The translations under genes and the position numbers were made by a program. The notes beneath the pieces are model-generated. The model had not been told where the DNA came from and did not search any database. It saw nothing but the letters and a program-made list of their open reading frames with translations. A stretch of DNA of 64,000 nucleotides, from NCBI GenBank assembly GCA_041649315.1, contig JBAZNJ010000004.1:25060-89059 (forward strand). The letters run 5' to 3'. Source of the stretch: Patescibacteria group bacterium (GTDB lineage: Bacteria > Patescibacteriota > Patescibacteriia > Patescibacteriales > UBA12465). Shown in pieces: positions 1 to 64,000 of this stretch. Within the stretch, counting starts at the first letter, position 1; every line of letters starts with the position of its first letter.

Positions 1-624
1 ATCCGGATCAAGGCCAATACTTTCGGAAACGATCTGTTCGCTATTCGGCGAAAAGGAAAATTCCTGCCAATGAGCGGGCAGGGTCACCTGCTTCTTAGTC
101 GTAAAATTATACAGGATTTTGTTGCCGTCCGGATATTCAATAATCGCTCGGTCGCTATCCGGTGACCAGACGATATTTTCAGCGTTATGGAAAACTTTAT
201 CGCTTAACAAGACCGGATTACCGTCGGCATCAAGCTTATAAAATCGGCCATCGTCTTTATTATAATATTGGATTCGTCCGTCGCTTGAAAGGGTCGGATT
301 AAGCGTTGGGGAGGAAACAAGAGTAGTGGTTTTAGTGAGTCCGCCGACTGCCAGGATATTCGGTTCGTCAGCGCTCGGCGCGCCGATTCCGGGTATGCCA
401 CCCGCTTCCGGCAGTCCTTCGCCTGGTTCGCCGATTTCTTCGCCGCCCTCGCTTGGACCGGCGCTCGGCAGGCCGCTAATTTCTCCGGCCGGCAAGGTTT
501 CCGCCGGCGGGATTACGACCGCGGCGCGGAAGAAAAGAATCCAAAGAAGATAGCCGATTAAGCCGACTAAGGCCAAAAATCCAACGATTAGAAAAAATTT
601 CTTATACCTGGCGAAAAAGTTCAT
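1..624 (-). CDS. Partial CDS (3' end runs off the window): N-terminally membrane-anchored protein with TolB/PD40-like beta-propeller repeats
   Basis: Absent from the ORF track because it has no stop in the window. The reverse complement of 622-624 is ATG and the frame stays open to base 1 (208 codons). It reads MNFFARYKKFFLIVGFLALVGLIGYLLWILF (TM helix), then a G/P/E-rich linker. Then come SSDGRIQYYNKDDGRFYKLDADG, VWSPDSDRAIIEYPDGNKILY and FSFSPNSEQIV, which are PD40-like repeats. Track ORFs 204..401(-) and 326..553(+) are shadows of this frame. Confidence 0.6.
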   Translation of the reverse strand, partial: MNFFARYKKFFLIVGFLALVGLIGYLLWILFFRAAVVIPPAETLPAGEISGLPSAGPSEGGEEIGEPGEGLPEAGGIPGIGAPSADEPNILAVGGLTKTTTLVSSPTLNPTLSSDGRIQYYNKDDGRFYKLDADGNPVLLSDKVFHNAENIVWSPDSDRAIIEYPDGNKILYNFTTKKQVTLPAHWQEFSFSPNSEQIVSESIGLDPD

Positions 625-715
625 AAAGCGCTTGTTTAATGTTTCTAAATATTATATAATTAGTATATCTTAAATTAGAAGATAATTCAATTTAAATTGG
701 GATTTTTTTAATCTT

Positions 716-1783
716 ATGGGTATTTTTTCTTCAAGCCAGGAAAATCTGTTTTTAGGCGTGGACATCGGGGATTCTTCTTTAAAGATGGTTGAACTCCGGA
801 AAAAGAATCGTCGGGTTTATTTGTCTAATTATGCTTTTAGCGAAAACGTCAGTGAAATCAATTTTACGAAAATGGAGGATATTGAATATCTGGCGCGGGC
901 GATCAATAAGATAAAGTCCGAGTCCGGAATAGTGAGCAATCGGGTAACCGCCTCCTTACCGACTTTCGCGGTTTTTTCTTCAATAATCAATATCAATGTC
1001 GCTGACAAGAAAGCGTTGGCCGGGACAATTAACGAGGAGGCAAAAAAAGTGATTCCTTTGCCCTTAGAAGAAATGACCCTGGATTGGAAAATAATTCCGG
1101 ATAGGAACGGCAAAACCCCGACTAAAGGGAATATGCAGATTTTTTTAACCGGCAGTCCGAAGAAACTTGTCCGGAAATATATTGATATTTTCAAAGCGGC
1201 TAAACTTAATCTAGCGAGTTTAGAAACCGAAACCTTTTCTTTAGTCCGGTCTTTGGTTGGGAACGATAAGACGACGGTGATGATCGTGGAAATAGGCGCT
1301 AATAGTACGGATTTGTCGATAGTTAAAGAGAGCATTCCGGTTTTGAACCGGAGCTTGGCGATTTGCGGTTCGACGATTACGCGAGCACTGGCGGAAAAAA
1401 TGAATGTCCCTTTTGCCCAGGCCGAACAATTTAAATTTGATATGAGCGTCTCTTTGGAGGCCGGCGCGAAAGACGCCAATGCTGACGGAGAATTGCCGCA
1501 TTTAATGATTGAGAGCTTAGAGCCGATTATTACGGAAATTCAATATATGCTGGATTTTTTCCGGTCTCAGAATAATGGAGAAGTAGAAAAGATTATTTTA
1601 TCCGGCGGTGGCGCCTTGCTTCTGAATCTGCCGGAGTATTTATCTAAACGCCTGGATTTACAGGTCCTTGTCGGCGATCCTTGGAATCGTGTTCATTATC
1701 CAGAGGAGTTAAAGGCGGTTTTAAACGAGGTCGGGCCGCGTTTGGCAGTCGCGATCGGTTTAGCGATGCGGGAAATCGAGTAA
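716..1783 (+). CDS. pilM: Type IV pilus assembly protein PilM (actin-like ATPase fold)
   Basis: 355 aa. N-terminal LGVDIGDSSLKMVEL phosphate-binding motif and C-terminal ILSGGGALLLNLPEYL, both typical of PilM. It is the first gene of a co-directional pilMNO-pilBC cluster. Confidence 0.85.
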   Translation: MGIFSSSQENLFLGVDIGDSSLKMVELRKKNRRVYLSNYAFSENVSEINFTKMEDIEYLARAINKIKSESGIVSNRVTASLPTFAVFSSIININVADKKALAGTINEEAKKVIPLPLEEMTLDWKIIPDRNGKTPTKGNMQIFLTGSPKKLVRKYIDIFKAAKLNLASLETETFSLVRSLVGNDKTTVMIVEIGANSTDLSIVKESIPVLNRSLAICGSTITRALAEKMNVPFAQAEQFKFDMSVSLEAGAKDANADGELPHLMIESLEPIITEIQYMLDFFRSQNNGEVEKIILSGGGALLLNLPEYLSKRLDLQVLVGDPWNRVHYPEELKAVLNEVGPRLAVAIGLAMREIE

Positions 1784-1842
1784 AGGGATTTCTCGGATAC
1801 TTAAAAGAGTATTCGATGATAGCCTTATAAGAAAAGAATCAC

Positions 1843-2553
1843 ATGTCGTTATTTACCTTTAAAAAATCTAAAGGCGCTCATAAAGACAATTCTAAAGAGG
1901 GAGGCAAGGAAGAACACAGGGAAGCCGCCCGCAAAGAAGATCGCCCGGTGATTCATAAAGAGATTCGCAAAAGCAGTTTGCAGAATCCGAAAATTCTTGA
2001 GGTTAATCTTATTAAAGACGAGGCCCAGGTTTTTTTTAATTGGAATAAGAATCTTATGGCCTTGGTTTTCGTTTTATTCTTAGCGATTTTGTTTATCGCA
2101 GAAATTCATTTTGGTCTTAGCTGGTGGGAGAAGCGGGAAATTGCCCGAGCAGAGATTTTAACCGAAAGCGTCGCGGAAGTTAATCGGGAAATCGCTACGG
2201 CTAGAAATCAAGCCGCCGCCGCTTTAGCTTATAAAGACAAGTCCGCCGCTTTTAGCGAATTATTAGAAAATCATGTTTATTGGACTAACTTTTTTTCCTG
2301 GTTGGAAAAAAATACTTTAAGTTCGGTTGAGTATGCCGGTTTTTCCGGTGATTTGACCGGCATTTATTCTTTTGGCGCGACTGCCCAGGCCTTTGCCGAT
2401 GTATCCTGGCAGGTTAAGTCATTCTTGAACAATCCTTTGACTTTAGTCGCCGCGGTTGATTCGGTTTCGGCCGGCGCAGAAGACGGAGAAAATATTAGTG
2501 GCGTAAGTTTTAATCTTAATCTTGAAATTAAACCGGAAATTTTTAAGAAGTAA
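1843..2553 (+). CDS. PilN-like bitopic pilus assembly protein
   Basis: 236 aa. Charged N-terminus, a single TM helix (LMALVFVLFLAILFIAEIHF), then a coiled-coil-like segment. It sits directly after pilM. The call rests on position and topology only. Confidence 0.5.
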   Translation: MSLFTFKKSKGAHKDNSKEGGKEEHREAARKEDRPVIHKEIRKSSLQNPKILEVNLIKDEAQVFFNWNKNLMALVFVLFLAILFIAEIHFGLSWWEKREIARAEILTESVAEVNREIATARNQAAAALAYKDKSAAFSELLENHVYWTNFFSWLEKNTLSSVEYAGFSGDLTGIYSFGATAQAFADVSWQVKSFLNNPLTLVAAVDSVSAGAEDGENISGVSFNLNLEIKPEIFKK

Positions 2554-2556
2554 ATT

Positions 2557-3210
2557 ATGGCCCCGCGCAATTCTAAAAACCAGAACGCTTTAAATGCTTT
2601 TTTAAACGAGTATTTTAACGCTATTTTAGCTGTTATCTTAATTTTATTTTTAGCCGCGGCTTATTTTCTTTTTTTAGGCCCTAAATTCCAGGCCACGAAA
2701 GCGGCGATTGAAAGGAATATGGAAGAGCAGCAGCTTTTATATGAAAATCAACAGAAAAAATTAAATAATCTTAAATCAATTTTAGAATTATATAAGAAAA
2801 TAAATTCCGGCGATCTACAAAGATTTAATAGCGTTTTGCCCGATGAGTATGTGCCGGAAAAGTTATTTGGTGAATTAGAAGAGGTAATTGGCCGCGCCGG
2901 CTGGCTCCTGACTAATGTCCGAATTGGGGACCCTGGTCCGGCATATAAACCCTTATCCGGAGGTGAAGCTGATTTGGCAGCGGCTTTCAAAGATAAAAAA
3001 ATTACTTCGCTTGAATTAGAGCTTTCAATCGGTGCGGTTGATTACGCCGGCCTGAAAAGATTGTTGCGCCTATTGGAAAATAATTTACGCTTATTTGATA
3101 TTATACGGGTTGATTTTTCTCCTAGTACTGAAAGTGCCGCGATTGTTATAAGGACGTATTATTATAAAACGACGCCTAATGCTATAGAGGCGCCGGCGGA
3201 AGAGAAATAA
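2557..3210 (+). CDS. PilO-like bitopic pilus assembly protein
   Basis: 217 aa. One N-terminal TM helix (ILAVILILFLAAAYFLFLG) followed by a coiled coil (EEQQLLYENQQKKLNNLKSILELYKK). It starts 4 nt after the pilN-like gene. The call rests on position and topology. Confidence 0.5.
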   Translation: MAPRNSKNQNALNAFLNEYFNAILAVILILFLAAAYFLFLGPKFQATKAAIERNMEEQQLLYENQQKKLNNLKSILELYKKINSGDLQRFNSVLPDEYVPEKLFGELEEVIGRAGWLLTNVRIGDPGPAYKPLSGGEADLAAAFKDKKITSLELELSIGAVDYAGLKRLLRLLENNLRLFDIIRVDFSPSTESAAIVIRTYYYKTTPNAIEAPAEEK

Positions 3211-3223
3211 GACAGAAATAATT

Positions 3224-3646
3224 ATGAAAAAAAGTTATCGCGCCATTCTTTATCTTTTAGTCCTGGTGATGATCGTCGCTGGCATTCTGCTTTTTGTTTA
3301 TCGCGACCGTTTACTTGATTTTTTACAGGAGCAGGCCGATTTGGCGGCTCCGGCCGTCGCGCCTTTGGCTTTTTCTGTTTCCGTTGACGCGCTTGATACT
3401 AGTGCCTTGGATTCTCCGCAGTTTACGGCTTTAACTAATAATGTGATTGATTTTGATTTTGATAATATTTGTTATCGCCCGGCCGCCGTGGGAGCCGTTA
3501 TTACGCCATTAACGCCGTCTGTTCCCGGAGAGACCGTTGTCGGAGAAGAATCTGAGGCCGGAGAAGAATCCGGAATCAGCACCCCGATTCCGGTCCATTG
3601 CGTTAAAGGTAATAGTTTGCCTTTTCCGGTTCGGGAAGAAGAATAA
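3224..3646 (+). CDS. Small membrane-anchored protein of the pilus operon (function unknown)
   Basis: 140 aa with an N-terminal TM helix (ILYLLVLVMIVAGILLFVY), lying between the pilO-like gene and pilB. No recognisable motif. Confidence 0.5.
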   Translation: MKKSYRAILYLLVLVMIVAGILLFVYRDRLLDFLQEQADLAAPAVAPLAFSVSVDALDTSALDSPQFTALTNNVIDFDFDNICYRPAAVGAVITPLTPSVPGETVVGEESEAGEESGISTPIPVHCVKGNSLPFPVREEE

Positions 3647-3678
3647 GGTTTAGAATGAAGAAGAATAAGGTTTAGAAT
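3635..3678. repeat. Perfect 22-bp tandem duplication (2 copies) spanning the stop codon of ORF 3224..3646
   Basis: gaagaagaataaggtttagaat occurs at 3635-3656 and again at 3657-3678. The stop codon taa lies at 3644-3646 inside copy 1. Confidence 0.9.
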
Positions 3679-3693
3679 TAATTTTAAATTTTC

Positions 3694-5454
3694 ATGGATA
3701 AGAACGAAAAACTGCTCGGTTTACTGCAGGAAAAAAAGATAATTGACGCCAATCGGGCGGCGGAAATAAAGAAAACCTTAGCTAAGACCAAGGGGGATCT
3801 TGGCGCTTTTTTAATCAGCCAGAAGATTGTTGATGAGGAAAAATTAGCCGAACTTAAAGCTTCGTTGTATAACTTGGCTTATTATAATCTGATAAACGAA
3901 GAGGTCTCGGAAAAAGTGCTTAACTTTTTGCCGGAAGAAATCGCCCGGACTTATAAGATTGTCTGCTTCGGCCAGGAAGGGAAGAACCTTAAGGTCGGAT
4001 TACTTGAACCGAACCTCAAGGCCATGGAAGCGGTTAATTTTTTGGCGGCCGAAGAAGGGCTTAATGTCCAATATTTTTTAATTTCAAATGCCAGCTGGCA
4101 GAAAACCTTTAAGCAATATCAGAAACTTGAAGAAGAAATTTCCAGCGCCTTGGAAGTTAAGGCAAAAGAAGAGGGCGCGGACGAATTGGTAACGGTTAAT
4201 ACGGAGAAGGAAGATTTAAGCGATGAAAATATCAATAGCGCCCCGGTATCGCGCATCGTTTCGGTTATTATCCGGCATGCGGTTGAAGCCCGGGCTTCCG
4301 ATATCCATATTGAGCCCTATGCGAATGATAGTCGTGTTCGCTATCGGATTGATGGTATCCTTCATACGTCTTTAACTTTGCCGAAATCGATTCATAGTGC
4401 GATTATTGCCCGGATTAAAGTTTTGGCTAAATTAAAATTGGATGAAACGCGCATTCCGCAAGACGGCCGGATTCGTTTAGTAATTAATAATCGGGAAGTG
4501 GACTTCCGTATTTCGACCTTGCCGCTGGTTAATAAAGAAAAAGTGGTAATGAGAATTCTTGATGTTTCCAAAGGCGCGCCGACTTTGGAAGAATTAGGTT
4601 TTAATAATTTAGCTCTTAGCCGGATCCGCGACGGAATCAAGAAGACGAGCGGGATTTTCTTGGTGACTGGTCCGACTGGTAGCGGTAAAACTACGACTTT
4701 ATACGCGCTCTTAAATATTTTAAATCAGGAGGGGGTTAATATCTCTACGCTTGAAGATCCGATTGAATATGAAATTAAAGGAATCAATCAGGCCCAGGTG
4801 CGGCCGAAGGTCGGCTTTTCTTTCGCTAATGGCCTGCGTTCGCTTTTGCGCCAGGACCCGAATATTATCATGGTTGGTGAAATCCGTGATGAAGAGACCG
4901 CCGAATTATCGATTCATGCTTCTTTAACCGGCCATTTAGTCCTTTCAACTTTACATACCAATGATGCGCTCGGCGCGGTTTTTCGTTTATTAGACATGAA
5001 GATTGAGCGGTTTTTATTAGCTTCGACTTTAAAATCCGTGGTTGCCCAGCGTTTGACGCGCCGTCTATGCGAACATTGTAAAGCAGAAACAAAATTGTCT
5101 CCTGATGCGGTCCAGGAAATAAATGAAGCGCTTAAGAGCGCGCCCTGGGAAGCGCTTAAGGCCGAATTGCCGGAAATTAATTCGCCGGAAGAGGCAACGG
5201 GCCATTATAAAATCTATAAGGCGGTCGGTTGTAATCGTTGTGAGGGCACCGGCTATTCAAATCGGATCGCGATTTCTGAAGTGATTGAAATTAATGAGAC
5301 CTTACAGGACATGATTACCAACGGCGACAAGGATTTGAATATTGAAGCTGTAAAAAAGACCCAGGATTTTATTTCTATAAAACAAGACGGTTTTATTAAG
5401 GTTTTACAAGGTAAGACAACGATGGAAGAGGTTTTGCGGGTTATTGAGAGTTAA
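3694..5454 (+). CDS. pilB: Type IV pilus assembly ATPase PilB (GspE family)
   Basis: 586 aa. Walker A GPTGSGKTTT, Asp box IIMVGEIRD, His box LTGHLVLSTLHTND and a C-terminal tetracysteine cluster (CEHC...CNRCEGTG). The N-terminal region is T2SSE_N-like. Confidence 0.9.
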   Translation: MDKNEKLLGLLQEKKIIDANRAAEIKKTLAKTKGDLGAFLISQKIVDEEKLAELKASLYNLAYYNLINEEVSEKVLNFLPEEIARTYKIVCFGQEGKNLKVGLLEPNLKAMEAVNFLAAEEGLNVQYFLISNASWQKTFKQYQKLEEEISSALEVKAKEEGADELVTVNTEKEDLSDENINSAPVSRIVSVIIRHAVEARASDIHIEPYANDSRVRYRIDGILHTSLTLPKSIHSAIIARIKVLAKLKLDETRIPQDGRIRLVINNREVDFRISTLPLVNKEKVVMRILDVSKGAPTLEELGFNNLALSRIRDGIKKTSGIFLVTGPTGSGKTTTLYALLNILNQEGVNISTLEDPIEYEIKGINQAQVRPKVGFSFANGLRSLLRQDPNIIMVGEIRDEETAELSIHASLTGHLVLSTLHTNDALGAVFRLLDMKIERFLLASTLKSVVAQRLTRRLCEHCKAETKLSPDAVQEINEALKSAPWEALKAELPEINSPEEATGHYKIYKAVGCNRCEGTGYSNRIAISEVIEINETLQDMITNGDKDLNIEAVKKTQDFISIKQDGFIKVLQGKTTMEEVLRVIES

Positions 5455-5471
5455 GAATTATTATCTAACTT

Positions 5472-6677
5472 ATGGCCATTTTTAAATATCAAGCGACAGA
5501 CAGCCGCGGTCGGACTAAAAGAGGCAATGTGGTCGGGATTTCCGATACCGAGGCCGCCGGACGCCTGCGTAAAAAAGATTTGAAAGCGGTAAGCTTGGTT
5601 GATGTTACCGGCGGCTGGGAAAGCAAATTTTTAATGGCGATCGCGCCGATTAAAAGAAAGGACTTAGTGATTTTTTCCCGCCAGTTTTCCGTAATGATCG
5701 CGGCCAATGTTCCGGCGGCCGAAGCGTTACAGATTTTGGTCGACCAGACGGATAATATAACCTTAAAGAACATGATTGCCGAAATCGCTTTTGAAGTTGA
5801 AAGCGGTTCTTTCTTGTCTGATGCTTTTGCTAAGCGGCCGAAAACTTTCTCGGAATTTTTTGTTAACATTGTTCGTTCCGGAGAAACCTCGGGAAAATTG
5901 GATGAAGTTTTAGAATATTTGGCAGACGAGATGGAAAAAAATTATGATATGGTTTCAAAGATCCGGGGAGCGATGATTTATCCTTTATTCATTATTGCCG
6001 GCTTGGTCGGTGCCGGTGTCGTCTTGATGATTTATGTTATCCCGAATTTAACGTCAATTATTACGGAGACCGGAGCGGAAATGCCTTTTTCAACCAGGAT
6101 TATCATCGGCGCTTCGGAATTTTTTCGCGATTATCTAATTTTGATCATTATTGCTCTGATTGCTATAGCTTTCTTAATTCGTCTTTATAATAAAACCTAT
6201 GCCGGCCGCCGGAATTTTGACATTTTAAAGTTAAAGATGCCGATTTTCGGCCCGCTATTTAAATATATTTATTTAATGCGTTTCTCCCGCTCTTTATCAA
6301 CCCTGCTTAAGGGCGGCGTGACGATTACGCGCAGTTTAGAAATCGTGGCTGACGTGGTCGGCAATACGATTTATCGGGAATTAACTTTAGAAACTTTAGA
6401 GTCAATAAATGACGGGAACCCGCTGTCAACGGTTTTTGAAACTAGCGATTATGTGCCAAAAATGGTGCCGCAGATGATGGCGGTCGGCGAAAAGACCGGA
6501 AAAATCGACGAAGTTTTAGATCGGGTGACGAATTTTTATACCCGGGAAAGCACGAATATGCTTGATAATCTAAGTAAATTAATGGAACCAATCATCATGG
6601 TCTTTATGGGCGTCGGGGTCGGAATCATGGTCGCGGCGGTTTTGATGCCGATGTATAATCTAGCCAGCCAATTCTAA
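5472..6677 (+). CDS. pilC: Type IV pilus platform protein PilC (GspF family)
   Basis: 401 aa polytopic membrane protein with two GspF-type repeats (FSRQFSVMIAANVP... and FSRSLSTLLKGGVTI...). It lies directly downstream of pilB. Confidence 0.9.
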   Translation: MAIFKYQATDSRGRTKRGNVVGISDTEAAGRLRKKDLKAVSLVDVTGGWESKFLMAIAPIKRKDLVIFSRQFSVMIAANVPAAEALQILVDQTDNITLKNMIAEIAFEVESGSFLSDAFAKRPKTFSEFFVNIVRSGETSGKLDEVLEYLADEMEKNYDMVSKIRGAMIYPLFIIAGLVGAGVVLMIYVIPNLTSIITETGAEMPFSTRIIIGASEFFRDYLILIIIALIAIAFLIRLYNKTYAGRRNFDILKLKMPIFGPLFKYIYLMRFSRSLSTLLKGGVTITRSLEIVADVVGNTIYRELTLETLESINDGNPLSTVFETSDYVPKMVPQMMAVGEKTGKIDEVLDRVTNFYTRESTNMLDNLSKLMEPIIMVFMGVGVGIMVAAVLMPMYNLASQF

Positions 6678-6724
6678 GCAGTTTAGCTAATTTTTACTCT
6701 TGATAAGTTTTCCACTATAAACTA

Positions 6725-6753
6725 TTGCGCTTAAAAAGGGAAAATGTTATAAT
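6725..6753 (+). promoter_or_regulatory. Putative sigma70-type promoter with extended -10 for the pilin gene
   Basis: TTGCGC (6725-6730), a 17-nt spacer, then TGtTATAAT (6745-6753), about 30 nt upstream of the pilin ATG. Confidence 0.45.
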
Positions 6754-6785
6754 TTTAATATCAGATAATAATAAATAAAATATCT

Positions 6786-7229
6786 ATGAGACACAACAAA
6801 AAGGGCTTCACGCTCATTGAATTGTTGGTAGTTATCGCCATTATCGGCTTGCTGTCAACTCTTTCTATCTTAGCTTTGAATTCGGCGCGGGCGCGGGCAC
6901 GCGATGCCAAGCGTATTTCCGACATCAAACAGATCCAGACCGCTCTGGAAATGTATTATAATGATACGGGTGATTATCCGGAAACTGCTTCGGTTACGGC
7001 CGGTGCGACTTTAGCGAGCGATAATGGGACTTATTTGCGGGCTGTTCCGACGCCGCCCTTACCGACTGACGGTGCGTCTTGCGGAGCTGATGTTGATGAA
7101 TATACTTACGAGAAAACTGGAGATTCTGGCAGTGATTCTTCTTATACGATTGAGTATTGTTTAGGTTCGGATGTTAATGATATTACCGGGGATACCTTGC
7201 AAACGGCAACCCCGGCGGGTATTTACTAA
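6786..7229 (+). CDS. Type IV pilin (prepilin with class III signal peptide)
   Basis: 147 aa. MRHNKKG|FTLIELLVVIAIIGLLSTL is a canonical prepilin cleavage/methylation motif with Glu5. The C-terminal part is variable and contains Cys. Confidence 0.85.
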   Translation: MRHNKKGFTLIELLVVIAIIGLLSTLSILALNSARARARDAKRISDIKQIQTALEMYYNDTGDYPETASVTAGATLASDNGTYLRAVPTPPLPTDGASCGADVDEYTYEKTGDSGSDSSYTIEYCLGSDVNDITGDTLQTATPAGIY

Positions 7230-7253
7230 TATTTAGTTGATTGATTTTAAAAA

Positions 7254-7279
7254 AGAGCCGGCAACGGCTCTTTTTTTTG
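7254..7279 (+). terminator. Rho-independent terminator after the pilin gene
   Basis: Stem agagccg / cggctct with loop gcaa, followed by a T8 run. Confidence 0.75.
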
Positions 7280-7324
7280 TGAGTCGGGGTTTTATGGTAT
7301 AATTTAGATTATTATGTTAAGAAG

Positions 7325-8356
7325 ATGGGTGGGAATATGGAATTATTTTATTTTAAGAAAAAAGAAGAATTGGATGATTTTATCATCAGCCGCGCTGGCG
7401 TTGCCGGAGCGGAGTTTTTGCAATCCTGGAATTGGGGAGAGATTATGGCGCGGGAAGGCGCGGAAGTTTTGCGGGTTGGTGTTCGGCGCTTAGAAAATAT
7501 TTTAGCGGCCGCGACTTTAGTTAAAAAATCCTTGCCGCTTTTTGGTCTAAAGAAATTTTATTGGTACGCGCCGCGTGGGCCGATTGGCGGTAAAGAGGCC
7601 TTGGCGTTTTTGTTCGCGGAAATAAAGAAGAAATATCCGGCCGCAGTTTTTTTACGTTTTGAGCCGGAGGCGGCGATTATGCCGAACGTGCCAATCGTGG
7701 CGGATGGAAATCTGTCCAGCGCTCGCCGGACGCGGGATTATAATCCGGCGAAAACTTTAATTTTAGATTTAAAGAAAGACGAGACAAAATTACTCGACGA
7801 AATGAGCCAAAAGACCCGTTATAATATCCGTTTAGCCGAGAAAAAAGGCGTGGAGATCCGTTTTGGCTCGGCCGCGGATTGGCCGGAATTCCGGCGGCTT
7901 TTGCGCTTAACCGGCGCGCGCGACGGGTTTAGATTGCATGAAGAAAAACATTATCAGAGTTTGATTGCGGATAGTGTTAAGGCGGAGAGTGCGGAAAATA
8001 ATGATGGAATAAAATTATTTTTTGCCCGTTATCAAGGAAAAAATATTGCCGTCGGTTTGTTTTCTTTCTGGGGCGGCCGGGCGAGCTATTTGCACGGGGC
8101 TTCGGATAATGAATATCGAAACGTGATGGCGCCGCATTTACTTCAATTTACGGCAATAAAAGCGGCGCGGGCAAAGGGTTGTACGGCTTATGATTTTTGC
8201 GGCATTGATGAGAAAAAATGGCCGGGCGTGACGCGTTTCAAACGCGGTTTTGGCGGAAAAGTTTTAGAATTTCCCGGAACCTTTGATTTTATTTTCCGGC
8301 CTTTTGATTATAGAGTTTATGGTTTATTAAGAAAGATTAGGAGTTTTATAAAATGA
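7325..8356 (+). CDS. FemAB-family peptidoglycan interpeptide-bridge peptidyltransferase (MurM/FemX-like)
   Basis: 343 aa. Family-typical blocks were recognised by eye: YWYAPRGP, KTRYNIRLAEKKG, YLHGASD and the C-terminal RFKRGFGG. The start may be the ATG at 7337 (MELFYF). Confidence 0.7.
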   Translation: MGGNMELFYFKKKEELDDFIISRAGVAGAEFLQSWNWGEIMAREGAEVLRVGVRRLENILAAATLVKKSLPLFGLKKFYWYAPRGPIGGKEALAFLFAEIKKKYPAAVFLRFEPEAAIMPNVPIVADGNLSSARRTRDYNPAKTLILDLKKDETKLLDEMSQKTRYNIRLAEKKGVEIRFGSAADWPEFRRLLRLTGARDGFRLHEEKHYQSLIADSVKAESAENNDGIKLFFARYQGKNIAVGLFSFWGGRASYLHGASDNEYRNVMAPHLLQFTAIKAARAKGCTAYDFCGIDEKKWPGVTRFKRGFGGKVLEFPGTFDFIFRPFDYRVYGLLRKIRSFIK

Positions 8357-8361
8357 ATTTA

Positions 8362-8390
8362 AAAATCTCCCCAAGAGGAGAGATTTTTTG
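8362..8390 (+). terminator. Hairpin plus T-run after the femAB-like gene
   Basis: aaaaatctccccaagaggagagatttttt: short stem tctcc/ggaga followed by T6. Confidence 0.45.
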
Positions 8391-8460
8391 ATTTCGTAAG
8401 TATCTGAACCGTACTCGACATGTTTATTGTATCACTTTTAGGATTAAAGTCAACAATTTG

Positions 8461-8530
8461 TGGACCCGCGGGGAGTCGAACCCCGGAAACCGAATGTCGA
8501 GTACAGTCCCGAAAACCGTTTACCAGGCCC
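8461..8530 (-). other. tRNA-like element: canonical T-arm and a pairable acceptor stem, but no canonical D or anticodon arm
   Basis: Minus strand reads GGGCCTG-GTAAACGGTTTTCGGGACTGTACTCGACATTCGGTTTC-CGGGG-TTCGACT-CCCCG-CGGGTCC-A. The T stem-loop is perfect. The 5' GGGCCTG pairs with the 3' CGGGTCC over 7 bp, two of them G-U. The 38-nt middle section could not be folded into D and anticodon arms by hand. Bases 8494-8504 form an 11-bp inverted repeat with 8411-8421. Confidence 0.35.
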
Positions 8531-8604
8531 ATGTTCCCATGTTATCACTATGGTCGTGAAAAAAAGTTAAAGCTTTTCTAAAATAAATATTTATCGTTTT
8601 AAGT

Positions 8605-9102
8605 ATGCTGAGTATCAACAACACCACGAAACAAGCAATAAATTCCCAAAAAATTCAGGCCTTGGCCGGAAAGTTTTGGCGCGTTTATAAATTAGCCGAT
8701 AGGGAAGTTTCTTTGGCTTTGGTCGGGCCGGCGGCGATCCGCCGTTTAAACCGGAAGTATCGGGGAATAGATAAAGCGACTGATGTTTTGTCTTTTCCGG
8801 CGGGGCCGATTCGGGGAGAAAACACTAAATATTTAGGAGAAATCATTATTAATTTAACGGAAACAAAAAAGCTTTCTAAATATCGAGAAATGTTTGAGGA
8901 AATAGGAATGGAAGAATTTGCGGTTTTAAGCTGCCAATCTGACTTGAGTCAAAAGAAGAGGCACGCAATAGAAAATTATCTTTTTTATTTTTTATTAGTC
9001 CATGGCTTACTCCATCTTTTAGGTTATGACGATCGGAATGAAAAAAGCAGTAAGGAAATGTTAAAAATCGGCCAGAGCTTTTTGGCGCGTAATTTGCCTT
9101 AA
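8605..9102 (+). CDS. ybeY: Endoribonuclease YbeY (rRNA maturation factor)
   Basis: 165 aa. Zinc-binding motif HGLLHLLGYDD near the C-terminus and a conserved N-terminal LNRKYRGIDKATDVLSFP block. Confidence 0.8.
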   Translation: MLSINNTTKQAINSQKIQALAGKFWRVYKLADREVSLALVGPAAIRRLNRKYRGIDKATDVLSFPAGPIRGENTKYLGEIIINLTETKKLSKYREMFEEIGMEEFAVLSCQSDLSQKKRHAIENYLFYFLLVHGLLHLLGYDDRNEKSSKEMLKIGQSFLARNLP

Positions 9103-9261
9103 AATTTATTTTATAATTATTTAAAATATTAAGCCTTTAGGGTTTGACTAAATAACTCTTAAAATAATTCCTAAAATTATAAAAAAATGTTATAATTTCT
9201 TTAGAATAAAGCGGAAGTCAAACACTTGAAAAGGGTTTTGACGGCCGTTTTTAGGATAATC

Positions 9262-10725
9262 ATGATCGGAAATATCCGGAAAATTCGCTGGCTTATTTTT
9301 GGCGTTTTGTTAATCGCCGGTTTTTTCATATTTAAAAATATTCCCGTGGCCTGGGCGGCGACTTCAACGATTCGGGGCGCGGCTTGGTGGGGCGATGAGG
9401 CGCAATATCTTTATTTTGATTGCCTTGACGATTATAGCGGCGACCGGCTTGATGTTTCCGGCAATCTTTATTCTTATCCAATACCGCGCGGTTTTCATTT
9501 TTATTCCGCGCCTTGCACTAATTATCATAAGACCTCGATCGGGAATGACGGCAATCTTTTCGGCGTAGCCTGGAATTATGTTAACGGCTATGTTTCTTTC
9601 GAGGCGACGAGTACGCCGGATACGTCCGCGCCGCCGGATAATTACGCTTTTAATGTTAATTGTCCGAATTCCTGCACAGCCGGAAATAATTGCTGGGCCT
9701 GTTATAACGAGACGACCCAGCGGCTTTACGGTTGGGGGCGGGCGGTTGATGACGGAACCTGGATAAATTTAAGTAGTGCCTCGCCTTTACCGGTTCATCT
9801 TCAGTCCTGGGATTATCTTAATAATTCGGTTCTGCCCGGGCAGGGAATTGAACCGGGTGATTTTGTCGGCGATGCCGAGAGCTCGCTCGGGGATTTAAGC
9901 TTTAATTGTAAAAGCGAGGGCGGAGTCGGCAATTGTGCCGAGCGGGATTATAAAGTTTATATTAGTAATTTGCGCGTCGGCCATTTATCCGCGCCGAATT
10001 GGAGCTATTCTTCGGCTTGCGCCGATACGGCTTTGCGGGCGGTTTTAAGATGGTATGTATCGAGCGGCGAGCAGGCCGGTTATGAGATCGTGGTTAATAC
10101 GGTTGATGATTTTGATATCGGAACGAATAATTATGTCTGTTGGAGCGGCGTGAAGACGCCCTCAACCGCGACCCAATATATTATTCCGAATTCCGATCCG
10201 GGCTGTCCGGCGCTTGATTATAATACTAATTATTATTGGTGGATCCGGCTTTATTATTTAGAAGGTGAAGATTATTATCCGACCGAATGGTACCAGTTCG
10301 GCGAAGTTGACGGACATAATGGAGCGCTTGATGAACGGACTGATGGCGATCCGGATGTGAATATAAAAACTTTTACGACCTATCGCCATGAATTCCCCAG
10401 TCCCTTTTTTACCTGGAATCCCTTTGAAGTTTTAGTCGGCACGACTACGGAATTTACAAGTGATTCTTCTTATTATACCGATGCTAATCCGAATATTTCC
10501 ACGGCTTGTTCCGGTTCATTTTGTTCTTATCTCTGGTCGACCAACGACGCCGGGGCGGACATCAGCGATTTGACCGGCGCCACGACTTCAATGATTTTTT
10601 ATCGGGCAACGAATACAACCGTGACTTTAAGAGTTACGGATCCGGACGACTATTATTGTAGCCAGCCGATCATGCTTAATATAAATTACGGCCTGCCGGT
10701 TTGGCGGGAAGTTAAAGCGGAATAG
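9262..10725 (+). CDS. Secreted Cys-rich protein of unknown function with a PKD/Ig-like C-terminal segment
   Basis: The track ORF starts at TTG 9226. The ATG at 9262 gives a clean signal peptide, MIGNIRKIRWLIFGVLLIAGFFIFKNIPVAWA|ATST. The mature part has many Cys, Trp and Tyr. The C-terminus ends ...TTVTLRVTDPDDYYCS, which is PKD-like. It lies immediately upstream of the minor-pilin genes. Confidence 0.6.
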   Translation: MIGNIRKIRWLIFGVLLIAGFFIFKNIPVAWAATSTIRGAAWWGDEAQYLYFDCLDDYSGDRLDVSGNLYSYPIPRGFHFYSAPCTNYHKTSIGNDGNLFGVAWNYVNGYVSFEATSTPDTSAPPDNYAFNVNCPNSCTAGNNCWACYNETTQRLYGWGRAVDDGTWINLSSASPLPVHLQSWDYLNNSVLPGQGIEPGDFVGDAESSLGDLSFNCKSEGGVGNCAERDYKVYISNLRVGHLSAPNWSYSSACADTALRAVLRWYVSSGEQAGYEIVVNTVDDFDIGTNNYVCWSGVKTPSTATQYIIPNSDPGCPALDYNTNYYWWIRLYYLEGEDYYPTEWYQFGEVDGHNGALDERTDGDPDVNIKTFTTYRHEFPSPFFTWNPFEVLVGTTTEFTSDSSYYTDANPNISTACSGSFCSYLWSTNDAGADISDLTGATTSMIFYRATNTTVTLRVTDPDDYYCSQPIMLNINYGLPVWREVKAE

Positions 10726-10729
10726 AATT

Positions 10730-11413
10730 ATGATTAATTTTTTAAACAGAAAATTATTAACCGGAAAAATATCGTCTGCGAAGGCGACAGGAACTTTCGC
10801 TTCTAAAAAGCTAACCGCGAAAGCGGTTTATGCCGGTTGCCAGAAACTAACCGCGAAAGCAGCTTACGCCTATACTCTAATTGAAATGATCGTCAGTATC
10901 TCCGTGATAACGATGATTACGGCTTTGTTTATTGTTAATTACCGTTCGGCCGAGAAACGGACGGATATTATCATGGCCGCTCAGGCTTTAGTCGCGGATT
11001 TACATCTGGCGCAGAATAATGCCCTCGGCCTAGTTAAATATAATGAAATCGTGCCGGCTGGCGGCTGGGGAGTCAATCTAAAAGCCGGAGAAAATACTTA
11101 TATGTTGTTTGCCGATTTGGAAGCGCCGGGTGTGAGCGGCTATCTTGATTATAACGAAGGGGAGGGGGAAATCGCTTATGGCGCGCGTTTGACCAGATTG
11201 CCGGCTGGAATTACGATTGAAGAATTAAGAATCGGCGGGACTACTTCGGAAGGAGAAGTTAATGTAACTTTTTTGCCGCCTGATCCACAAACCAATATCT
11301 ATGACGGCGTAGCGACTTCAACGAGTTTAGAAATTGAATTAAAAGAAGCGCGCAATAATTCCGTTAAAACCATTCGGGTTAATTTTTTGGGTTTGATTGA
11401 GGTTTTGGATTAG
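10730..11413 (+). CDS. Pseudopilin / minor pilin (GspH/FimT-like) with an unusually long leader
   Basis: 227 aa. The hydrophobic prepilin core YTLIEMIVSISVITMITALF (Glu5 present) is preceded by about 46 aa. That leader contains a direct repeat, KKLTAKAVYA / QKLTAKAAYA. The -1 residue is Ala rather than Gly. Confidence 0.55.
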   Translation: MINFLNRKLLTGKISSAKATGTFASKKLTAKAVYAGCQKLTAKAAYAYTLIEMIVSISVITMITALFIVNYRSAEKRTDIIMAAQALVADLHLAQNNALGLVKYNEIVPAGGWGVNLKAGENTYMLFADLEAPGVSGYLDYNEGEGEIAYGARLTRLPAGITIEELRIGGTTSEGEVNVTFLPPDPQTNIYDGVATSTSLEIELKEARNNSVKTIRVNFLGLIEVLD

Positions 11414-11442
11414 GTTTTATTTTGAGTTTTTGAACAGATTTT

Positions 11443-11952
11443 ATGGCTAACTTTAGAGAAAAATTTAAGTCCGGCTTTACTTTAGTAGAAATTGTCGTGG
11501 TCTTATTCGTTATTTCGCTCGGCCTGGTCGGAGTTTTGACTTTGATTATCCAGAGCATCCAAAGCCAGAGTTATAATAAGAATAATTTGGTTGCTTATCA
11601 GTTAGCGCAAGAGGGAATAGAATTAGTTCGGAAGACACGGGACTCTAATTGGAAGGAATCATTAGAATTTGACGTTAATTTGGCCCCGGGCGAATATTAT
11701 ATGGATTATCTTGACGCGGCGCCGAACGATGCTTCGGCTGATCCGGATAATCTAACGATTTTAAGACAGGACGCGAACGGTTTTTATTTTCATGGGCCGA
11801 GCGGCTCGGGCGATCATAGCGGCTTTTCCCGCCGTTTGATTATTGAAGACCTTGACGCTGATTCGCTTCGGGTTATTGCCCGGATAAGCTGGTATGACCA
11901 TGATCGTTTTTATGAATATGATTTAGAAACGGTTTTGTACGATTGGAAATAA
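11443..11952 (+). CDS. Minor pilin (prepilin-type N-terminal cleavage/methylation domain)
   Basis: 169 aa. The N-terminus ...KFKSG|FTLVEIVVVLFVISLGLVGV is canonical. Confidence 0.75.
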   Translation: MANFREKFKSGFTLVEIVVVLFVISLGLVGVLTLIIQSIQSQSYNKNNLVAYQLAQEGIELVRKTRDSNWKESLEFDVNLAPGEYYMDYLDAAPNDASADPDNLTILRQDANGFYFHGPSGSGDHSGFSRRLIIEDLDADSLRVIARISWYDHDRFYEYDLETVLYDWK

Positions 11953-11966
11953 GGAATTTATAAAAT

Positions 11967-12533
11967 ATGGCAGAGAAAAAAATAAAAGCAAATAAAAATG
12001 CGGCCGCCTTTACTTTAATGGAAGTTATTGTTTCCGTGGCTTTATTTTCTTTAATCATCCTTTCCGCCACGCAGATTTTCAAGCTTGTAATTGATAGCCA
12101 GCGGAGCGCTTTAGCCACGCAGAATGTTCAGGAAAGCTTGAAATATTTTTTAGAAGTAACGGGCAAAGAAATCCGGATGGCTAAAAAAAATGAGGGGTTT
12201 TGCGCCGGAATTCCGGCCGATGAGATATTTCTCGTATCCAGCAACGCGCTCGGAGACACTTTAAGTTTTAAAAATTATTATGATCAGTGCGTTTCTTATT
12301 CTTTAGCCGCGGATGGCGACAATTCCCGTTTCCAGATTACCCGCGATTCAATCACGGATTTTATTTCTCCGGCCAAGATTAAGATTGCGTCTTTGCGGTT
12401 TGTTCTTGACGAAGGCGAATTTACCCAGCCGACGATTACTTTAAATCTCCGCGCCTATGCTCTTGATTTGCGTCAATTTGAATCAGAAATGATTCTTCAA
12501 ACCAGTATTGCTTCGCGGTATTATAAGGAATAA
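11967..12533 (+). CDS. Minor pilin (PilW/GspJ-like)
   Basis: 188 aa. N-terminus ...KNAAA|FTLMEVIVSVALFSLIILS, with Glu5 present and Ala at -1. Confidence 0.65.
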   Translation: MAEKKIKANKNAAAFTLMEVIVSVALFSLIILSATQIFKLVIDSQRSALATQNVQESLKYFLEVTGKEIRMAKKNEGFCAGIPADEIFLVSSNALGDTLSFKNYYDQCVSYSLAADGDNSRFQITRDSITDFISPAKIKIASLRFVLDEGEFTQPTITLNLRAYALDLRQFESEMILQTSIASRYYKE

Positions 12534-12543
12534 ATAAGGAATT

Positions 12544-12933
12544 ATGAAATATATAAACCGGAAGAATTTATTAGGTCATAAAAGCTGTTCCCGGCCAGGA
12601 AGCGCTTTGATTTTAACCATGTTTATTTTAGCCGGCATGCTCGTTATTGCCATGAGCGGTTCATATTTAGTTTTACTCGGGATAAAAGCCGGCGGCATCC
12701 AATCACAATCAATGCGCGCTTATTTTGCCGCCGAGGCCGGAATGGAGTATTTTCTTTGGGAATTAAGGCAGAACGGTTATGAACCGGACGTAGTTTCGGC
12801 GACGCCGATTATGAACGGATCTTTGCCGGCCGGCGGCGCTTATGAGATTTATTATACCGCCTATCCGCCGCTTACTTTCCGCTCAATTGGGGATTTTCAG
12901 AATGTTCGACGAAGCGTGGAAGTGAGGATGTAA
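12544..12933 (+). CDS. PilX-like minor pilus protein
   Basis: 129 aa. The N-terminal hydrophobic segment GSALILTMFILAGMLVIAMSGSYLVLLG resembles the PilX N-terminal domain. It is the last gene of the minor-pilin operon. Confidence 0.45.
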   Translation: MKYINRKNLLGHKSCSRPGSALILTMFILAGMLVIAMSGSYLVLLGIKAGGIQSQSMRAYFAAEAGMEYFLWELRQNGYEPDVVSATPIMNGSLPAGGAYEIYYTAYPPLTFRSIGDFQNVRRSVEVRM

Positions 12934-12950
12934 ATTTTTTGTAAATTTTC

Positions 12951-12979
12951 TTGGCAGGAAACCTAAAAAATGTTATAAT
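12951..12979 (+). promoter_or_regulatory. Putative promoter with extended -10 for the first tail-fibre-like gene
   Basis: TTGGCA (12951-12956), a 17-nt spacer, then TGtTATAAT (12971-12979). Confidence 0.45.
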
Positions 12980-13025
12980 TTTAAGGTAAAAATCCTTGAA
13001 AGGTTGATAAAAAATAATTAAAATA

Positions 13026-15470
13026 ATGTCCTGGCTTCCCGGAAAAAAAGTAGGGATCAGTTTTTTCGTCTTGATGATAGTCGGAGTTTTTTTCTTATCC
13101 GCGAATTGGCCGGATGCTTTGGCTTATCATGAGACCACGACTTACGAAAAACTTTTTAACGATACTTTGACTTCTGATGAATGGAATGATTTATTTGATG
13201 ATTTTGTTAATACTTGGCAGCCGGTGAGTATGAGCGGGCCTTTAGGGATCGGGATGGCCGCGCCGTCTAACGGCCGGCTAGCAATTGACGGTCGGGTTGG
13301 CATCGGAACCGCGACGCCTGATTTCACGCTTGATGTGAATACCGCCGAATTAGTCAATTACACGATTTCCGCCGGGAATAAAAGAATCGGCAATGTTGCT
13401 ATGCCGGCCGAAGATGCCGATGTCGCGACCAAGGGATATTTAGACGCCTCCTTAGAGGGCGGCTCGGGCCAGACGGTCGGGTATTGGGCATTGGATGGGA
13501 ATAATTTATTCGCGTCTTCAACGGATTGGAATGTGGGGATTGGGACGACGACTCCGGCAAATAAGCTTACCATTCAAGGTTCCGGTTCTATTGGTGGCTT
13601 TGCCGGAACGACTGCCAATGCTTATTTAAGAATAACTGACGGAACTGGAAGTATTTTCGCCGACCCTAATGAATTTTATGTCTCCGGCGGGAATTTTTAT
13701 ATGGGGACTTTGAATAATTATGATGTCAAAATTGGAGCTAATGCGGCTGAAGTAATGACTATTAAGGCTGGCGGTAACGTCGGCATCGGCACAACCGCGC
13801 CGACAGCAAAGTTGGATGTTGTTGGTTCCGCGAGAATAGGGGTTTCTAACGATGTTCCTATTAAAACTCTAACGGTTGCTGGTAATTTTAATTTTGATTC
13901 GGTGGCTAATCCGACTAATGCTGAAGTTCAAGGCATGGTTTTGACTAATGGTGGCGCGGGGAGTATCCAGGCAGGGACTTATTATTATGCGGTCGCTTAT
14001 GTGACTTCAGAGGGCGAAACTGGAGCCACGGGCCTTACTTCTTCAGGTTTTCCTTCAATTACTTTAGCGACTGATTCTCGGGTTGATATTTCTAATATCC
14101 CCATTTCTTCCGACCCGAGAGTGACTGGCCGGAAGATTTATCGCTCTCAAGCCGGGACGGTCGGGGATTATTACTATCTTTATTATATCGGAATTATAAA
14201 TAATAATACGACTACGACTTATACGGATAATAGCCCAAGAAGCACAACGGCGACTGATTGGATATATAATAAAAACAATACTACGGCGGGGATAATTTAT
14301 AGAGACGGAATTAGTATGGCGAAAATAGTTAATTATGTAACCGCTTTTGGTTCGAACGCTTTAGCTAATATTAATAGAGGTTCTACAGCCGCAGCTTTTG
14401 GTTCACAAGCTCTACAGTCTAATACGACCGGTAGTAGCAATCACGCCTTTGGACATGCTGCTTTAAGTACAGTGACTACTGGTTCTGGAAATGTTGGAAT
14501 GGGTTATGCCGCCGGGCAGGGCAATCAAATTGGGAGTTATAATGTTTCAATCGGAATGAATGCTGGAAGAAATAATACTTCTTCAAGTAATAATTATAAT
14601 ACAGGAATAGGGACAAGTGCTTTGTATGGTTTAACTACAAACAATATTTATAATACTGGCTTGGGAGCTTTTGCCGGCCAAAATTTCCAGGGTGCTTACA
14701 ATACTTTTTTAGGGGCGAATACCGGCTACCTTAGCGCGATAACTTCTATTGGTGATTATAATACTTTTATTGGTTATGATGTCGGTGATAATGCCACAAC
14801 CGGAGCGGATAATAATATTTTAATTGGGAATCAAATTGATTTGCCTGTTGCTGATGGAGATAATCAATTAAGCATCGGCAACCTTATTTTCGGCACGGGA
14901 TTAGATGGGACAGGAACGACGGTGAGTAGCGGGAATATCGGGATTGGAACGACGACGCCGGCGGTCCGTCTAGAAGTGGTTAATTCCGGGGCTAGTAATT
15001 ATACAATCATGGCCGGCGGCAAGCGCGTCGGTGATGTGGCTTTGCCGGTCGAAGATTATGATGTCGTAACTAAGGGCTATGTTGATGCGACTTTTGTTCC
15101 GGCCGGGACATCGACAATCGCGACTTTCGTCGGCGTGACCGCCAGCACCTATAACGGGAATAACGGTGGAACGGACGGTTATGCCACGGCGCATGCTATC
15201 TGCGCTCTTGAATACGCTGATTCGCATGTTTGCGCTACTTTTGAATTATTAAATTTTATGGAAAATGGCGGAACGCCACCGGCGCAAGACGCCTGGATTT
15301 TTAGCGGGCCGCCGGGATATACGGCCTTAGCGAATGATTGCGACGCCCGGACCGATAATACTTCCGCGGCTTATGGCACTTATTGGCAGAAGCCGGCGAC
15401 CGGCTATCCGGAAGGGCGCGGTTTATTGATGCAATGTAATAATTCAATTCGTTTCGCTTGTTGCCAGTAG
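13026..15470 (+). CDS. Giant surface protein A (814 aa), phage-tail-fibre-like with adhesin-head-like repeats and a Cys-containing C-terminal tip domain
   Basis: N-terminal TM/signal (ISFFVLMIVGVFFLSANWPDALA). Multiple (G)NVGIGTTxP motifs, each followed by ...KLxVxG. P-x-x-x-D-(V/A)-(A/V)-TKGY(L/V)D motifs of the kind seen in tail fibres. A run of about 14-aa repeats (AFGSNALANIN.., AFGSQALQSNTTG.., AFGHAALSTVTTG..) lies at 14341-14760. The C-terminus ends TYNGNNGG...SHVC...GPPGYTALANDC...FACCQ. Confidence 0.7.
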   Translation: MSWLPGKKVGISFFVLMIVGVFFLSANWPDALAYHETTTYEKLFNDTLTSDEWNDLFDDFVNTWQPVSMSGPLGIGMAAPSNGRLAIDGRVGIGTATPDFTLDVNTAELVNYTISAGNKRIGNVAMPAEDADVATKGYLDASLEGGSGQTVGYWALDGNNLFASSTDWNVGIGTTTPANKLTIQGSGSIGGFAGTTANAYLRITDGTGSIFADPNEFYVSGGNFYMGTLNNYDVKIGANAAEVMTIKAGGNVGIGTTAPTAKLDVVGSARIGVSNDVPIKTLTVAGNFNFDSVANPTNAEVQGMVLTNGGAGSIQAGTYYYAVAYVTSEGETGATGLTSSGFPSITLATDSRVDISNIPISSDPRVTGRKIYRSQAGTVGDYYYLYYIGIINNNTTTTYTDNSPRSTTATDWIYNKNNTTAGIIYRDGISMAKIVNYVTAFGSNALANINRGSTAAAFGSQALQSNTTGSSNHAFGHAALSTVTTGSGNVGMGYAAGQGNQIGSYNVSIGMNAGRNNTSSSNNYNTGIGTSALYGLTTNNIYNTGLGAFAGQNFQGAYNTFLGANTGYLSAITSIGDYNTFIGYDVGDNATTGADNNILIGNQIDLPVADGDNQLSIGNLIFGTGLDGTGTTVSSGNIGIGTTTPAVRLEVVNSGASNYTIMAGGKRVGDVALPVEDYDVVTKGYVDATFVPAGTSTIATFVGVTASTYNGNNGGTDGYATAHAICALEYADSHVCATFELLNFMENGGTPPAQDAWIFSGPPGYTALANDCDARTDNTSAAYGTYWQKPATGYPEGRGLLMQCNNSIRFACCQ

Positions 15471-15522
15471 TTTTTATTTTAATAATCATTAAATAAATCC
15501 ATCAAGCCCATATTTCGATCTT

Positions 15523-16860
15523 ATGTATATTGAATCAGAAAAACTGGAACTGAAAAGTACGCTTAATGAATGGCGGGAAATTATTATTTCTTTGTCGGCT
15601 TTTGCTAATAAAAATGGCGGGAAAGTAATTGTTGGTCTTGATGAAAAGGGTGAGCCGGTCGGTCTTGAAATCGGGAAGAATACGCTTGAAGATCTTGCTA
15701 ATAAGATTAAAACGCATACCGACCCGGTATTATATCCCTCAATTAACACATTGACTTTCGGCCCGGGAGAAATAATCGAGATTGAAGTTCCGGCCTCGGA
15801 CAATAAGCCGGTTTTTGCTTTTGATCGGGCTTATTTGCGCGTCGGCCGGACGAATCAGAAAATTAATAATAGCCAGTTAAGGGAACTGATCAAACGTTAT
15901 ACTTTACCGGATTTTGACCGTCGTCCGTTCGAGGGAGGAACGATTAAAACGATTGATTGGGACGAGAAATTGATGGCGGAGGCCGCAGAAAATTATGGTT
16001 TTAAATTCAAGACGCCGGGAGAATTTTTAAAAAAGATAAAAGCCGCTTCCGGCGCGCGACCGACTAATGCCGCTTATCTCTGTTTTGCTAAAAACACCGA
16101 TTCAATGTTTAACGCCTTAATTAGAGCGGCGCGATTCCAGGGGGATAGCACGGTAAAGTTTTTAGACATGAAAGATTTTGATAATAATTTAATTAGCGCG
16201 GTTAATGAAGTTATCAAGTTTATTAAACTCAATACGAGAAACGAAATAGTTATCAGCGGTCAGGCGCGCCATAAGGAGATCTGGGATTATCCGCTGGAGG
16301 CCTTAAGAGAAGCGATTATTAACGCGCTGGCACATCGGGATTATAATGATCCCGGCCAGGTTCAAATTCGGATTTTTGATAATCGTTTAGCGATTTGGAG
16401 TCCGGGCCTGTTGCCGAAAGAAATAAATATTAAGAATTTAGGCCAGGAAAGACGGTCAATCCCGCGTAATAAATTATTGGTGGAAATATTTCATAAATTA
16501 AAAATAATGGAAGTTTGGGGTAGTGGGTTCCGAAAAATTATTGATTTAACGCTCAAGAACGGCAATCCGGCGCCTGAGTTTTCGGAAATCACCGGCGCTT
16601 TCGTAATTACTTTCCGTAAAAGGGAAAAGATTGGGGGAGTAAATGGGGGAGTAAATGGGGGAGTAAATGGGGGTGTAAATGGGGGAGTAAAGTTAGTTGT
16701 TGATTTTGTCAGTCAGTATCCAGGATCAAGAACTGGAGCGATCGCTAAAGCTTTAAACAGATCGGATCGAACCGTGGAAAAATGGTTGGAGAAGCTAAAA
16801 AAGACAGACAAGATTGAATACCGCGGTAGTAGTAAAAGTGGCGGCTATTATTTAAAATAA
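15523..16860 (+). CDS. AlbA_2 (divergent AAA / Schlafen-type) + HATPase_c_4 + C-terminal wHTH putative regulator (COG2865-like)
   Basis: 445 aa. N-terminal ESEKLELKSTLNEW...AFANKNGGKVIVGLDEKGEPVGLE is the AlbA_2 signature. The central REAIINALAHRDY...IRIFDNRLAIWSPG matches the RecG-C-terminal-like HATPase_c_4 region. A (GGVN)5 linker follows, then a short wHTH-like tail. Confidence 0.75.
   Translation: MYIESEKLELKSTLNEWREIIISLSAFANKNGGKVIVGLDEKGEPVGLEIGKNTLEDLANKIKTHTDPVLYPSINTLTFGPGEIIEIEVPASDNKPVFAFDRAYLRVGRTNQKINNSQLRELIKRYTLPDFDRRPFEGGTIKTIDWDEKLMAEAAENYGFKFKTPGEFLKKIKAASGARPTNAAYLCFAKNTDSMFNALIRAARFQGDSTVKFLDMKDFDNNLISAVNEVIKFIKLNTRNEIVISGQARHKEIWDYPLEALREAIINALAHRDYNDPGQVQIRIFDNRLAIWSPGLLPKEINIKNLGQERRSIPRNKLLVEIFHKLKIMEVWGSGFRKIIDLTLKNGNPAPEFSEITGAFVITFRKREKIGGVNGGVNGGVNGGVNGGVKLVVDFVSQYPGSRTGAIAKALNRSDRTVEKWLEKLKKTDKIEYRGSSKSGGYYLK
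16633..16692 (+). repeat. 12-nt tandem repeat x5 (gggggagtaaat) encoding (GGVN)n in the AlbA_2 gene linker
   Basis: Five head-to-tail units at 16633-16692. Units 4 and 5 each carry one substitution. Confidence 0.9.
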
Positions 16861-16911
16861 ACTATGACCATTTCGGTTTTATCGCTATAATATAGTTATC
16901 GGATAATAATT

Positions 16912-19900
16912 ATGAGGGAGAAAAAGCTGTTTCTAACTTTAATCACGATAATCATCGGCCTGGCGGCCGCGGTTTCGGCGCGGGCCGGCGTTTGTCCGAC
17001 CGCCAGCCCACAGGGCGTTGGTTGCGCCAGTGAACCGAGCCAGCTTTATTATTGTGCTAGCGCCTGTCGGAGTATGGATATCGCTTATTGTCCGGAAAAT
17101 TCTTTGACCCCGGTATCTCCTTGTTCCGGCCTGGACTCTTGCGGCGTCTGCAGTACTTGCGAAACAAATTATCTCTTATGTACGGCAAGCGCCTATCCGA
17201 CCCGGAGTTGTACTTATAATGATCCGGCTCTTCATTGCGCGACTTTGACTAATTCAAATTGCAACGCCGGTCAGTGTGCTATTTGCGTTACCGGATATAC
17301 TTTATGCGCGACTGATCATACTTGTATCGCGACGCAGTCCTGCGAGCTCTGGGAAACTTTTAATGCTTGTACTAACGCTTGCGAAGGCGCGGCCCCGACA
17401 TTGAAATTGAATTATAATTCAGTTAACGCCAGTAATTATATTATCCAAAGCTCAAGTCCGGTTCTTTCTATTCCGCCTTCGGGTTTGGTCGGAATCGGAA
17501 CGACGGAGCCTGGGTATTTATTTGATGTCAACGGACTTGGTAATTTTGATGATTTTGTCCGCGGTGTTACGCCGCTTGATACTGACGATTATGCTTTAGC
17601 GACCGTCGAATACGTTAATTCCTTTTCCGGCGGCGGCCTCTGGGGCGGGGAAGCGGCCGGAAATATTTGGAATTTGAATAGCGGGAACATCGGGATTGGA
17701 ACGACTGCACCGGAAGGAATATTACATTTAACCGAGGCACCTGGGGCAGCATCTTCTGTCATGTATAATGATGTCTATACGACTTTTGCCTCAGGTTCTC
17801 CGGTTTATATGTATAGAAAATCAAACAGTAATACTTTAGGGGTAAAAACAGCAACAAATAATGGAAATAGATTAGGCCTTTTTGGTTGGCAGGGCGTAGA
17901 TAGTGGTTCTAATTTTGATTATGGAGCGGCGATTACTGTATATCAGGATGGTACAGCAGGTACACGCGTTCCTGCTCGGTTGGAGCTTTATACATTTAGT
18001 GATTCAGCATCTAATAGTCCGCAATTGGTATTAGCCCCGAATGGCAACGTCGGAATCGGGACGACCGCGCCGGGGGCAAAATTGGATATTCGTGGTGTGA
18101 ATGCCAACTTTTGGAATATTAGTGGGACCGCTAATGGTAATTACGCGAATGCAGTATTTGGTGAAGGTGTGAGCGCCGGCCAATATGCTGAGTTTATAAG
18201 ATATAGTAACGCATCCCCGGTTGGTGTTTTTCCGGGGGATTTTATTGTGGCAAATCTTAATAAGAAGATTATATTTTCGACCGCGTATTCAGGTGGGTAT
18301 AGAGGAGATTTAGTAGTAAATAGTACCGGCAACGTCGGAATCGGAACAACCGCGCCGGGATATTTGCTCGACGTCAACGGTCTTGGTAATTTTGAAAACT
18401 GGGCTTATGGACTTACCCCTTTAGATACCGATGACTACGCCTTAACAACCGTCGAATACGTCAATGCGGTTGTCGACGCGTCCAGTGGCGGTTTTTGGGA
18501 CGGAGAACTGACCAGTAATATTTGGAGCTTGAATAGCGGGAATGTGGGCATCGGGACGACGGACCCGGGACAAAAGCTGGATTTAGTCGGCAGTATAAAT
18601 TTAGAAAACACGACTTCGGCCACGACCGGTATAATTTATAAAAATAGCACGATTTTCCTCCATAATTTCCAGCATCCGACCGGCGGTGGCGCCGTGCCGA
18701 CAGGTCGCAACACTTTCCTAGGGGTCGAAGCCGGCAACCTGACTATGGGTTCGACCGCGACTAACGCCAACCATGCCTCTTTCAATACTGGAATCGGTTA
18801 TGGCTCAATGCTGGCCAATACCATCGGTCAGCGTAATTCAGCCCTGGGTTATTATTCTCTCTACCAAAATACTTCCGGTAATTATAATTCCGCCTTCGGT
18901 TATACTTCTTTATATTCTAATTCCACCGGAAGCCATAATGCGGCCTTCGGTTATAGCTCTTTAACTTCGACGACCGGCAGTTATAACTCCGGCTTCGGTT
19001 CGCAGGCTTTGACGGCGAATATCAGTGGGACTTATAACTCCGCTTTCGGCTATAATGCCTTAGCATCCAATTCTACCGGTGCTTATAATTCTGCTTTTGG
19101 CGCCAGTGCTCTAAATAATACTACTGGCGGATATAACTCCGCTGTTGGTTATAGTGCCATGAACGCTAATAATGCCGGTCAGCGTAATTCAGTGTTAGGA
19201 TATGCAGCTTTGTCCGGCAACACTACTGGTAATTATAATATCGCTTTAGGTCATGCCGCCGGTTCTTATATCGCCAATGGCTCGACCGGCAACACGACTT
19301 CTGATTATTCCGTTTATCTTGGTTCTAATACTAAGGCTCTAATTGACAATGGACAGAATGAGATAGTTATTGGTTATGATGCTACCGGCATCGGATCAAA
19401 TTCAGTTGTTTTAGGAAACGATAGCATTGTCCGAACCGCACTTAAAGGTTCGGTCGGTATCGGAACGACGGAACCGGGGTCATTACTCGACGTCAACGGG
19501 CTTGGTAATTTTGAAGATTTTGTTACTGGCGTAACGCCAAACGATACCTCGGATTATCATTTAACGACTGTCGAATATGTTAACGCAGTTGTTGGTTTAG
19601 CTGGCGGCGGACTTTGGAGCGGAGAATTGGCCGGTAATATTTGGAGTTTGAACAGCGGGAATGTTGGGATAGGGACGACGAACCCGGTCGGGAAACTTGA
19701 TGTCAATGGTAGCTTGATTTTCTCGGGTTCTACCCCGACGATAAGGTCGGATACCGCCGATGGTAGTGATAATAAACGGCTCGGCCTTTCCGGTGGCGGC
19801 GGCATAACTATTAATCAAGGCGCTTATCTGTTGGCCCATGGCAACGAATACGCGACTGACGCCGGTGCTTTATGGCTTGTTTCCGGAGATGTTTCCGGGA

Positions 19901-20724
19901 GCTATATAGATTTAAGACCAAAAGGAAATACGGGAATAAGGGTTAATGAAAGCGGTCTTGTCGGTATCGGGACAACTGCGCCGAATGTTAATCTTGATAT
20001 AGCCCCGGCCGCTTCTGATGCCTCTTTAAGAATCCACGCTCGAACCAGCACGACGCCGGTCGCTTCCTTGGAATTAGTTAGGGGCCCGAGCGTGACGACT
20101 TTCGGGAGCGGCGCTTATGGCCAATATCGGTTCAGGAATGATTCAGCCACGTTATTTGTCGATTACGGAATCAATGACGCGATTTCTCAAAGATTAACTA
20201 TCAACTCCTCCGGCAACGTCGGCATCGGAACGACGGATCCGGGATCATTGCTCGACGTCAACGGCCTTGGAAATTTTGAAGATTTTGTTACTGGTATAAC
20301 TCCTGATGACACCTCTGATTATCATTTAACGACTGTTGAATATGTTAACGACGCTATTGCCGCAAGCGGCGGTGGAATGGCGAGTTTTTCCGCCTCGACG
20401 GGAACGACCTACAACGGTTCTCAGGGCGGCTACACTTCAGCTAATGCGCTTTGTAATACCGCTGATCCTGGCAGCCATGTTTGTACGTCCGAAGAAATGT
20501 TGTATACAATCAATAGTGGTTCGGGTTCTAGTATTCCGGCTAATACGACTTTTTGGATCTCTAACGGACCGCCGGCTTATACGGCTAATGCTAATGATTG
20601 CCAGGGCTGGACGAGTTCGGCTTCTGGCGATTATGGAACGGTCTGGATTAAGCTGGCGAGCGGTGACGGCTTTGGCGCTTTGAATAAATGTAATTTAACC
20701 TATAAATTTGCCTGTTGTAAGTAA
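16912..20724 (+). CDS. Giant surface protein B (1270 aa), tail-fibre-like with a Cys-rich N-terminal domain, four copies of an ~80-aa module, adhesin-head-like repeats and the same C-terminal tip domain as protein A
   Basis: Signal peptide (LTLITIIIGLAAAVSARA). An N-terminal region of about 130 aa with more than 20 Cys. The module GIGTTxPGxLxDVNGLGNFxDFVxGxTPxDTxDYxLxTVEYVN...GNIWxLNSGNVGIGTT recurs near nt 17481, 18325, 19448 and 20213. Repeats of the form NSAFGYxALxSNxTG span 18780-19330. The C-terminus is TYNGSQGG...SHVC...GPPAYTANANDC...FACCK. Confidence 0.7.
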   Translation: MREKKLFLTLITIIIGLAAAVSARAGVCPTASPQGVGCASEPSQLYYCASACRSMDIAYCPENSLTPVSPCSGLDSCGVCSTCETNYLLCTASAYPTRSCTYNDPALHCATLTNSNCNAGQCAICVTGYTLCATDHTCIATQSCELWETFNACTNACEGAAPTLKLNYNSVNASNYIIQSSSPVLSIPPSGLVGIGTTEPGYLFDVNGLGNFDDFVRGVTPLDTDDYALATVEYVNSFSGGGLWGGEAAGNIWNLNSGNIGIGTTAPEGILHLTEAPGAASSVMYNDVYTTFASGSPVYMYRKSNSNTLGVKTATNNGNRLGLFGWQGVDSGSNFDYGAAITVYQDGTAGTRVPARLELYTFSDSASNSPQLVLAPNGNVGIGTTAPGAKLDIRGVNANFWNISGTANGNYANAVFGEGVSAGQYAEFIRYSNASPVGVFPGDFIVANLNKKIIFSTAYSGGYRGDLVVNSTGNVGIGTTAPGYLLDVNGLGNFENWAYGLTPLDTDDYALTTVEYVNAVVDASSGGFWDGELTSNIWSLNSGNVGIGTTDPGQKLDLVGSINLENTTSATTGIIYKNSTIFLHNFQHPTGGGAVPTGRNTFLGVEAGNLTMGSTATNANHASFNTGIGYGSMLANTIGQRNSALGYYSLYQNTSGNYNSAFGYTSLYSNSTGSHNAAFGYSSLTSTTGSYNSGFGSQALTANISGTYNSAFGYNALASNSTGAYNSAFGASALNNTTGGYNSAVGYSAMNANNAGQRNSVLGYAALSGNTTGNYNIALGHAAGSYIANGSTGNTTSDYSVYLGSNTKALIDNGQNEIVIGYDATGIGSNSVVLGNDSIVRTALKGSVGIGTTEPGSLLDVNGLGNFEDFVTGVTPNDTSDYHLTTVEYVNAVVGLAGGGLWSGELAGNIWSLNSGNVGIGTTNPVGKLDVNGSLIFSGSTPTIRSDTADGSDNKRLGLSGGGGITINQGAYLLAHGNEYATDAGALWLVSGDVSGSYIDLRPKGNTGIRVNESGLVGIGTTAPNVNLDIAPAASDASLRIHARTSTTPVASLELVRGPSVTTFGSGAYGQYRFRNDSATLFVDYGINDAISQRLTINSSGNVGIGTTDPGSLLDVNGLGNFEDFVTGITPDDTSDYHLTTVEYVNDAIAASGGGMASFSASTGTTYNGSQGGYTSANALCNTADPGSHVCTSEEMLYTINSGSGSSIPANTTFWISNGPPAYTANANDCQGWTSSASGDYGTVWIKLASGDGFGALNKCNLTYKFACCK

Positions 20725-20745
20725 TAATTGTATAATTATTAAAGT

Positions 20746-23025
20746 ATGAAACGAAAATTATTATTCTTTATCTCCATATTTTTCACCTTAGTATTAGCTT
20801 TTTCCGCAGAAGCTGCTACTTCGCCACGCGGTTGCGAAACTGATACTATGAAAAGCGGAGTATTTTGTAATTGGGCGGAGTTGAAATCATGGTGTGATGG
20901 GAATACTCTTGTTTGCGCGGTAGAATCGACTGAGGATTGTCCGGCTAACCCAACAGGAGGCACATATACTTTTAGTTGTAATATTAATGATTGCATTCTT
21001 AGTTGTACCACGGGGTATACTAAATGTTCCGAAACCTGTAAATTAAATGTTTCTGTCCCGTCGAATTGTACTTCTTTTAATCAGTGTACGGAGGTTTGTT
21101 CGGCTTGCGCACAGGGTTATGAGCTTATTAGCGGTTCCTGTGTTGGAGCGACTTTAAAATTAAGTAGTAGCTCTGTCGGGGCTTCTAACTATATATTCCA
21201 AAGTTCAACCCCCTCTTTATCAATATTAGCTTCAGGCGATGTTGGTGTTGGAAAGATTGATCAAACATACAAACTTGACGTCAACGGCCTCGGTAATTTT
21301 AATGATTTTGTTACCGGTCTAACCCCGATGGACACACAGACCAACGCTTTTGCGACTGTTGATTATGTTAATACTTATGCCGGCGGAAGCGGTAGTGAAT
21401 TTTGGGATGGGGAGGTGACCGGGGATATCTGGAATTTAAATAGCGGGAATGTCGGGATTGGGACGAATAGTCCTTACTCTACATTACATTTAAATGTAGG
21501 GAGCGCGGGAGCCTTACAAATTTCAGCCGGAGCCGACAGTGGAGCATTTTTACAAAGTGGTGGGACGGCAGAATTCCATTTGATAGGCGGGGCAAAATAT
21601 ACTTCTTATTCTTCTCCAAATTTTATATATACCGCAAAATCAACTGCGTTTGGGGGTATTTATAGTGGAGGAGGAAATTTATATTTTTCAACTGGAACCG
21701 GCTTAACAGCTGGAAATACGTTTAATCAAAATGATTACAGAAGAATGATTATTAATTCTTCCGGCAACGTCGGGATTGGGACGATGGCGCCGGGAGCATT
21801 ATTAACGGTTAGTAGATCGGCCACACCAATTATTAGTTTAGAGGAAAGCGGACAAGCAGCTAATAATAAGATTTGGCAGGTTAGGCAGAATGGTGGATTA
21901 TTTCAGATAGTGGCCGGCAATGACGCCTACTCGGGTTCCCATAAAGGGATTGAAATTACGAGAAGTGCGACCGTCGGCTATGTCGGTAATATCAATTTTT
22001 ATACCTCTACCAGTCAACCAAGGATGACTATCTTGGAGACCGGCAACGTCGGGATAGCAACGACGGATCCGGGAACGCATCTTGAGGTTAGCCAGGGCAC
22101 TTATAGTTTGCCGGCTACTATCGGTAGTGTACAAACCGGCAGTTTGCGCTTAAGTGCTCGTACTAGCGGCAATGTCGTTCTTGACATGGGCGTTTCCAAT
22201 CCTCCGGTTGCTTCCTGGATTCAGTCAACCAATCGCGGGTCATTGGATGCCGCTTATCCTTTATTCCTTAATCCTAATGGCGGCAATGTCGGCATCGGCA
22301 CGACGACGCCGGGATCTAATAGGTTAAGTGTTAATGGCGTAGGAAATTTTGATGGTTTTGTTTATGGTGATACTCCGAACGATACTGATGACTATGCCTT
22401 AACGACTGTAGAGTATGTTAATGAGCTTTTTACTGGTGTTCCTGGCGGTACTCCTGATGCCGGCGGCTACTTGCCGCTTATCGGGGGAATGATGAAAGGT
22501 GATATTACTATGGAAGAATGGACTAGTGATGACCCCCCAGAATTTGTAGAAAAGCATAATATTACAGGAATTAACGAATTAGAGGCTGAAAAAATCACTG
22601 CCGCTACCATTGACCCTCTCTACACTCTTAACAAAACCAATTACGCGACTTTTGTTGCTTCTATTGTCGGCGGAGTGAAAGAAGAATATACCGGCAAGAT
22701 TAAGATTCGGAAAGCGGTTATGGCGCCTACGGGTCGGGAATATGAAGCAATAATTGATTTCGCGTCGGCCGAAGAAGGAAGCGAGCCCTGGGTTTGGTAC
22801 CAGGTTGTTGATTTTGCGCCGGATAATGTCGAGGCCTTTATTACCCCTTATGGCAAATTCGCCAATACTTATTATTTTATTGACGGCGAACGCTTGGTTT
22901 TCCGGGCCGATCGTCCGGTGGAAGTTTCTTATCGCTTGATTGGCAAGCGCTTTGACTGGCGCGACTGGCCGCTTAAGCCGTTTGATCAGAGCGGGAAGGG
23001 CCTTGAAGTTAAACTGATAAAATAA
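20746..23025 (+). CDS. Giant surface protein C (759 aa), tail-fibre-like; N-terminus homologous to protein B, with a different C-terminal domain
   Basis: Signal peptide (LLFFISIFFTLVLAFSAEA). The Cys-rich N-terminus and TLKLSSSSVGASNYIFQSS parallel TLKLNYNSVNASNYIIQSS in protein B. GNVGIGT motifs and the DVNGLGNFNDFVTGLTP module are present. The C-terminal ~200 aa (GGYLPLIGGMMKGDITM...) is unrelated to the A/B tip. Confidence 0.7.
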   Translation: MKRKLLFFISIFFTLVLAFSAEAATSPRGCETDTMKSGVFCNWAELKSWCDGNTLVCAVESTEDCPANPTGGTYTFSCNINDCILSCTTGYTKCSETCKLNVSVPSNCTSFNQCTEVCSACAQGYELISGSCVGATLKLSSSSVGASNYIFQSSTPSLSILASGDVGVGKIDQTYKLDVNGLGNFNDFVTGLTPMDTQTNAFATVDYVNTYAGGSGSEFWDGEVTGDIWNLNSGNVGIGTNSPYSTLHLNVGSAGALQISAGADSGAFLQSGGTAEFHLIGGAKYTSYSSPNFIYTAKSTAFGGIYSGGGNLYFSTGTGLTAGNTFNQNDYRRMIINSSGNVGIGTMAPGALLTVSRSATPIISLEESGQAANNKIWQVRQNGGLFQIVAGNDAYSGSHKGIEITRSATVGYVGNINFYTSTSQPRMTILETGNVGIATTDPGTHLEVSQGTYSLPATIGSVQTGSLRLSARTSGNVVLDMGVSNPPVASWIQSTNRGSLDAAYPLFLNPNGGNVGIGTTTPGSNRLSVNGVGNFDGFVYGDTPNDTDDYALTTVEYVNELFTGVPGGTPDAGGYLPLIGGMMKGDITMEEWTSDDPPEFVEKHNITGINELEAEKITAATIDPLYTLNKTNYATFVASIVGGVKEEYTGKIKIRKAVMAPTGREYEAIIDFASAEEGSEPWVWYQVVDFAPDNVEAFITPYGKFANTYYFIDGERLVFRADRPVEVSYRLIGKRFDWRDWPLKPFDQSGKGLEVKLIK

Positions 23026-23027
23026 AG

Positions 23028-23120
23028 TTAAAGTAGAGCTAAAGTAGAGTTAAAGTAGAGTTAAAGTAAATCATAATTTTAAATCATAATTTTAGAAATT
23101 TTAGATCATAATTTTTAAAA
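23028..23120. repeat. Two adjacent short intergenic tandem-repeat arrays
   Basis: (t/c)taaagtagag occurs about 3.5 times (23028-23068). It is followed by aaatcataatttt / aaatcataatttt / agatcataattttt (to about 23120). Confidence 0.8.
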
Positions 23121-23177
23121 ACTAATATAATAACCTTGGCGCGCTTTTTCATTCTCAAAGCCGCCGACCATAAAAAT

Positions 23178-23852
23178 ATGGAAAACAAATCAAAAAAAAT
23201 CTTAATTATCGCTGTTTTAGTAATCGCTTTGGCGGCCGTGATTACTTTAGCCTTCCTCCAAGGCCGAAAAAGTTCAGAGACGACTGTGCCAACCGTAAGC
23301 CGTCCGGCGGCGGTTCAGACCGGTGTTGACGGCGTTGCTTTAACTGAAGACGGGGACTATGCGCCGACTGAGGCTAATGCTTGGAATGAAAATGAGGCCT
23401 TGGCTGAAGCAGTGGTCGTCGTGCCCGGGGCTAATCCGATCGCGAAAGACAATACCGTCTTGACCGCGGCCGGAGAAGTCGCCCGCAATGACGCTATGCC
23501 GTCCGCGCCGGATGCGCCGCGCCAGACCCAATCGCTTGATGCGGAAAAATTGCCGGCGGAAGTAATCAGATTAGAAATCAGCGCCGCAACCGGTTATGTT
23601 CCGAATGAATTCACGGTCAAAGCCGGTGCGCCGATAACGATTTCCCTTACCAACAATGAGCCCGAGAAAGGTTCGCATGGTTTCGTCTTTCTGGATCAGG
23701 AAAATTTGTCCGCTATTGCCATGTCGGTCCGGCCGGGCGAAACCCGCGCGATTACTTTTAACGCTCCGACCGAGCCGGGTGAATACGGTTTTCGTTGCGG
23801 CATCCCGGGGCATAGCACGCGCGGAGAGGTTGGTACGATGATTGTAGAATAG
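23178..23852 (+). CDS. Membrane-anchored cupredoxin-domain protein (putative type-1 copper site)
   Basis: The track start at 23136 is TTG. The ATG at 23178 (MENKSKKILIIAVLVIALAAVITLAF) matches the paralog's start context. The C-terminal domain is FTVKAGAPITISLTNNEPEKGSHGFVF...GEYGFRCGIPGHSTRGEVGTMIVE, with a His...Cys-x4-His...Met ligand pattern. Confidence 0.65.
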   Translation: MENKSKKILIIAVLVIALAAVITLAFLQGRKSSETTVPTVSRPAAVQTGVDGVALTEDGDYAPTEANAWNENEALAEAVVVVPGANPIAKDNTVLTAAGEVARNDAMPSAPDAPRQTQSLDAEKLPAEVIRLEISAATGYVPNEFTVKAGAPITISLTNNEPEKGSHGFVFLDQENLSAIAMSVRPGETRAITFNAPTEPGEYGFRCGIPGHSTRGEVGTMIVE

Positions 23853-23999
23853 TATTCGCGTAATAACATCGGTAGCGGATGAACTTAGTGCGCCACGCCG
23901 GTAGCCGACTAGGATTGTTGATTAGGATTATGGTTATAAATAATTTACATAAAAAACATCTGTCCGCGTCTTAAAAGTCGTGGCCGGACCATTAAAAAT

Positions 24000-24668
24000 A
24001 TGGAGAATAAAACAAAAAAAACATTAGTTATGCTCGGTGTGCTGGTTGTTTTGGCAATAATCATTATCGCGATTGCTGCTCAGAACAAAAAAGCGGTTGA
24101 ACCGACGCCGGAGGAATTAGGCCTGAAGCCCTATAACGACCAGACCGCGGTTGAAGCGCCGGGCGGACCGGAAGGCACGCCGATTGACGAGGGGGATTTA
24201 GCCGAGCCGATGGTTAACGAAGTTTTGAAAGACGCGGTCGTAGCCGCCCCGGGCGCTAACCCGATTACTACAGAAGATAAGGTCGTTACTTCGTTCGGCG
24301 AGGAAACCCGGAACGATGTTGAGATAGCTTCGCCTCTTGCTCCGGCCCAGACCGGCCCGATTTCTAAAGAAGACCTGGCGGCGACGGCAATTAATCTTGA
24401 AATCAGTGCGGCCGGCTATAGCCCGAATGAATTTAGGGTCAAGGCCGGTGCACCGGTAACGATTTCTCTTACCGGTATTGATTCCGCTCATACCATTGTC
24501 TTTGAAGACCCGTCGCTGTCGGCTATCGCCATTGGCGTTTATAAGAACGAGACCCGGGCGATTACTTTTAACGCGCCGGCCCAGAAAGGCGAATATGTTT
24601 TCTATTGCAATGTTGGCGGCGTGATTCATAAGAATCGCGGCGAAGTCGGAAAGATGATTGTGGAGTAA
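24000..24668 (+). CDS. Membrane-anchored cupredoxin-domain protein (paralog of 23178..23852)
   Basis: 222 aa with the same architecture. The C-terminal domain is FRVKAGAPVTISLTGIDSAHTIVF...GEYVFYCNVGGVIHKNRGEVGKMIVE. Confidence 0.65.
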   Translation: MENKTKKTLVMLGVLVVLAIIIIAIAAQNKKAVEPTPEELGLKPYNDQTAVEAPGGPEGTPIDEGDLAEPMVNEVLKDAVVAAPGANPITTEDKVVTSFGEETRNDVEIASPLAPAQTGPISKEDLAATAINLEISAAGYSPNEFRVKAGAPVTISLTGIDSAHTIVFEDPSLSAIAIGVYKNETRAITFNAPAQKGEYVFYCNVGGVIHKNRGEVGKMIVE

Positions 24669-24717
24669 TTATTAAATAAAGTTTGTTTCATGTTTGTCGT
24701 GATTTGTTGATAACGCA

Positions 24718-24746
24718 AAAACGCCCTTAGGAAAAGGGCGTTTTGC
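24718..24746 (+). terminator. Rho-independent terminator after the cupredoxin pair
   Basis: Stem aacgccctt / aagggcgtt with loop agga, followed by a T run. Confidence 0.7.
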
Positions 24747-24965
24747 TTGTTTTAGGCGGTAAAAAATGCTATATTTTAAGGGTGGTTAATGAGTATTAGT
24801 TCAGCCGGTTCGAGACCCTGCGCAAAACCGTGTCTGGCGTTTGTAGTTTTAGACTGGTGTGAGTCGCTGATTATTGTAATGTATAATTAGATATATCTTT
24901 TTAAGCACTGGATGCCATAAAAGTTATATAAAACGCTAAATCCCTTGACTTTCGGCTAAAAATAA

Positions 24966-25018
24966 TATACATTGTCAATGTATAAAATAAGCAAATAATA
25001 TACACTGCCAATGTATAT
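24966..25018. promoter_or_regulatory. Two related palindromic boxes upstream of the DUF4143 ATPase gene (candidate operator)
   Basis: tatacattgTcaatgtata (24966-24984, perfect 9-bp arms) and atatacactgCcaatgtatat (24998-25018, one mismatch). Their centres are about 33 bp apart, 45-95 bp upstream of the ATG at 25063. Confidence 0.4.
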
Positions 25019-25062
25019 TATTAAAAAGCTGAAAAAATGTCTATTATTTAAAAGTCAAAAAT

Positions 25063-26310
25063 ATGATAAATAAAAATATTATTAAAGAAGTCGTGCTTGA
25101 GCAAAATTTTTTATTTAGGAAAAAGGGTGTTTATTTAAAGAGGGGCTTGGCGGAAAATAGTCTAAAAACAAAAAAGATATTTATTATAACCGGTATCAGG
25201 CGTTCCGGAAAATCAACCCTACTCAAACAAATCTCGCAAAACTATCAAGATTTTTATTATTTAAATTTTGAAGATGAGCGGCTTTTGAATTTTAAAAGCT
25301 CGGATTTTAATTATTTACTTGAAGTTTTTATTGAGCTTTACGGTGGACAAAAGGTTTTTTTGTTCGATGAAATTCAATATATTAAAGGCTGGGAAAAATT
25401 CGTCGGGCGGCTGTTTGCAAATGGTTATAAAATTTTTATTACCGGAAGCAGCGCGAATTTATTAAGTCGCGAGCTCGGAACGGCTTTAACCGGCCGTCAT
25501 TTAAAAATGGAATTATATCCTTTTAGCTTTAAAGAATATTTGGCTTATTTTAATTTAAGTAAATTTAATTTAAATTTAACGGAAGATAGGGCAAAACTTA
25601 AAAAATATTTTAAGGATTATTTAGAATATGGCGGTTTTCCGGAAATTTTAGAGAGCAAGGATAAAAACGAGCTGTCCCAATTATACCAAGACGTTTTAGT
25701 TAAAGATTTATTGGTTAGATTTAAAATAAAAGACGACAAGGCTTTTAGAGAATTAGTCTTATATTTAATGTCTAATATTGGAACGCCGGTAAGTTTTAAT
25801 AATTTAAAAAAAATTCTCGGCTTTAAAAGTGTGAGCCAGGTTAAAAATTATGTCGCTTATTTAGAAGAAGCTTATTTGGTCTTTTTGCTTTATAAATACG
25901 ATTTTTCTTTAGGCAAGCAGATGATAAATGATCGGAAAGTTTATGGTATAGACGCGGGGATGATAAAAGCGGTTTCGTTTAGATTTTCTGAAAATAGCGG
26001 TCGTTATTTAGAAAATTTAGTTTTTTTGGAATTAAAAAGAAAAGAGAAGGAAATTTATTATCATAAAAGCGATTACGAATGTGATTTCATAGTCAGAAAA
26101 GGTTTAAAAATAGCCGAAGCAATCCAGGTAACGGAAAATTTAAATATAAATAATAACGAGCGGGAGATAAACGGATTAGTTTCGGCTTTGAAAAAATATA
26201 ATTTAAAAGAGGGCCTGATCTTAACGAGCGACTTAGAAGAGGATAGAAAGCTTGGTGATTTTAAAATAAAAATTAGGCCAATTTGGAAGTGGCTTTTAGC
26301 CCACGATTAG
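25063..26310 (+). CDS. AAA+ ATPase with DUF4143 domain (COG1373-like)
   Basis: 415 aa. Walker A GIRRSGKST, Walker B VFLFDEIQY, then ITGSSANLL...GR. The C-terminal region is DUF4143-like and ends in a PD-(D/E)xK-like CDFIV. The gene is visibly more AT-rich than its neighbours. Confidence 0.75.
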   Translation: MINKNIIKEVVLEQNFLFRKKGVYLKRGLAENSLKTKKIFIITGIRRSGKSTLLKQISQNYQDFYYLNFEDERLLNFKSSDFNYLLEVFIELYGGQKVFLFDEIQYIKGWEKFVGRLFANGYKIFITGSSANLLSRELGTALTGRHLKMELYPFSFKEYLAYFNLSKFNLNLTEDRAKLKKYFKDYLEYGGFPEILESKDKNELSQLYQDVLVKDLLVRFKIKDDKAFRELVLYLMSNIGTPVSFNNLKKILGFKSVSQVKNYVAYLEEAYLVFLLYKYDFSLGKQMINDRKVYGIDAGMIKAVSFRFSENSGRYLENLVFLELKRKEKEIYYHKSDYECDFIVRKGLKIAEAIQVTENLNINNNEREINGLVSALKKYNLKEGLILTSDLEEDRKLGDFKIKIRPIWKWLLAHD

Positions 26311-26313
26311 TTT

Positions 26314-28251
26314 ATGCCTCAAAAAAAATTGACTCATCCCATAACTACATCCAAAACTAGCCCCAAGGCTAAATTAATGGCGCGAAAAACCAATCGTCAG
26401 GATAATATTTTATTGGCGGTTTCCTCGGTCGTAATGCTGGCGCTTGTTTATTTGGCGGCTCTTAATATTTTTTCTTGGCAAGCTTCTTTAGCTCCGGGCG
26501 AAGATCGGAGTTTTTTTGCTATTTTTAAAGATTCGGATTCGGGTTCGCCTTTAGCCGGAACGCCGGAAAATGAACAATCATCGGATATTTCAAAATTATC
26601 TTCGGAGGAAGTTAATAATTTTAATATTAATCATTTTAATCAAAATTCGGACGCAGGAGGCAATTCTAATTCCGGCTCAAAGCCGTCTTCGGGTTCGGAT
26701 GAGCCCGGGGGAGATGATTTAACAGGCGAGGGGGAGACAGAAATAGGCCAGGAAGGCGCGCAATCCGGAACCGGTGAAATCCAGACCGGAGCCGGAACCG
26801 GCACGTCGTCTGAATCAAGCCCAGCGTCCGGAGGTTCTTCCGGGTCAGGACAAATATTAGAGCCCGCGCAAGAATCAGAACCGGAGTCGATGCCAGAACC
26901 AACATCAGAACCTATTCAAGAGCCAAACCCAGAACCGGAGCCGATAATTGAGCCGATTTTAGAGCCAGAATCCGTTCCCGAACCTGCGGAATTCATTCCG
27001 GATTTTGTTCAGGAACCCGAGCCGGAGCCGGTTCAGGGACCCGAACCAGAGCCCGCCCCGACTCTGGTTTTCGGCAGTTTTTTTAATACCTTTTCTTCCG
27101 ATGCCGCCTTAAATTTAAGCCGAACCGACCTTTATCAGGATACGCGGGCAACCGCGATGATCTTTGAGCCGGATTATAGCTGGCAAGAAGCCGCGAGCGT
27201 TCCGGCCGGTGATTTTTCTTCGCCCGCGCCGAACAGTTTTACCGGCCCCTATCTTGACCGGCGCTGTTTGAACGCGAATTGTTTAGAACAACGATGGAAC
27301 GAGCTTTACTATAATAATGAAGCATTAGCCTATCCGTCTGAAGTGGACGCCTTTGTGGCCGGCGGCGGAGAAGTCGCGGCGGTTTCTTTTTTTACTTTAA
27401 GCGAGCGCTGGGTTGTCGGTTTTACTTTAAAGAAGGGAAGCGGCTATCAGGGTTTTGCCTATTATTTTGACGGACAATCTTTCACGCCGATTATTACCGC
27501 CTCAACTACGGCCAGGGTATCGTCGTCCTATTTCGGCCTTTTCGGCGGCGGCGGCACTGAGGACGATTTCTTGCTCATCTATGGCGCTTATAAAGGAATC
27601 GCTTATCGCGTTCGTGGGGGAAATTTAACTGACATTAGCAAATTTTTTGATATAAGAGCGATGATTGGCGGCTTTAAACCCGAAGCCATCCGCCTTGTCC
27701 GCGACGACAGCGCGCTTTGGTATGTTTATAGCTCGACTCTGTCCCGGCAGATTCTTATCAAGCTTTGGCAGAACGGCGGTTCCGAAATAGCGGGCGAAAC
27801 TATTTTCAGGAACGAATTAGCCGTTTTTGAATCAGTCATTTTTAAATTAAAAAGCTCCGGAACGAGCGAAGTAGTTTTGTCGGCCAAAGCTTCAAGCAGT
27901 GGTGTTGACGCCTGGTATTCATTTACTGATCGCGGTTTTAAGAATAATAGTTTAGCCGCACTTGAATTCGATCCGGTTTCCCGCAGTCGCGGCGATATTG
28001 AAATTGAAAAAATCTCCGCCAGTCGCTTAGCGCTTGACGCGCCGAGCTTGGCCTTGAGCGGGGAAGCGGGGATAAAATTTCTGTTTTCTTCCGACGGCGT
28101 TAATTGGCAGACGCTTCCTTTAGGCGCTGATATCACTTTCCCGACCGGAAAAATCGCCAGCTTTTTCCTCCGGGTCGTTTTCCCGTCTTTTATTGATAAA
28201 TTCTATTCGCCTTTCTTAGACAGCGTGACTTTTAATTATTATTATCATTAA
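26314..28251 (+). CDS. Large membrane-anchored protein with a P/E/S-rich low-complexity spacer and a C-terminal globular region (unknown function)
   Basis: 645 aa. TM helix [23 protein letters not shown] region of about 170 aa rich in (EP)n and SG, such as [24 protein letters not shown]. About 400 aa with no recognised motif follow. An alternative start is ATG 26377 (MARKTNRQ). Confidence 0.6.
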
Positions 28252-28278
28252 AAACATTTATTCCATCGTTTAATTTTT

Positions 28279-29673
28279 ATGAACAATAAAGAACTTGATT
28301 TTCTAATCCAGGAGGGAGAGGGATTCAATCTGGAATTTAAGGAAAACTATAATTCAGATATTGCCAAAGAAATTTGCGCCATGGCTAACGCTAATGGCGG
28401 AAAGATTTTAATTGGCGTAACTGACGACGGAAAAATGAAGCCGGTCGTATTGAGTAATAAGATGAAATCGGAAATTCAGGACTTGGTACGAAAATTCGAT
28501 CCGAGTTTTTCGGTGGGCCTAAGCGAATTTAATGGAATAATTATTATTGACGTGCCAGAAGGAAAGAAGAAGCCCTATTCTACCGGAGGAAAATTTTATA
28601 TGCGCCAAGGCGCTTGTAGCCAACAGCTTTCGCGAGATGAAATTAAAAGCTTTTTTATCAAAGAGGGTTTAGTTCGTTTTGATGAAATGTCTAATAGCAA
28701 ATTTAATTTTGCGGAAGATTTCAACGAGAAGGCGTTTCAGAATTTTCTAAAAATGTCTGGAATTAATAATGATCTAAGCCGGGAGGAAATTTTGCGTAAT
28801 TTAAAATTGTTGGATGACGGTAATTTAAAAAATGCCGGCGTACTTCTTTTTTGCAAGGAAGCGACAAGGCATATCGGAAGCGCGACCATTATCTGTTCGG
28901 CTTTTCAGGGCAATGATAAGGTAAAAATTATTGATAGTAAGAAATTTGATGCAGATTTATTTTCTAATTTTGAAGAAGCATATAAGTTCTTAACTTATCG
29001 CCTAAATACCGAATATATTATTACTGGCGGAGCGAGAATTGAAAAATTGGAATTGCCGGAAAAGGCTATTCGTGAAGCAATTTTAAACGCGATTGCTCAT
29101 CGTGATTATTTTTCCACTTCCAAAATTCAGATTCATATTTTTTCTGATCGGGTGGAAATAAATAATCCAGGCGGGTTAGTAGGCAACATAAAAGTTGAGG
29201 ATTTATATAAAAGAAGTTTTCCTAGAAACAATCTTTTATTCGGCCTTATGCAAAGGATGGATTTAGTTGAAGAAATTGGATCGGGATTGATGAGAATCAA
29301 CCAGATGATGGAAGAATATTTATTACCGAGTCCGATAATAAAAGCAGATGATAGTCTTGGATTTGAAATTACGTTTAAGAGGCCGGATTTGCAGGAAATG
29401 AGCATTGAGCAAAGAATGGAAGAATATAAGAGGGTGGGTAAAAAGGTGGGTCAAAAGGTGGGTGAAAAGGTGGGTGAAAAGTTATCCGATAATCAAAGAA
29501 AAATTATTGAGTTAATCAAAAAAAATAGTAATATATCAATTGTAGATTTAGCCAAGAGTGTTGGTATTGCTGAAAAAAATATTGAAGAAAATTTAAAGAA
29601 ACTTAAAAGTAGAGATATTGTCAAAAGGATCGGACCAGCTAAAGGTGGGCATTGGGAAATTATAGAGAGATAA
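28279..29673 (+). CDS. AlbA_2 + HATPase_c_4 + wHTH putative regulator (paralog of 15523..16860)
   Basis: 464 aa. N-terminal EGEGFNLEFKENYNSDIAKEICAMANANGGKILIGVTDDGK. The central block is REAILNAIAHRDY...IHIFSDRVEINNPG. A (KVGx)4 linker precedes the C-terminal wHTH (IVDLAKSVGIAEKNIEENLKKLKSRDIVKR). Confidence 0.75.
   Translation: MNNKELDFLIQEGEGFNLEFKENYNSDIAKEICAMANANGGKILIGVTDDGKMKPVVLSNKMKSEIQDLVRKFDPSFSVGLSEFNGIIIIDVPEGKKKPYSTGGKFYMRQGACSQQLSRDEIKSFFIKEGLVRFDEMSNSKFNFAEDFNEKAFQNFLKMSGINNDLSREEILRNLKLLDDGNLKNAGVLLFCKEATRHIGSATIICSAFQGNDKVKIIDSKKFDADLFSNFEEAYKFLTYRLNTEYIITGGARIEKLELPEKAIREAILNAIAHRDYFSTSKIQIHIFSDRVEINNPGGLVGNIKVEDLYKRSFPRNNLLFGLMQRMDLVEEIGSGLMRINQMMEEYLLPSPIIKADDSLGFEITFKRPDLQEMSIEQRMEEYKRVGKKVGQKVGEKVGEKLSDNQRKIIELIKKNSNISIVDLAKSVGIAEKNIEENLKKLKSRDIVKRIGPAKGGHWEIIER
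29433..29480 (+). repeat. 12-nt tandem repeat x4 (ggtgggtNaaaa) encoding (KVGx)n in the second AlbA_2 gene linker
   Basis: Four head-to-tail units at 29433-29480 that differ only at position 8 (a/c/g/g). Confidence 0.9.
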
Positions 29674-29832
29674 GCGGGATAGGAGAGGGATTAGGAGGAA
29701 AGTGCGGAAAAAAATAACCAAAAAAAGAAATAGAATATTTAAATTTGGACATTGGCTTCATTTCCGATTATTATAAAAATTTATAAGAAAAAGAAATGAA
29801 ATATCCAGATCAATCCGCTTAGCTATTTGCCC

Positions 29833-29862
29833 TTGTCCTATTTGTATAAAAAGTGCTATAAT
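29833..29862 (+). promoter_or_regulatory. Putative promoter with extended -10 for tail-fibre-like gene D
   Basis: TTGTCC (29833-29838), an 18-nt spacer, then TGcTATAAT (29854-29862), about 30 nt upstream of ATG 29894. Confidence 0.4.
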
Positions 29863-29893
29863 TTAAATATATTAGTCAACTAAATTTAGCTAT

Positions 29894-32800
29894 ATGTTGA
29901 AGAAAAAACTTCTAATTTTGAGCTTATCCGGCTTCTTGATTTTGGCCGGTTTTTTGATTGCCGGCCAGGTACGGGCTTTAACCGACGGCGTCTGGAATGA
30001 CGAAGGCAATGTCGGTATCGGGACGACGGATCCGGGGACGTATCGGTTGAATGTTAGCGGAGATGCGAATTTTAACACCCTATATGTCGATCAGGTGAAA
30101 TTATTAGATCTTCCCTCAAACAATCCGGAACGCGGTCCTTGGAATCCGATCTGGAATATTGCCGGCAGCAGCAAGCCGCTTTATTTTGATGAAGAATTTT
30201 CCGGGGGCAATAATGGCGTCACGGTTTATAATAACGCCGGCGGCTCAGCCGTAACGATTACCCGTTTAACCGGACAAATCGGAGTACCGAATTCTACGGG
30301 GGTAATGTTAAGGATATCTTATGATGGTGTCGGGCCGGTCTCCCCTAATTTTGGCGGTTTTGTTTTATCTTTTACGTCCTCGGCCAACAAGACTTACGTC
30401 CAAAGATTTCGGGCTAAGTTGCCAGTTGGTAAAACTTTAAATATTAACGAAAATTCCCAAGGGACTAACAACACCTCCTACTGGCTAACTAGTAATGTCG
30501 GTACCGGCAAATGGGAAGATTATATTAGGATTTCTCATGCCGGCAATACCGGAACTTTTTCTTCCGGCGGGCATGTTTCGGTTTCCGGCGGCTCTGGTGC
30601 TTTTGATTGGTATTTGGCCTCGGCTAACGTCTATGAAGTGAATACGCCGATAATCGCCAGTGCCAATACTTGGCGATCCGTGCAAGATTTTGCTAGTACT
30701 ATCCGTGGCGAAGGGTCCGGTACCTATACGGCCGTACCCGGTGCTGGTACTGATTCAGTGAGTAATGCCGCTTTAGTCATTGATCGAGGGGATTATATTT
30801 ATACCGAAGGCAACGGATATCTAAGAGGCCTTATTGGCGGAGATTCGAGTGGAAATATAATTATTGGTCAAACCGGAACAACTCTAGTGCCTTCCATAAG
30901 TCTTCGCGCCGGTAGCGCAGGATATATTACTCTTTATTCCGGGGGGTCGGAAACCATGCGAGTAACCGGCAATAGTGTTGGCATCGGGACGACGAATCCG
31001 GCGCAAACGCTCTCCGTCGCCGGTACTGGTTCGTTTACGGGCGTAGTTTCCGGCGTGGTTCCGACTGCCGACAGTCATTTCGTGACTAAGGGGTATGGTG
31101 ACGCCGCTTATGCCCCGATTGCTTCCTCTTTTTGGGCCGCTTCCGGAAATGATATATATAATACTAATTCTGGCGATACTAGTCGGGTTCTAATCGGAGA
31201 AACAACCCCGATTTCTTCCACTAGTTCTTATACTAAGCTCAGTATTCTCGGTACCGGCATGGGAGGGCGGGATACTAATGCCAATAGTACTCAAAAATGG
31301 TTCCGCTATTTCGGCGGCCACTATACTAATACCGAGGAGCCGGTTACCGGTTTAATGGTCGGTTCGGGTTCAGCTGCTAACACTGTAAATATCGGCGGCG
31401 GAACCGGCGCCGGGAACGCCGCAACCCAAATAAATTTTTATACCGCCGCTAACACTACAACATTAACGGGCTCTGTTAGAATGGTTATTAATTCCTCCGG
31501 CAATGTCGGCATCGGGACGACGAATCCGACCAGGTTGTTAGAGGTTAAAAAAGCATCTGTCGGAGAAATTGCTTTTTTTAATGATGGTACGCAGGGATTA
31601 TTATTGCAAACATCTTCTGGGGTAGGGAGCGTTATAGGATATAATGGTGCTTCATATAATGCCATTGATATAAGAACCGTGGCTGGTGTTGGAAGTGGGG
31701 TATATTTATCAACCTCCGGCAACGTCGGCATCGGGACGACCGCGCCAGGATATCCCCTGGAAGTAGCTGGTAGTGTCTATGCTAACAACGGCTGGTTCAG
31801 AAGCAGTGGTTCGAATGGTTGGTATAGTGAGACTTATGGCGGAGGTTGGTACATGTCAGATGCTACCTGGATTAGAACCTATGGATCTAAAAGTATTTAT
31901 CAGAATGCCGGTACGCTCCGAACCGACGGGACGCTCCAAGTCGGATCAGCCGGCGCAACATTAAATGTGTCTAGCGGCGGGAATTTTGCTTATAACACTA
32001 GTACTTTATTCGCCAATACCTCCGGCAACGTCGGCATCGGGACCGTTAGCCCATCTAATATTCTACACATTGAAGGCGCTGATGGATCTGGACCTACAAT
32101 AACCGGTGTCACATTACAATTACGATCTAATACCGGCGCAACATCTGGTCGTGGCGGATCTTTAATTTTTGGTGATACAGGTGTTGCCGCACGAGCTATG
32201 ATTAAGGGTATGTTTACCGGACCTGCAAGCGGCGGCTCTTTAGCTTTTTCTACTAATTCCAGCGCTAATATTTTATCAGAACATTTACGAATAGATGCGG
32301 CTGGCTCCGTCGGTATCGGGACGACGGCACCGGAAACTAAATTACATGTCGCGGATGGGCCGCTGACTTTATCGACCGCCACTACCCAGCATTACTATAA
32401 TGTCGCTGATTATTCTTCGGGCGCTAACACTACTGGGACGATGGTCGTAACCTTGCCGAAATACGGTTCCTCCACTATGTTAAGGGTTAAGATTAGCGGT
32501 TATGATTATTCGACCGGCAAAGGCGCTTGGGAAGTTATTATTAGTGGCTATAACTATTCAGATCATAATTGGCATAATTACAGCGTGGAATTTACTGGCA
32601 CCCCGCCCTTTACTCAGGCCCGACTAGCCAATAACGGGACGAATGACTTGATTCTTTTAGGTACGACTGCTACCTCTTGGCAATATCCGAAAGTTACGAT
32701 CAGCGAAGTGATTTCCGGTTTTGGTAGCATTACTAATTGGGGAACCGGCTGGTCTATGGCCGTGACGACTTCAGAACCCACCTTATATAATATCCGAACT

Positions 32801-34261
32801 TTAACCCCGAAAACTTTTGTCAACGCTTCTGGAAATCTTGGTATCGGGACGACGAATCCGGTACAGACGCTCTCCGTCGCCGGTACCGGCTCTTTTACAG
32901 GTACGGTTTCGGGCGTAACCCCGACGGCTGCTACCCATCTCGCGACGAAGGACTATGTGGATACGACGATAGCGGGAGCGGGGGGCGGGTGGATAATAAC
33001 TAGTGGCAAGTTATATTCCACACATACCGGATCGACGCAATTTGCCGGAGGGTCGTATATTGCTCAATCTAGCGCGAGAGTGCTGATTGCCGCCGCTAGC
33101 ACTTCGTTAACCGCCAACGAACAGCCGTTGACTCTATTGGAGACGAGTTCCATCGCGACAGATTCCGGAACAGGTATAAGTTTCAATGGATATATCGAAG
33201 GATCCGTGATTCCCAGGGCTGCAATTTTCGGCCGTAAAGCCGATTCTTCTTCCACTAGCACTGCCGGTTACCTCCAATTTGCGACTCGTGCAGTGACAGG
33301 AGATATGACGGAACGGATGCGGATAACAGAGAACGGTCATGTAAACATTATAGGAAATTCTGCGTATGCGGTTTTAAATTTAGAAAACGATAATGGAAGC
33401 ATAAGTTTAAATGAAGGTTTGGGAACAATTTATTTTAAGGGTTATATGTCTAGCGACAGCACCCATCGAACTGGGGCTATGATTAGGGCAGTTTCCTCAG
33501 TAGATCAAGATTGGACTTCTGGAAATACTGTTAATGACGCGCCTACTGTTTTAAAATTTTACGCCCAAAGCAACGGAAGTGGTGAGACCGCTCTTACCAA
33601 TGCAGCGCTTTCTATCCTCTCTTCAGCGAACGGTATCGCTAGAGTTGGGGTTGGTGATTGGACTTCATTAGATTCAACACAGAGAAATTTACATCGTGAA
33701 TATGTTGCATTAGCTGTTTACCCTAATGTCAGCGCAACGTATTCATTTTCCGCGCCAGGGTGTACTAGTTGTTCGGTAATATCAGAGATGGCGCCAGTTT
33801 CAGAGATGCCTAAGAATGGAGATGTTATGTGTATTGACCCGGGCACTGGAGAGATAGAAAGATGCAGAGAGGATAAAAGTGATTTTGTTAAAGGAATAGC
33901 TCAAGAAAAGGCCGAGTCGATTATGCGCTTAGGCTGTAGCGATACGACAAAAGAAGAAGGGGGATCTAATTATCAAGTAATAGGCGTGATGGATCCTAGC
34001 GGTTGGAGGAAAAACCCTTCTTGTAATGGTTGGTATCCTATCGCCTTGATTGGTTTGTCGGAAGAAACTAATGTAGTATGTCGTTCCCCTAAAGGGAAGC
34101 GACTTGGTTATGGGGATATCTTAGTTACTTCCGATGTCCCAGGGAGATTAAGACCATTAGACAAGAATGAGGATGTTAGTTCCTTCCAAATTGTAGGAAG
34201 AGCGAGTACTATATGTTCTCTAGATAAGGAGTTAGATTCGATTCATGTTTGGATAAATTAA
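29894..34261 (+). CDS. Giant surface protein D (1455 aa), tail-fibre-like with a distinct C-terminal domain
   Basis: Signal/TM (LLILSLSGFLILAGFLIAGQVRA). At least eight GN(V/L)GIGTTxP motifs. SVAGTGSFTG.VSGV.PTA..H..TK.Y.D is repeated twice. The C-terminal ~230 aa (CTSCSVISEMAP...CIDPGTGEIERC...) is unrelated to tips A, B or C. Confidence 0.7.
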   Translation: MLKKKLLILSLSGFLILAGFLIAGQVRALTDGVWNDEGNVGIGTTDPGTYRLNVSGDANFNTLYVDQVKLLDLPSNNPERGPWNPIWNIAGSSKPLYFDEEFSGGNNGVTVYNNAGGSAVTITRLTGQIGVPNSTGVMLRISYDGVGPVSPNFGGFVLSFTSSANKTYVQRFRAKLPVGKTLNINENSQGTNNTSYWLTSNVGTGKWEDYIRISHAGNTGTFSSGGHVSVSGGSGAFDWYLASANVYEVNTPIIASANTWRSVQDFASTIRGEGSGTYTAVPGAGTDSVSNAALVIDRGDYIYTEGNGYLRGLIGGDSSGNIIIGQTGTTLVPSISLRAGSAGYITLYSGGSETMRVTGNSVGIGTTNPAQTLSVAGTGSFTGVVSGVVPTADSHFVTKGYGDAAYAPIASSFWAASGNDIYNTNSGDTSRVLIGETTPISSTSSYTKLSILGTGMGGRDTNANSTQKWFRYFGGHYTNTEEPVTGLMVGSGSAANTVNIGGGTGAGNAATQINFYTAANTTTLTGSVRMVINSSGNVGIGTTNPTRLLEVKKASVGEIAFFNDGTQGLLLQTSSGVGSVIGYNGASYNAIDIRTVAGVGSGVYLSTSGNVGIGTTAPGYPLEVAGSVYANNGWFRSSGSNGWYSETYGGGWYMSDATWIRTYGSKSIYQNAGTLRTDGTLQVGSAGATLNVSSGGNFAYNTSTLFANTSGNVGIGTVSPSNILHIEGADGSGPTITGVTLQLRSNTGATSGRGGSLIFGDTGVAARAMIKGMFTGPASGGSLAFSTNSSANILSEHLRIDAAGSVGIGTTAPETKLHVADGPLTLSTATTQHYYNVADYSSGANTTGTMVVTLPKYGSSTMLRVKISGYDYSTGKGAWEVIISGYNYSDHNWHNYSVEFTGTPPFTQARLANNGTNDLILLGTTATSWQYPKVTISEVISGFGSITNWGTGWSMAVTTSEPTLYNIRTLTPKTFVNASGNLGIGTTNPVQTLSVAGTGSFTGTVSGVTPTAATHLATKDYVDTTIAGAGGGWIITSGKLYSTHTGSTQFAGGSYIAQSSARVLIAAASTSLTANEQPLTLLETSSIATDSGTGISFNGYIEGSVIPRAAIFGRKADSSSTSTAGYLQFATRAVTGDMTERMRITENGHVNIIGNSAYAVLNLENDNGSISLNEGLGTIYFKGYMSSDSTHRTGAMIRAVSSVDQDWTSGNTVNDAPTVLKFYAQSNGSGETALTNAALSILSSANGIARVGVGDWTSLDSTQRNLHREYVALAVYPNVSATYSFSAPGCTSCSVISEMAPVSEMPKNGDVMCIDPGTGEIERCREDKSDFVKGIAQEKAESIMRLGCSDTTKEEGGSNYQVIGVMDPSGWRKNPSCNGWYPIALIGLSEETNVVCRSPKGKRLGYGDILVTSDVPGRLRPLDKNEDVSSFQIVGRASTICSLDKELDSIHVWIN

Positions 34262-34289
34262 ACCTCAAACCATTTTTTTAAGGTATTTA

Positions 34290-34320
34290 AAAAGCTATTC
34301 CTAAATAGGAATAGCTTTTT
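34290..34320. terminator. Bidirectional hairpin terminator between convergent genes
   Basis: Stem aagctattcc / ggaatagctt with loop taaata, flanked by an A-run upstream and a T-run downstream. It lies between the stop of 29894..34261 (+) and the stop of 34329..35144 (-). Confidence 0.75.
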
Positions 34321-34328
34321 CGTTTCAT

Positions 34329-35144
34329 TTATTCAAGCTTGATCAGGTTTTTGTTTTCTATGTTGTTATAAAGCGTGTGGTTTCCGTCCCACTTTTTCAT
34401 AGCAACTCCAGAAAATAAAGCGATATCACGATAGATTTCCGTCCCATCCGATAGAAAAGTTTCGAATTGAAAGCTGATTTTGGAATTACGGAATATATCC
34501 TCTTGGTCTTTCCTAATAGGGATGATTAAGGTGGAAGAATCGCTATAATTATTATAACTCATTAATGAATCGCCACTTATTATTTTTGTAATGAAAATTT
34601 TTTCCTCTAAATAATTTCTTGCCGTATCGACCACTATAATAATTTCCCCTTTGTATATTTTTACTAATTTTCTGATTATGGTGTATCCTGCGGGAGGGTG
34701 TAAGATCGCTCTAATCGTAAATGGTTTATATTTTTGATTTTCGATATCATTTTCATTAATAATGACCAATAATACGATGTTTTTATCGTGGACGAGTCTC
34801 AGGCCAGAAAAATAACTGATTTTTTCGTAGGAATTAGTATCATCGTTTATGACGCATCGGCATTTTATATCGACTTCAATCTCTGGGCCAGTATAGTAAC
34901 TATCGGGAAGCTTGGTTTTTAGTGGCATTTCCGGAGCAGGGTACATAAAGGATAATGGTTGGGAATTACTACCCACGTTGGTAATCTCTAAAGATACTTC
35001 GGTTAATGTGTAGCTTGAAGGGATTCGGATCTCAGAAGTTAGTATTCCTTTATCTTCATCTTTTTTACAACCAGAATTTAAGAATAATATCATGAGGCCT
35101 ACTATAGCTAGAAAATTCAGGTATTTTTTTGTTTTTGTTTTCAT
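34329..35144 (-). CDS. Lipoprotein of unknown function
   Basis: 271 aa. Signal plus lipobox MKTKTKKYLNFLAIVGLMILFLNSG|C. AT-rich gene with no recognised domain. Confidence 0.65.
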   Translation of the reverse strand: MKTKTKKYLNFLAIVGLMILFLNSGCKKDEDKGILTSEIRIPSSYTLTEVSLEITNVGSNSQPLSFMYPAPEMPLKTKLPDSYYTGPEIEVDIKCRCVINDDTNSYEKISYFSGLRLVHDKNIVLLVIINENDIENQKYKPFTIRAILHPPAGYTIIRKLVKIYKGEIIIVVDTARNYLEEKIFITKIISGDSLMSYNNYSDSSTLIIPIRKDQEDIFRNSKISFQFETFLSDGTEIYRDIALFSGVAMKKWDGNHTLYNNIENKNLIKLE

Positions 35145-35171
35145 CTCATATAAATTTTAAAGGTTATTAAA

Positions 35172-35306
35172 TAATTTAATTATCTGTTAAATATCCGGTA
35201 GGTGCCTATTAATTTTTAACGGCATAATCGCTTGTTTTTTAACATTTTTATCGCCGTAACGATTGCTCTCAGAAGAGAACCGGAAACTTAACAGATAATT
35301 AAATTA
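35172..35306. repeat. MITE-like element: 27-bp terminal inverted repeats (25/27 match) enclosing ~81 bp
   Basis: The left arm is taatttaattatctgttaaatatccgg (35172-35198). The right arm is ccggaaacttaacagataattaaatta (35280-35306). Its reverse complement, taatttaattatctgttaagtttccgg, differs from the left arm at 2 positions. The element is intergenic, between divergent genes. Confidence 0.6.
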
Positions 35307-35457
35307 GGCCTTTAAATTGTTTTTTAATGAACTTAATTTTTATAAGAAAATTATATCATATTTATATTTCTTTGTCAAATAATACCTCTTGACGCGATAA
35401 TATATTAATAGTATACTTAAATTAAAGATTTATGATTACTCATTATTACATATCCAT

Positions 35458-36861
35458 ATGATTACTAGGCAAGAATTAAGTTTGAAAAATGAATGGTGGG
35501 TTAATAGCCGATATAAGGTTGAAGAAGCTAAGTTCCCTAAACGCGATTTGTTTGCGATTATTGGAGATAATCTCGAACATCCATTAATGCTTAATATAGT
35601 CGGCCTAAGACGGGTTGGTAAAAGCACCATATTAAGACAGATAATTGGAAAATTACTTGATCTTAAAGTTGAGCCAACTAATATTTTCTATTTCCTTTTT
35701 GATTATTCCAGCCAGATACAAAAACCCGAATTTTTAGATGAAGTTTTATCAGTTTACTTTAAAGAAGTGCTTAATAAGCCGAGCTTGTCTTTGAATGAAA
35801 AAGTTTATGTGTTGTTAGATGAGGTCCAATATATTGAAGATTGGCAATCAATCTTAAAGCGTTACTATGATTTATCAGGTAAGAAAATTAAATTTATAGT
35901 TACTGGATCGCAAAGTATTTTATTAAAGGGGAAATATCGAGAAAGTTTAGCCGGCCGGATTTTTGATTATTATTTGCCGCCGTTGTCATTTAGAGAGTTT
36001 GTTAGAATTAATGATAGTGACGTTAAAATGTTTAAACCATTCGATCTGACAGAGTTGCCCGACGTTTACGGCGAGTTAAGTTCATATAACGCTTATTATG
36101 GTTCAAAAATAACCGAACTAAGCAGAGAATATATAATCACCGGTCAATTCCCGGAAATCAGACAATTGCCGACGCTTGAAAAAAAACAGGAGTATATAGC
36201 CGAGTCAGTGATTGGCAAAGTTATTGATGACTGCATTAGGATCTTTAATATTGAGAAGATTGATGAATTTAAATTAATAGTGAAGCATGTTTTGAATAAT
36301 GTGAGTTCGGTTTTTGAACAAGTAAATGTCGGACGGGAAATCGCCGTATCCCGTTTGACTTTAGATAAATATTTAGAATATTTAAGAAATAGTTATATTT
36401 TTGAGATATTATACAAGTATCATAAGAGTCCGATTAAGCGCGGTCGTATTTTAAAAAAAGTTTATACGCCGTGCATTAATTTCACTTGTGCTTTAAATCA
36501 TTATAAGGAAAGTCATATTGATGAAGTCCCTCAAGCTTTTGGTAAGATAATTGAAAATGTAGTTTACAATACTTTGAATCAAAAATATAAGGGTAGCCAG
36601 ATGGCCGAAGCTTTGAGTTTTTGGCGTCAAGGGGAAAAAGAAATTGATTTTTTACTTAACCAAAATGGAAAGCAATTGCCGATTGAAGTTAAATTTTCGA
36701 ATAACATCAATCCGAAGGATATAGCGCCGACTACTGATTTTATGAAAAAGAAAACGATAAAATACGGGGTTATTGTTACTAGAAGTGAATTGAATAAGAA
36801 GGAAATAAACGGGCAGGTCCTGTATTATATCCCTTATTACCTAATTTTAATGATGATTTAA
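35458..36861 (+). CDS. AAA+ ATPase with DUF4143 domain (second, divergent copy)
   Basis: 467 aa. Walker A GLRRVGKST, Walker B VYVLLDEVQY, then VTGSQSILL...GR. The C-terminus is DUF4143-like and carries EIDFLL. The gene is AT-rich. Confidence 0.75.
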   Translation: MITRQELSLKNEWWVNSRYKVEEAKFPKRDLFAIIGDNLEHPLMLNIVGLRRVGKSTILRQIIGKLLDLKVEPTNIFYFLFDYSSQIQKPEFLDEVLSVYFKEVLNKPSLSLNEKVYVLLDEVQYIEDWQSILKRYYDLSGKKIKFIVTGSQSILLKGKYRESLAGRIFDYYLPPLSFREFVRINDSDVKMFKPFDLTELPDVYGELSSYNAYYGSKITELSREYIITGQFPEIRQLPTLEKKQEYIAESVIGKVIDDCIRIFNIEKIDEFKLIVKHVLNNVSSVFEQVNVGREIAVSRLTLDKYLEYLRNSYIFEILYKYHKSPIKRGRILKKVYTPCINFTCALNHYKESHIDEVPQAFGKIIENVVYNTLNQKYKGSQMAEALSFWRQGEKEIDFLLNQNGKQLPIEVKFSNNINPKDIAPTTDFMKKKTIKYGVIVTRSELNKKEINGQVLYYIPYYLILMMI

Positions 36862-36955
36862 AATAAGAATTATCGATGATTAACGCCCCCTAATTTCTTA
36901 TAGGTTGTAGTCGATAGCTGTATAGTAAGATTATTTATGTCTTAATGCGATCTAT

Positions 36956-36984
36956 TTGCCCCCTATTTTAAAATCTGCTATAAT
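36956..36984 (+). promoter_or_regulatory. Putative promoter with extended -10
   Basis: TTGCCC (36956-36961), a 17-nt spacer, then TGcTATAAT (36976-36984), 30 nt upstream of ATG 37015. Confidence 0.45.
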
Positions 36985-37014
36985 ATCAGCAGATAAATTA
37001 AATAAAAAATCAAT

Positions 37015-37218
37015 ATGAAAAAAACCTTAATCGCGCCGATTTTGACCGGCTTAGTTTTACTGGTCATCGCGGCCATGTTCGTTTATTTTTATCTTCAGCT
37101 AAACCGCCTGGAGAAAAAAACGATCGCTTTACAGACAACTATCGTAAGCGATACGGAGCAAGTTAACGCGGTGATTAACTTTTTAAATTCTAATCTCAAT
37201 GCGCAAACTAATCAATAA
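37015..37218 (+). CDS. Small single-pass membrane protein (unknown function)
   Basis: 67 aa. TM helix IAPILTGLVLLVIAAMFVYFY, then a coiled-coil-like tail ending VINFLNSNLNAQ. It is a paralog of the next ORF. Confidence 0.55.
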   Translation: MKKTLIAPILTGLVLLVIAAMFVYFYLQLNRLEKKTIALQTTIVSDTEQVNAVINFLNSNLNAQTNQ

Positions 37219-37276
37219 TAATAAAAAAAGCGCGCCGGCGCCGGTTTCCGTCCGCCAGGCCGCTAAGACAAAAAAT

Positions 37277-37507
37277 ATGAAAAAAGAAATGACCCTTCCT
37301 TTAATTGCCGGTATCGTGCTCGGCGCCTTATTAATGCTTTTTTGGCAGTTCAATGTCCGCCTAAATAGCGTCCGGGCCGCCGTGACCCAGCTTGACCAGG
37401 CGACCGCTCAGAACACCAAGAACTTAAACGACGTTATTACCTTCTTAAACAACGCTTCCGGCGCTAACCAATCGGCCGGGCAAGAGGCCCCGGTTGTTAC
37501 GGAGTAA
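37277..37507 (+). CDS. Small single-pass membrane protein (paralog of 37015..37218)
   Basis: The track ORF starts at 37199. The ATG at 37277 (MKKEMTLPLIAGIVLGALLMLFW...) matches the paralog's MKKT start. The tail is ...DVITFLNNASGANQ. Confidence 0.5.
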   Translation: MKKEMTLPLIAGIVLGALLMLFWQFNVRLNSVRAAVTQLDQATAQNTKNLNDVITFLNNASGANQSAGQEAPVVTE

Positions 37508-37583
37508 TCGGATCGAGTTTTTTAGTAGATACATAAAAGCAATTAACCCTGTGATTTTGTCGCGGGGAGTAAATACGAAAAAT

Positions 37584-37612
37584 ACAAAACCCTGCCTTTG
37601 GTGGGGTTTTGT
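37584..37612 (+). terminator. Hairpin (acaaaaccc / gggttttgt) downstream of the small membrane protein genes
   Basis: 9-bp stem with an 11-nt loop. The T-tract is part of the stem. A degenerate second copy lies at about 37690-37720. Confidence 0.4.
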
Positions 37613-37735
37613 GATATAATACTGAATATTGAACGATAATTAGAGTTAAAAGTAAGAATTTATCTCATGTTTAGATCTATTACGAAAAATATACAATCCT
37701 GTTTTTAGCGGATTTTGTGCGGATTTTATGGGATA

Positions 37736-37764
37736 TTGACTAATAACTAGAAATAATGTATAAT
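37736..37764 (+). promoter_or_regulatory. Putative promoter of the abiEi/abiEii operon
   Basis: TTGACT (37736-37741), a 17-nt spacer, then TGTATAAT (37757-37764), 30 nt upstream of the start codon. Confidence 0.5.
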
Positions 37765-37794
37765 GGAAGTATGATTATTTCTTACTTCCGTTAG

Positions 37795-38376
37795 ATGTTT
37801 ATGGATAATTTAACCGCTAAACTATATCAATCACCAAAAACCGTCTTAACTATTAAGGACTTAGCTTTGATTTGGCGCGAGAATAATTCAGATAATCTAA
37901 AGGCCAAGGTTTCTTATTATGTTAAGCAAGGAGTTTTAATCCGCCTAACTCGCGGCGTTTTTGTTAAAGATCGGGAGTATAATCCGAAAGAATTAGCCAC
38001 AAGTTTATACACCCCGTCATATATCAGCTTTGAAACAGCTTTACGGCAAGCTGGAATGATTTTCCAATATTATGAAACAATTTTTGTCGCTTCAAAATGG
38101 CCGAAGAATCTGGAAATAGATGGTCATAAGATTGCTTTTCGGAAACTTAAAGACGAGGTACTTTTTAATCCGAGCGGCGTAATCAGTAAGGATAATTATA
38201 ATCTGGCGACACCAGAACGGGCTTTTTTGGATATGATTTATATCGCGCCCAATTATTATTTTGATAATCTTGGGCCGCTTGACTGGGAAAAATGCGCCCG
38301 CTTAGTCAAGATTTATAATAATAAGCAATTAATAAAAAGAGTGGACGAATACCATAAAATTTATGCTCAATCATGA
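37795..38376 (+). CDS. abiEi: AbiEi-family antitoxin / transcriptional regulator (type IV TA)
   Basis: 193 aa. The N-terminal wHTH pattern ...LTIKDLALIW...SYYVKQGVLIRLTRGVF and the YISFETAL block are typical of AbiEi. It overlaps the downstream toxin gene by 14 nt. Confidence 0.7.
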   Translation: MFMDNLTAKLYQSPKTVLTIKDLALIWRENNSDNLKAKVSYYVKQGVLIRLTRGVFVKDREYNPKELATSLYTPSYISFETALRQAGMIFQYYETIFVASKWPKNLEIDGHKIAFRKLKDEVLFNPSGVISKDNYNLATPERAFLDMIYIAPNYYFDNLGPLDWEKCARLVKIYNNKQLIKRVDEYHKIYAQS

Positions 38377-39076
38377 AAAACATCAATTAATAATGGGGAA
38401 GATTCTAAAGGATATTTATTCCGATATTTCCATTAGCTCGGCTTTGGGTTTTAAGGGCGGGACTTGCGCTTATTTTTTTTATGAATTGCCGCGTTTTTCC
38501 GTGGATTTGGATTTTGATTTATTAACCGAGGATGCGTCCGACCGGGAAGAAATTTTTAAGAAAATTGTGAATATTTTAGAGAAATATGGAGAAGTCAAGG
38601 ATAAGCGCGTTAAAAGATTTACGATTTTTGCTCTGCTTTCCTATGGCGACGAGGAGCATAATATTAAGGTGGAAATTAATATGAGAAAATTAGCGGCCGA
38701 TATCCGGAAGCGTTATGAACTTAAAGAGTATCTCGGCATTTCGTTATTAGCGGCCAAACCCGAACATTTGTTTGCCGGAAAGTTAATCGCCCTCACTTCA
38801 AGAAGTAAGCCGGCGATGCGGGATATCTATGATGTTTATCATTTCGCTAATAACGATTGGAGCATTGATGAGGAAGTAGTTATGGTTATGACCGGCAAAA
38901 CGGTTAAGGAACAATTGGCGGATTGTCTGGCTTTTGTAGAGAAAGTTGATAATAATGAGATTTTACATGGTTTGGGCGAATTAGTTAAAAGCGAAAAAGA
39001 AAAAGATTGGGTTAGGCAACATTTGAAAAAAGAAGCGATCTTCATGTTGAAACTTTATTTACAATCTTTTAAATAA
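38363..39076 (+). CDS. abiEii: AbiEii/AbiGii-family nucleotidyltransferase toxin (DUF1814)
   Basis: 237 aa. The N-terminal FKGGTCAYFFYELPRFSVDLDFDL matches the GG(T/S)...R.S.D.D nucleotidyltransferase motif of AbiEii. Confidence 0.75.
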   Translation: MLNHEKHQLIMGKILKDIYSDISISSALGFKGGTCAYFFYELPRFSVDLDFDLLTEDASDREEIFKKIVNILEKYGEVKDKRVKRFTIFALLSYGDEEHNIKVEINMRKLAADIRKRYELKEYLGISLLAAKPEHLFAGKLIALTSRSKPAMRDIYDVYHFANNDWSIDEEVVMVMTGKTVKEQLADCLAFVEKVDNNEILHGLGELVKSEKEKDWVRQHLKKEAIFMLKLYLQSFK

Positions 39077-39093
39077 TAATTTATAAAAATCAC

Positions 39094-41226
39094 ATGACCC
39101 GTTCCGAGGCGCAAAAACGGATTGAGAAACTTAAGGCGGAAATTGACGCTCATCGCTATAATTACCATGTTTTAGACCAAGAAACGATTTCATCGGCGGC
39201 TTTAGATTCTTTAAAGCACGAAATCTTTCGTTTAGAAAACGACTGGCCGGGCTTAGTGACCCCGGATTCGCCGACTCAAAGGGTAGCTGGCGCGCCTTTG
39301 GAAAAATTTAAGAAAACCGCGCATAGCGAACCGATGATTTCGCTGTTTGATGCCTTTAGTGAGGAGGATATGCGCGCTTGGGCCGAGCGGAACGCTAATT
39401 ATTTAAAGCGGGATTTTGCGCCCGAGTATTATGCCGAATTAAAATTAGACGGCTTGGCGATAAATTTAAGATATGAGAAAGGGTTTTTGATTTCCGCGGC
39501 AACCCGGGGTGATGGCCGGGTCGGGGAAGAAGTGATTAGTAATGTTCGGACGATCGCCAGCATACCTTTGAAACTGCGGCGGCCGAGCGAGAAAGAATTG
39601 GCCGGCTTGGGCTTAAGCGTTGTCGAGGTTAAGCGTGTTTTAGACCTGGTTGATTCCGGCCGGATCGAGATTCGCGGGGAAGCGATAATGACTAAAAATG
39701 TTTTTGAACGCCTGAATAAGAAATACGCGCGTTTAGGCCAGGCGCTACTGGCTAATACCCGCAACGCCGTAGCCGGTTCAATTCGTCAGCTGGATGCAAA
39801 AATAGCGGCCGAACGGAAATTGGACTTCTATGCTTATGATTTATTATTGAATGGTTTGGAGCGCGGCAATGTTGTCGCGCGACGGGATCAGGCGGATCAG
39901 CTCGCTAATCTGTTCGGTTTAAAAACTTTGCGTCAGAATCGGCGCGCCCGGGGCTTAGAAGAAATTTTTGTTTTTTATCAGGAGATAGAAAAGAAACGCG
40001 AGCGTCTGCCTTTCCATATTGACGGCATTGTCGTGAAAATTAATGATTTAAAAATGTGGCCGATACTCGGAATTGTCGGCAAAGCGCCGCGCTATATGAT
40101 GGCCTATAAATTTTCCGCCGAACAGGCAACGACGAAAGTTCGGGCTGTGGCTTGGCAGGTCGGACGGACCGGCGCGCTCACGCCGACCGCGCTCTTAGAA
40201 TCGGTTAGGGTCGGCGGGGCCTTAATTAGCCGTTCAACTTTACATAATTTTGACGAAATTAAGCGATTGGATTTAAGAATCGGTGACACGGTTATTATTG
40301 AACGTTCCGGCGACGTGATTCCGAAAGTCATTAAGGTTTTGAAAAATCTGCGGGACGGGAAAGAAAAGAAAATCAGTCCGCCCGCGGTTTGTCCGATGTG
40401 CGGCGGCCGAGTTGTGCGAGAGGATGGGGAAGTCGCTTATCGTTGCGCCGACCGGCGCTGTTATGCCGTCGCTTTAAGGCAGATAATTCATTTTGTTTCT
40501 AAAGGCGCGGCTGATCTTGAGGGACTCGGGCCGAAAGTGATTGAACAATTTATGACCGCGGGGCTGATTAAAGACGCGGCGGATTTATATTTTCTTCGCC
40601 GGGAAGATTTACTTAGCTTAGAACGTTTTGCTGAAAAGAAAGCAGATAATATTTTAGCGATGATCGCGGCCCGGCGCGAATTATCTTTAGCTCGGTTTAT
40701 CTACGGCCTGGGAATCCGTCATGTCGGCGAAGAGACCGCGGAATTATTAGCCGGGACTTTAGAGCTTAAGATAGCCGGAGGATCGGCTATGGGCAAAATA
40801 AAGGTTCCGGAATTAATTAGAGTTTTTCAAAAATTAAAAACAGATGATTTGGAAAAATTTAGCGATATTGGCCCGATTGTGGCGGAAAGCATCGTTGAAT
40901 TTTGGCAAGATAAGCATAATTTAAAGATTTTAGAGAAATTTGACCGGGCCGGTATAGTTTTACTAATGAGCGAGAAAACGGCGCCTGGCGGCCAAAATAG
41001 GCCATTAAAAGACCAAATTTTCGTCCTAACCGGCGCTTTAGCTGGTTTGACAAGGGGGGAAGCGAAAGATAAAATAAAAGAGTTGGGCGGGAAAGTAAAG
41101 GATAGTGTAAGTCGGGAAACGGATTATGTCGTTGCCGGCGCCGACCCGGGCTCTAAGTATGAGCGGGCGAAGCAATTAGGGGTTAAAATTTTAAATGAGG
41201 AGGAATTTTTGAAGATGTTAAAATAG
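39094..41226 (+). CDS. ligA: NAD-dependent DNA ligase LigA
   Basis: 710 aa. Adenylation motif ELKLDGLA, OB fold, a Zn-finger CPMCGGRVVREDGEVAYRCADRRC, HhH repeats and a C-terminal BRCT (FVLTGALAGLTRGEAKDKIKELGGKV). Confidence 0.95.
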   Translation: MTRSEAQKRIEKLKAEIDAHRYNYHVLDQETISSAALDSLKHEIFRLENDWPGLVTPDSPTQRVAGAPLEKFKKTAHSEPMISLFDAFSEEDMRAWAERNANYLKRDFAPEYYAELKLDGLAINLRYEKGFLISAATRGDGRVGEEVISNVRTIASIPLKLRRPSEKELAGLGLSVVEVKRVLDLVDSGRIEIRGEAIMTKNVFERLNKKYARLGQALLANTRNAVAGSIRQLDAKIAAERKLDFYAYDLLLNGLERGNVVARRDQADQLANLFGLKTLRQNRRARGLEEIFVFYQEIEKKRERLPFHIDGIVVKINDLKMWPILGIVGKAPRYMMAYKFSAEQATTKVRAVAWQVGRTGALTPTALLESVRVGGALISRSTLHNFDEIKRLDLRIGDTVIIERSGDVIPKVIKVLKNLRDGKEKKISPPAVCPMCGGRVVREDGEVAYRCADRRCYAVALRQIIHFVSKGAADLEGLGPKVIEQFMTAGLIKDAADLYFLRREDLLSLERFAEKKADNILAMIAARRELSLARFIYGLGIRHVGEETAELLAGTLELKIAGGSAMGKIKVPELIRVFQKLKTDDLEKFSDIGPIVAESIVEFWQDKHNLKILEKFDRAGIVLLMSEKTAPGGQNRPLKDQIFVLTGALAGLTRGEAKDKIKELGGKVKDSVSRETDYVVAGADPGSKYERAKQLGVKILNEEEFLKMLK

Positions 41227-41230
41227 TTTT

Positions 41231-41518
41231 ATGTCTATAACTAATGATGAAATAAAATATGTTGCCGGACTCGCGCGCTTAGAATTAAGCGCGGCGGAAA
41301 TAAAAAAATTTAGCGGCCAGCTGAACGGAATTTTAGAATACATCGGCCAATTAAAAGGCGTTGATACGACGCGGGTTAAGGCCGCGGTTTCGGCCAGCGG
41401 ATTAATGGATGTCTGGCGGACGGATGAAATTAAAGAATGGCCGCGCGACGAAGTCGAGGCGGCGTTAAATCAGGGCGAGCTTGAAGGTGGACGGATTCGG
41501 GTTAAGCGGGTTTTGTAA
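41231..41518 (+). CDS. gatC: Asp/Glu-tRNA amidotransferase subunit C
   Basis: 95 aa. Contains VAGLARLELSAAEIKKFSGQLNGILEYIGQL. It lies directly upstream of gatA. Confidence 0.9.
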   Translation: MSITNDEIKYVAGLARLELSAAEIKKFSGQLNGILEYIGQLKGVDTTRVKAAVSASGLMDVWRTDEIKEWPRDEVEAALNQGELEGGRIRVKRVL

Positions 41519-41526
41519 AATAAAAA

Positions 41527-43068
41527 ATGTCTTTAAATAAACTTACAATCAAAGAAGCGCGGGGGAAATTAGATAGTGGCGAAATAACGGCGCTTGATTT
41601 GACGCGTGCCTGCCTGGCGCGGATTAAGGAAGTCGATGGGGAAATTCATGCTTGTTTATCTATTTGCGAAAAAGAAGCTTTGGTCGCGGCGGAAGAAGCG
41701 GACAAACGGCTTAAAGCCGGCGAGACTGGAGATCTTTTGGGTATACCGTATTTATGTAAGGATAATATAATGACTAAGGGCTTAAAAACCACAGCCGCTT
41801 CAAAGATTTTAGAAAATTATGTCGCGCCTTATGACGCGACCGTGATTGAAAAATTAAAAGAGGCCGGGTCGGTCCTGCTCGGCAAGACGAATCTTGACGA
41901 ATTTGCGCATGGCGCCTCTACGGAAAATTCCGCTTACGGTCCGACGAAAAATCCGCGCGATTTAAGCCGGGTACCGGGCGGTTCGTCCGGCGGCAGTGCG
42001 GCCGCAGTGGCCGCGGATATGTGTATTTTTGCCATTGGTTCCGATACCGGTGGCTCAATCCGTTATCCAGCCAGTTTCTGCGGCGTAATCGGTCTTAAGC
42101 CGAGCTATGGCCGGGTTTCCCGCTTCGGTCTTTTGTCAATGACTTCCTCGACCGATGTTATCGGTCCGCTTGCTAAAACCGCTTATGATGCTGCTTTAGT
42201 CCTAAAACATATCGCTGGCGCAGACGAACGGGATGCGACCAGCGCGCCGGAGGCGGCCGGACATTATGAAAAAGAAATGTTTCGGAACGCTGGTTTGGAT
42301 GAAGTTATGGCTGATTATGTTGAACCGGAAAAAGATAATGCCGGAGAACAAGATGGATTGCGCTTGAAGGGGCTGAAAGTCGGTCTGCCGAAAGAATATT
42401 TTTTAAAGGAATTAAAACCGGAAGTCGCCGCGCAAATTAAAAAAGCCGGAGAGAAATTAGTTGCGGCCGGTGCGGAATTAGTGGAAATTAGTTTACCGTA
42501 TACAAAATATGTCGTGCCGACTTATTATATTATTACGCCGGCGGAAATAAGTTCTAATTTAGCGCGTTTTGACGGCATCGGCTGGGGCTTGTCCGCTCCA
42601 GAAGCGTCCGGTCTCCAGGAATTTTATCAAGCGAATCGCGGAATCGGTTTCGGTCCGGAAGCGAAGCGCCGCATTATGCTCGGAACCTATGCTTTAAGCG
42701 CCGGCTATTATGATGCTTATTATAAAAAAGCCCAGGCCGTTCGGGCCTTGATTGCCGAAGATTTTTCCCGGGCCTTTGAAAAAGTTGATTTAATATTGAC
42801 GCCGACCGCCCCGCATCCGGCTTTCAAGCTCGGCCAGCAGGTTGATGATCCCTTAGCTATGTATCTTGAAGATATTTTCGTGGCCGGCGCGTCTTTAGCC
42901 GGCTTGCCCGCGGTTTCTGTTCCGGCCGGGGAGGTAGCGGTAGCGGATGGTGGAAAAGATATTGACGGAAAGCCGGCGGCGGCTATGCCGGTCGGGGCGC
43001 AAATTATCGGTCCGCGCTTGAAAGAAGGCCTGGTTTTACGGGCGGCTGGAGTGTTAGAAAGGGAATAA
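41527..43068 (+). CDS. gatA: Asp/Glu-tRNA amidotransferase subunit A (amidase family)
   Basis: 513 aa. Amidase signature GGSSGGSAAAVA...GSDTGGSIR. An insertion of about 30 aa sits near residue 250 and another near the C-terminus. No gatB follows in the window. Confidence 0.9.
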   Translation: MSLNKLTIKEARGKLDSGEITALDLTRACLARIKEVDGEIHACLSICEKEALVAAEEADKRLKAGETGDLLGIPYLCKDNIMTKGLKTTAASKILENYVAPYDATVIEKLKEAGSVLLGKTNLDEFAHGASTENSAYGPTKNPRDLSRVPGGSSGGSAAAVAADMCIFAIGSDTGGSIRYPASFCGVIGLKPSYGRVSRFGLLSMTSSTDVIGPLAKTAYDAALVLKHIAGADERDATSAPEAAGHYEKEMFRNAGLDEVMADYVEPEKDNAGEQDGLRLKGLKVGLPKEYFLKELKPEVAAQIKKAGEKLVAAGAELVEISLPYTKYVVPTYYIITPAEISSNLARFDGIGWGLSAPEASGLQEFYQANRGIGFGPEAKRRIMLGTYALSAGYYDAYYKKAQAVRALIAEDFSRAFEKVDLILTPTAPHPAFKLGQQVDDPLAMYLEDIFVAGASLAGLPAVSVPAGEVAVADGGKDIDGKPAAAMPVGAQIIGPRLKEGLVLRAAGVLERE

Positions 43069-43079
43069 TTTATAAATAT

Positions 43080-43823
43080 ATGAAAAAGAATCTAGAAATT
43101 CTTTTGATAATAACGATGTTTGTCGTTACAATCGCCGCGTTAATTATAATTTTCAGCCGGCCAAAACCCGTGCCGTCCGTACCGGTGGAAGTAAGGCCAG
43201 AGCCGGAGGAGATAATTAAAGATTTCCAAAGCGCTCGGGCACAGAGCTATGCCGCAGTTAAAGAATTAGACGCGGACGGGAATGATAAGATTATCGGGTC
43301 AATAGAGGCGCCGCTTAAGATTTTTGTTTATGAAAATTATCTTGATCTTTATAGCGCGAATTTAGCGGAAACATTGGAGCGGATTAAAGAAGAAGAGGCG
43401 GAACAAGTCGCTTTAGTCGTCCGTCCCTATGCCGTCGACGGATCTTTAGCGGCTAAACAGGCGGCCTCGGCCGTAGATTGCGCCGGCGAAGCCGGGAAGT
43501 GGGCGGAAATGCGGGATTTATTATTTATTAAGACGAAAAACGGAGGGTTTGATCTGAGCCGGCTTTTAGATTATGCCCGGGAAATCGGTTTGGACGAAAA
43601 AGATTTTTCCGCCTGCTTGACTAAAAATGAAAAATCAGAAAAAATAGAGAAGTTAACGGCAGAAGCGGAAGATTATCTGGTTCAAGGTACGCCGACTATT
43701 TTTATCGGCGATGAGATGATTTTAGGCGCCCGGCCTTATGATGATTTTATTGATTCAAATGGAGATAAGATTGAAGGATTAAAGGCGGTGGTGGCGAAAA
43801 GCTTGCAGAAGATAGTGGATTAG
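43080..43823 (+). CDS. DsbA-fold (thioredoxin-like) membrane-anchored protein lacking the CxxC active site
   Basis: 247 aa. N-terminal TM helix. Family-typical VDCAGEAGKWAEM and GTPTIFIGDEMILGARPYDDF blocks. The position where the family has F-x-C-P-x-C reads YENYLDLYSANL, with no Cys. Confidence 0.55.
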   Translation: MKKNLEILLIITMFVVTIAALIIIFSRPKPVPSVPVEVRPEPEEIIKDFQSARAQSYAAVKELDADGNDKIIGSIEAPLKIFVYENYLDLYSANLAETLERIKEEEAEQVALVVRPYAVDGSLAAKQAASAVDCAGEAGKWAEMRDLLFIKTKNGGFDLSRLLDYAREIGLDEKDFSACLTKNEKSEKIEKLTAEAEDYLVQGTPTIFIGDEMILGARPYDDFIDSNGDKIEGLKAVVAKSLQKIVD

Positions 43824-43880
43824 AAAATTATAATATTTTTAATTTTTTTAAATTCAGGATTTTTAATTTATATAAAAATT

Positions 43881-43967
43881 GGAGAGATGCGAGAGTGGTT
43901 TAATCGGCAGACCTGGAAAGTCTGTGTATTCGCAAGGGTACCGAGGGTTCGAATCCCTCTCTCTCCG
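43881..43967 (+). tRNA. tRNA-Ser (anticodon GGA), class II with long variable arm, no encoded CCA
   Basis: Hand-folded. Acceptor GGAGAGA/TCTCTCC. D stem CGA/TCG. Anticodon stem CAGAC/GTCTG with loop CTGGAAA. An 18-nt variable arm. T stem GAGGG/CCCTC with loop TTCGAAT. Discriminator G. Confidence 0.9.
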
Positions 43968-43994
43968 CAACATCGTGCTAGCACGAGGTAGTTT

Positions 43995-44024
43995 AAAACA
44001 GAGCTTTTAAAAGCTCTGTTTTTA
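43995..44024 (+). terminator. Perfect palindromic hairpin plus T-run downstream of tRNA-Ser
   Basis: aacagagctttt / aaaagctctgtt, followed by ttt. Confidence 0.7.
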
Positions 44025-44062
44025 ATTGGGAAAAAGCTAGTTTTTCCTTAAAATAAGCTATT

Positions 44063-44109
44063 TGACAACTTATGTCATTTTTTGACATTTTTATAAAATA
44101 TGTTAAAAT
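44063..44109 (+). promoter_or_regulatory. Promoter with phased TGACA/TGTCA half-sites upstream of the excisionase-type HTH gene
   Basis: Half-sites tgaca (44063-67), tgtca (44073-77) and tgaca (44083-87) sit at exact 10-bp spacing. atgtca-N5-tgacat forms an inverted repeat. The -35 TTGACA (44082-87) is followed by a 16-nt spacer, then TGtTAAAAT (44101-09). Confidence 0.5.
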
Positions 44110-44145
44110 TTATATAAAGAAAAGATAAATAAATTCTAAACTTTT

Positions 44146-44328
44146 ATGAGCGACCGAATAGAAAAACTTTTAACCATAGAGGAAGTAGCTGATATTTTGA
44201 GAGTGAGCACCAGAACTATTGTTAGGTATATAGAATCAGGAAAATTAAAAGCTTCTAAGATAGGTGTTTGGCGAATTAAGGAATCCGATGTTCACCTGTT
44301 TTTAGAGGAAACAAGTAATAAAAAATAA
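44146..44328 (+). CDS. Excisionase-family (MerR-like) HTH DNA-binding protein
   Basis: 60 aa. LLTIEEVADILRVSTRTIVRYIESGKLKASKIGVWRIKESDVHLFLEE is the classic 'DNA binding domain, excisionase family' pattern. Confidence 0.75.
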   Translation: MSDRIEKLLTIEEVADILRVSTRTIVRYIESGKLKASKIGVWRIKESDVHLFLEETSNKK

Positions 44329-44340
44329 GATTTAAATATT

Positions 44341-45915
44341 ATGGCTAATAATTTGAATAATTCTAAAGAACAAGAACGATCAGAGCTCCATCGAGCTATT
44401 TGGCAGATTGCTAATGACTTGCGAGGTAGTGTTGATGGTTGGGATTTTAAGCAGTATGTTCTTGGGATGCTCTTCTATCGTTTTATCAGCGAAAATCTTA
44501 CTAATTACATAAATGCTGATGAGCGCCGAACTGGCAAAAAAGATTTTGATTATGCCGTTATTTCTGACAAAGAAGCAGAATTTGGTCGTGTTGACACGGT
44601 AAAAGAAAAAGGTTTTTATATTTTGCCAAGTGAATTATTTGTAAATGTTTGTAAAAATGCACGTAATAATACAAATCTTAACGAAACTTTAGCCGAAGTA
44701 TTTCGCAATATTGAGAATTCAGCTAAAGGTGTAGATAGTGAAGATGATTTAAAAGGTCTTTTTGATGATATTGATATTAACTCTAAAAAATTAGGTAATA
44801 CTGTAGAACAAAGAAATCAAAAATTAGCCAAACTTTTGGAATCTATTGGTAATCTTCGTCTTGGTAATTATTCTGATAATACTATCGATGCGTTCGGCGA
44901 CGCTTATGAGTTTTTAATGACTATGTACGCCTCAAATGCTGGAAAGTCTGGTGGCGAGTTTTACACTCCTCAAGAAGTTGCCGAGCTTTTGGCAGAAATA
45001 ACTACAGTTGGGAAAAAAGAAGTTAATAAAGTATATGATCCTTGTTGTGGGTCTGGCTCTCTTCTTCTTAAGTTTGCCAAGGTTCTTGGAAAAGAAAATG
45101 TTAGACTTGGTTTTTATGGGCAAGAAATTAATATTACCACTTTCAATCTTTGTCGTATTAACATGTTTTTGCACGATATCAATTATAACCATTTCGATAT
45201 CGAGTTAGGAGACACATTAACTGATCCAAAACATTGGGACGATGAGCCATTTGACGCGATTGTTTCTAATCCCCCTTATTCTATTAATTGGGAAGGTGAT
45301 GCTAATCCGTTATTAATTAATGATCCGCGTTTTTCTCCTGCTGGCGTATTAGCCCCAAAAAGTAAGGCTGATTTAGCATTTATCATGCACATGCTTTCAT
45401 GGCTTTCGACTAGCGGAACAGCTGCAATTGTTGAATTTCCCGGAGTTTTATATCGTGGCGGAGCGGAACAAAAAATTCGTAAATATTTAGTTGATAATAA
45501 TTATATTGATACTGTAATTCAGTTGCCTCCAGATTTATTTTTTGGCGTAACGATTGCTACTTGTATTATTGTTCTTAAAAAAAGCAAGAAAGATAATAAA
45601 ACGTTGTTTATTGATGCTTCAAAAGAATTTGTTAGGGGTGGAAATAAAAATAAGTTAAGTGAAGAAAATCGTCTTAAGATTTTAGACACCTTTACTACTC
45701 GTAAAGATGCAGAATATTTTGCTAAATTAGTTGATAATAAAACCATCGCTGATAATGATTATAATATTGCTGTCTCTAGTTATGTCGTTAGTGAGGATAC
45801 TCGAGAGATAGTTGATGTTATAGAGCTTAATGAAAAAATCTCTAAGATTGTTGTTAGACAAAGTGAATTACGTGCGGCGATTGATAAGATTGTTGAAGAG
45901 ATTGAAAGCAAATAA
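44341..45915 (+). CDS. hsdM: Type I restriction-modification system methyltransferase subunit HsdM
   Basis: 524 aa. The N-terminal HsdM_N region has LWQIANDLRG-like IWQIANDLRGSVD. AdoMet motif VYDPCCGSGSLL and catalytic NPPY (VSNPPYS). Confidence 0.95.
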   Translation: MANNLNNSKEQERSELHRAIWQIANDLRGSVDGWDFKQYVLGMLFYRFISENLTNYINADERRTGKKDFDYAVISDKEAEFGRVDTVKEKGFYILPSELFVNVCKNARNNTNLNETLAEVFRNIENSAKGVDSEDDLKGLFDDIDINSKKLGNTVEQRNQKLAKLLESIGNLRLGNYSDNTIDAFGDAYEFLMTMYASNAGKSGGEFYTPQEVAELLAEITTVGKKEVNKVYDPCCGSGSLLLKFAKVLGKENVRLGFYGQEINITTFNLCRINMFLHDINYNHFDIELGDTLTDPKHWDDEPFDAIVSNPPYSINWEGDANPLLINDPRFSPAGVLAPKSKADLAFIMHMLSWLSTSGTAAIVEFPGVLYRGGAEQKIRKYLVDNNYIDTVIQLPPDLFFGVTIATCIIVLKKSKKDNKTLFIDASKEFVRGGNKNKLSEENRLKILDTFTTRKDAEYFAKLVDNKTIADNDYNIAVSSYVVSEDTREIVDVIELNEKISKIVVRQSELRAAIDKIVEEIESK

Positions 45916-45916
45916 T

Positions 45917-46408
45917 ATGGAAAAAGATATTTTATCCATTAAACAGCAAACTAGATTAGCTTTACCAACAGATAATTCATATTTATTTGGATTGGGTGTT
46001 GCCTTGTATGGATTCAACTCTATTAGTAGTTTTATGACTGAAATTATTTGTCATATTGACGATAGTCAAAATAGAACTAGATTATTAGATTTAACATCTG
46101 GAGAAGTTCTGAATATATTTCGGCAAACATTGAAAAATATAAAGTCTAAAAAACAATACAAAAGTATTTATACAATTATGAATGATGTGGCGAATATTTT
46201 CGAAATATTAAATTCAGAACGAACTGATTTTGTTCATGCTTATCCTATTACCAACAGAAGTAATGAGCAGATTTTACATCGCAGAAAGGATGAGAAGGGA
46301 AAATATTTTGAAGTAGACAATAATTTTTTAGATAGCTTTATTTCCCGATTGCATGATGTGAGTAGTGGATTATATAAAATACGTGCAATTGTAAAACCAC
46401 AAATTTAA
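45917..46408 (+). CDS. Small protein embedded between hsdM and hsdS; predicted all-alpha with an Rx4H motif (possible HEPN-like)
   Basis: The track ORF starts at 45830 inside hsdM. The ATG at 45917, 1 nt after the hsdM stop, gives 163 aa. The motif ILNSE-R-TDFV-H-AYP places Arg102 and His107 in Rx4H spacing. No other recognisable motif. Confidence 0.5.
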   Translation: MEKDILSIKQQTRLALPTDNSYLFGLGVALYGFNSISSFMTEIICHIDDSQNRTRLLDLTSGEVLNIFRQTLKNIKSKKQYKSIYTIMNDVANIFEILNSERTDFVHAYPITNRSNEQILHRRKDEKGKYFEVDNNFLDSFISRLHDVSSGLYKIRAIVKPQI

Positions 46409-46412
46409 TTGT

Positions 46413-47585
46413 ATGCATATTAATCAATCAAAAATTGAAGGGCTAATATCGGAACTTTGTCCAAAGGGTGTAGAAGTTTTTGGTTTAGGATCTATTTGTA
46501 AAATTGAAACAGGGAGGTTAAATGCCAATGCTGCTGTTGCAGGTGGTGATTATTTATTTTTTACAACCGCTAAAGAAATTAGCAAGATAGATAAATACCG
46601 ATGGGATACGGAAGCGTTACTTGTTGCTGGTAATGCGAATGTCGGTGATGTGAAACATTATATAGGAAAATTTGAAGCATATCAGAGAACTTATGTGTTA
46701 ACAAATTTTTTTAAGAAGATAAATGTTCGTTTTTTATATTTTGTTTTAAAAAATAATTTACAAGAATTTTTAAAAAGCAATTCAAATAGTGCGGCAATGA
46801 CTTATATTGTTTTATCTACGCTTGAAAACTTTAGAATCCCCGTCCCACCCCTCCCAATTCAAGAAGAAATTGTTAAAATTCTTGATAATTTTACAGAGCT
46901 GGAAGTAGAGCTGGAAGCAGAGCTGGAAGCAAGAAAAAATCAGTATGAACATTATAGGAACAAATTATTAACTTTTGGAAATGATATTGAATATAATAAT
47001 TTGGAACATATTTTTAATTTTAAAAATGGTTATACACCCTCAAAAGCAAAATCTAAATATTGGGAAAATGGAGATATACCATGGTTTAGAATGGAAGACA
47101 TAAGGAGTAACGGTAGAATTCTTGATAAATCGATACAATGTGTTAATAGATCTGGAGTAAAAGGAAAGGGTGTTTTTCCTAAAGATTCAATTATTGTAGC
47201 AACATCAGCAACGATTGGAGAGCATGCTTTAATTACTATACCTCATTTAACAAATCAGAGGTTTGTTTCTCTGTCTATAAAAGATGAATTAAAACAAAAA
47301 TTGAATATTAAATTTTTATTTTATTATTTTTTTGTAATAGATGAATGGTGTTTAAAAAATACAACTAAATCAAGCTTTTCGTCAGTAGATATGAATGGTT
47401 TTAGAAAATTTCCAATTCCAATTCCACCTATATCCGAACAAGAACGAATTGTTTCAACCCTTGATAAATTTGATGCGTTAGTAAATGATATTTCAATTGG
47501 TCTGCCAGCTGAACTTAAAGCTCGTCGTCAACAATATGAATATTATAGAAATAAACTTTTAACTTTCAAAGAATATGTCGGTTAA
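46413..47585 (+). CDS. hsdS: Type I R-M specificity subunit HsdS
   Basis: 390 aa. Two target-recognition domains are separated by a conserved coiled-coil helix, ...LEVELEAELEARKNQYEHYRNKLLTF. The C-terminal helix is similar: LPAELKARRQQYEYYRNKLLTF. Confidence 0.9.
   Translation: MHINQSKIEGLISELCPKGVEVFGLGSICKIETGRLNANAAVAGGDYLFFTTAKEISKIDKYRWDTEALLVAGNANVGDVKHYIGKFEAYQRTYVLTNFFKKINVRFLYFVLKNNLQEFLKSNSNSAAMTYIVLSTLENFRIPVPPLPIQEEIVKILDNFTELEVELEAELEARKNQYEHYRNKLLTFGNDIEYNNLEHIFNFKNGYTPSKAKSKYWENGDIPWFRMEDIRSNGRILDKSIQCVNRSGVKGKGVFPKDSIIVATSATIGEHALITIPHLTNQRFVSLSIKDELKQKLNIKFLFYYFFVIDEWCLKNTTKSSFSSVDMNGFRKFPIPIPPISEQERIVSTLDKFDALVNDISIGLPAELKARRQQYEYYRNKLLTFKEYVG
46896..46931 (+). repeat. 12-nt tandem repeat x3 (gagctggaagNa) in the central conserved region of hsdS
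   Basis: gagctggaagta, gagctggaagca, gagctggaagca, encoding ELEV-ELEA-ELEA. Confidence 0.9.
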
Positions 47586-50500
47586 TAATAAATACAATTT
47601 AGTTGCGGAGAGTACGCAGAGCACAGTTGTGGCTGAATATACTCCAAATGGAAAAAGAATCTCTGATTATCAAAGTGAGGCTGAATTAGAGAGTGCTTTT
47701 ATAGAACAGCTAAAAACTCAGGCTTATGAATATGTGGCCATAACCTCTGAGGCTGATTTAGTTTTGAATTTACGTAAGCAATTAGAGAAGTTAAATAATT
47801 TTAATTTTACTGACAGCGAATGGGATAATTTTTTTAATAGTGAAATTTCTAACCCTAATCAAAATATAGAAGATAAAACCGCGACCATTCAGGAAGATCA
47901 TATAAAAAACTTAGTTCGTGAAAATGGTTCAATAAAGAATGTTTATCTTTTAAAGAAGGATAATATTCATGATAATAATCTTCAGATTATTAATCAGTAT
48001 GCCACTGAGGATGGGCAAAGAGCTAATCGTTACGATGTTACAATTCTTGTTAATGGTTTACCTCTAATTCATGTTGAACTTAAACGTCGTGGAGTAGCTA
48101 TTCAGGAAGCCTTTAATCAAATTAATCGTTATCAGAGAGAAAGTTTTTGGGCTTCATCTGGTCTTTTCGAATATGTGCAATTGTTTGTAATTTCAAACGG
48201 CACTCATACAAAATATTATAGCAACACTACAAGATATCAGCATATCAAAGACTCTAATGATGGTGCTTCTAAGAAAGGTAAGCGCACTAGCAGCAGTTTT
48301 GAGTTTACTAGTTGGTGGGCTGATGCTACCAATAAACCAATTACTGATTTAATGGATTTTGCTAAGACATTTTTTTCTAAGCATGCTGTTTTAAATATTT
48401 TGACTAAATATTGCGTTTTTACGACTGACCACTTACTTTTAGTAATGCGTCCCTATCAAATTGTGGCTACTGAAAAGATATTGAATAGAATAGAAATAAG
48501 TACTAATTATAAAAAACTTGGCACCGTTGAGGCAGGTGGATATATTTGGCATACAACTGGCTCTGGAAAAACTTTGACTAGTTTTAAAACTGCTCAATTG
48601 GCTAGTAAATTGCCATATATTGATAAGGTTTTGTTTGTTGTCGATCGTAAGGATTTGGATTATCAGACAATGAAAGAGTATGATAAATTTGCCAAAGGAG
48701 CAGCTAATAGTAATACCAGTACAGCTATTTTAAAAAAGCAATTAGAAGATCCTAATGCTAATATTATTATTACTACTATTCAAAAACTGGATAGATTTAT
48801 TGGAAAAAATAAAGGGCATAATATTTTTGATGGTCATGTAGTTATTATATTTGATGAATGTCATCGATCCCAGTTTGGTGAAATGCATGCGGCTATTACT
48901 AAAGCCTTTAATAATTACCACCTTTTTGGTTTTACCGGTACTCCTATTTTTGCGATTAATTCTTCTTCTGGTGGGCGGATTGATTTTAAGACTACAGAGC
49001 AAGCCTTTGGTGAAAAATTACATGCCTATACTATTGTTAACGCTATTGCTGATAAAAATGTTTTACCATTTAAGGTCGATTATATTTCCACAGTTAAAGA
49101 GGCTGAAAATATTGAGGATAAAAAGGTTAGTGATATTGATCGAGAAGCAATTTTAGCCGCTCCTGAGCGCTTAGAAAATATTGTTCGCTATATTTGTGAA
49201 CACTTTGATCAAAAAACTAAACGCAATAGTTTTTATAAAATAAAAGAGAGAAGGTTGGCTGGATTTAATTCTATTTTTGCCGTTTCCTCTATTGATGTTG
49301 CAAAAAAGTATTATGCTGAATTTAAAAAACAACTTTTAGATTTACCAAGTGATAAGCGTCTTAAAATTGCGATAATTTATAGTTTTGGGGTTAATGATGA
49401 AGATGCCGATGGTTTAGTTGACGAAAATTTAGAGGACACTAGCGGACTAGATCTTAGTTCAAGAGATTTCTTAGAAAATGCGATTATTGATTACAATTCA
49501 ATCTTTGGTACTTCTTATGACACTTCATCTGATAAATTCCAAAATTATTATAAAGATGTCAGCCAAAGAGTAAAGGATAGAGAAGTTGATATTTTGATTG
49601 TAGTTAATATGTTTTTAACTGGCTTTGATGCCACCACTTTAAATACTCTATGGGTTGATAAAAATTTAAGATTGCACGGATTACTACAAGCCTATTCTCG
49701 CACGAATCGTATTTTAAATAGTGTTAAAACTTTTGGTAACATTGTTTGTTTTCGTAATTTAGAGAAAGCTACCAACGAATCAATTTCATTATTTGGTGAT
49801 AAAGAGGCTAGTGGCATTGTTTTGCTTAAATCTTATGCTGAATATTACAATGGCTATAAAGATGGTAATAAAGAAGTTCGAGGATATGTCAGCTTAGTTG
49901 ATGAATTAATGGAGAAATTTCCAGTTAGCGTTAGGATTGACAGCGAACTAGCTCAAAAAGAGTTTATTAAACTTTATAGCAATATTTTGCGTTTACGAAA
50001 TATTTTAACAACTTTTGACGAGTTTTCTAAAGATGAAATTTTTACAGAATATGATATTCAAGATTATCACAGCATGTATATTGATTTGTATAATGAATTT
50101 CGTAAAGCTAAAGAAAGCGAAAAAGAAAATGTTAATGATGATGTCGTGTTTGAAATGGAGCTTATTAAACAGGTCGACATTAATATTGATTATATCTTGG
50201 GATTAATTAAAAAATACCACGAAGATCATACCAAAAATCGAGAAATATTGGTTGATATTAATAAAGCGATTGATGCCAGCGTTGAATTAAGAAATAAAAA
50301 GGATTTGATCAATCAATTTATTTCCTCGCTCGATATTAATTCTGTTGTTGATGCGGACTGGCAGAGTTTTATGAATAAGAAAAAAGTTGAGGAGCTTGAA
50401 CAGATTATTAAAACTGAAGAACTCGATTATGAGGCTACGTATAAGTTTATTAAAAATTCCTTTAGAGATGGTTCAATTGCAGTTTCGGGTACGGCTATAA

Positions 50501-50649
50501 CTAAAGTTTTACCGCCAGTATCTCGATTTTCGCCAGATGGCGAACGAACAAAGAAGCGTGAAACTGTCTTAACAAAATTGACTAGCTTTTTTGAAAGGTT
50601 TTTTGATATTTCTGATGTAAAATTTTTCGACGGTAATCTAAAAAAGTAA
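47575..50649 (+). CDS. hsdR: Type I R-M restriction subunit HsdR (SF2 helicase/translocase + nuclease)
   Basis: 1024 aa. The N-terminal PD-(D/E)xK region reads RYDVTILVNGLPLIHVELKR. Helicase motif I HTTGSGKT, motif II IIFDECHRS and motif VI QAYSRTNR. It overlaps hsdS by 11 nt. Confidence 0.95.
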   Translation: MSVNNKYNLVAESTQSTVVAEYTPNGKRISDYQSEAELESAFIEQLKTQAYEYVAITSEADLVLNLRKQLEKLNNFNFTDSEWDNFFNSEISNPNQNIEDKTATIQEDHIKNLVRENGSIKNVYLLKKDNIHDNNLQIINQYATEDGQRANRYDVTILVNGLPLIHVELKRRGVAIQEAFNQINRYQRESFWASSGLFEYVQLFVISNGTHTKYYSNTTRYQHIKDSNDGASKKGKRTSSSFEFTSWWADATNKPITDLMDFAKTFFSKHAVLNILTKYCVFTTDHLLLVMRPYQIVATEKILNRIEISTNYKKLGTVEAGGYIWHTTGSGKTLTSFKTAQLASKLPYIDKVLFVVDRKDLDYQTMKEYDKFAKGAANSNTSTAILKKQLEDPNANIIITTIQKLDRFIGKNKGHNIFDGHVVIIFDECHRSQFGEMHAAITKAFNNYHLFGFTGTPIFAINSSSGGRIDFKTTEQAFGEKLHAYTIVNAIADKNVLPFKVDYISTVKEAENIEDKKVSDIDREAILAAPERLENIVRYICEHFDQKTKRNSFYKIKERRLAGFNSIFAVSSIDVAKKYYAEFKKQLLDLPSDKRLKIAIIYSFGVNDEDADGLVDENLEDTSGLDLSSRDFLENAIIDYNSIFGTSYDTSSDKFQNYYKDVSQRVKDREVDILIVVNMFLTGFDATTLNTLWVDKNLRLHGLLQAYSRTNRILNSVKTFGNIVCFRNLEKATNESISLFGDKEASGIVLLKSYAEYYNGYKDGNKEVRGYVSLVDELMEKFPVSVRIDSELAQKEFIKLYSNILRLRNILTTFDEFSKDEIFTEYDIQDYHSMYIDLYNEFRKAKESEKENVNDDVVFEMELIKQVDINIDYILGLIKKYHEDHTKNREILVDINKAIDASVELRNKKDLINQFISSLDINSVVDADWQSFMNKKKVEELEQIIKTEELDYEATYKFIKNSFRDGSIAVSGTAITKVLPPVSRFSPDGERTKKRETVLTKLTSFFERFFDISDVKFFDGNLKK

Positions 50650-50653
50650 ATAT

Positions 50654-51946
50654 ATGGCCAAGAAAAATGTTAAAGGCGAATATTTATATAAAGAAAATAA
50701 AACTAAAAAAGTATTTTATTTTCGTGATGATTTGCAAAAAATAAATATAATTTCCAGAATCGTTTTTAAAAATAAAAAACACGAAATCCATTATCCTTTT
50801 TCTAAAGACGGAAGACAGAAATATAATTATATTAAAGAAATATCTTATAATGGATTATCAAGTCCTCTTCCTAGAGGATTAATTAAGGACTCAAAATTAG
50901 GATATGGATTTACAAAAGTGCTATCACCTATAATTTATCAGATAGATAGGGTTCTTAAGCCTAATAAATTAGAAGTTTCAAATAATGGCAAAACAAGAAT
51001 AGACAAAAAAACATTATATATCAGTTATGCGGAACTAAATAAGGTGTACCCCAAAATTGATTCATTGCTTCAGCGACATTCAAAAGAAAAAGAGGTGACT
51101 GCACAAAAATTTCTATCCTTATTTTTCCCAAAAAACTTTAAAGATCTTAAAGACACGTATATTAAAGGAACTTTATACTCGATAATCTCTGATCAAGTTA
51201 AAGATGATGTAAAAAAAATATCTAAAGATGACTTTGACTCAATATTGGGGTTAACTTTAAGAGAATTAAAAAATCAAGGAGTAGAATCTAAGAAGGTGGT
51301 GTTGGAAACAAGAGAAAAAATTGAAAGGCGCTTTTTAGAAGACGCGATCATTTATTTTCAAAAACTATCACAAAGAAAACTTGACAATAATAAATTGGAG
51401 AAAGACTGGGAAAAATTTCTTATAGAAAATCCATGGATTATTTCTAATTTATTTGCAACACCCGTGTTCTTTTTTCAGAATCAAGCATACGTTGGCGGGA
51501 AAGAAATAAACAATTCTAATGGAAAGGTTACTGATTTTCTTTATAAAAATGAATTCACTGATAATATTGCTGTTATTGAGCTAAAAACGCATAAGACCAA
51601 TTTATTATCGTCTAAACCATACAGGGGCAAGGACGTCTATTCATTATCAGTAGAGCTTTCGGGCGCAGTTAATCAAGTTTTAAACCAGCGACAGAATTTA
51701 ATTCAAGAGTTTATAAAACTTAGAACTAAAGATGAGTGGTTTGAATCTTATAATCCAAAGTGTCTAGTTATTGCTGGTAGTATTGCTGACTTACCAAAAA
51801 ATGGAGCTAAAACTTTCGATATTTTTAGAAATAGCTTGCAGGGTGTGGAAATAATTACTTTCGATGAGTTACTTAAGAAACTCGAATTTTTTAATGTGTT
51901 AATTAAAGGCGGTAAGAAAAAAAGAGGGCGAGAAAAAAGGTTTTAA
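50654..51946 (+). CDS. Shedu-like protein (C-terminal DUF4263 PD-(D/E)xK nuclease domain, SduA-type) with an unassigned N-terminal region
   Basis: 430 aa. The C-terminal ~180 aa reads EKDWEKFLIENPWIISNLF...KVTDFLYKNEFTDNIAVIELKTHKT...AVNQVLNQRQNL...CLVIAGSIADL...EIITFDELL. This matches the DUF4263 pattern (D...E-x-K, Q-x-x-x-Y-like helix, ...TYDEL). It starts 5 nt after hsdR. Confidence 0.65.
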   Translation: MAKKNVKGEYLYKENKTKKVFYFRDDLQKINIISRIVFKNKKHEIHYPFSKDGRQKYNYIKEISYNGLSSPLPRGLIKDSKLGYGFTKVLSPIIYQIDRVLKPNKLEVSNNGKTRIDKKTLYISYAELNKVYPKIDSLLQRHSKEKEVTAQKFLSLFFPKNFKDLKDTYIKGTLYSIISDQVKDDVKKISKDDFDSILGLTLRELKNQGVESKKVVLETREKIERRFLEDAIIYFQKLSQRKLDNNKLEKDWEKFLIENPWIISNLFATPVFFFQNQAYVGGKEINNSNGKVTDFLYKNEFTDNIAVIELKTHKTNLLSSKPYRGKDVYSLSVELSGAVNQVLNQRQNLIQEFIKLRTKDEWFESYNPKCLVIAGSIADLPKNGAKTFDIFRNSLQGVEIITFDELLKKLEFFNVLIKGGKKKRGREKRF

Positions 51947-51981
51947 GAAAGTAAGAAAAATATATTAAGTATAATTAAGAT

Positions 51982-52194
51982 ATGAAAAAATATAAAATTT
52001 ATTTTGATAGAGACGGTATTGAGCCAGCGGAAATTGTAATTACCGGGGAAGGTAATAATTGTCGAGTTGGCGCTGTAAGAGTGCAACATGAAACCATCTT
52101 TTTTAATTGCCAAGGAACTCTTGAAAATATATTAAAAAAAATTAGTGATAAACTAGGAAAATATGGTATTAAAAAAATAGAACCTATAATATAG
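51982..52194 (+). CDS. Small hypothetical protein (70 aa)
   Basis: The ORF lies between the Shedu-like gene and the PD-(D/E)xK/DUF5655 gene on the same strand. No recognisable motif. Confidence 0.4.
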   Translation: MKKYKIYFDRDGIEPAEIVITGEGNNCRVGAVRVQHETIFFNCQGTLENILKKISDKLGKYGIKKIEPII

Positions 52195-52218
52195 TTATAT
52201 TCTTAATTAATAAAAATT

Positions 52219-53136
52219 ATGCCACTTTTTAAACAGGATAGTAATAAATTATCCATCATTCAAGAAAAAAATATTGATCTAGAAAAAACAGTTCAAAAAT
52301 TAACTGAAAGTAATTTGGATAATATTTTTAGTTTGGAATTTGTTAGCACTGAATTTGCTTTGCATAACTTTAGAATTGACACCTTAGCCTTTGATCAAGA
52401 AAATAATTCTTTTGTTATTATAGAGTATAAAAGAGATCGAAGTTTCAGTGTTATTGATCAGGGTTATGCTTATTTGGCTTTAATGCTTAATAATAAGGCA
52501 GATTTTATTTTAGAATATAATGAGAAAACAAAGAATAGTCTAAAGAGGGACGATGTTGATTGGTCGCAGTCTAAGGTTATTTTTGTGGCAAATTCCTTTA
52601 CGTCTTATCAGATGAATGCGATTAATTTTAAAGATTTGCCGATAGAGCTTTGGGAAGTGAAAATGTATGATAATGATGTAGTTTTATATAACCAGTTATT
52701 ATCTCAAGACTCTAAAGAATCAATAAAAACTATTACTAAAAATAAAACTATAAATAAGGTAAGTAGCGAAGTTAAGGTGTATACGCTAGAGGATCATCTT
52801 AGCATTCCAGAAGATATAAAAAACCTATTTTTTGCTTTAAGAGAAAAAATTTTATCGCTTAGTGATTCCGTGGAAGAAAGACCTAAACAAAATTATGTGG
52901 CCTATCGATTAAAGAATGCTTTTGCCTATGTTCATAATCAACAGTCAAAAATAAAAATTCATTTGGAAATAAGAAAAAAAGATTTGGACGATCCAAAAAA
53001 TATGGCTAGAAATGTTGAAGGAATTGGACATCATGGCGGAGGAGAGACTGAGGTTATTTTAAATAGGTCTGAAGATTTAAATTACGTTTTTCTGCTAATA
53101 GAACAGGCTTATAATAGGATATCTAAAAAATCTTAA
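52219..53136 (+). CDS. PD-(D/E)xK nuclease-like N-terminal domain + DUF5655-like C-terminal domain protein
   Basis: 305 aa. FRIDTLAFDQENNSFVIIEYKRD...IDQG fits a D...E-x-K...Q nuclease core. The C-terminal ERPKQNYVAYRLKNAFAYVHNQQSKIKIHLEI resembles DUF5655. Its stop codon overlaps the stop of the convergent recombinase gene. Confidence 0.55.
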   Translation: MPLFKQDSNKLSIIQEKNIDLEKTVQKLTESNLDNIFSLEFVSTEFALHNFRIDTLAFDQENNSFVIIEYKRDRSFSVIDQGYAYLALMLNNKADFILEYNEKTKNSLKRDDVDWSQSKVIFVANSFTSYQMNAINFKDLPIELWEVKMYDNDVVLYNQLLSQDSKESIKTITKNKTINKVSSEVKVYTLEDHLSIPEDIKNLFFALREKILSLSDSVEERPKQNYVAYRLKNAFAYVHNQQSKIKIHLEIRKKDLDDPKNMARNVEGIGHHGGGETEVILNRSEDLNYVFLLIEQAYNRISKKS

Positions 53137-54416
53137 TTAATTAGAACAGTTTTATTTTGAAGTAGTATTTTCCCGTTTAAACACGTAAGTAATTCTCGTT
53201 TCTCTTGATCATCACCCTCCTGTAGTAAAAACTTGATATAATTTTTAACATCGACGTCGCTCACGTCGATGTTTTGATTTTTGCCAGTCGCCATTATTTG
53301 AAATTTCTTAAATCTTTTTATTTCTCCTTCAATTTTATCTTGAACTGGTAACTTCTTGAAATCTAATTTCTCAACCTGCTTTTGTAATTGTTTTATTAAG
53401 TCTTCTTCGCTGATATAACCCGACTTACAATTTTTATCTTTTGCTTTGGTACAGCCATAATAAATATGACGGTTAAAACCTCCATTTTTTAATTTCTTAA
53501 ATTTTTCTGTTGCTGATATTCCTGAACCACATAAACCACAGGTCATAATTTTGGTAAAAGCGAATTCAATATTTTCTCGTCTAACTAATTGGGAATTCTT
53601 CATTTGATCTTGAACTAAATCAAATAATTCCTTGGTTATCAGTGGCTCGTGTTTGCCTTGATACCAATTACCACTGCCTCGGGGATATTCAAAGGGGCCA
53701 TAGTAGAAAGTATTTTCAAGAAGACGGTAGATATTTCCTAAACTTAAATGCTTTTTTCCTAGCGCGGTTCTAAAATTTAAATCAAATCGTAACCAATTAT
53801 AAATCTTTCGGCCTGACCATTTTTCATAAGCGACTTTTTCAAACATCTGTCTGATAACGTGGCCCCTGTCTGGGTCGATCAAACATTGTCCCTTATGATC
53901 AACTTGTTTTTCTTTAAAGTAACCAGTCGGCGGGCAAGTCGGCCATAAACCTTTTTCACATCTAGCTCTTAAACCTCTTTTGACGTTTATGCCACGATTA
54001 TCATTTTCGAGTTTTGCTTGAGAACATAGAATCATGAGCAGAAACTTTTCGTTTGGAGAATTACTAAATGTTTGGCCAAAGGTGCGAATACTCATTAATT
54101 TCTTCTCATCCATTAAATCAACTAAGGATCCTAAGTCACCAGCATTTCTTGAAAGTCTATCAGGTGCCCAGGTTAAAATAGCGTTAAATTTCTCTTCAGC
54201 TATGTCTTTTAATAACTCCTTAAAGATGGGGCGATTGCCAGAATCTTTGGCGGACTTTGATTCTCGTCTAATATCAACGATTTCCAAATTTTCTCTTTCA
54301 GCAATTTGAAGCATTTCCTTAACCTGTGAATCGATTGATTGGACTTGTCGCTCGTCTGATTCAGTACTCTTTCTAGCATAAAGACAGTATTTTAGCTCAG
54401 TTTCTAATGGAGGCAT
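53133..54416 (-). CDS. Large serine recombinase (resolvase domain + recombinase domain + zinc ribbon)
   Basis: 427 aa. The N-terminal CLYARKSTESDERQVQSIDSQ carries the catalytic Ser motif, followed by DRLSRN. The C-terminal Zn ribbon is CGLCGSGISA...YYGC. Confidence 0.85.
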   Translation of the reverse strand: MPPLETELKYCLYARKSTESDERQVQSIDSQVKEMLQIAERENLEIVDIRRESKSAKDSGNRPIFKELLKDIAEEKFNAILTWAPDRLSRNAGDLGSLVDLMDEKKLMSIRTFGQTFSNSPNEKFLLMILCSQAKLENDNRGINVKRGLRARCEKGLWPTCPPTGYFKEKQVDHKGQCLIDPDRGHVIRQMFEKVAYEKWSGRKIYNWLRFDLNFRTALGKKHLSLGNIYRLLENTFYYGPFEYPRGSGNWYQGKHEPLITKELFDLVQDQMKNSQLVRRENIEFAFTKIMTCGLCGSGISATEKFKKLKNGGFNRHIYYGCTKAKDKNCKSGYISEEDLIKQLQKQVEKLDFKKLPVQDKIEGEIKRFKKFQIMATGKNQNIDVSDVDVKNYIKFLLQEGDDQEKRELLTCLNGKILLQNKTVLIN

Positions 54417-54486
54417 ATGATTTAATAGTTAATTATTAGTTAAATCTACGCCTCCATTAATGACACACTTTTAAGGTTCTGCTAAG

Positions 54487-54538
54487 CAGCTAGCTGTTGG
54501 TAACTTGTCGATAACTTTTCCTTTAATATTAAAGGAAA
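54487..54538. promoter_or_regulatory. Palindromes in the terL-recombinase intergenic region (candidate protein-binding site or terminator)
   Basis: cagctagctg (54487-54496) is a 10-bp perfect palindrome. tttcctttaatattaaaggaaa (54517-54538) is a 22-bp perfect palindrome lying 3 nt downstream of the terL stop. Confidence 0.35.
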
Positions 54539-54540
54539 TA

Positions 54541-56013
54541 TTACCAATATAAGGTATAAACTCTTGGTGGATTAGGGCGTTTATCCAGTAAACTGTGGGC
54601 CAAATTAACAAAAGCATCAGCTAGATCATCATGTTTTTCAACTCCAAAATGAACTATTTGTTGGATTAACTCTTCAGCCCCTTTTCTTGGAAATAGTATT
54701 TGCCCGTTTTTAATCATATTAGCTGTCAGAACAAGTCGGGTGCGTTTATCTTGGCTTCCTGGGTGTGTAGTCATGACATTGCCAATCCCCTCAACTTTTA
54801 ACTGTTGAGGAAGAGCTTTTTGATAAGCGACATCTTCCACGACCAACCTGACGAGATCATAATCCTTTTTATAACTCTCATACATAACCTTGCAGGTATC
54901 GATGGTTTCGGGGAAGTTAAGCCGTCTATTGATTATCTTCGGCAGAATATAAATTTTGTATCCTGTTTTCGTTTCAAATAGTAACCCAGGCACCATGGCT
55001 GTATAATCAGCGACGGAACTTTGAGAGATAGCAGGATCAATACCGATTCTAACTTCAAGATGTGATTTATATCCGCCGTACATATCCATTCTTTCTGGAA
55101 TCTCATCATAATAATTAATCCATTCAGGGTAAATAGCTTGGTCATCACTGGGAACAATATTTAACAGATATTCTTGTTGCCAAGTAATCTCATTGCCAAC
55201 TTTTTTCCGCTCGGCTTCAATATCTTTATCGGTTGGGTATTTACCAGGCCACAAGCAAATACCTTTTTTATTGATTAACGGGTAGAAAAGGAAATTGCCA
55301 TCAATAATTTCTTTTTCCTTTTCTTCTTTTAATCTCATAAGCAAAGAATCTTCATGTAAGAGGTTTCCCACTATAACCAGTCTTGTGTCCTTATCGCCAG
55401 CAGGAATAACCTCGCTCTTAAGCCATTGATAGGTTTTATTGCGGCCATCTCTGGTTTTGGTTGAGCTAATATCTTCCACATCATCGCAAATAATCAAATC
55501 AGGCCGATTTTCGTAATGTCTAATACCTCTAATACTTTGATCAACAGAAGCGACGGTAATTCTGGCATCAGTATTTGAAAAGACAATTGATTGAGCGCCC
55601 CATTCATCGCTATTTTCTCGAAATGGGCCCAAGTCTTTTTTAAGTAGGTCATTATCTTCTAATTCTCGGCGCAGATTCATCATGTGTTGTTTAGCTTGCG
55701 CTTGGGTTTGACAGAAAATAACGACAAACTTCTTTTGCTGTTTGCCGAGTATCGCCCAAATCGGATAAGCGGCGGTAATAATAGTTGATTTGCCTGATCC
55801 TCTAAAAGCCACCACAAACAAATTTTCTTTGTGACTGGATTCAATTAAAGAAATTATGTTTTTCTGAAAATCCGCTGTTTCATATTTAACATAATGGGCG
55901 TAGTAGAAGTGAAAGAAATAAGAAAAACTTTCCCTAGTTATCGCCGTTCTTATTTTCTTGTCCTGGGTCATTTGCTCCACCATTTCTTGTGGAATCATCT
56001 TGTTTACTATCAT
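54541..56013 (-). CDS. terL: Phage terminase large subunit (TerL)
   Basis: 490 aa. Walker A AFRGSGKST and a Walker B-like LIICDDVED. The C-terminal RNaseH-like nuclease region has an acidic residue pattern (VVEDVAYQ..., HDDLADAF). Confidence 0.8.
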   Translation of the reverse strand: MIVNKMIPQEMVEQMTQDKKIRTAITRESFSYFFHFYYAHYVKYETADFQKNIISLIESSHKENLFVVAFRGSGKSTIITAAYPIWAILGKQQKKFVVIFCQTQAQAKQHMMNLRRELEDNDLLKKDLGPFRENSDEWGAQSIVFSNTDARITVASVDQSIRGIRHYENRPDLIICDDVEDISSTKTRDGRNKTYQWLKSEVIPAGDKDTRLVIVGNLLHEDSLLMRLKEEKEKEIIDGNFLFYPLINKKGICLWPGKYPTDKDIEAERKKVGNEITWQQEYLLNIVPSDDQAIYPEWINYYDEIPERMDMYGGYKSHLEVRIGIDPAISQSSVADYTAMVPGLLFETKTGYKIYILPKIINRRLNFPETIDTCKVMYESYKKDYDLVRLVVEDVAYQKALPQQLKVEGIGNVMTTHPGSQDKRTRLVLTANMIKNGQILFPRKGAEELIQQIVHFGVEKHDDLADAFVNLAHSLLDKRPNPPRVYTLYW

Positions 56014-56428
56014 ATGTGTTTGTATTATTAATTATTAATTGCTCATCGGCTGGTAATAGTTTTGCCAGTTTCAAAGCATGTTTTACTACTTCTGCTTGAG
56101 CAGGAGTTAGTTCGTCGGTATCTTCCGTTTTGGAAGTTACCTCAATCTTATCTTTAAACCTCGGATTGCGATGTCTAAGCCAAAAGCTGATCGCTGACCA
56201 ATTCTTTTCTTTAATCATTGTTAAGAGTTGGCTTTCGCTCATGTCGTTTACTAGAGCCTCACCTTCGGCTAAGGCCTCATCCATTACTTTCGAGAATTTT
56301 TTGTCCTCTCGTTTCCAGCGATAAATGCTGTTACGAGATACACCTGATTTTTCACAGGCGACTAAAACGATAGGCACTTTCTTAAGCTCGTTAAAGAAAG
56401 CTTCTTGTAATCGGCTTTTCTTAGACAT
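55934..56428 (-). CDS. Terminase small subunit-like HTH protein
   Basis: 164 aa. N-terminal HTH (VACEKSGVSRNSIYRWKREDKKF). It sits immediately upstream of terL and overlaps it by 80 nt if both annotated starts are used. Confidence 0.55.
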   Translation of the reverse strand: MSKKSRLQEAFFNELKKVPIVLVACEKSGVSRNSIYRWKREDKKFSKVMDEALAEGEALVNDMSESQLLTMIKEKNWSAISFWLRHRNPRFKDKIEVTSKTEDTDELTPAQAEVVKHALKLAKLLPADEQLIINNTNTYDSKQDDSTRNGGANDPGQENKNGDN

Positions 56429-57701
56429 GCTCCACCACCTCCTTTCTGCCTGTTAATTTTCGATATCTTGCTATCGCCAAATCACAGAAAATTGGCTCAA
56501 GTTCTATCGCATAAACTTTCCTTTTTAATTGCTCACCAGCAATAATGGTGCTGGCTGATCCCGAGAAAGAATCAAGAATAATATCTCCAGGCTTAGTACA
56601 GCGCCTTATAGCCTTTTCGTAGAGCTTTGGGGGCTTACTGGTGGCATGTTCGTAATCTTTACCTGAAATACGCTTGGTAAGCCAAATATCTAAAGAATCA
56701 TAGATATCTTCAAACATTTCATTACCAGTACCAAGCTCTTTGTTTAATACCTCGTTATAGTTTTTAATATCAGAATTGATATATGGCTTGCCTTTAACCC
56801 CATAAACGGCAGGTTCATAACACTTATTGAAAGCAATTTTAGGAGTAGGGTTTTGTGAATTTTTAAGCCACAAACAAACTCGCTTATTTATTATTCCTAG
56901 TTCTCGATATAACTCTTGAAATAAGCCGATATATGTTTGGTCGCACCAGTAAAATACATGGCAGTCATTTTTAGTGTTCGGCAAAGCGGCTAAAAGAGAA
57001 TTCTTAATAAACTGCTTATATTCTTCATAACTTCTATTGTCATTAACCGTTCCGCCATAATCATTTTTACCGCCAATGCCTTTGGAATAGTCTAATTTAA
57101 TGTTATAGACTGGATCAGAAAATATCATTGAGGCCCTGTCATTACCAAATAATCTTTTTAGGTTATCGGGGTTGGTAGAATCGCCACAAAGTAGGCGATG
57201 TTCGCCTAAATGTATTAGGTCACCTGGTTTAGTTTTTGGTGTCTTTATCTTTTTTAACTCTGCCTCAACATCAAAGTCCTCATCTTTTACTTCTAATTCT
57301 TTATCCCAGAAATAAGATAAATCGACTTGATCAAAACCAATATCAACTAAGAGGTCTAGGTCAAATGTCTTTAACTTTTCAAAATCCCAATCACCACCTA
57401 AAGCGTTGCTGGAAATAAGATATCTTTTAGTCTCATCTTCGGTTAGTTGACGATTAGGGATCCTAACATCAATTAGCTCCTCACCTCTGCCAAGGATTTG
57501 AAGGGCCTTAACTCGCTGGTGGCCGGCCAAAATTTTGCCAGTTAAGTCGATGGCTGGAATTTCGACTAAATTAAATTTAGCCAAACTTTTCTTAAGATCA
57601 GACATTTGTTTATCACTGATCTTTCTAGGGTTAACATCTTGGGGAACAAGATCGTTAACTCTTTTTTGCACTGTGTGCCATTGGAGTTTTTCTGCTTTCA
57701 T
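56421..57701 (-). CDS. ParB-like nuclease domain fused to an N4/N6 DNA methyltransferase
   Basis: 426 aa. The N-terminus has a ParB-like NPRKISDKQMSDLKKSL...GHQRVKAL. The methyltransferase motif IV variant is SDPVYN. The C-terminal AdoMet motif is ILDSFSGSASTIIAG. Confidence 0.8.
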   Translation of the reverse strand: MKAEKLQWHTVQKRVNDLVPQDVNPRKISDKQMSDLKKSLAKFNLVEIPAIDLTGKILAGHQRVKALQILGRGEELIDVRIPNRQLTEDETKRYLISSNALGGDWDFEKLKTFDLDLLVDIGFDQVDLSYFWDKELEVKDEDFDVEAELKKIKTPKTKPGDLIHLGEHRLLCGDSTNPDNLKRLFGNDRASMIFSDPVYNIKLDYSKGIGGKNDYGGTVNDNRSYEEYKQFIKNSLLAALPNTKNDCHVFYWCDQTYIGLFQELYRELGIINKRVCLWLKNSQNPTPKIAFNKCYEPAVYGVKGKPYINSDIKNYNEVLNKELGTGNEMFEDIYDSLDIWLTKRISGKDYEHATSKPPKLYEKAIRRCTKPGDIILDSFSGSASTIIAGEQLKRKVYAIELEPIFCDLAIARYRKLTGRKEVVEHV

Positions 57702-57788
57702 ATTATTAAAATTAATTATGATTTGTATAAATTTTTGAAAGAGTTAAGGCCCTCAAACTAAATACAATTTAATTTTAATAACAAAAAA

Positions 57789-57812
57789 CAGGACTGTCCT
57801 TGCAGTCCTGTT
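57789..57812 (-). terminator. Hairpin terminator downstream of 57837..58505(-)
   Basis: Stem caggactg / cagtcctg with an 8-nt loop, flanked by an A-run on the + strand (a T-run on the - strand). Confidence 0.65.
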
Positions 57813-57836
57813 AATTCATGCTATTTCTATCTATTT

Positions 57837-58505
57837 CTACTTTTTTGACGAAAAATCAGATGGATAAATATCGTCAATTTCAGCTTTTTTCATATCATCT
57901 CTGGTTATTGGATTCCGAAATTCAGTAGCCTTTAATGATATGTTTGGAAAAAATAGTTTTTTAATATTTCCTTTAAATCCAAGGTCATTAATTATTTGGT
58001 CGAATTTTTTAACCATTTTACTATTCTTGTATTTGGCAAATTCTCCAGACGTTATTTTTTTATTTGGATTATTTACTATAAACATTGCGAAGTAATCATT
58101 TTCACTATCAAAGCGTGGCTTTGCTATAATTATTTCATTAACTTTTAATTTTCTATTTTCATAAGTGGCATGCAAAATAGCATTGGATTCGTTGAATATT
58201 AAATAATCGTTTAATTTATTGTCTTCCACATATTTTTTAAAGCCATCTAATAATTTTACCTCCACAGCTTGTCCGATCGGCTTTAATGCTTTATACATCA
58301 AGGTGTCCATATCATTCCTTACGGCTCTGTTATCCAGTATTTCTATTAATTTATTTTTGCGTAAAGTAATTAAGGTGGAGTTAATTTCTGAGTCAGATAA
58401 TCCAGAAAATTCAGTTCTTTGTATTACAACAATATCATCATCGGTAATTTGGTGAAACTTTAGTAAAATTAAGATTATTTGTCTTTTGATTTCCGCTCCT
58501 GTCAT
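57837..58505 (-). CDS. Hypothetical protein (222 aa), possible wHTH regulator
   Basis: Clean ORF, divergent from the 939-aa gene. The N-terminal ~60 aa (IILILLKFHQ...SEINSTLITLRKNKLIEIL) looks wHTH-like. The rest is unassigned. Confidence 0.5.
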   Translation of the reverse strand: MTGAEIKRQIILILLKFHQITDDDIVVIQRTEFSGLSDSEINSTLITLRKNKLIEILDNRAVRNDMDTLMYKALKPIGQAVEVKLLDGFKKYVEDNKLNDYLIFNESNAILHATYENRKLKVNEIIIAKPRFDSENDYFAMFIVNNPNKKITSGEFAKYKNSKMVKKFDQIINDLGFKGNIKKLFFPNISLKATEFRNPITRDDMKKAEIDDIYPSDFSSKK

Positions 58506-58619
58506 ATATTTTTTTACATCATTATGCTAATATTATAGTATATTTGACTAAATATTACTATAAATGCCTACATCTTAAAATAACAGGGTAGTTAGTATTA
58601 TTTTTTTCTTAACTTTTTT

Positions 58620-61439
58620 ATGCATTCCAAACTTCAAACAATTATTATTAACTCAATAAATGCTAATAACCAAACTTGTTTTGCTGGGATTATTTGTGCA
58701 AATGAAATATTTATTGTTATTTATGGTGTTATTTTTACAATGGTAATTTCTTTGGGTGTTTACATCTACGGATTGCAAAATAAAGGTGAAAAAATAACAT
58801 TAATTAAAAATACAAAGATAAAACAAGTTATTAGATATTGTTTGATATTTTTTTCTATAAGTTTTTTGTCATTGCCAGGCATAATTTATGAGTTTGTAAA
58901 TTTTTTACTGGTTGCGGTAGTACTTTATAACATTTTCAAAGCCTTTACTGAGATCTTTGCGTTTAATGAAAACGAACTTTCTGGCGAAATGGCTGTTAGA
59001 AAATTTAAAGAAGGTGTAATTCAAGATAAGCTTAAGGAATTTGAAAATATTAAGATTAAAAATGATATTTTTAAAAAATCTGTTGAAGATAAAAATGATA
59101 TATCAGTAGAAAGATTTTTATTCGATGAAAACAAGGATGCTTACCATTTTATTCGTGCGCAAAATTCTGGTTTTATTGTCGACATTAACCTAAACGTTCT
59201 TTCTTCGAAAGAGATTGATGGAGTTTCTTCGAAAGAGATTGATGGAGTTTCTTCAAAAGAGATTGATGAAGTTTTTTCGAAAAAAAATTCTTATTACATT
59301 CCTTATAATATTTCAAATGGTGCTCCGGTTGCTTTTGATAGTATTATTTTGGGCGTAAAGAAAGAGGAGGGACAAAAAATAGACGAAGAAAGATTGCGCT
59401 CTTTCATTTCTATTAGCGAAAAATACGAAAACCCAACTTCATATTTGGAAGCTGAAATGAGAACTTATTATTCTGAAATGTTTTCACTCATTAAAATAGA
59501 AGATACAAAAAGTCTTGAATTAAAACTTGAAGAATTTTCAAACTTTGTGAATCATTTTACAAATAGAGCTGAGTCATACGCGGATTTAATCCAATTTATT
59601 AATGATGATATTGTTTTTCCTTTACAAAGATTTTCGTTCAAACGAACTGAAATCGATTGTATTAGGGAAATGGTTTCTTTTTCGCTAAGCTATGTCTACC
59701 AATCACTTGATAAAAAATCAATTCAAACGTTTAATATTTTCTTAAGAAATGTTAGTCATGCTTTTTATCAGTCATTTAGTCTTAGTGTCGAAAAACAGAA
59801 TGAATTTAGTGATATATATTTTAGATGGTTAAATGAAATAGCAAAATATTCAATTAAACCAAAAATACAAAAAGGTGAAGATTATAATGAATATGTAATT
59901 AACTTTCTATCAAGTCTTAACGGATCATTGAAGGTTGCTTTTGATAATAAGAACATTGGAGCCTTCTCTAAAACTTTAGAACTATTAAATAATTCGTTCT
60001 CACGTGAGAATTATGAACACGATGAAGATAATTTATTAGATGAATTAGTGTTAACAAAAAAAGCCGTAATCTTTGGTTTTACTTCTTGGGCATATAAGTA
60101 TTATCAAGAAAGAAAAGATGAGGATTTCTACAAAAAAGCTCTCGCTGAGTTGTTGGTTGCGTTGCAAAAAGACCGTGTTTATTATTATGGAAATGTTCAG
60201 GATGACATAAATTATTACCTTTTAGTTTATTTGAAAGCAATAAAAATATCAGGAGAAAAGGGATCGTTTGGCTGGGATAGTTGGGGAATGCCAGAAGGGG
60301 TAGTATATACCGTTACTATACATAACGACGCGAAGAATTTACTTATAGATAGAATTCTTAGTACAATTATCAATAACCAAGCTCTAGAAATAGATATAAA
60401 AGCCGGAAGTTATAATGACGAGCTTTCTCTTATTAAGGAGGGCGATCAGCAGTTTGATCCGCTATTTGGAAAAAATAAGTTATCTTTCATTGCAACAATT
60501 GATCTTGATGACGAAAAATTTGCCCTCGCAAAAGCAAAATTATATGAAATATTCTCTCAATTAAGTTTAAAATATAATGAAGAAGTAAAAATAAAATTAA
60601 TCGATCAACCTCTTGATGATGGTAAGTTTGAGAAATTTGCTGAAGAGAATTTTAAGTCATATGAAAAATCGCGTATTCTGTACAGAATTAAGAAATTTAT
60701 TAAAGATGATGTTAAAAAAGTAGATGGTTTTGGTTACAACATGTTACTTCACAAAGAGCAGTTTGTTGAGGATACAAACATTCATTATTCAAATGAAAGC
60801 CAATTTGGTGAAAATCTTGCCCAATCAGAAGATAATAAGATTTTGGAGTCTATCTATAAAGATTTTGAAGATATTGTTGCTATAAAAAAAGATAAAATTT
60901 GGAAAAATATTCAAGCAGAAGAAAATTTATCAGCGATTGTTATTTGGACTAATGGACATTTTTTTATTGAAGACACTAATCCAGACAACTTTAAACCACA
61001 CTGGAAAGAAGATGATTTAGGAGAAGACAGGGGTTATCATTATCAGGGGTCAATAAACGGTACTCCTGTATACTTTGTATATAAATTAAAAGAGTATAAA
61101 AAATATGCCGACACCCTCTTTATTTTTAAACAGGATCCTTTTTCTGTTAAAGAGTTTGAAATTATAGAAGATCAAAATATTGATCAGGCTAATTTTAAGT
61201 TCAAAAAAAGTGAAAAAAATTGTTTGAATCTTTCTGTTACAAATTTATCTTCTCTTAACGAAGAAAGGACAAAGATTGTGGAAAAATGGATAGAATTAAA
61301 TCCAGGAAGCATAGCCGACAAGAACGCGGAGATTGAAAAATTAAAAACAAAAGTAGTCTTTAAATTTTACAAAGGACTGTCTATCGGAGATGTCAAAGTT
61401 ATTGATTCAAATACTAAAATATTTCATATTACTAAATAA
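58620..61439 (+). CDS. Large orphan protein (939 aa) with an N-terminal multi-TM anchor and a long soluble region of unknown function
   Basis: About four predicted TM helices lie in the first ~110 aa (FAGIICANEIFIVIYGVIFTMVISLGVYIY; VIRYCLIFFSISFLSLPGIIY; FVNFLLVAVVLYNIF). About 830 aa follow with no Walker, nuclease, protease or HTH motif recognisable by eye. A 3x (SSKEIDGV) repeat is present. Very AT-rich. Confidence 0.6.
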   Translation: MHSKLQTIIINSINANNQTCFAGIICANEIFIVIYGVIFTMVISLGVYIYGLQNKGEKITLIKNTKIKQVIRYCLIFFSISFLSLPGIIYEFVNFLLVAVVLYNIFKAFTEIFAFNENELSGEMAVRKFKEGVIQDKLKEFENIKIKNDIFKKSVEDKNDISVERFLFDENKDAYHFIRAQNSGFIVDINLNVLSSKEIDGVSSKEIDGVSSKEIDEVFSKKNSYYIPYNISNGAPVAFDSIILGVKKEEGQKIDEERLRSFISISEKYENPTSYLEAEMRTYYSEMFSLIKIEDTKSLELKLEEFSNFVNHFTNRAESYADLIQFINDDIVFPLQRFSFKRTEIDCIREMVSFSLSYVYQSLDKKSIQTFNIFLRNVSHAFYQSFSLSVEKQNEFSDIYFRWLNEIAKYSIKPKIQKGEDYNEYVINFLSSLNGSLKVAFDNKNIGAFSKTLELLNNSFSRENYEHDEDNLLDELVLTKKAVIFGFTSWAYKYYQERKDEDFYKKALAELLVALQKDRVYYYGNVQDDINYYLLVYLKAIKISGEKGSFGWDSWGMPEGVVYTVTIHNDAKNLLIDRILSTIINNQALEIDIKAGSYNDELSLIKEGDQQFDPLFGKNKLSFIATIDLDDEKFALAKAKLYEIFSQLSLKYNEEVKIKLIDQPLDDGKFEKFAEENFKSYEKSRILYRIKKFIKDDVKKVDGFGYNMLLHKEQFVEDTNIHYSNESQFGENLAQSEDNKILESIYKDFEDIVAIKKDKIWKNIQAEENLSAIVIWTNGHFFIEDTNPDNFKPHWKEDDLGEDRGYHYQGSINGTPVYFVYKLKEYKKYADTLFIFKQDPFSVKEFEIIEDQNIDQANFKFKKSEKNCLNLSVTNLSSLNEERTKIVEKWIELNPGSIADKNAEIEKLKTKVVFKFYKGLSIGDVKVIDSNTKIFHITK
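59210..59281 (+). repeat. 24-nt tandem repeat x3 inside the 939-aa gene
   Basis: tcttcgaaagagattgatggagtt x2 is perfect. A third unit, tcttcaaaagagattgatgaagtt, has 2 substitutions. The array encodes SSKEIDGV-SSKEIDGV-SSKEIDEV. Confidence 0.9.
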
Positions 61440-61451
61440 AAAATTATCTTT

Positions 61452-61730
61452 ATGCTAAAAATATTCAAAAGGAGACGGCATGAAATAAATGAAAGTAATC
61501 AATTTCAACATCTTCCGGGGGTATATTATTCTAAAGAATTATCGGATAAAGATAAAAATTTTATTAAATCAATGAATGGCTATAATAATTCTGCCCAAAC
61601 GCCAATGCTCGTTGATAAAATATGCGTTTTAACAAATGAAATAAAGAATTTAAATACAGCCACGACAATATTTTCAACCGCTCTCGTTATTTTTGCAATA
61701 ATTCAAATCATAATATCACTTAATAATTAA
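61452..61730 (+). CDS. Small protein with C-terminal TM helix (92 aa)
   Basis: Starts 13 nt after the 939-aa gene. The C-terminal TM helix is TTIFSTALVIFAIIQIIISL. Confidence 0.45.
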   Translation: MLKIFKRRRHEINESNQFQHLPGVYYSKELSDKDKNFIKSMNGYNNSAQTPMLVDKICVLTNEIKNLNTATTIFSTALVIFAIIQIIISLNN

Positions 61731-61740
61731 TATACGTTAT

Positions 61741-62163
61741 ATGTCTAAAAAACAAATTATTCAACTTGTGGTTCTGACATTTTTTCTTTATTTAGGGGTT
61801 TTCTTTATGAAGGATAGTGAATATTTTGAGTACTATGATATTTATGGACTAATGACTTTAATAATTTTGTCTGGCTCATATGTTGTATATAGTAAACAAG
61901 ACAATAAATTTACCGAATATTTTAGAATATTTTTATATGCAATTTTAGCAGTTTTAATTTATATATTTTTAGATAACAACGTTTTCTTTTCTTCGTATCA
62001 TTTTTATACCGAAGTGATGAGCTACAAACCGCTGGAAGCTTTATATATAATATTTACTGGTTTTGATTTTATTTATGTATTAATGATTTCTGCTTTGTTA
62101 TTATTTAATAAACCTAAAAAATATAAGGAATTTAAGTTAGGTTTTTTTACTATTAAAATATAA
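61741..62163 (+). CDS. Small polytopic membrane protein (140 aa, ~4 TM)
   Basis: Starts 11 nt after the preceding ORF. The hydrophobic segments are IIQLVVLTFFLYLGVFF, GLMTLIILSGSYVVY, IFLYAILAVLIYIFL and YIIFTGFDFIYVLMISALLLF. Confidence 0.5.
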   Translation: MSKKQIIQLVVLTFFLYLGVFFMKDSEYFEYYDIYGLMTLIILSGSYVVYSKQDNKFTEYFRIFLYAILAVLIYIFLDNNVFFSSYHFYTEVMSYKPLEALYIIFTGFDFIYVLMISALLLFNKPKKYKEFKLGFFTIKI

Positions 62164-62202
62164 ATATTTTAAATAATTAGTTTTTATAAATTATCTAAAA
62201 AT

Positions 62203-62234
62203 AAAAATACCGCCCTCGACCTAGGCGGTATTTT
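62203..62234 (+). terminator. Rho-independent terminator after the orphan block
   Basis: Stem aataccgcc / ggcggtatt with a 9-nt loop, followed by a T-rich run. Confidence 0.7.
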
Positions 62235-62312
62235 ATTAAAAAATTCTAAATTATCTTGCCCTGTATTGCTCGCATTTCTGCGATTGTGACCAACAAAATA
62301 ATAAAGAATAAT

Positions 62313-62513
62313 TTATCGTCTGTGTTGAATTTGTTCTATTCGGTTTTCTTCTAAATACTTAATAATGTCTTTCTCGGAAAAACGTAGAACCCCATTTATT
62401 TTGTAGAAAGGAATCTTTCTGCCCTCTACGATTCTATAGGCAGTAGTTTGGGATATGTTGAATAGTTTGCTTAGATCCTTTATGGATAAAAGCTTTAAGT
62501 CATTTAAATCCAT
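62313..62513 (-). CDS. Excisionase-family (MerR-like) HTH DNA-binding protein (second copy, divergent)
   Basis: 66 aa. LLSIKDLSKLFNISQTTAYRIVEGRKIPFYKINGVLRFSEKDIIKYLEE shows the same family pattern as 44146..44328. Confidence 0.7.
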   Translation of the reverse strand: MDLNDLKLLSIKDLSKLFNISQTTAYRIVEGRKIPFYKINGVLRFSEKDIIKYLEENRIEQIQHRR

Positions 62514-62619
62514 ATTTTAATAATAAGTTAATATTCATATATTATATCTCAGTTTGCCTTTTATTTAAAATAGACTAATATAAAATAAAGCCCTTTATAG
62601 AGGGGGTAAAATATAATAA

Positions 62620-63063
62620 ATGCTCTCAATCGGCGATACATGTTCAATGCTTTTAATTCCGCTGTCATCTTCGGTGTCGTCTTTTGTTTGGCAGATAATT
62701 TATTTTTTGTGGTCATGGAACGGTTTTTGGATTCTGGTCGGTTTAGTCATTTGGACTGTCGTGGAGTTATTTACCCGGAATGGGAAATTTCATTATAATT
62801 CAGAAAACGGTTTTTCTCCTGCCTTTAATATATTTGTTGGCAGCGGACTGTATTGGGGGACACAATCCTTACTTCTTATCCTGTTGGAAAAATTGTTTGG
62901 TGAGTCGGTTTATTGTTTTGTCTGGCCATATCCAGTTCATTTGATTATCTTTGCTTCCACTGGTATTATTTTACATGTTACGGGTTTTTGGCCTTATCTT
63001 AAGGATCCAGGGGCCAAACGATCACACAAAAGAGGTAAACGTAGTCATAAACGAAGGATTTAA
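62620..63063 (+). CDS. Polytopic membrane protein with basic C-terminal tail (unknown function)
   Basis: 147 aa with about 4 TM helices. The C-terminus is KRSHKRGKRSHKRRI, a duplicated basic heptad. Confidence 0.5.
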   Translation: MLSIGDTCSMLLIPLSSSVSSFVWQIIYFLWSWNGFWILVGLVIWTVVELFTRNGKFHYNSENGFSPAFNIFVGSGLYWGTQSLLLILLEKLFGESVYCFVWPYPVHLIIFASTGIILHVTGFWPYLKDPGAKRSHKRGKRSHKRRI

Positions 63064-63336
63064 CATATTTATTAAAGTTACAACTATCTGTAACTTTATA
63101 CATCATACTTGTGTCACTTTTGTCACTTTTTAAGAAAAACAATAGCGCACGAGGATCTTATTTATTAAAGACTTAAAAAAGCACCGAAAAGCCTTGCTGG
63201 GCTTGCCGAAATTACGGTTCCAGCCCGAGGTAGCCCGCTAATAAAAATAAGGTCTATAGCCTTATTTTTTGTTATTTTAATATGTATTGACAATTAATTT
63301 AAAATGCAATACAATGCAAATATAATATATAATAAT

Positions 63337-63621
63337 ATGACTACTAAAAACAATGAACAGATTCAGATTAGAATTGATTCTAAAACTAAAAATGAAGCAA
63401 AAAAGATTTTGGATAGTTTGGGCATGGATATGAGCTCGGCTATAAAAATCTTTTTTCGCCAAGTCATAAATGCTAAAAATTTTCCTTGTGAGCTAAGAGG
63501 AGAAAATGGATTTACTTTACGGAACGCCGAGGTTTTACGTAAATCAATTATCGATGCAAAAAATAGCAACAAATCTTTTAATAAGGGATCGTTACTCATT
63601 AAAGATGCTTTGCATGATTGA
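63337..63621 (+). CDS. RelB/DinJ-family antitoxin
   Basis: The track ORF starts at 63304. The ATG at 63337 gives MTTKNNEQIQIRIDSKTKNEAKKILDSLGMDMSSAIKIFFRQV, the ribbon-helix-helix DinJ pattern. It ends 3 nt before the toxin gene. Confidence 0.75.
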   Translation: MTTKNNEQIQIRIDSKTKNEAKKILDSLGMDMSSAIKIFFRQVINAKNFPCELRGENGFTLRNAEVLRKSIIDAKNSNKSFNKGSLLIKDALHD

Positions 63622-63624
63622 TTT

Positions 63625-63897
63625 ATGTTCAGGCTAAAATATTCCAACCGTTTCAAGAAAGATCTAAGGCTTTATAAAAAGAATAGGGCAGTGCTTATTG
63701 AATTAGAGAAAGTTTTGGATATTTTGATTAAAGGAGGTAATTTACCCTTGAAAAACGCTAATCATCGTTTAGTTGGAGAATTTAAAGATTGTTTTGAGTG
63801 TCATATAAGGCCGGACATTCTTTTAATTTACAAAATAGAAAAATTAGAGATAACTATTTTATTGTTGAGAATCGGTTCACATTCAAAACTTTTTTAA
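63625..63897 (+). CDS. YafQ/RelE-family mRNA interferase toxin
   Basis: 90 aa. YSNRFKKDLRLYKK...L...PLKNANHRLVGEFKDCFECHIRPDILLIYKIE...LLLRIGSHSKLF matches the YafQ-type pattern. Confidence 0.75.
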   Translation: MFRLKYSNRFKKDLRLYKKNRAVLIELEKVLDILIKGGNLPLKNANHRLVGEFKDCFECHIRPDILLIYKIEKLEITILLLRIGSHSKLF

Positions 63898-63958
63898 GAA
63901 TAATATAATAGAGAATCAGTCCAGCTACATTTCACCCTCTCCGCCCGTAAAACAAAAT

Positions 63959-63977
63959 ACCCCAAAGGGGTGTTTTT
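63959..63977 (+). terminator. Short hairpin plus T-run downstream of the TA pair
   Basis: acccc-aaa-ggggt followed by gttttt. Confidence 0.4.
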
Positions 63978-64000
63978 AAAAAGTGATTTTTAAATGACAT

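Follow-up and report, generated by a model that had tools for sequence, protein, structure and literature searches.

A conserved C-type-lectin-like tip domain on MAT-like fibre proteins encoded next to minor pilins in a Patescibacteria genome

The DNA analyzed here, hereafter the window, is a stretch of 64,000 nt from a member of the Patescibacteria (contig JBAZNJ010000004.1). All the genes, domains, and modules located below between 716 and 24668, as well as the promoter-like site, are on its plus strand. A block of type IV pilus machinery (716-7229) encodes PilM (716-1783, Pfam E=6e-41), the PilB/T2SSE ATPase (3694-5454, E=5e-128), PilC/T2SSF (5472-6677, E=8.5e-56), and a pilin (6786-7229, E=1e-9). 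Four pilin-like or minor-pilin genes with Pfam N_methyl matches and weak ComGE/ComGD/GspH/GspK-like matches in NCBIfam (10730-11413, 11443-11952, 11967-12533, and 12544-12933) occupy positions 10730-12933, directly upstream of the gene of a large protein that we call A (13026-15470, 814 aa, MFA5000454.1). The best promoter-like site of the region, at 12951-12979, lies 47 nt upstream of the start codon of A; it has 11 of 12 matches and an extended -10 TG, and is a match to the consensus only. Further downstream are protein B (16912-20724, 1270 aa, MFA5000456.1, annotated as "hypothetical protein") and the paralogous fibre protein C (20746-23025, 759 aa). After the fibre genes come two genes for membrane-anchored cupredoxin-like proteins (23136-24668, Pfam Cupredoxin_1) and a terminator-like hairpin (24718-24744). 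The window also encodes a DsbA-like oxidoreductase.

Proteins A and B have in common a C-terminal domain of ~117 aa, the tip. By its HMM envelope, the A-type tip spans 15111-15467 (aa ~696-814, ending in RFACCQ, with the stop codon at 15468-15470) and the B-type tip spans 20371-20721 (aa ~1154-1270, ending in KFACCK, with the stop codon at 20722-20724). When the last 125 aa of each protein were searched by tblastn against the whole window, the sole match of each was its counterpart in the other protein (15117-15467 and 20377-20721), with 42.5% identity over 120 aa and E-values of 1e-23 to 6e-24. Scanning all six reading frames of the window with the tip HMM likewise gives exactly two copies, and the full-length proteins align by BLASTP with 40% identity over 184 aa (E=3e-28). 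The common domain proposed in an earlier, sequence-only reading of this DNA is thus real, and the motif string then given for it is essentially right. The same reading put the difference in length between the two proteins at 450 aa, which we measure at 456 aa. Outside the tips, A and B are nevertheless related: GNVGIGTT-type modules and an NSAFG-type block are common to both, with 31-34% identity. The DNA of the two tips has in common just a stretch of 59 nt at 75% identity; their likeness is paralogy at the protein level and not a recent DNA repeat.

The tips are carried by long stalks resembling those of MAT and tail fibres. In protein A, the stalk is preceded by an N-terminal hydrophobic segment. 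In protein B, it follows a signal peptide and a Cys-rich N-terminal region, and comprises NSAFG repeats and nine motifs of the G[IV]G[TI] type, which resemble GNVGIGTT. Protein C has a Cys-rich N-terminal region, a stalk, and junction modules like those of B, and ends in a different C-terminus of ~200 aa with no lectin-like tip; stalk repeats of A and B also occur in a further protein, D, which, like C, has another C-terminus. The N-termini of A and B resemble Sec signal peptides or anchors and, unlike the products of the neighbouring genes, have no N_methyl match in Pfam. Lacking this prepilin leader, A and B were ruled out as type IV pilins or modular minor pilins.

The stalks match PHROG families of tail-fibre, tail-spike, and virion-structural proteins (for B, E=4.9e-27 with the tail-fibre family phrog_9942), which fits the tail-fibre-like label they had been given, and Pfam gives a faint match to the Phage_T7_tail N-domain at aa 662-690 of A. 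Using phmmer, we found that aa 256-407 and 359-396 of B match the Bdellovibrio protein Bd2133 (PDB 8OND, E=8.6e-6), and that A matches 8OND (E=7e-4) and Bd3182 (8OJN, E=5.5e-3). The alignments place aa 169-270 of A and 256-407 of B on the beta-helix modules of Bd2133, including the motifs SGNLGLGTAAP and GNVGIGATAPTAKLEV. The GN(I/V)GIGTTAP..L motif of B aligns with the capping-loop motif of MAT fibres, V-G-G/N-small-x-x-P-x-x-x-L, and is one residue longer. By these capping-loop modules, the stalks of A and B are homologous to the MAT fibres of Bdellovibrio and, as in these fibres, related stalks carry variable C-terminal tips that appear to fold independently. The relation to MAT had been overlooked in the first reading of the window.

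Two AF2 models of the tip (pLDDT 87.9 with pTM 0.84, and pLDDT 94.7 with pTM 0.88) predict a beta-alpha-alpha-beta...beta order of elements. In Foldseek searches of PDB, the top-50 matches of both models were all C-type-lectin-like domains (CTLDs), among them snaclecs (best E=8.5e-4, probability 0.99), Mincle, BDCA2, DC-SIGNR, and endostatin, the latter with the highest TM-score of the top-50 (0.59-0.60, probability 0.97-0.99). A viral structure library gave matches to C-type lectins only. Given that the best E-value is a modest 8.5e-4 and that the TM-scores are mostly below 0.5, the fold class is clear and the tip is divergent. As modelled, it fits the CTLD fold of two helices, two small antiparallel sheets, and paired terminal strands, which bears out the earlier guess of an endostatin-like or C-type-lectin fold. 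The invariant Cys of the tip alignment are C28 (helix 1), C77, C107, and C115/C116 (last strand), plus an extra C38; apart from the latter, they occupy the places expected for the CTLD framework, with a putative C1-C4 and C2-C3 pairing. We take the Cys of helix 1 to be one of the CTLD hallmarks, "GSHxC..E" to stand for "HLasI.s.eE", "WI" to stand for "WIGL", and other Cys to correspond to C2, C3, and C4. The six invariant Cys probably form three disulfides, in line with the small disulfide-stabilized module suggested before.

Pfam families add little to this assignment. We ruled out that the tip is a canonical Ca-dependent C-type lectin CRD: there is no Lectin_C match at E<=10 among 94 members of the family, and the Ca/sugar motifs EPN/QPD and WND are absent from the tip alignment, where the region after "WI" has only 15 residues before C2. 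With these motifs missing, carbohydrate binding cannot be assumed. The sequence-only impression of a similarity to DUF1554 (PF07588) survives in part. It is the only recurrent Pfam family, with matches in 15 of the 94 members (best E=0.0013), always to the same segment of the model (94-129 of 136), but all are far under the gathering cut-off of 27.5 bits. The B tip scores 11.1-11.6 bits (E of 0.25-0.36), the A tip has no match to DUF1554 in Pfam, and a Pfam scan of 10 divergent members of the family gave one further weak match. By its sequence, the tip would be at most a distant relative of DUF1554, and its carriers are not Leptospira lipoproteins.

The likeness to endostatin, the NC1 domain of collagens XV and XVIII, is one of fold only (TMq 0.60 for the models). 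The Endostatin family (PF06482) has no Pfam match among the 94 members, and the alignment by hhalign of the 94-sequence tip profile with human endostatin, which places W62..C77..W80 on W..YCETW, is not significant (E=0.18). Both are compact CTLDs, and the Cys positions of the tip are compatible with the nested disulfides of endostatin (helix 1 to the last strand, and C2 to C3). However, the tip is ~65 residues shorter, has a third pair of Cys, and is found on bacterial fibres instead of collagen. Sequence and profile searches of PDB with the 16- and 94-sequence profiles returned nothing usable (a chance-level match to 8z4h, E=6.7).

The tip profile matches 1,145 cluster representatives (clusters at 50% identity, E<=1e-3), mostly in Patescibacteria. 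The tip is the exact C-terminus of 146 of 159 proteins and has exactly six Cys in 138 of the 159. A hydrophobic segment is present at the N-terminus of 110 of the 140 full-length members. The tip stays the same in members whose length varies from 116 to 2722 aa, and those of ~170 aa consist of an N-terminal membrane anchor and the tip domain and nothing else, which is why we regard the tip as the working end of these proteins and not merely as an anchor. It is a large family within a known kind of fibre tip. Neither Pfam nor NCBIfam has a name for it, the PHROG matches of A and B stop before it, and its named carriers in the records that we viewed are annotated as "hypothetical protein", most carriers being nameless.

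With an alignment of 16 tips we retrieved 32 related loci, in which homologues of protein C (15 loci) and of the cupredoxin-like proteins (12 loci) are also present. The fibre genes are directly downstream of minor pilins in the window and in L002, L003, L006, and L008, and PilM is near distant members of the tip family in L020, L025, and L046. The pilus linkage concerns only the closest relatives and a few others; in L047 the tip-carrying genes are between translation-factor genes. The setting of A and B in a minor-pilin operon had not been noticed in the sequence-only reading.

When a fibre-like protein of a CPR genome ends in a CTLD, the targets of diversity-generating retroelements (DGRs) come to mind, since the CPR have their own DGR clade (clade 2) and C-type-lectin targets (Roux et al. 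2021, PMC8144416). As in the DGR variable proteins Mtd of a Bordetella phage and TvpA of Treponema, the domain is at the C-terminal, ligand-binding end, binding being what we propose here. The earlier reading implied a tip that is a DGR target or otherwise hypervariable, which our data contradict. Orthologous tips are 54-78% identical for the A type (78% in L002 and 72% in L001) and 61-76% for the B type; the stalks reach only 31-45%, and the tips are the most conserved part of A and B. Population polymorphism was analyzed on the A tip with one contig of 1.3 kb: this strain variant differs by 36 substitutions, transitions for the most part and not A-specific, with a dN/dS of 0.09 and the last 85 aa identical between strains. 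For B, exact look-up returned no variants of the same species, and in a metagenome scan the identity did not exceed 58%. The Asn-rich ANAND stretch is near-invariant in the tip alignment, and the most conserved stretch, WINNGPPGYTANANDCxGW, is where CTLDs usually vary; its conservation might be owed to structure rather than to binding. The tips are under strong purifying selection and are not hypervariable.

The machinery of a DGR is missing as well. The sequence-only reading had rightly stated that the window has neither a reverse transcriptase (RT) nor a template repeat. We found no RVT family in the Pfam scan of its larger ORFs, and no template-like repeat of either tip in the window, the paralogue excepted. 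A coarse screen of six-frame ORFs, both from the window and from the 32 related loci, gave no occurrence of the pattern IGxxxSQ...YxDD. In the 32 loci, repeats of the tip DNA are at the level of paralogues only, and the tips have no FGE-sulfatase or DUF1566-type signature in Pfam. A domain diversified by a DGR in the manner of Mtd or TvpA is therefore largely refuted, and we consider it extremely improbable.

The reading that we favour, with moderate confidence, is that A and B are adhesin fibres like those of MAT, and that their tips are ligand-binding and non-variable, i.e. CTLDs free of Ca motifs that bind another cell. The proteins would be exported through Sec and form secreted, probably trimeric fibres. 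Their N-terminus would stay at the cell or at the pilus, and the stalk built of repeats would project the C-terminus outward. At this distal end, the compact tip would bind a surface ligand of another cell, presumably the host of the episymbiotic Patescibacterium. Because A and B represent two old and separately conserved types of tip, they probably have two different ligands.

This proposal draws on several likenesses to the MAT fibres of Bdellovibrio bacteriovorus (8OND, 8OJN, and 8OKS), which are also long secreted fibres with beta-helix modules, a capping loop (V-G-x-G-x-x-(x)-P-x-x-x-L), interchangeable C-terminal tips, and several paralogues per genome, in a bacterium that lives on other bacteria. 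Their C-termini are exposed on the cell surface, and one of them, Bd2740, ends in a C-type-lectin tip that is trimeric, free of Ca, and similar to snake-venom lectins, and deletion of Bd2740 slows prey entry; Mtd, itself trimeric and Ca-free, is the only CTLD that trimerizes in the same way (PMC10769870). Snake-venom lectins are also the top fold matches of the tips described here. The two tips nevertheless belong to different sequence families, ours being endostatin/DUF1554-like with six invariant Cys, and the tip of Bd2740 (8OKS) has no sequence match to it and is not among its top-50 fold matches. The systems also differ in that the trimer is here a putative one, the producer is a monoderm-type Patescibacterium, the genes are in a minor-pilin operon, and, as far as compared, the N-terminal region is Cys-rich in B and C.

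The authors of the MAT study themselves considered that the fibres might act together with type IV pili (Caulton et al. 2024, PMC10769870). In Saccharibacteria, lectin-like proteins at the pilus tip mediate host binding, as exemplified by the minor pilins PilX1 and PilX2 of TM7x (PMC11623550). As for these and for PilY1 of Pseudomonas, the genes of large putative adhesins are here right after minor-pilin genes. Yet, A and B have neither the N_methyl leader nor a beta-propeller, and are fibre proteins instead of modular pilins, with a putative association to the pilus that is suggested by the gene order.

Some of the same observations are also expected if the tip had another role. The CTLD could be an anchor that binds the cell wall, the S-layer, or the pilus of the producer itself, with the Cys-rich N-terminus as the distal working end. 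The signal peptides of B and C look cleavable, neither protein has a recognizable anchor, the tip is at the exact C-terminus like many sorting and anchoring domains, and being the most conserved part of the protein is what one expects from a domain that binds an invariant self structure. We find this rather unlikely, as the members of ~170 aa are already anchored in the membrane and need no anchoring by the tip, the C-terminus is distal and surface-exposed in MAT fibres and phage tail fibres (PMC10769870), and two distinct types of tip are kept side by side across genomes. A high conservation relative to the stalk, including a core loop that is not variable, would also suit a cap required for the folding or trimerization of the beta-helical stalk and deprived of its own ligand, and the tip does take the place of the S74 chaperone and other caps found in MAT fibres and tailspikes (PMC10769870). 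However, Peptidase_S74 has no match in A, B, or the 94 tips, nor does another chaperone family match, and the fold is that of a CTLD and not of a chaperone, so that an S74 autoproteolytic intramolecular chaperone was rejected and the chaperone or tail-spike match that would have contradicted the sequence-only reading did not appear. In some members, the domain stands directly on a membrane anchor, with no stalk that would need folding, and the non-S74 tips of MAT fibres fold independently and act as adhesins (PMC10769870), making a pure folding cap quite unlikely.

The matches of the stalks to phage families, together with the faint T7 tail-fibre match and a cluster of recombinase, terminase-like, and methylase genes at 53-58 kb, could indicate that A and B serve as structural tail fibres in a prophage or a phage-derived particle. 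The gene context led us to reject such an origin, which we regard as very unlikely. There are no capsid, portal, tape-measure, or baseplate genes nearby, over 30 kb, with a defence island in between, separate the terminase-like gene from the fibre genes, and the flanks carry pilus, YbeY, FemAB, cupredoxin, LigA, and GatA-like genes. Moreover, the synteny with minor pilins and cupredoxins is kept in several genomes of Patescibacteria, and no PHROG family or phage tail-tip structure covers the tip.

Apart from a few cultured Saccharibacteria, little is known of how Patescibacteria (CPR) reach and keep hold of host cells, and A and B, as putative adhesin fibres, provide concrete candidates for host attachment with two distinct types of tip. 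What is new is that a nameless family of about 1,100 clusters is given a confident predicted fold, a link to MAT, and a minor-pilin operon setting. The attractive expectation that C-type-lectin tips of CPR genomes must be DGR targets proves wrong: the tip described here ranks with the best-conserved parts of its locus. Going further, it is conceivable, although we would advance it only tentatively, that MAT-like fibres, coupled to the type IV pilus both in their genes and in function, are host-recognition organelles of episymbiotic Patescibacteria, and perhaps of some DPANN archaea, with two ancient, conserved, Cys-knotted lectin-fold types of tip that each recognize a conserved component of the host envelope. 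If so, the tip family would be a marker of host range readable from sequences, and the tips a handle to pull down the hosts of uncultured ultrasmall bacteria.

For the fibres as putative adhesins, diversity would come from paralogous genes and from the exchange of modules at a repeated junction, and not from a retroelement. Directly before the B tip, at 20191-20376, is a junction module (SSGNVGIGTTDPGSLLDVNGLGNFEDFVTG...TTVEYVN; repeat families D2, D4, and D5) that recurs four times in B and is also present in C. We consider it a candidate recombination point for the swapping of tips. Its counterpart before the A tip is at 14930-15110 (SSGNIGIGTTTPAVRLEV...DVVTKGYVDA). In the contig L045, apparently chimeric, a B stalk is joined to an A tip at a GNVGIGTT motif.

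Proteins A (13026-15470, + strand, 814 aa, MFA5000454.1) and B (16912-20724, + strand, 1270 aa, MFA5000456.1), two tail-fibre-like proteins both annotated as 'hypothetical protein', share a C-terminal domain of ~117 residues, which we call the tip. Full-length BLASTP aligns residues 634-814 of A with 1099-1270 of B at 40% identity (E 3e-28). When the window was searched by tblastn with the last 125 residues of each protein, the sole match was the other copy (15117-15467 and 20377-20721; 42.5% identity over 120 aa, E about 1e-23), all remaining matches having E>2, and a domain HMM run on six-frame ORFs of the window returned exactly two copies (envelopes 15111-15467 and 20371-20721). The location and motif of this domain, proposed earlier from the sequence alone, are therefore correct far beyond chance. 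As DNA, the two tips have 59 nt in common at 75% identity and no more, and a window-wide repeat search found no second DNA copy of either. The similarity is not confined to the tip: A and B also have in common modules of the GNVGIGTTxP type, a 'junction' module of ~50 aa (…LDVNGLGNFEDFVTG…TTVEYVN) and a block of NSAFG-type repeats (31-34% identity).

The tip has no name in the curated libraries Pfam and NCBIfam. Pfam gives a faint DUF1554 match for B (11 bits, E 0.25-0.36) and none for A, no NCBIfam model matches, and sequence and profile searches of the PDB found no match. The structure was predicted confidently, with a pLDDT of 87.9 and a pTM of 0.84 from a 16-sequence alignment, and of 94.7 and 0.88 from a 94-sequence one; both models have the same order of elements (strand, helix, helix, strand, short helix, three strands). 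In Foldseek searches of the PDB, the top 50 matches of both models were C-type-lectin-like domains (CTLDs) only. Matches include snake-venom lectins (EMS16, best E 8.5e-4, prob 0.99), Mincle, BDCA2, mannose-receptor CRD4, NK receptors, DC-SIGNR and langerin; the top TM-score belongs to endostatin (0.59-0.60, prob 0.97-0.99), and the weak matches in a viral structure library are all C-type lectins. These modest E-values and TM-scores mark the tip as a divergent member of the CTLD fold. DUF1554 was the sole recurrent Pfam family, in 15 of 94 diverse family members (best E 0.0013, all below the 27.5-bit cut-off), and where displayed the matches cover one and the same stretch of the model (94-129 of 136). 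An hhalign comparison of the family profile with human endostatin (sequence confirmed against 1BNL) was not significant (E 0.18), and that non-significant alignment sets tip W62…C77…W80 on endostatin W…YCETW. The DUF1554/endostatin-like C-type-lectin fold suspected in the sequence-only reading is thus upheld by Foldseek and the recurrent DUF1554 matches as a fold and a remote homology, but not as family membership, the matches being below the cut-off. The canonical Ca/sugar motifs EPN/QPD and WND are absent from the tip alignment, in which the loop following the 'WI' strand is short. As modelled, the tip belongs with compact C-type-lectin-like domains rather than with classical lectin CRDs.

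Among 1.84 billion cluster representatives, a profile search identified 1,145 proteins of the tip family at E<=1e-3 (758 at E<=1e-10); the 159 that were retrieved range from 116 to 2722 aa. The domain runs to the final residue in 146 of the 159 retrieved sequences and ends at most 4 residues short in the others; 110 of the 140 Met-starting proteins have an N-terminal hydrophobic segment. Exactly six Cys are found in 138 of the 159 tips. The invariant or near-invariant residues are, in B-tip numbering, Y21, C28, H36, C38, E42, W62, G66, P67, P68, N75, D76, C77, W92, C107, C115 and C116. We take C28 to be the CTLD C1 in helix 1, 'GSHxCxxE' to be the counterpart of 'HLasI.s.eE' and 'WI' that of 'WIGL'; C77 and C107 are presumably C2 and C3, and C115/116 C4. 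C38 would pair with the second terminal Cys. Position 80 splits the family into two subtypes, with W in 110 sequences (B type) and R in 36 (A type). Judging by named sources and GTDB record titles, most members belong to Patescibacteria (Falkowbacteria, Parcubacteria, Peregrinibacteria, Gracilibacteria), with a few in MAGs binned as Elusimicrobia, Vicinamibacterales and Binatia, and two in MAGs binned as DPANN archaea. The latter lie at 1686-2471 of a Nanoarchaeia contig (L016) and 9446-10297 of a Nanobdellota contig (L026), and reflect either transfer between ultrasmall episymbionts of two domains or mis-binning. In 21 of 32 related loci, two to four tandem co-oriented genes each end in a tip.

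The stalks point to a known type of fibre. Against the PDB, B matches Bd2133 (8OND) with residues 256-407 and 359-396 (E 8.6e-6), and A matches Bd2133 (E 7e-4) and Bd3182 (8OJN, E 5.5e-3); the alignments span the SGNLGLGTAAP…LHV and GNVGIGATAPTAKLEV motifs. Bd2133 and Bd3182 are mosaic adhesive trimer (MAT) fibres of the predator Bdellovibrio bacteriovorus, which are trimeric and beta-helical, with a capping-loop motif V-G-G/N-small-x-x-P-x-x-x-L (Caulton et al. 2024, PMC10769870). Their C-terminal tips are interchangeable (S74, TNF-like, new beta-sandwiches, and a C-type-lectin fold in Bd2740) and exposed on the predator surface, and deletion of bd2740 slows prey entry (PMC10769870). The Bd2740 tip is a trimeric Ca-free C-type-lectin fold nearest to snake-venom lectins, its trimer mode being nearest to that of Mtd, a protein of diversity-generating retroelements (DGRs) (PMC10769870). 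The table of MAT proteins from other lineages in that study includes no Patescibacteria and no tip of the A/B kind, and our literature search found no paper pairing MAT fibres with Patescibacteria. We lean towards A and B being MAT-like surface fibres, presumably trimeric, whose C-terminal CTLD tips would be distal and bind a conserved ligand on another cell. The tips of A and B would have two different specificities. Our data establish the predicted fold, the family, its conservation, the gene context and the homology of the stalks, and from these we infer fibre polarity, trimer state, disulfide map, ligand and pilus coupling.

The genomic context suggests a possible coupling of these fibres to a pilus. 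Genes for PilM, PilB, PilC and a pilin lie upstream of A (716-7229), and four pilin-like or minor-pilin genes (10730-12933) end 93 nt before it. A strong promoter-like site (12951-12979) precedes A and a terminator-like hairpin (24718-24744) follows the second cupredoxin gene, both being consensus matches only. The nearest relatives have the gene order minor pilins, tip-bearing fibre genes, a C-like fibre, two cupredoxin-like membrane proteins and a homologue of orf26314, which encodes an unannotated 645-aa protein (26314-28251, + strand). The pilins of this order are found in L002, L003, L006 and L008, and the cupredoxins (here two paralogous membrane-anchored proteins downstream of the fibre genes, 23136-23852 and 24000-24668, + strand) and orf26314 homologues in 11-12 loci. 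PilM genes also lie near distant family members (L020, L025 and the Gracilibacteria locus L046, there PilM-like and 6 kb upstream), and the linkage is not universal among loci. Lectin-like proteins at the pilus tip help cultured Saccharibacteria to bind their hosts (PMC11623550). Upstream of the minor pilins, L002, L003 and L006 also keep a Cys-rich secreted protein (9226-10725, + strand, 499 aa, no family match) and a pilin-like protein (10730-11413, + strand) whose prepilin-type motif, 'YTLIEM', does not start until residue ~47; either its leader is unusually long or its start was mis-called. Between A and B lies a Schlafen AlbA_2/HATPase_c_4/HTH gene (15523-16860, + strand) that encodes a (GGVN)x5 repeat close to the C-terminal third of its product. 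None of the 32 related loci has a homologue, and A-type and B-type genes adjoin each other in L002; the gene has the appearance of a defence-type gene that entered the fibre operon recently.

Other explanations of the tip and its stalks are less probable. The tip could be a self-anchoring module, which we consider unlikely, or a folding or trimerisation cap without a ligand, which seems quite unlikely. A second architecture bears on both: ~170-aa proteins made of an N-terminal membrane anchor and a tip, nothing else, which argue for the tip as the working part that faces outward. In Peregrinibacteria and Gracilibacteria such a gene usually precedes one of ~555-620 aa likewise ending in a tip; this pair, with an anchored protein of ~176 aa, recurs in L021, L022, L024, L027, L028, L031 and L046. 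Prophage tail fibres are a very improbable origin for A and B. Their stalks, like those of the fibre paralogues C (20746-23025, + strand, 759 aa) and D (29894-34261, + strand, 1455 aa), which have stalk repeats and lack the CTLD tip, do match PHROG tail-fibre families (e.g., B to phrog_9942, E 4.9e-27); no match extends into the tip. C ends in its own ~200-aa domain without family match, and the N-terminus of D matches phrog_5911 'tail protein' (E 1.2e-26). The window, part of a Patescibacteria MAG contig, is cellular rather than phage DNA, and its LigA shares 70% identity with the LigA of a Falkowbacteria genome. More than 30 kb from the fibre genes, the - strand (53133-57701) encodes a large serine recombinase, a terminase-like/helicase protein (Terminase_6C) and an N6/N4 DNA methylase, possibly an integrated mobile element or prophage remnant.

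That the tip is a hypervariable DGR target, as its fold had led the sequence-only reading to consider, is extremely doubtful. The statement in that reading that the window lacks a reverse transcriptase (RT) and template repeat stands: we found no RT among window ORFs scanned with Pfam, no DGR-type RT motif in a coarse screen of six-frame ORFs of the window and the 32 related loci, and, by DNA comparison, no template-like repeat of its own tip in any locus. Additional DNA matches are either to paralogous tips (68-79% identity) or short ones that cover the conserved WINNGPPGYTANANDC core. ANAND, the Asn-rich stretch on which a DGR would naturally act, is near-invariant across the family. More telling still, the tips are the best-conserved part of the A/B-type proteins: in L002, L001, L006 and L003, respectively, one gene's tip is 78, 72, 54 and 54% identical to that of A and the other's 73, 76, 61 and 67% identical to that of B, whereas the stalks of corresponding genes are of unequal lengths and 31-45% identical. 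The tips of A and B are only about 42% identical to each other. By these comparisons the two tip types are old and have been maintained separately. Strain-level variation of the A tip was assessed on one 1,285-nt metagenome contig of a related strain (L045; JGI 3300037067, Ga0378408_0528682, 1-1285). Over 117 tip codons, dS is 0.43, dN 0.038 and dN/dS 0.09; the 7 amino-acid changes all fall within the first ~35 residues, and substitutions are chiefly transitions, not adenine-specific. Compared with window positions 17683-18358 and 14997-15570, this contig fuses B-stalk sequence (98.2% nucleotide identity) to the A junction and A-type tip (91.5%) at a GNVGIGTT repeat, and beyond the stop codon its 103 nt match the window at 100% identity. 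It is either a true tip swap between paralogues or an assembly chimera over the repeat. The repertoire of MAT-like fibres may diversify as genes duplicate and exchange modules at the repeated junction, rather than by mutagenic retrohoming.

The CTLD fold and the MAT/tail-fibre-like type of fibre, including one with a lectin-fold tip, were already known. What is new is this large six-Cys tip family, which neither Pfam nor NCBIfam names, the fact that it is concentrated in Patescibacteria and strongly conserved as two orthologous types, and the placement of its genes in a pilus minor-pilin operon. The family is no surprise in kind, and offers a useful, testable lead on host attachment in ultrasmall bacteria.

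Elsewhere, the window has two AAA_14/DUF4143 ATPase genes (25063-26310 and 35458-36861) and a low-GC (~30%) defence island (~37800-52000, + strand) with an AbiEii toxin (38363-39076), type I restriction-modification HsdM/S/R (44341-50649) and a Shedu SduA_C protein (50654-51946). A DsbA-like thioredoxin-fold protein (43080-43823, + strand) could plausibly assist the oxidative folding of the locus's many exported, Cys-rich proteins.

Follow-up and report, generated by a model that had tools for sequence, protein, structure and literature searches.

A probable 19.3-kb serine-recombinase element with defence cargo at the 3' end of a tRNA-Ser gene in Patescibacteria

In the window (the whole 64,000-nucleotide stretch analysed here), the genes ligA-gatC-gatA-dsbA lead up to a tRNA-Ser(GGA) gene, and restriction, defence, recombinase and terminase genes follow it (Table 1). 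Mean G+C was 43.0% for positions 1-43880 and 31.6% for positions 43969-63238, falling directly after the tRNA. In 1-kb windows, values were 0.40-0.51 between 39 and 44 kb and 0.27-0.38 between 44 and 64 kb, and backbone and element differed with p = 1e-8 (Mann-Whitney test on 1-kb windows). Maximum-likelihood G+C change points were placed at 43,735 and 64,185 (the latter on extended sequence). Each 2-kb window from 44 to 64 kb correlated at 0.90-0.98 with the tetranucleotide profile of the element, and most of the backbone at 0.34-0.80. A preliminary description of this DNA had proposed an AT-rich island of at least 20 kb starting at the tRNA and a change there from housekeeping to mobile and defence genes. 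Both proposals were borne out: sliding-window G+C and tetranucleotide composition each broke at the tRNA, and the AT-rich tract measured about 20.2-21.0 kb, ending at 64,185 (by G+C) or at 64,975 (by homology, which resumes with the empty-site contigs described below at 64,976). The region shares tRNA adjacency, deviant composition and absence from close relatives with classical tRNA-linked genomic islands.

Table 1. Coordinates of the features at the tRNA-Ser(GGA) locus (window positions).
Feature	Position	Strand	Basis
tRNA-Ser(GGA), integration target	43881..43968	+	ARAGORN 43881-43968; Rfam RF00005, 55.2 bits, 43881-43967
attL common core CCGC	43965..43968	.	Four-way alignment attB/attL/attR/attP
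P' arm, AACATCGTGCTAGCACGAGGTAG	43969..43992	+	Identical or near-identical directly 3' of tRNA in 17-22 loci
Terminator-like hairpin + T-run, element-borne	43995..44022	+	RNA fold -14.6 kcal/mol, z = -4.0
HTH_17 (excisionase/MerR-like) protein, 60 aa	44146..44328	+	Pfam PF12728, 2.6e-17
HsdM, Type I methylase (cargo)	44341..45915	+	Pfam N6_Mtase 5e-115, HsdM_N
ORF between hsdM and hsdS (cargo)	45890..46408	+	No family match; 172 aa in L184
HsdS, Type I specificity subunit (cargo)	46413..47585	+	Pfam Methylase_S 7e-58
HsdR, Type I restriction subunit (cargo)	47575..50649	+	Pfam HSDR_N, SWI2_SNF2, T1R_D3-like, EcoR124_C
Shedu SduA (DUF4263) defence nuclease (cargo)	50654..51946	+	Pfam SduA_C PF14082, 7e-23; PADLOC SduA 9e-77
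PDC-S18 / DUF5655, candidate single-gene defence protein (cargo)	52219..53136	+	PADLOC PDC-S18 1.8e-116, full length
Large serine recombinase, 427 aa	53133..54416	-	Pfam Resolvase + Recombinase + Zn_ribbon_recom; PHROG 95 integrase 8e-62
Terminase large subunit (TerL)	54541..56013	-	PHROG 38, 3e-82
Terminase small subunit (TerS), HTH	55934..56428	-	PHROG 4044, 309, 4102
ParB-like N-terminal domain fused to N6/N4 DNA methyltransferase	56421..57701	-	Pfam N6_N4_Mtase; PHROG 498 + ParB-like PHROGs
222-aa protein	57837..58505	-	Divergent from right-hand cargo; no family matches
939-aa membrane-anchored helical-repeat protein, right-hand cargo	58620..61439	+	No Pfam, PADLOC or PHROG match
Two small predicted membrane proteins, 92 + 140 aa	61452..62163	+	Translations; homologues in L086/L089
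Second HTH_17 protein, 66 aa	62313..62513	-	Pfam PF12728, 2.5e-13
147-aa membrane protein, last gene of the element	62620..63063	+	88-94% conserved beside P end, L086-L089 + L093
P arm ACGGTTCCAGCCCGAGGTAGCCCGC, ending in attR core CCGC (63235-63238)	63214..63238	+	25-mer match in relatives
Displaced host tRNA terminator hairpin (B' side)	63243..63269	+	Fold -9.3 kcal/mol, z = -3.8
RelB/YafQ toxin-antitoxin pair	63304..63897	+	Pfam RelB 7e-12, YafQ 4e-28

The invariant core consists of the ParB-methylase, the small and large terminase subunits and the serine recombinase. The catalytic domain of the recombinase (PF00239, 7e-22, residues 12-156) carries the serine nucleophile S17 in the motif YARKSTESDERQ (YARKST motif) and is followed C-terminally by PF07508 (1.8e-12) and PF13408 (1.3e-7), so that all three domains are present. 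No Phage_integrase domain or remnant was detected with Pfam in any ORF of at least 80 aa. The TerL translation retains Walker A (GSGKS), Walker B (LIICDD) and the acidic motifs of the nuclease. In comparisons with relatives, dN/dS was 0.025 for the recombinase, 0.05 for TerL, 0.11-0.15 for TerS and 0.05 for the methylase, with dS saturated. Judged by these ratios, the four core genes are under strong purifying selection. In IMG/VR, all TerL relatives of at least 39% identity lie within methylase-TerS-TerL plus recombinase units, and the nearest TerL outgroup (33%) belongs to a normal phage (L218) with TerS-TerL-portal-head genes. Searches with PHROGs and Pfam recognised no portal, capsid, tail or lysis genes in the window copy, which therefore does not qualify as an intact prophage, and all family members likewise lack a recognised portal or capsid gene. 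No replication module (primase, helicase, Rep) was recognised in the window copy or the family core, and no clear repressor in the window copy. Several small ORFs lack annotation, as do the 222-aa and 939-aa proteins, and any of these may provide the missing functions or be unrecognised structural proteins.

Two regions vary between family members, one from P' to the recombinase and the other from the methylase to P. Across the family these slots hold mostly anti-phage systems, according to matches with defence models. In the window they hold a Type I restriction-modification system (HsdM, HsdS and HsdR are all there), a Shedu system (SduA with its DUF4263 nuclease domain) and PDC-S18, which form a contiguous defence island at 44.3-53.1 kb, plus the 939-aa membrane protein. 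This last protein has 35 homologues, none with a Pfam match. It was modelled with AlphaFold2 (pLDDT 80.8), and the model gave no fold match in the PDB. It is missing from L086 and L089. The 222-aa protein has a 62% identical homologue at its own position in L086 and L089; relatives have regulators at this position. The 60-aa HTH_17 protein adjoins P' and is 96-100% identical in other loci, and the exact protein is present in 198 collection blocks. It is a candidate regulator or directionality factor, and both HTH_17 proteins are candidate directionality factors for excision.

The ends of the element were mapped by four-way comparison of attB, attL, attR and attP. An empty site was found in three independent contigs (L083, L084 and L085) that are 93% identical in gatA-dsbA-tRNA. 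Aligned with this relative, the element occupies 43969-63238 (19,270 bp), between the final bases of tRNA-Ser(GGA), which remains intact, and the gene's own terminator. The attB site reads CTCTCCGC followed directly by TAATAAAAATA, attL CTCTCCGC followed by AACATCGTGC, and attR GTAGCCCGC followed by TAATAAAAATA. The displaced terminator thus begins with the same TAATAAAAATA as the empty site (alignment to attB of L083). An attP-type junction, GTAGCCCGC followed by AACATCGTGC, in which the element ends P' (AACATCGTGCTAGCAC...) and P (...GGTTCCAGCCCGAGGTAGCCCGC) adjoin each other, is present in the contigs L086, L087 and L088. The junction in L086-L088 could represent a tandem or remnant array instead of a circular form. 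CCGC alone is common to all four sites. Short att sites of such minimal identity are typical of serine integrases; this fits a large serine recombinase, and crossover presumably takes place within the core. In attL, CCGC comprises the last two bases of the acceptor stem, the discriminator base and one further base. Of the 25 positions of the P arm, 13 agree with the tRNA end (GGTTC.A..CC...CCGC). The P' arm contains a perfect 14-bp palindrome, TCGTGCTAGCACGA (43973-43986), and the hairpin that follows it is conserved among family members and replaces the displaced tRNA terminator.

Integration at the tRNA 3' end by a serine recombinase, leaving no long duplication, had been suggested before, and the mapping supports it. 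The 24-nt tRNA end is found a single time when up to 3 mismatches are tolerated, the only repeats flanking the island are chance AT-rich ones, and a distal repeat of the 3' part of the tRNA (typically 15-80 bp), as left by tyrosine integrases, was not found, the core being 4 bp. The right boundary had been placed outside the window. This stands for the AT-rich tract and fails for the element, whose attR lies inside. The remaining low-GC tail (63239-64975, about 1.7 kb) contains RelB/YafQ, absent from the empty-site relative, and a hypervariable ORF (orf223); it is a separate hypervariable stretch outside the element.

The same arrangement recurs elsewhere. A tRNA-Ser is joined directly to P' in 17 or more independent loci from metagenomes, with five anticodons represented (GGA, GCT, TGA, CGA and ACT). 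The P end is joined to host terminator-like sequence in 7 loci, and the elements of L086, L087, L093, L100, L102 and L105 terminate in the identical P-arm 25-mer. The attL and attR contexts were found again in a second assembly. Four complete relatives measure 14.5-17.1 kb (14.5-19.3 kb with the window copy). Recombinase, element ends and target type recur together in many unrelated host genomes. Recombinases of at least 75% identity are found at tRNA-Ser, those of 64.9-68.7% at tRNA-Ser, Gln or Asn, and those of 59% at tRNA-Glu or Asp. Serine-integrase elements mostly have attP beside int. The recombinase gene of the window copy lies mid-element, about 9 kb from both attL and attR, its distance from attL being due to the roughly 9 kb of defence cargo in between; in the distant relatives L174 and L177 it lies 125-152 bp from the tRNA. 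The family is widespread and apparently undescribed so far.

Taken together, 43969-63238 very probably constitutes one integrative mobile element with serine-recombinase integration, defence cargo and a putative satellite-like mode of spread. The 427-aa recombinase is its presumed integrase, by a correlative link to the att sites. It would recombine the attP of a circular form (P-CCGC-P') with an attB made up of the T-arm and acceptor end of tRNA-Ser, then CCGC, then an AT-rich terminator. Recognition would operate mainly through the tRNA half of attB, because any tRNA-Ser isoacceptor serves and the downstream half varies between hosts. The tRNA would be left intact with a replacement terminator supplied by the element. 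The two variable regions serve as cargo slots.

How the element spreads is a more tentative matter. We place at slightly below even confidence the proposal that it moves like a phage satellite, its excised DNA being packaged by its own terminase into helper-phage capsids. Its size (19.27 kb; 14.5-17.1 kb in relatives) and lack of recognised virion and lysis genes, with unannotated ORFs remaining, are those of a satellite, as are its own intact TerS and TerL under purifying selection; an autonomous replication module (primase/helicase plus ori) was not recognised. Integration may also hold for an element that is no satellite and that spreads by natural transformation or otherwise, with terminase and methylase serving, for example, to interfere with phage packaging or to process the excised element. 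The lack of any recognised replication module, helper phage or capsid-remodelling genes, the defensive nature of the remaining cargo and the type IV pilus/competence-like genes of the host (pilM/pilC-type in the window, according to the preliminary description) speak for this. However, both terminase subunits are co-conserved, with intact ATPase and nuclease motifs and strong purifying selection, for which packaging is the simplest explanation, and TerS-bearing satellites (SaPIs, PICIs) are an established precedent. We consider this alternative rather unlikely, yet a serious one.

A decayed prophage, in which a temperate serine-integrase phage lost everything from portal to lysis and kept methylase, TerS, TerL and integrase, is improbable. 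The order ParB-methylase-TerS-TerL is the typical start of a phage packaging module and TerL is 23-27% identical to TerL of isolated phages, but more than 60 loci, some with TerL identity as low as 39-45%, have kept the architecture without capsid genes, the low dN/dS at saturated dS does not suit decay, complete elements with both ends exist at 14.5-19.3 kb, and portal and capsid genes are absent from all relatives in the TerL clade. It is very improbable that two events were involved, in which a 10.1-kb recombinase element (53133-63238) was inserted later at the right edge of a defence island (43969-53132, with Type I restriction-modification, Shedu and PDC-S18) that was native to the tRNA site or had been acquired there earlier. 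Such a history would account for the overlap of the recombinase and PDC-S18 stop codons (53133-53136), for nucleotide homology with L093 beginning exactly at 53133 and for the slightly raised G+C of the 53-58 kb module (0.34-0.38). Against this, in more than 10 loci the tRNA-side P' and HTH_17 accompany the recombinase core, separated from it by differing cargo, the sequence beyond 63238 is the start of the native tRNA terminator of the empty site, no CCGC-type junction lies at 53133, and both parts are missing from the 93%-identical relative. A classical tRNA island whose tyrosine integrase was lost, with the serine recombinase as a mere passenger, is scarcely credible: a position beside a tRNA 3' end is the hallmark of such islands, but their common cores are usually 25-76 bp instead of 4 bp with an unrepeated tRNA end, no tyrosine recombinase or remnant was found, and target identity tracks recombinase identity.

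If the single integrative element is indeed a satellite, it could be the first representative to be described of a large satellite family spanning the Patescibacteria, with TerS, TerL and ParB-methylase and without capsid genes, whose compact 427-aa integrase reads the T-arm and acceptor end that tRNA-Ser genes have in common (tRNA-Gln, Asn, Glu or Asp in other clades) and which acts as the main shuttle of defence systems. We regard this wider proposal as possible, though doubtful. Were it true, satellites would be the chief carriers of anti-phage defence among these ultra-small bacteria.

Among known systems, PICIs and SaPIs are also 10-20 kb long, integrate site-specifically without capsid, tail or lysis genes, and carry their own small terminase, small excisionase/AlpA-like HTH proteins and anti-phage defence genes in variable slots. 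They differ in using a tyrosine recombinase where this element has a large serine recombinase. This element has a full TerL besides TerS, and a primase/replication module, Stl-like master repressor and capsid-size redirection genes are unrecognised in it. Its host belongs to the Patescibacteria and its helper dependence is putative. The cf-PICIs likewise bring their own packaging machinery, but their gene sets extend to capsid, portal, protease and connector proteins, which were not recognised here. The PLEs of Vibrio cholerae are satellites of about 18 kb that integrate by a large serine recombinase and defend their host against phage. They target superintegron repeats instead of tRNA genes and lack TerL; they have no sequence relationship to this element (no match in any library search), whose cargo is made up of generic defence systems. 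Tycheposons (Prochlorococcus) and other tRNA-linked cargo islands share tRNA-adjacent integration, modular cargo, tandem arrays at tRNA hot spots and, in some members, a packaging gene (terS or MCP). Of such elements, 910/937 have tyrosine recombinases, with partial repeats of the tRNA left behind, whereas this element has a serine recombinase, a 4-bp core and other core genes. Serine-integrase prophages (phiC31, Bxb1, A118, SPbeta) resemble this element in the three-domain layout of the recombinase and in having short att sites of minimal identity without target duplication, but they are complete phages and this family has no recognised virion genes. Their usual targets are protein-coding genes or intergenic sites, whereas this family inserts at the very 3' end of tRNA genes.

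G+C was 40-51% at 39-44 kb vs 27-38% over the rest of the window to its right (1-kb sliding window), and at 200-bp resolution the drop sits in intergenic DNA around tRNA-Ser(GGA). The window was lengthened by 2.5 kb from L002, a near-identical contig (12 mismatches in 10,376 bp). In this extended sequence, mean G+C was 0.430 (1-43880), 0.316 (43969-63238), 0.337 (63239-64975) and 0.427 further right, with maximum-likelihood change points at 43,735 and 64,185. Backbone and island 1-kb windows differed in G+C (p = 1e-8). Tetranucleotide correlation with the island profile was 0.90-0.98 in every 2-kb window at 44-64 kb and 0.34-0.80 across most of the backbone. Both profiles are discontinuous at the tRNA, and the AT-rich composition break claimed in the preliminary description is real and quantitative. 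Upstream of ligA, too, there are low-GC patches (27-36% G+C), whose products are two AAA_14/DUF4143 ATPases, a Schlafen AlbA_2/HATPase_c_4 protein and an AbiEii toxin with a 193-aa partner upstream; the tetranucleotide profile at 34-38 kb is island-like (r = 0.91-0.93).

Gene content changes at the same tRNA, as had been proposed, from ligA, gatC, gatA and a DsbA-like thioredoxin on the left to restriction, defence, recombinase and terminase genes on the right. The tRNA was the sole one detected in the window by ARAGORN, and Rfam returned nothing besides it. No tyrosine integrase was found among the island genes, and no portal, capsid, tail or lysis genes were recognised in the island. Pfam searches at E<=0.01 gave no match for orf222, orf92, orf140, orf147 and the family core protein c6.

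Coordinates and content of features in the window and in compared contigs or loci from other samples (L-numbers); a slash marks the junction between half-sites
Feature	Sequence	Position	Strand	Content
tRNA-Ser(GGA)	window	43881-43968 (ARAGORN); 43881-43967 (Rfam)
Island gene 1 (from tRNA rightwards)	window			60-aa HTH_17 protein
Island genes 2-5	window			HsdM, small unknown ORF, HsdS, HsdR (Type I restriction-modification)
Island gene 6	window			Shedu SduA
Island gene 7	window			PDC-S18 (DUF5655)
Island genes 8-11	window		minus	three-domain large serine recombinase, TerL, TerS, ParB-N6/N4 methyltransferase
Island genes 12-13	window	orf939: 58620-61439	orf939: plus	unannotated 222-aa protein, then unannotated 939-aa protein (orf939)
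Island genes 14-17	window			two small membrane proteins, second HTH_17 protein, 147-aa membrane protein
RelB/YafQ	window	within 63239-64975		right of the 147-aa gene
Palindrome in P'	window	43973-43986		TCGTGCTAGCACGA
Tandem repeat in orf939	window	59200-59282		24 nt, 3 copies
Low-GC patches	window	25063-26310, 28279-29673, 35458-36861, 37795-39076
223-aa tail ORF	extended window; L002	64173-64844; 10549-11220
231-aa ORF	L083	3927-4622
Extra ~660 bp	L083	2707-3367
attB	L083			GGGTTCGAATCCCTCTCTCTCCGC / TAATAAAAATATCGC
attL	window			...CTCTCTCCGC / AACATCGTGCTAGCACGAGGTAG
attR	window			ACGGTTCCAGCCCGAGGTAGCCCGC / TAATAAAAATAAGG
Uninterrupted junction	L086; L087 and L088	4315-4353; 1739-1777		ACGGTTCCAGCCCGAGGTAGCCCGC / AACATCGTGCTAGCAC
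Second element	L093	10562-15135
P end at tRNA-Arg	L117	2315-2418
Tandem TerL genes	L197; L204	3173-6189; 3815-6734
orf939 homologue	L181	8966-13545

An empty site was available in L083, L084 and L085, contigs from other samples that are 93% identical to the window over gatA, dsbA and the tRNA. In these contigs the terminator comes directly after the tRNA, and homology to the extended window picks up at 64,976, upstream of the gene for a polysaccharide flippase. The distance from the tRNA end to the resumed homology is 1.24 kb, vs 21.0 kb in the window. The module from the methylase to the 147-aa gene was also found in L086-L089 and L093, and homology ended at window 63,238 every time. CCGC is the sole stretch common to all sites and covers the final two bases of the acceptor stem, the discriminator and one further base. 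As read from the aligned junctions, all four half-sites are explained by a single recombination event joining a circular element to the tRNA end. Because this reading leaves only CCGC shared, the element extends from 43969 to 63238 (19,270 bp).

Alignment to the empty site thus gave both attL and attR, and the insertion starts right after the tRNA, where the preliminary description had put it. The right boundary, said there to lie out of sight, is inside the window for the element itself; the second G+C change point falls beyond. The reported lack of a long repeat of the tRNA 3' end held, the 24-nt tRNA end being found once in the window with 3 mismatches allowed, and no meaningful direct repeats flank the island. 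L003, the closest species-representative genome (67% GatA identity), was rejected as an empty site; synteny ended at the tRNA and no boundaries were obtained. It retains ligA-gatCA-dsbA-tRNA-Ser(GGA) with complete divergence after it, and the RelB/YafQ pair downstream of its tRNA is non-orthologous to the window pair (27% identity or none). Between dsbA and tRNA-Ser, L083, L084 and L085 have an additional ~660 bp that is absent from the window. It holds a 223-aa ORF with a weak LAGLIDADG_3 match, and it is possibly a homing-endonuclease insertion.

The tRNA was left untouched by the insertion. Just past P', the arm adjoining the tRNA, the element supplies a terminator-like hairpin (-14.6 kcal/mol by RNA fold); the original hairpin, now right of attR, has -9.3 kcal/mol and that of the empty site -18.5 kcal/mol. 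These hairpins appeared by direct folding, a consensus terminator scan giving nothing at either junction. The perfect 14-bp palindrome within P' is still present where recombinase identity has fallen to 66-68%, and also in members that target tRNA-Gln, and CGAGGTAG is a direct repeat present in both P' and P, the arm at the far end. A dimeric HTH protein may bind the palindrome and the repeats.

The stretch from 63239 to 64975 is low in G+C yet outside the element. Its RelB/YafQ pair is missing from the empty-site relative. The 223-aa ORF of this tail and the 231-aa ORF of L083 occupy equivalent positions between flanks that are 93% identical, and share 30% identity. By this comparison, the ORF is a hypervariable gene beside the tRNA hot spot.

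JGI metagenomes were scanned with the recombinase as query, and 80 loci were examined among at least 539 relatives. In at least 17 of these loci, P' (<=2 mismatches) abuts a tRNA-Ser gene at its 3' end; the anticodons are GGA, GCT, TGA, CGA or ACT, and the hosts are independent, since the tRNA bodies differ. The P arm abuts varied AT-rich terminator-like host sequence in 7 of the 80, and both ends are present in 4 loci, giving elements of 14.5, 15.9, 16.6 and 17.1 kb. Recombinases at 64.9-68.7% identity adjoin tRNA-Ser, tRNA-Gln or tRNA-Asn, and those at 59% lie 125-152 bp from tRNA-Glu or tRNA-Asp. A GTGCTAGCAC-type palindrome is retained in P' of many of these distant members (59-68.7% identity). 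In several hosts (L102, L104, L111, L117) the target tRNA-Ser belongs to a small tRNA cluster (Ser-Ser, Ser-Arg), and in L117 the P end directly abuts a tRNA-Arg gene.

Because the recombinase lies mid-island and L093 homology begins at its stop codon, a model of two nested elements was the first to be tested. It was ruled out by the family-wide linkage of P'/HTH_17 with the core. The 60-aa HTH_17 gene beside P' is 96-100% identical across loci in which the genes separating it from the recombinase are entirely different. Its exact protein occurs in 198 blocks of the sequence collection and adjoins dsbA-side, recG-side and gatB-side tRNA loci with differing cargo. These comparisons define one element with two cargo slots, P'-to-recombinase and methylase-to-P.

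An uninterrupted attP-type junction of P and P' was found in three contigs from three samples (L086, L087 and L088). The cargo to its right shows homology with the left arm of L102. P' is partly degenerate there (CTAAGCAC instead of CGAGGTAG) and the HTH_17 gene is missing. The junction may come from a circular form, from a tandem arrangement or from a new copy lying beside a remnant. In L093, a second element lies directly past the P end of a family member. It carries a 550-aa serine recombinase, a rolling-circle Rep (REP_ORF2-G2P) and Zot, and looks like an inovirus-type prophage; its position suggests tandem use of the same junction.

The invariant family core consists of the ParB-methylase, TerS and TerL (small and large terminase) and the recombinase; in many members it is accompanied by a 132-aa protein and an S24 (LexA/CI-like) protein. 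Measured against relatives at saturated synonymous divergence, dN/dS was 0.025 for the recombinase, 0.05 for TerL, 0.11-0.15 for TerS and 0.05 for the methylase. The Walker A, Walker B and nuclease acidic motifs of TerL are all kept. All its IMG/VR relatives down to 39% identity lie in a methylase-TerS-TerL plus recombinase unit; the next, L218 (33%), is an ordinary phage whose genes run TerS-TerL-portal-minor head-major head. Terminases of isolated phages are 23-27% identical. Given the dN/dS values, intact motifs and IMG/VR context, the packaging genes are judged to be functional and to belong specifically to a lineage of capsid-less elements. This constraint and this specificity argue against a decaying prophage as the origin of the element. 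Two distant members have a tandem pair of TerL genes with 46-48% identity to that of the window.

Cargo in relatives, by defence-model matches, includes Type I and Type III restriction-modification, the PADLOC candidates PDC-S06 (PrrC-like), PDC-S53 and PDC-S02, a defence-type reverse transcriptase, Shedu, PD-T4-3 and a ThsB-TIR plus caspase-like pair. The conserved 939-aa protein of the right-hand slot has 35 homologues, none with a Pfam domain. Its AlphaFold2 model, a confident one (pLDDT 80.8), predicts membrane helices at the N-terminus, a helical solenoid and an alpha/beta domain at the C-terminus, with no significant match in the PDB. The tandem repeat encodes SSKEIDGV three times and falls in a low-confidence loop of the model (residues 197-221). 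One homologue sits in another recombinase element. Another, 41% identical, lies between mreB and a gene for the delta' subunit of DNA polymerase III in a different Patescibacteria genome (L181); since it adjoins mreB, chromosomal family members in a housekeeping context exist. A defence role for orf939 is a guess from its position. With its unmatched fold, the protein offers a lead towards new biology.

Sequence comparison established the insertion with its ends and 4-bp core, as well as the association of recombinase, att sites and tRNA across the family. The recombinase would catalyse attP x attB recombination. It would depend mainly on the tRNA half-site, because the P arm matches the tRNA end at 13/25 positions (around GGTTC.A..CC and CCGC) and the B' halves, on the host side of attR, differ between hosts. 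One or both HTH_17 proteins would regulate the element or direct its excision. The terminase would package excised element DNA into helper-phage capsids. We hold this satellite step to be tentative, its chances slightly under even, because no replication module was found, no repressor in the window copy, and no helper or virion evidence. If true, a capsid-less element with both terminase subunits would broaden the known satellite strategies.

Patescibacteria (candidate phyla radiation) have tiny genomes, and we know of no conjugation and few characterised mobile elements in them. The family is abundant (>539 recombinase relatives in JGI metagenomes) and carries Type I/III restriction, Shedu, reverse-transcriptase defence and a number of candidate systems from one lineage to another; for these reasons it could explain much of the accessory-genome turnover in Patescibacteria. 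To our knowledge, serine integrases that act at the extreme tRNA 3' end with a 4-bp core and accept all tRNA-Ser isoacceptors are unusual. For genome engineering they are a collection of small enzymes, diversified in nature, whose attP/attB pairs are known. A full-text literature search, of incomplete coverage, turned up no account of a family like this one, either in Patescibacteria or in other organisms. As an island at a tRNA the element is ordinary; what is notable is the tRNA-end-specific serine integrase, the terminase-only core and the wide occurrence in a phylum from which few mobile elements are known. The element does not belong to the classical tyrosine-integrase tRNA islands, the cf-PICIs or the prophages, but resembles PICI- and PLE-type satellites in carrying defence cargo and serine-integrase elements in its integration chemistry.

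Follow-up and report, generated by a model that had tools for sequence, protein, structure and literature searches.

The window analyzed here is a 64,000-nt stretch from a Patescibacteria group bacterium (GCA_041649315.1, JBAZNJ010000004.1:25060-89059), and all positions are counted from its first nucleotide. It carries an array of eight co-directional genes, which encode a small helix-turn-helix (HTH) protein, the three subunits of a type I restriction-modification (R-M) system with the conserved orf163 between hsdM and hsdS, and, behind hsdR, the nuclease SduA, the small protein orf70 and a PDC-S18/DUF5655 protein, hereafter S18 (Table 1). The initial annotation had described nine packed co-directional genes; packing and direction stood, whereas the ORF listing, like the annotation's own list, gives eight genes in 44146-53136. 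All gene identities claimed for the array were confirmed by Pfam and PADLOC profile matches. The junction gaps in array order are 12, 1, 4, -11, 4, 35 and 24 nt, inside the claimed range of -11 to +36 nt, and the last stop codon overlaps, as had been noticed, that of a convergent recombinase gene within TTAA at 53133-53136 (plus-strand TAA at 53134-53136, minus-strand TAA at 53133-53135). Because the genome is compact, tight junctions are common across the window, with 51% of the co-directional junctions elsewhere being ≤36 nt (median 29 nt). The run of 7 tight junctions in the array is the longest in the window, followed by runs of 5 and 4, and would arise by chance with a probability of ~0.01 (~0.51^7, junctions being assumed independent).

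Table 1. Features of the array and its surroundings (window coordinates).
Feature	Position	Strand	Basis or description
tRNA-Ser(GGA), left edge of island	43881..43968	+	ARAGORN, Rfam, composition profile
Perfect 14-bp palindrome TCGTGCTAGCACGA	43973..43986	.	Directly 3' of the tRNA; kept in related loci
tRNA terminator-like hairpin CAGAGCTTTT/AAAAGCTCTG, then T-run	43999..44023	+	Read from sequence
Putative promoter/operator	44062..44109	+	TTGACA inside inverted repeat TGACAACTTATGTCA (44063-44077)
HTH_17 gene, presumed regulator, first in array	44146..44328	+	60 aa, excisionase/MerR-like DNA-binding protein
hsdM, type I methyltransferase	44341..45915	+	Profile matches
orf163, between hsdM and hsdS	45917..46408	+	163 aa, conserved
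hsdS, specificity subunit, two target-recognition domains	46413..47585	+	Methylase_S match
hsdR, EcoR124-type (type IC) restriction/translocase subunit	47575..50649	+	Four domains
sduA, Shedu nuclease	50654..51946	+	SduA_C and PADLOC SduA
orf70, rare conserved small protein, indel cassette	51982..52194	+	Homolog comparison
PDC-S18/DUF5655 gene, last in array	52219..53136	+	PADLOC and Pfam
Large serine recombinase, convergent with array	53133..54416	-	Resolvase PF00239, Recombinase PF07508, Zn_ribbon_recom PF13408; phrog_95 integrase 8e-62
Candidate array terminator: hairpin with 11-bp stem, then TTTGATTTTTG	53247..53273	+	Terminator scan; putative function
TerL, TerS-like HTH protein, ParB-domain DNA methyltransferase	54541..57701	-	phrog_38 3e-82, TerS phrogs, phrog_498 9e-84

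By their profile matches, the hsd genes form the complete gene set of an EcoR124-type type I R-M operon. HsdM matches N6_Mtase (PF02384, 5.4e-115), HsdM_N (PF12161, 2.9e-20) and PADLOC MTase_I (1e-133), HsdS matches Methylase_S (PF01420, 6.8e-58) in two stretches and PADLOC Specificity_I (1e-107), and HsdR (PADLOC REase_I, 1160 bits) covers the HSDR_N (PF04313), SWI2_SNF2/ResIII (PF18766/PF04851), T1R_D3 (PF22679) and EcoR124_C (PF12008) domains at near-full model length each. In sister elements (see below), the HsdS counterparts share only 39-62% identity with the one here, a pattern typical of target-recognition-domain swapping. The HTH protein matches HTH_17/excisionase-type Pfam (2.6e-17) and TIGR01764 (3.5e-12) models, and its homologs (74-88% identity) head both type I and type III R-M operons (loci L005, L006, L086 and L097). 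Assignment to MADS was rejected: the NCBIfam MAD1 model gave 27.6 bits, below its cut-off of 80, and type I models fit the methylase, specificity and restriction genes far better than mad2/mad5.

The longest ORF at orf163 begins at 45830; the ATG at 45917, one base past the hsdM stop, gives the 163 aa of its homologs. None of the 166 homologs has a Pfam domain, and in 4 of 6 distinct contexts the gene lies between hsdM and hsdS. The R102-x-D104-x-x-H107 motif, the source of the earlier name "Rx4H ORF," is invariant, with R102 and H107 invariant in 43 sequences, as is a QIL-x-RR segment (Q118, I119, L120, R122 and R123) that includes H121 in at least 90% of sequences. The protein has the conserved Rx4-6H motif expected of the HEPN superfamily, and a structural search with its AlphaFold2 model (pLDDT 89.7) returned no significant match.

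Among the proteins behind hsdR, SduA (SduA_C PF14082, 7.3e-23; PADLOC SduA, 9.4e-77) has its C-terminal PD-(D/E)xK domain at residues 241-417, preceded by ~240 aa with no assigned domain. It aligns with the B. cereus SduA (8ti8; 3e-31), retaining the catalytic DFLY...IE-x-K (IElK), and its closest relatives (72% identity) follow a type III Res gene at a distance of 4 nt (L085/L086). For orf70, four small homologs were found among 1.8e9 cluster representatives. In L104 the gene stands directly behind hsdR, in L100 it comes after a different SduA, and L003 lacks it owing to an indel of ~230 nt. S18 combines an N-terminal NucS-like PD-(D/E)xK nuclease with a C-terminal DUF5655 domain (PF18899, 2.1e-12) and matches PADLOC PDLC04945 over residues 1-298 (1.8e-116). 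An alignment of 36 sequences shows no variation at D54, E69 and K71, and in Foldseek the AlphaFold2 model (pLDDT 89.8) matched NucS/EndoMS (5gke and 2vld) with a probability of 1.0 and the Shedu nuclease (8ti9) with 0.94. Its homologs, at 51-94% identity, occur across Bacteria and Archaea.

The top sigma-70-like match in a 12-kb scan (11/12, with TG) lies directly 5' of the HTH gene, where a second TTGACA (-35) at 44082-44087 is paired with an extended -10 element, TGtTAAAAT, ending at 44109. The operator-like motif is also present in L097, L098 and L005, and the more distant L006 retains part of it. Upstream, the hairpin at 43999-44023, kept in L005 (two copies) and L097, looks like a tRNA terminator that would shield the cluster against upstream transcription. 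A plus-strand terminator scan found no terminator-like site within 44146-53136, bearing out the earlier remark that none is visible inside the array; the first lies at 53247-53273, 111 nt past the last array stop and inside the 3' end of the recombinase coding sequence, and is kept in five elements with varying adjoining bases. With co-directional genes, gaps too short for terminators, no internal intrinsic terminator and its best promoter, together with a conserved operator-like motif, before the HTH gene, the array has the predicted appearance of one transcription unit, as had been suggested. It is plausible that it is read as a single regulated transcript, with the HTH protein as the presumed regulator; given its excisionase type and island-edge position, the protein might instead be a recombination directionality factor.

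We consider it unlikely that the genes are clustered without being co-transcribed, each module using a promoter of its own within AT-rich sequence, coding or intergenic, and the close packing reflecting no more than a compact genome. That arrangement is consistent with the half of the co-directional junctions in the window that are ≤36 nt, and with TATAAT strings just 5' of orf70 and ~29 nt 5' of S18; internal promoters are possible, since AT-rich DNA yields many promoter-like hexamers within the array. S18 is, moreover, a single-gene PADLOC candidate whose upstream gap exceeds 100 nt in most genomes, where it is presumably self-expressed. However, the promoter-like hexamers are not enriched (61 found versus 51.6 +/- 8.1 expected from shuffled sequence), and the sole strong conserved promoter is the one 5' of the HTH gene. 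Four junctions of 1-4 nt or an 11-nt overlap point to translational coupling, and the cassettes have no conserved upstream sequence in common with their sister-element counterparts: element variants regain homology only 7-16 nt ahead of the S18 start, which leaves the S18 cassette without a conserved promoter of its own.

Comparison with eight related elements, from metagenome contigs of which several are truncated, revealed that the flanks (promoter/operator, HTH and hsdMSR; recombinase and TerL), where present, share 75-98% protein identity, and that the contents of the space between hsdR and the recombinase differ. In the window, this slot holds SduA, orf70 and S18. In L005, hsdR (85%) is followed by S18, a 217-aa ORF and a reverse transcriptase before the recombinase (95%); L003 has SduA (94%) and S18 (83%) before the recombinase (92%) and lacks orf70; and L100 has, between hsdR (97%) and the recombinase (98%), a different SduA (29% identity) and orf70 (54%), without S18. 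YaaC stands between hsdR (92%) and the recombinase (93%) in L097/L098. L002 carries hsdR (92%) and S18 (94%) without a recombinase, L006 carries hsdR, a DUF87 ATPase and S18, and L104 carries hsdR (75%), orf70 and RVT_3, an RNase H-like gene. The breakpoints of the slot fall in the tails of hsdR and the recombinase, within the final ~10 codons of each gene. Judged by these contents, the nucleases behind hsdR are interchangeable add-on genes and not parts of one machine, because related copies swap what the slot holds, which makes the cluster an ordinary, if tidy, defence island.

The initial annotation had taken the two nucleases stacked behind hsdR, SduA and the DUF5655 protein, as a sign of functional coupling rather than mere clustering. 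Its own test of this claim, conserved adjacency, gave no support outside the immediate element family: an SduA-like gene lies within 10 kb of an S18 homolog in 0 of 80 species-level genomes. R-M-like genes occur within 10 kb of S18 at 16 of these 80 loci and the adjoining genes are heterogeneous, with SWI2_SNF2/ResIII helicase domains among the immediate upstream neighbors in 2 of 71 cases (L005 and L007) and other R-M families once each. One coupled system, in which, for example, DNA ends made by HsdR would feed or activate SduA and S18, is thus a quite improbable reading, even if several observations point toward it. The SduA clade and the S18 clade found here each recur directly behind restriction subunits with gaps of 4-39 nt (the window, L002, L003, L005, L007, L085 and L086), and these subunits are ATP-dependent members of unrelated families, namely type IC, type IB (L007) and type III (L085/L086). 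Published work finds Shedu enriched inside R-M and BREX loci; Gu et al. counted 602 of 5,499 Shedu genes within R-M loci of types I-IV and proposed complementation (bioRxiv 10.1101/2023.08.10.552793). According to one abstract, Shedu senses DNA ends (bioRxiv 10.1101/2023.08.10.552762). Against this, the cited literature treats Shedu as a stand-alone single-gene system, and even within the family one nuclease occurs without the other (L100, L005 and L002) or both are missing (L097), their position being taken by the unrelated YaaC, DUF87, reverse transcriptase or RNase H-like genes. Obligate coupling of the three nucleases is therefore not supported, but the repeated placement of SduA and S18 behind restriction subunits could reflect a functional link with restriction, beyond a convenient insertion site.

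The array makes up one arm of an island of ~20 kb with low GC content (~43.97-64.1 kb). The GC content drops from ~45% to ~30% just past tRNA-Ser(GGA); on contig L099, which is 100% identical, it is back at 43-50% at the window equivalent of ~64.17 kb. Upstream of the island lie the housekeeping genes ligA, gatC and gatA, together with a dsbA-like gene. Synteny extends to the sister genome L005, which has the island at the same chromosomal site, and the related elements L005 and L097 likewise start right after a tRNA-Ser. The left end is defined to within ~5 nt past the tRNA and carries the palindrome, which is unique in the window (0.07 chance matches expected) and may be a recombination or a processing site. 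At the right end, no counterpart of the left-end sequence was found, only a short string on L099 resembling a tRNA acceptor stem, and no att direct repeats were found at the island ends. The earlier statement that no att-like sequence separates cargo and recombinase is correct and is accounted for by the position of the whole cluster inside the island, with its left edge at tRNA-Ser. The recombinase, TerL, TerS-like and ParB-methylase genes are the conserved backbone, present as the same block on several IMG/VR contigs, and RelB/YafQ is carried as well.

Mobility through the serine recombinase is putative, given that no att repeats were found. A decaying prophage remnant, whose recombinase/terminase block and defence genes had become fixed chromosomal cargo with mobility lost, would account for the missing phage structural genes, the missing att repeat and the shared site in the related L005, but is very unlikely given that all backbone ORFs are intact, their proteins being 75-98% identical among several independent contigs from metagenomes and 46-68% identical in a wider IMG/VR set, and that the L097 element follows another tRNA-Ser (TGA) and has a different neighborhood, which implies recent movement.

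We therefore favor, as the probable explanation overall, that an integrative island carries the array as its defence-cargo arm, which consists of a regulated R-M operon and exchangeable promoter-less cassettes whose modules act autonomously. Its observed basis is the gene content and packing, the conserved flanks around a slot of varying content, and the finding that SduA and S18 occur independently of each other in other genomes. The island lies directly 3' of the tRNA gene in a host related to Falkowbacteria; the conserved promoter/operator and the small HTH_17 regulator lead, and presumably control, the complete R-M operon. Single-gene cassettes without promoters would have been added at two sites in the operon, the first holding orf163 (between hsdM and hsdS) and the second SduA, orf70 and S18 (between the 3' ends of hsdR and the convergent recombinase). 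Homologous recombination within the conserved genes on either side would be the simplest route for exchanging cassettes among related elements. Co-transcription is probable, so that a single regulated transcript would provide layered defence, with methylation-based restriction, a Shedu nuclease and a NucS-like nuclease of unproven function; expression would be common and mechanism separate. Anti-phage activity of S18, orf163 and orf70 is what we infer from this setting.

A bolder proposal, which we regard as doubtful, is that these islands represent an undescribed family of satellite-like Patescibacteria elements, with the backbone given above and no capsid genes, and with a "plug-in" defence operon. 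A conserved HTH/operator leader would drive whichever restriction system is installed, type I or type III, and promoter-less SduA, S18, YaaC and orf70 would be placed specifically behind the restriction subunit because they act on restriction-made DNA ends or stalled translocase complexes. If so, the orf163 and orf70 families would add new components, accessory or regulatory, to such arrays.

The array has parallels in known systems. Hotspots of P2/P4-type prophages and satellites have conserved flanking genes around variable anti-phage sets, and the elements carry an integrase and packaging genes. The islands described here share these traits, but occur in a Patescibacteria-type host, have a backbone of serine recombinase, TerL, TerS-like and ParB-methylase genes with no capsid genes seen, and use the 3' end of hsdR as one flank of the slot, with the cargo in the reading direction of the R-M operon. 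The last gene matches the PADLOC PDC-S18 model over its full length (see above), yet here it ends an R-M-headed array, whereas a sizeable upstream gap precedes it in most of 80 other genomes; PDC-S18 is a computational candidate only, and no describing paper was found in the literature searched.

The RRDM island of enteropathogenic E. coli opens with the ORF of the small repressor RptR, and its type I R-M system has DarTG2 embedded in it, at a site that the authors regard as a likely recombination hotspot (PMC12255303). Both loci begin with a small DNA-binding protein and have one promoter region with repeated operator motifs and a type I R-M operon with an unrelated defence insert. They differ in that the regulator here is of the HTH_17/excisionase type, its likeness to RptR being one of position, that the inserts lie between hsdM and hsdS and after hsdR instead of between hsdS and hsdR, and that the cargo comprises nucleases rather than a toxin-antitoxin pair, in a system known from its sequence alone. 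The association of Shedu with R-M loci is real and already published, and the window resembles the loci of Gu et al. in having an SduA/DUF4263 nuclease beside R-M genes in the same orientation. It differs from them in that the Shedu position is, by comparison of sister elements, a replaceable slot, and in that the closest relatives of its SduA are attached to type III rather than type I systems.

Our data show that autonomous single-gene cassettes are swapped into a conserved leader and type I restriction-modification (R-M) operon carried on a mobile island. In the window, the array comprises eight + strand genes; the initial annotation had counted nine, and was right that they are co-directional and tightly packed, with gaps of 12, 1, 4, -11, 4, 35, and 24 nt from 5' to 3'. 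Each of its gene annotations was borne out by Pfam and PADLOC, and hsdM, hsdS, and hsdR together make a complete type I system of the EcoR124 type. The sduA product matches PADLOC SduA (9e-77), with the D...ExK residues found in B. cereus SduA retained. The start of orf163 was set at the ATG one base past the hsdM stop because of the resulting length match to all homologues. A MADS system was ruled out for the array by score cut-offs.

Features of the window and their coordinates
Feature	Position	Strand	Basis
1455-aa ORF	29894-34261		no Pfam match
Low-GC patch	34000-39100		30-39% GC
tRNA-Ser(GGA)	43881-43968		
Palindrome	43973-43986		
Promoter-like site	44082-44109		best of 12-kb scan
HTH_17 protein, 60 aa	44146-44328	+	Pfam/PADLOC
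hsdM	44341-45915	+	Pfam/PADLOC
orf163	45917-46408	+	no Pfam model
hsdS	46413-47585	+	Pfam/PADLOC
hsdR	47575-50649	+	Pfam/PADLOC
sduA	50654-51946	+	Pfam/PADLOC
orf70	51982-52194	+	homologues in other elements
S18 (DUF5655 gene)	52219-53136	+	Pfam/PADLOC
Stop codon overlap (TTAA)	53133-53136		
ParB-methylase/TerS-like HTH/TerL/recombinase block	53133-57701	-	
Hairpin	53247-53273		
939-aa ORF	58620-61439		no family match
Three tandem 24-nt repeats	59200-59282		
Second HTH_17 gene, 66 aa	62313-62513	-	correspondence with L099:8689-8889
RelB/YafQ	63304-63897		

The array is plausibly one operon. As initially noted, the + strand has no terminator-like site within the array (terminator scan), and the stop codons of S18 and the convergent recombinase overlap. 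The genome is compact, 51% of the window's other co-directional gaps being at most 36 nt, and the seven tight junctions of the array form the longest such run within the window. Just 5' of the HTH gene lies the promoter-like site (TTGACA-16-TAAAAT with TG), which overlaps a motif consisting of TTGACA, the inverted repeat TGACAACTTATGTCA, and a second TTGACA. This motif is kept in the sister elements L097 and L098 and the sister Falkowbacteria genome L005, and in part in the related locus L006, whose R-M genes are only ~41-42% identical. A hairpin and T-run after the tRNA would insulate the array against upstream transcription, and a hairpin with 11-bp arms and a T-rich tail, located 111 nt past the S18 stop within the recombinase coding sequence and conserved in five elements more than its flanks, is a candidate terminator. 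Judged from sequence, the promoter, motif, and hairpins would fit a single HTH-controlled transcript. Internal promoters are possible in the 30%-GC DNA of the array, and the HTH protein could be an excision factor instead of the array regulator. [quoted passage not shown]

Using S18, orf163, orf70, and YafQ as handles, we found sister elements whose flanking genes share 75-98% protein identity and whose contents between hsdR and the recombinase differ.

Gene content of the variable position in the window and related loci (percentages, identity)
Locus	Content
Window	SduA - orf70 - S18
L003	SduA (94%) - S18 (83%); no orf70
L100	different SduA (465 aa, 29%) - orf70 homologue (54%); no S18
L005	S18 straight after hsdR - 217-aa ORF - reverse transcriptase
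L097/L098	YaaC-family gene alone
L002	hsdR (92%) - S18 (94%) - unrelated genes; no recombinase
L004/L006	HTH - hsdMSR - DUF87 ATPase - S18; tyrosine integrase further along
L104	hsdR (75%) - orf70 homologue - RNase H-like gene

In L100, the differing cargo is flanked by HsdR and recombinase of 97% and 98% identity, respectively, and in L003 an indel of ~230 nt takes out orf70, of which the last 23 nt remain. Nucleotide homology among the variants ends ~25-35 nt ahead of the hsdR stop and restarts either 7-16 nt ahead of the S18 start or at the recombinase stop, and the C-terminal tails of hsdR and the recombinase vary among them. Conserved flanks, differing contents, and these homology breaks thus define the hsdR-recombinase position as a cargo slot between two conserved genes; in the simplest mechanism, cargo would be exchanged by homologous recombination in the conserved flanks. 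The locus is a clean natural experiment, with near-identical mobile backbones carrying different defence genes in one position, and its slot variation illustrates how defence repertoires reshuffle in small Patescibacteria genomes.

The initial annotation had further proposed that the three nucleases are functionally coupled, with conserved adjacency in other genomes as the check. This check failed for SduA and S18: an SduA-like gene occurs within 10 kb of S18 in 0 of 80 species-level genomes, so their adjacency is not conserved. Coupling among the three nucleases is not supported. R-M-like genes occur within the same distance in 16 of the 80. SWI2_SNF2/ResIII helicase domains are present in 2 of 71 genes immediately upstream of S18 (in L005 and the S18 locus L007), with N6_Mtase, UvrD-helicase, and EcoR124_C represented by one member apiece; the downstream neighbours (n = 69) include N6_Mtase (5), N6_N4_Mtase (3), Eco57I (3), and EcoRI_methylase (2), counted per family with possible overlap. 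This neighbourhood profile points to a free-standing defence-island gene.

S18 matches the PADLOC candidate PDC-S18 (1.8e-116), and its D54, E69, and K71 are invariant in an alignment of 36 homologues. Its confident AlphaFold2 model (pLDDT 89.8) matches NucS/EndoMS and the Shedu nuclease core; the invariant residues and model matches together sustain its original description as PD-(D/E)xK plus DUF5655. Sequence searches of solved structures with S18 returned nothing informative. Homologues are very abundant (7,525 matches, the closest at 51-94% identity) and occur in Patescibacteria, Bacteroidota, Cyanobacteria, and Archaea. As a predicted NucS-like nuclease that keeps over 50% identity across Bacteria and Archaea, S18 is worth cloning.

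A looser arrangement, in which a nuclease cassette follows a restriction subunit, does exist but was known before. The two closest metagenome relatives of the array SduA (72% identity) are found 4 nt past a type III Res gene, in a system headed by a homologue of the HTH protein (74% identity in the related locus L086); no SduA relatives were found in IMG/VR. Shedu genes have been reported inside R-M loci of types I-IV in 602 of 5,499 cases (bioRxiv 10.1101/2023.08.10.552793). The locus is a defence island of a known sort, one in which genes are inserted into R-M operons or added to their ends, and holds no new defence principle: Shedu in restriction loci, defence genes within type I systems, and islands headed by small regulators all have precedents. 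It is of interest for its Patescibacteria host, its well-defined slot, and its three families of uncharacterised genes (S18, orf163, and orf70).

The orf163 family comprises 166 proteins of ~163 aa without a Pfam model. R102, D104, and H107 (RxDxxH motif) are invariant, as are Q118, I119, L120, R122, and R123 of a QILHRR segment, and H121 is kept in 90% or more of the sequences. The gene is placed between the hsdM and hsdS of an EcoR124-type system in four of its six distinct contexts, namely the window, L097, Saccharibacteria L114, and Lactococcus L095 (here preceded by a Fic gene); other homologues adjoin a dnd cluster in Pseudomonas (P. aeruginosa) and occupy an ICE-like region of Stenotrophomonas (S. 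maltophilia). The orf163 model is confident (pLDDT 89.7); it has no significant structural neighbours, and sequence searches of solved structures gave nothing informative. The motif is invariant, but a HEPN assignment was not adopted for want of a supporting sequence family or structure match. With its hsdM-hsdS position recurring in two phyla, orf163 is worth cloning.

Only four homologues of orf70, all of them small, turned up among 1.8 billion cluster representatives. Members of this rare family (70-74 aa; window, L100:5101-5313, L104:910-1128, L101:8001-8225) follow two unrelated SduA genes, follow hsdR directly, or sit in a CBASS-like island (L101). Two of the four homologues also occupy the hsdR-proximal slot, which marks orf70 as a real, though rare, gene; full-length homologues of 43-54% identity in the same slot elsewhere rule out a chance ORF. 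An obligate Shedu partner is ruled out by L104, where orf70 follows hsdR without SduA, and by L101; orf70 is not bound to one particular SduA. It is worth cloning as an uncharacterised gene.

Upstream of tRNA-Ser(GGA) are the housekeeping genes ligA, gatC, gatA, and a dsbA-like gene. GC content falls from ~45% to ~30% just past the tRNA and stays low up to the window end; on contig L099, 100% identical to the window across the recombinase-to-YafQ region, it returns to 43-50% ~170 nt past the window end, and a polysaccharide-synthesis gene comes next. The drop and recovery therefore delimit an island of ~20 kb. The closest genome, Candidatus Falkowbacteria GW2011_GWF2_43_32 (L005), has gatA, dsbA, tRNA-Ser, and the island in synteny with the window. 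Besides the defence array, the island encodes a large serine recombinase, TerL (phrog_38, 3e-82), a TerS-like HTH protein, and a ParB-domain DNA methylase, alongside several unknown ORFs, a second HTH_17 gene, and RelB/YafQ. As no capsid or tail genes were recognised in the ~20-kb island, it may represent a Patescibacteria element of satellite-like type. The block from the ParB-methylase to the recombinase also occurs in L087-L091 and L106-L111 and is common to several IMG/VR contigs at 46-68% protein identity, with different cargo in each (type III R-M and reverse transcriptase in L087; type I R-M in L109).

The island does not seem to have integrated within the tRNA gene: between the window and L097, the tRNAs differ from end to end, each with acceptor stems that match, so the shared element sequence begins past the tRNA, and this mode of integration was rejected. 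No direct repeats were found as att sites of the island, and no non-coding RNAs besides the tRNA in 43-64 kb. A perfect 14-bp palindrome, TCGTGCTAGCACGA, unique within the window and 5 nt past tRNA-Ser, is also kept after tRNA-Ser(GGA) in L005 and tRNA-Ser(TGA) in L097, and may be a recombination or processing site. Upstream of the HTH promoter, L005 has an extra ~740 nt (L005:3062-3798) with a 206-aa ORF, inserted between two copies of the terminator hairpin of tRNA-Ser. Within the island, the 939-aa ORF contains the tandem repeats (TTTCTTCGAAAGAGATTGATGGAG); the protein in the same position in L003 has a KAP NTPase domain. The second HTH_17 gene and the RelB/YafQ toxin-antitoxin pair are at the island's right end; past them, L099 has CCCTCTCCGCC, a tRNA acceptor stem-like string, and a terminator just ahead of the GC rise.

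Elsewhere in the window, short low-GC dips (30-34% GC) occur at 25000-26000 and 29000-30000 in an otherwise ~45% GC part. A second low-GC patch (34000-39100), just ahead of ligA, encodes a DUF4143/AAA_14 ATPase and an AbiEii toxin, the toxin gene being preceded by a small ORF, and is probably another small defence islet.
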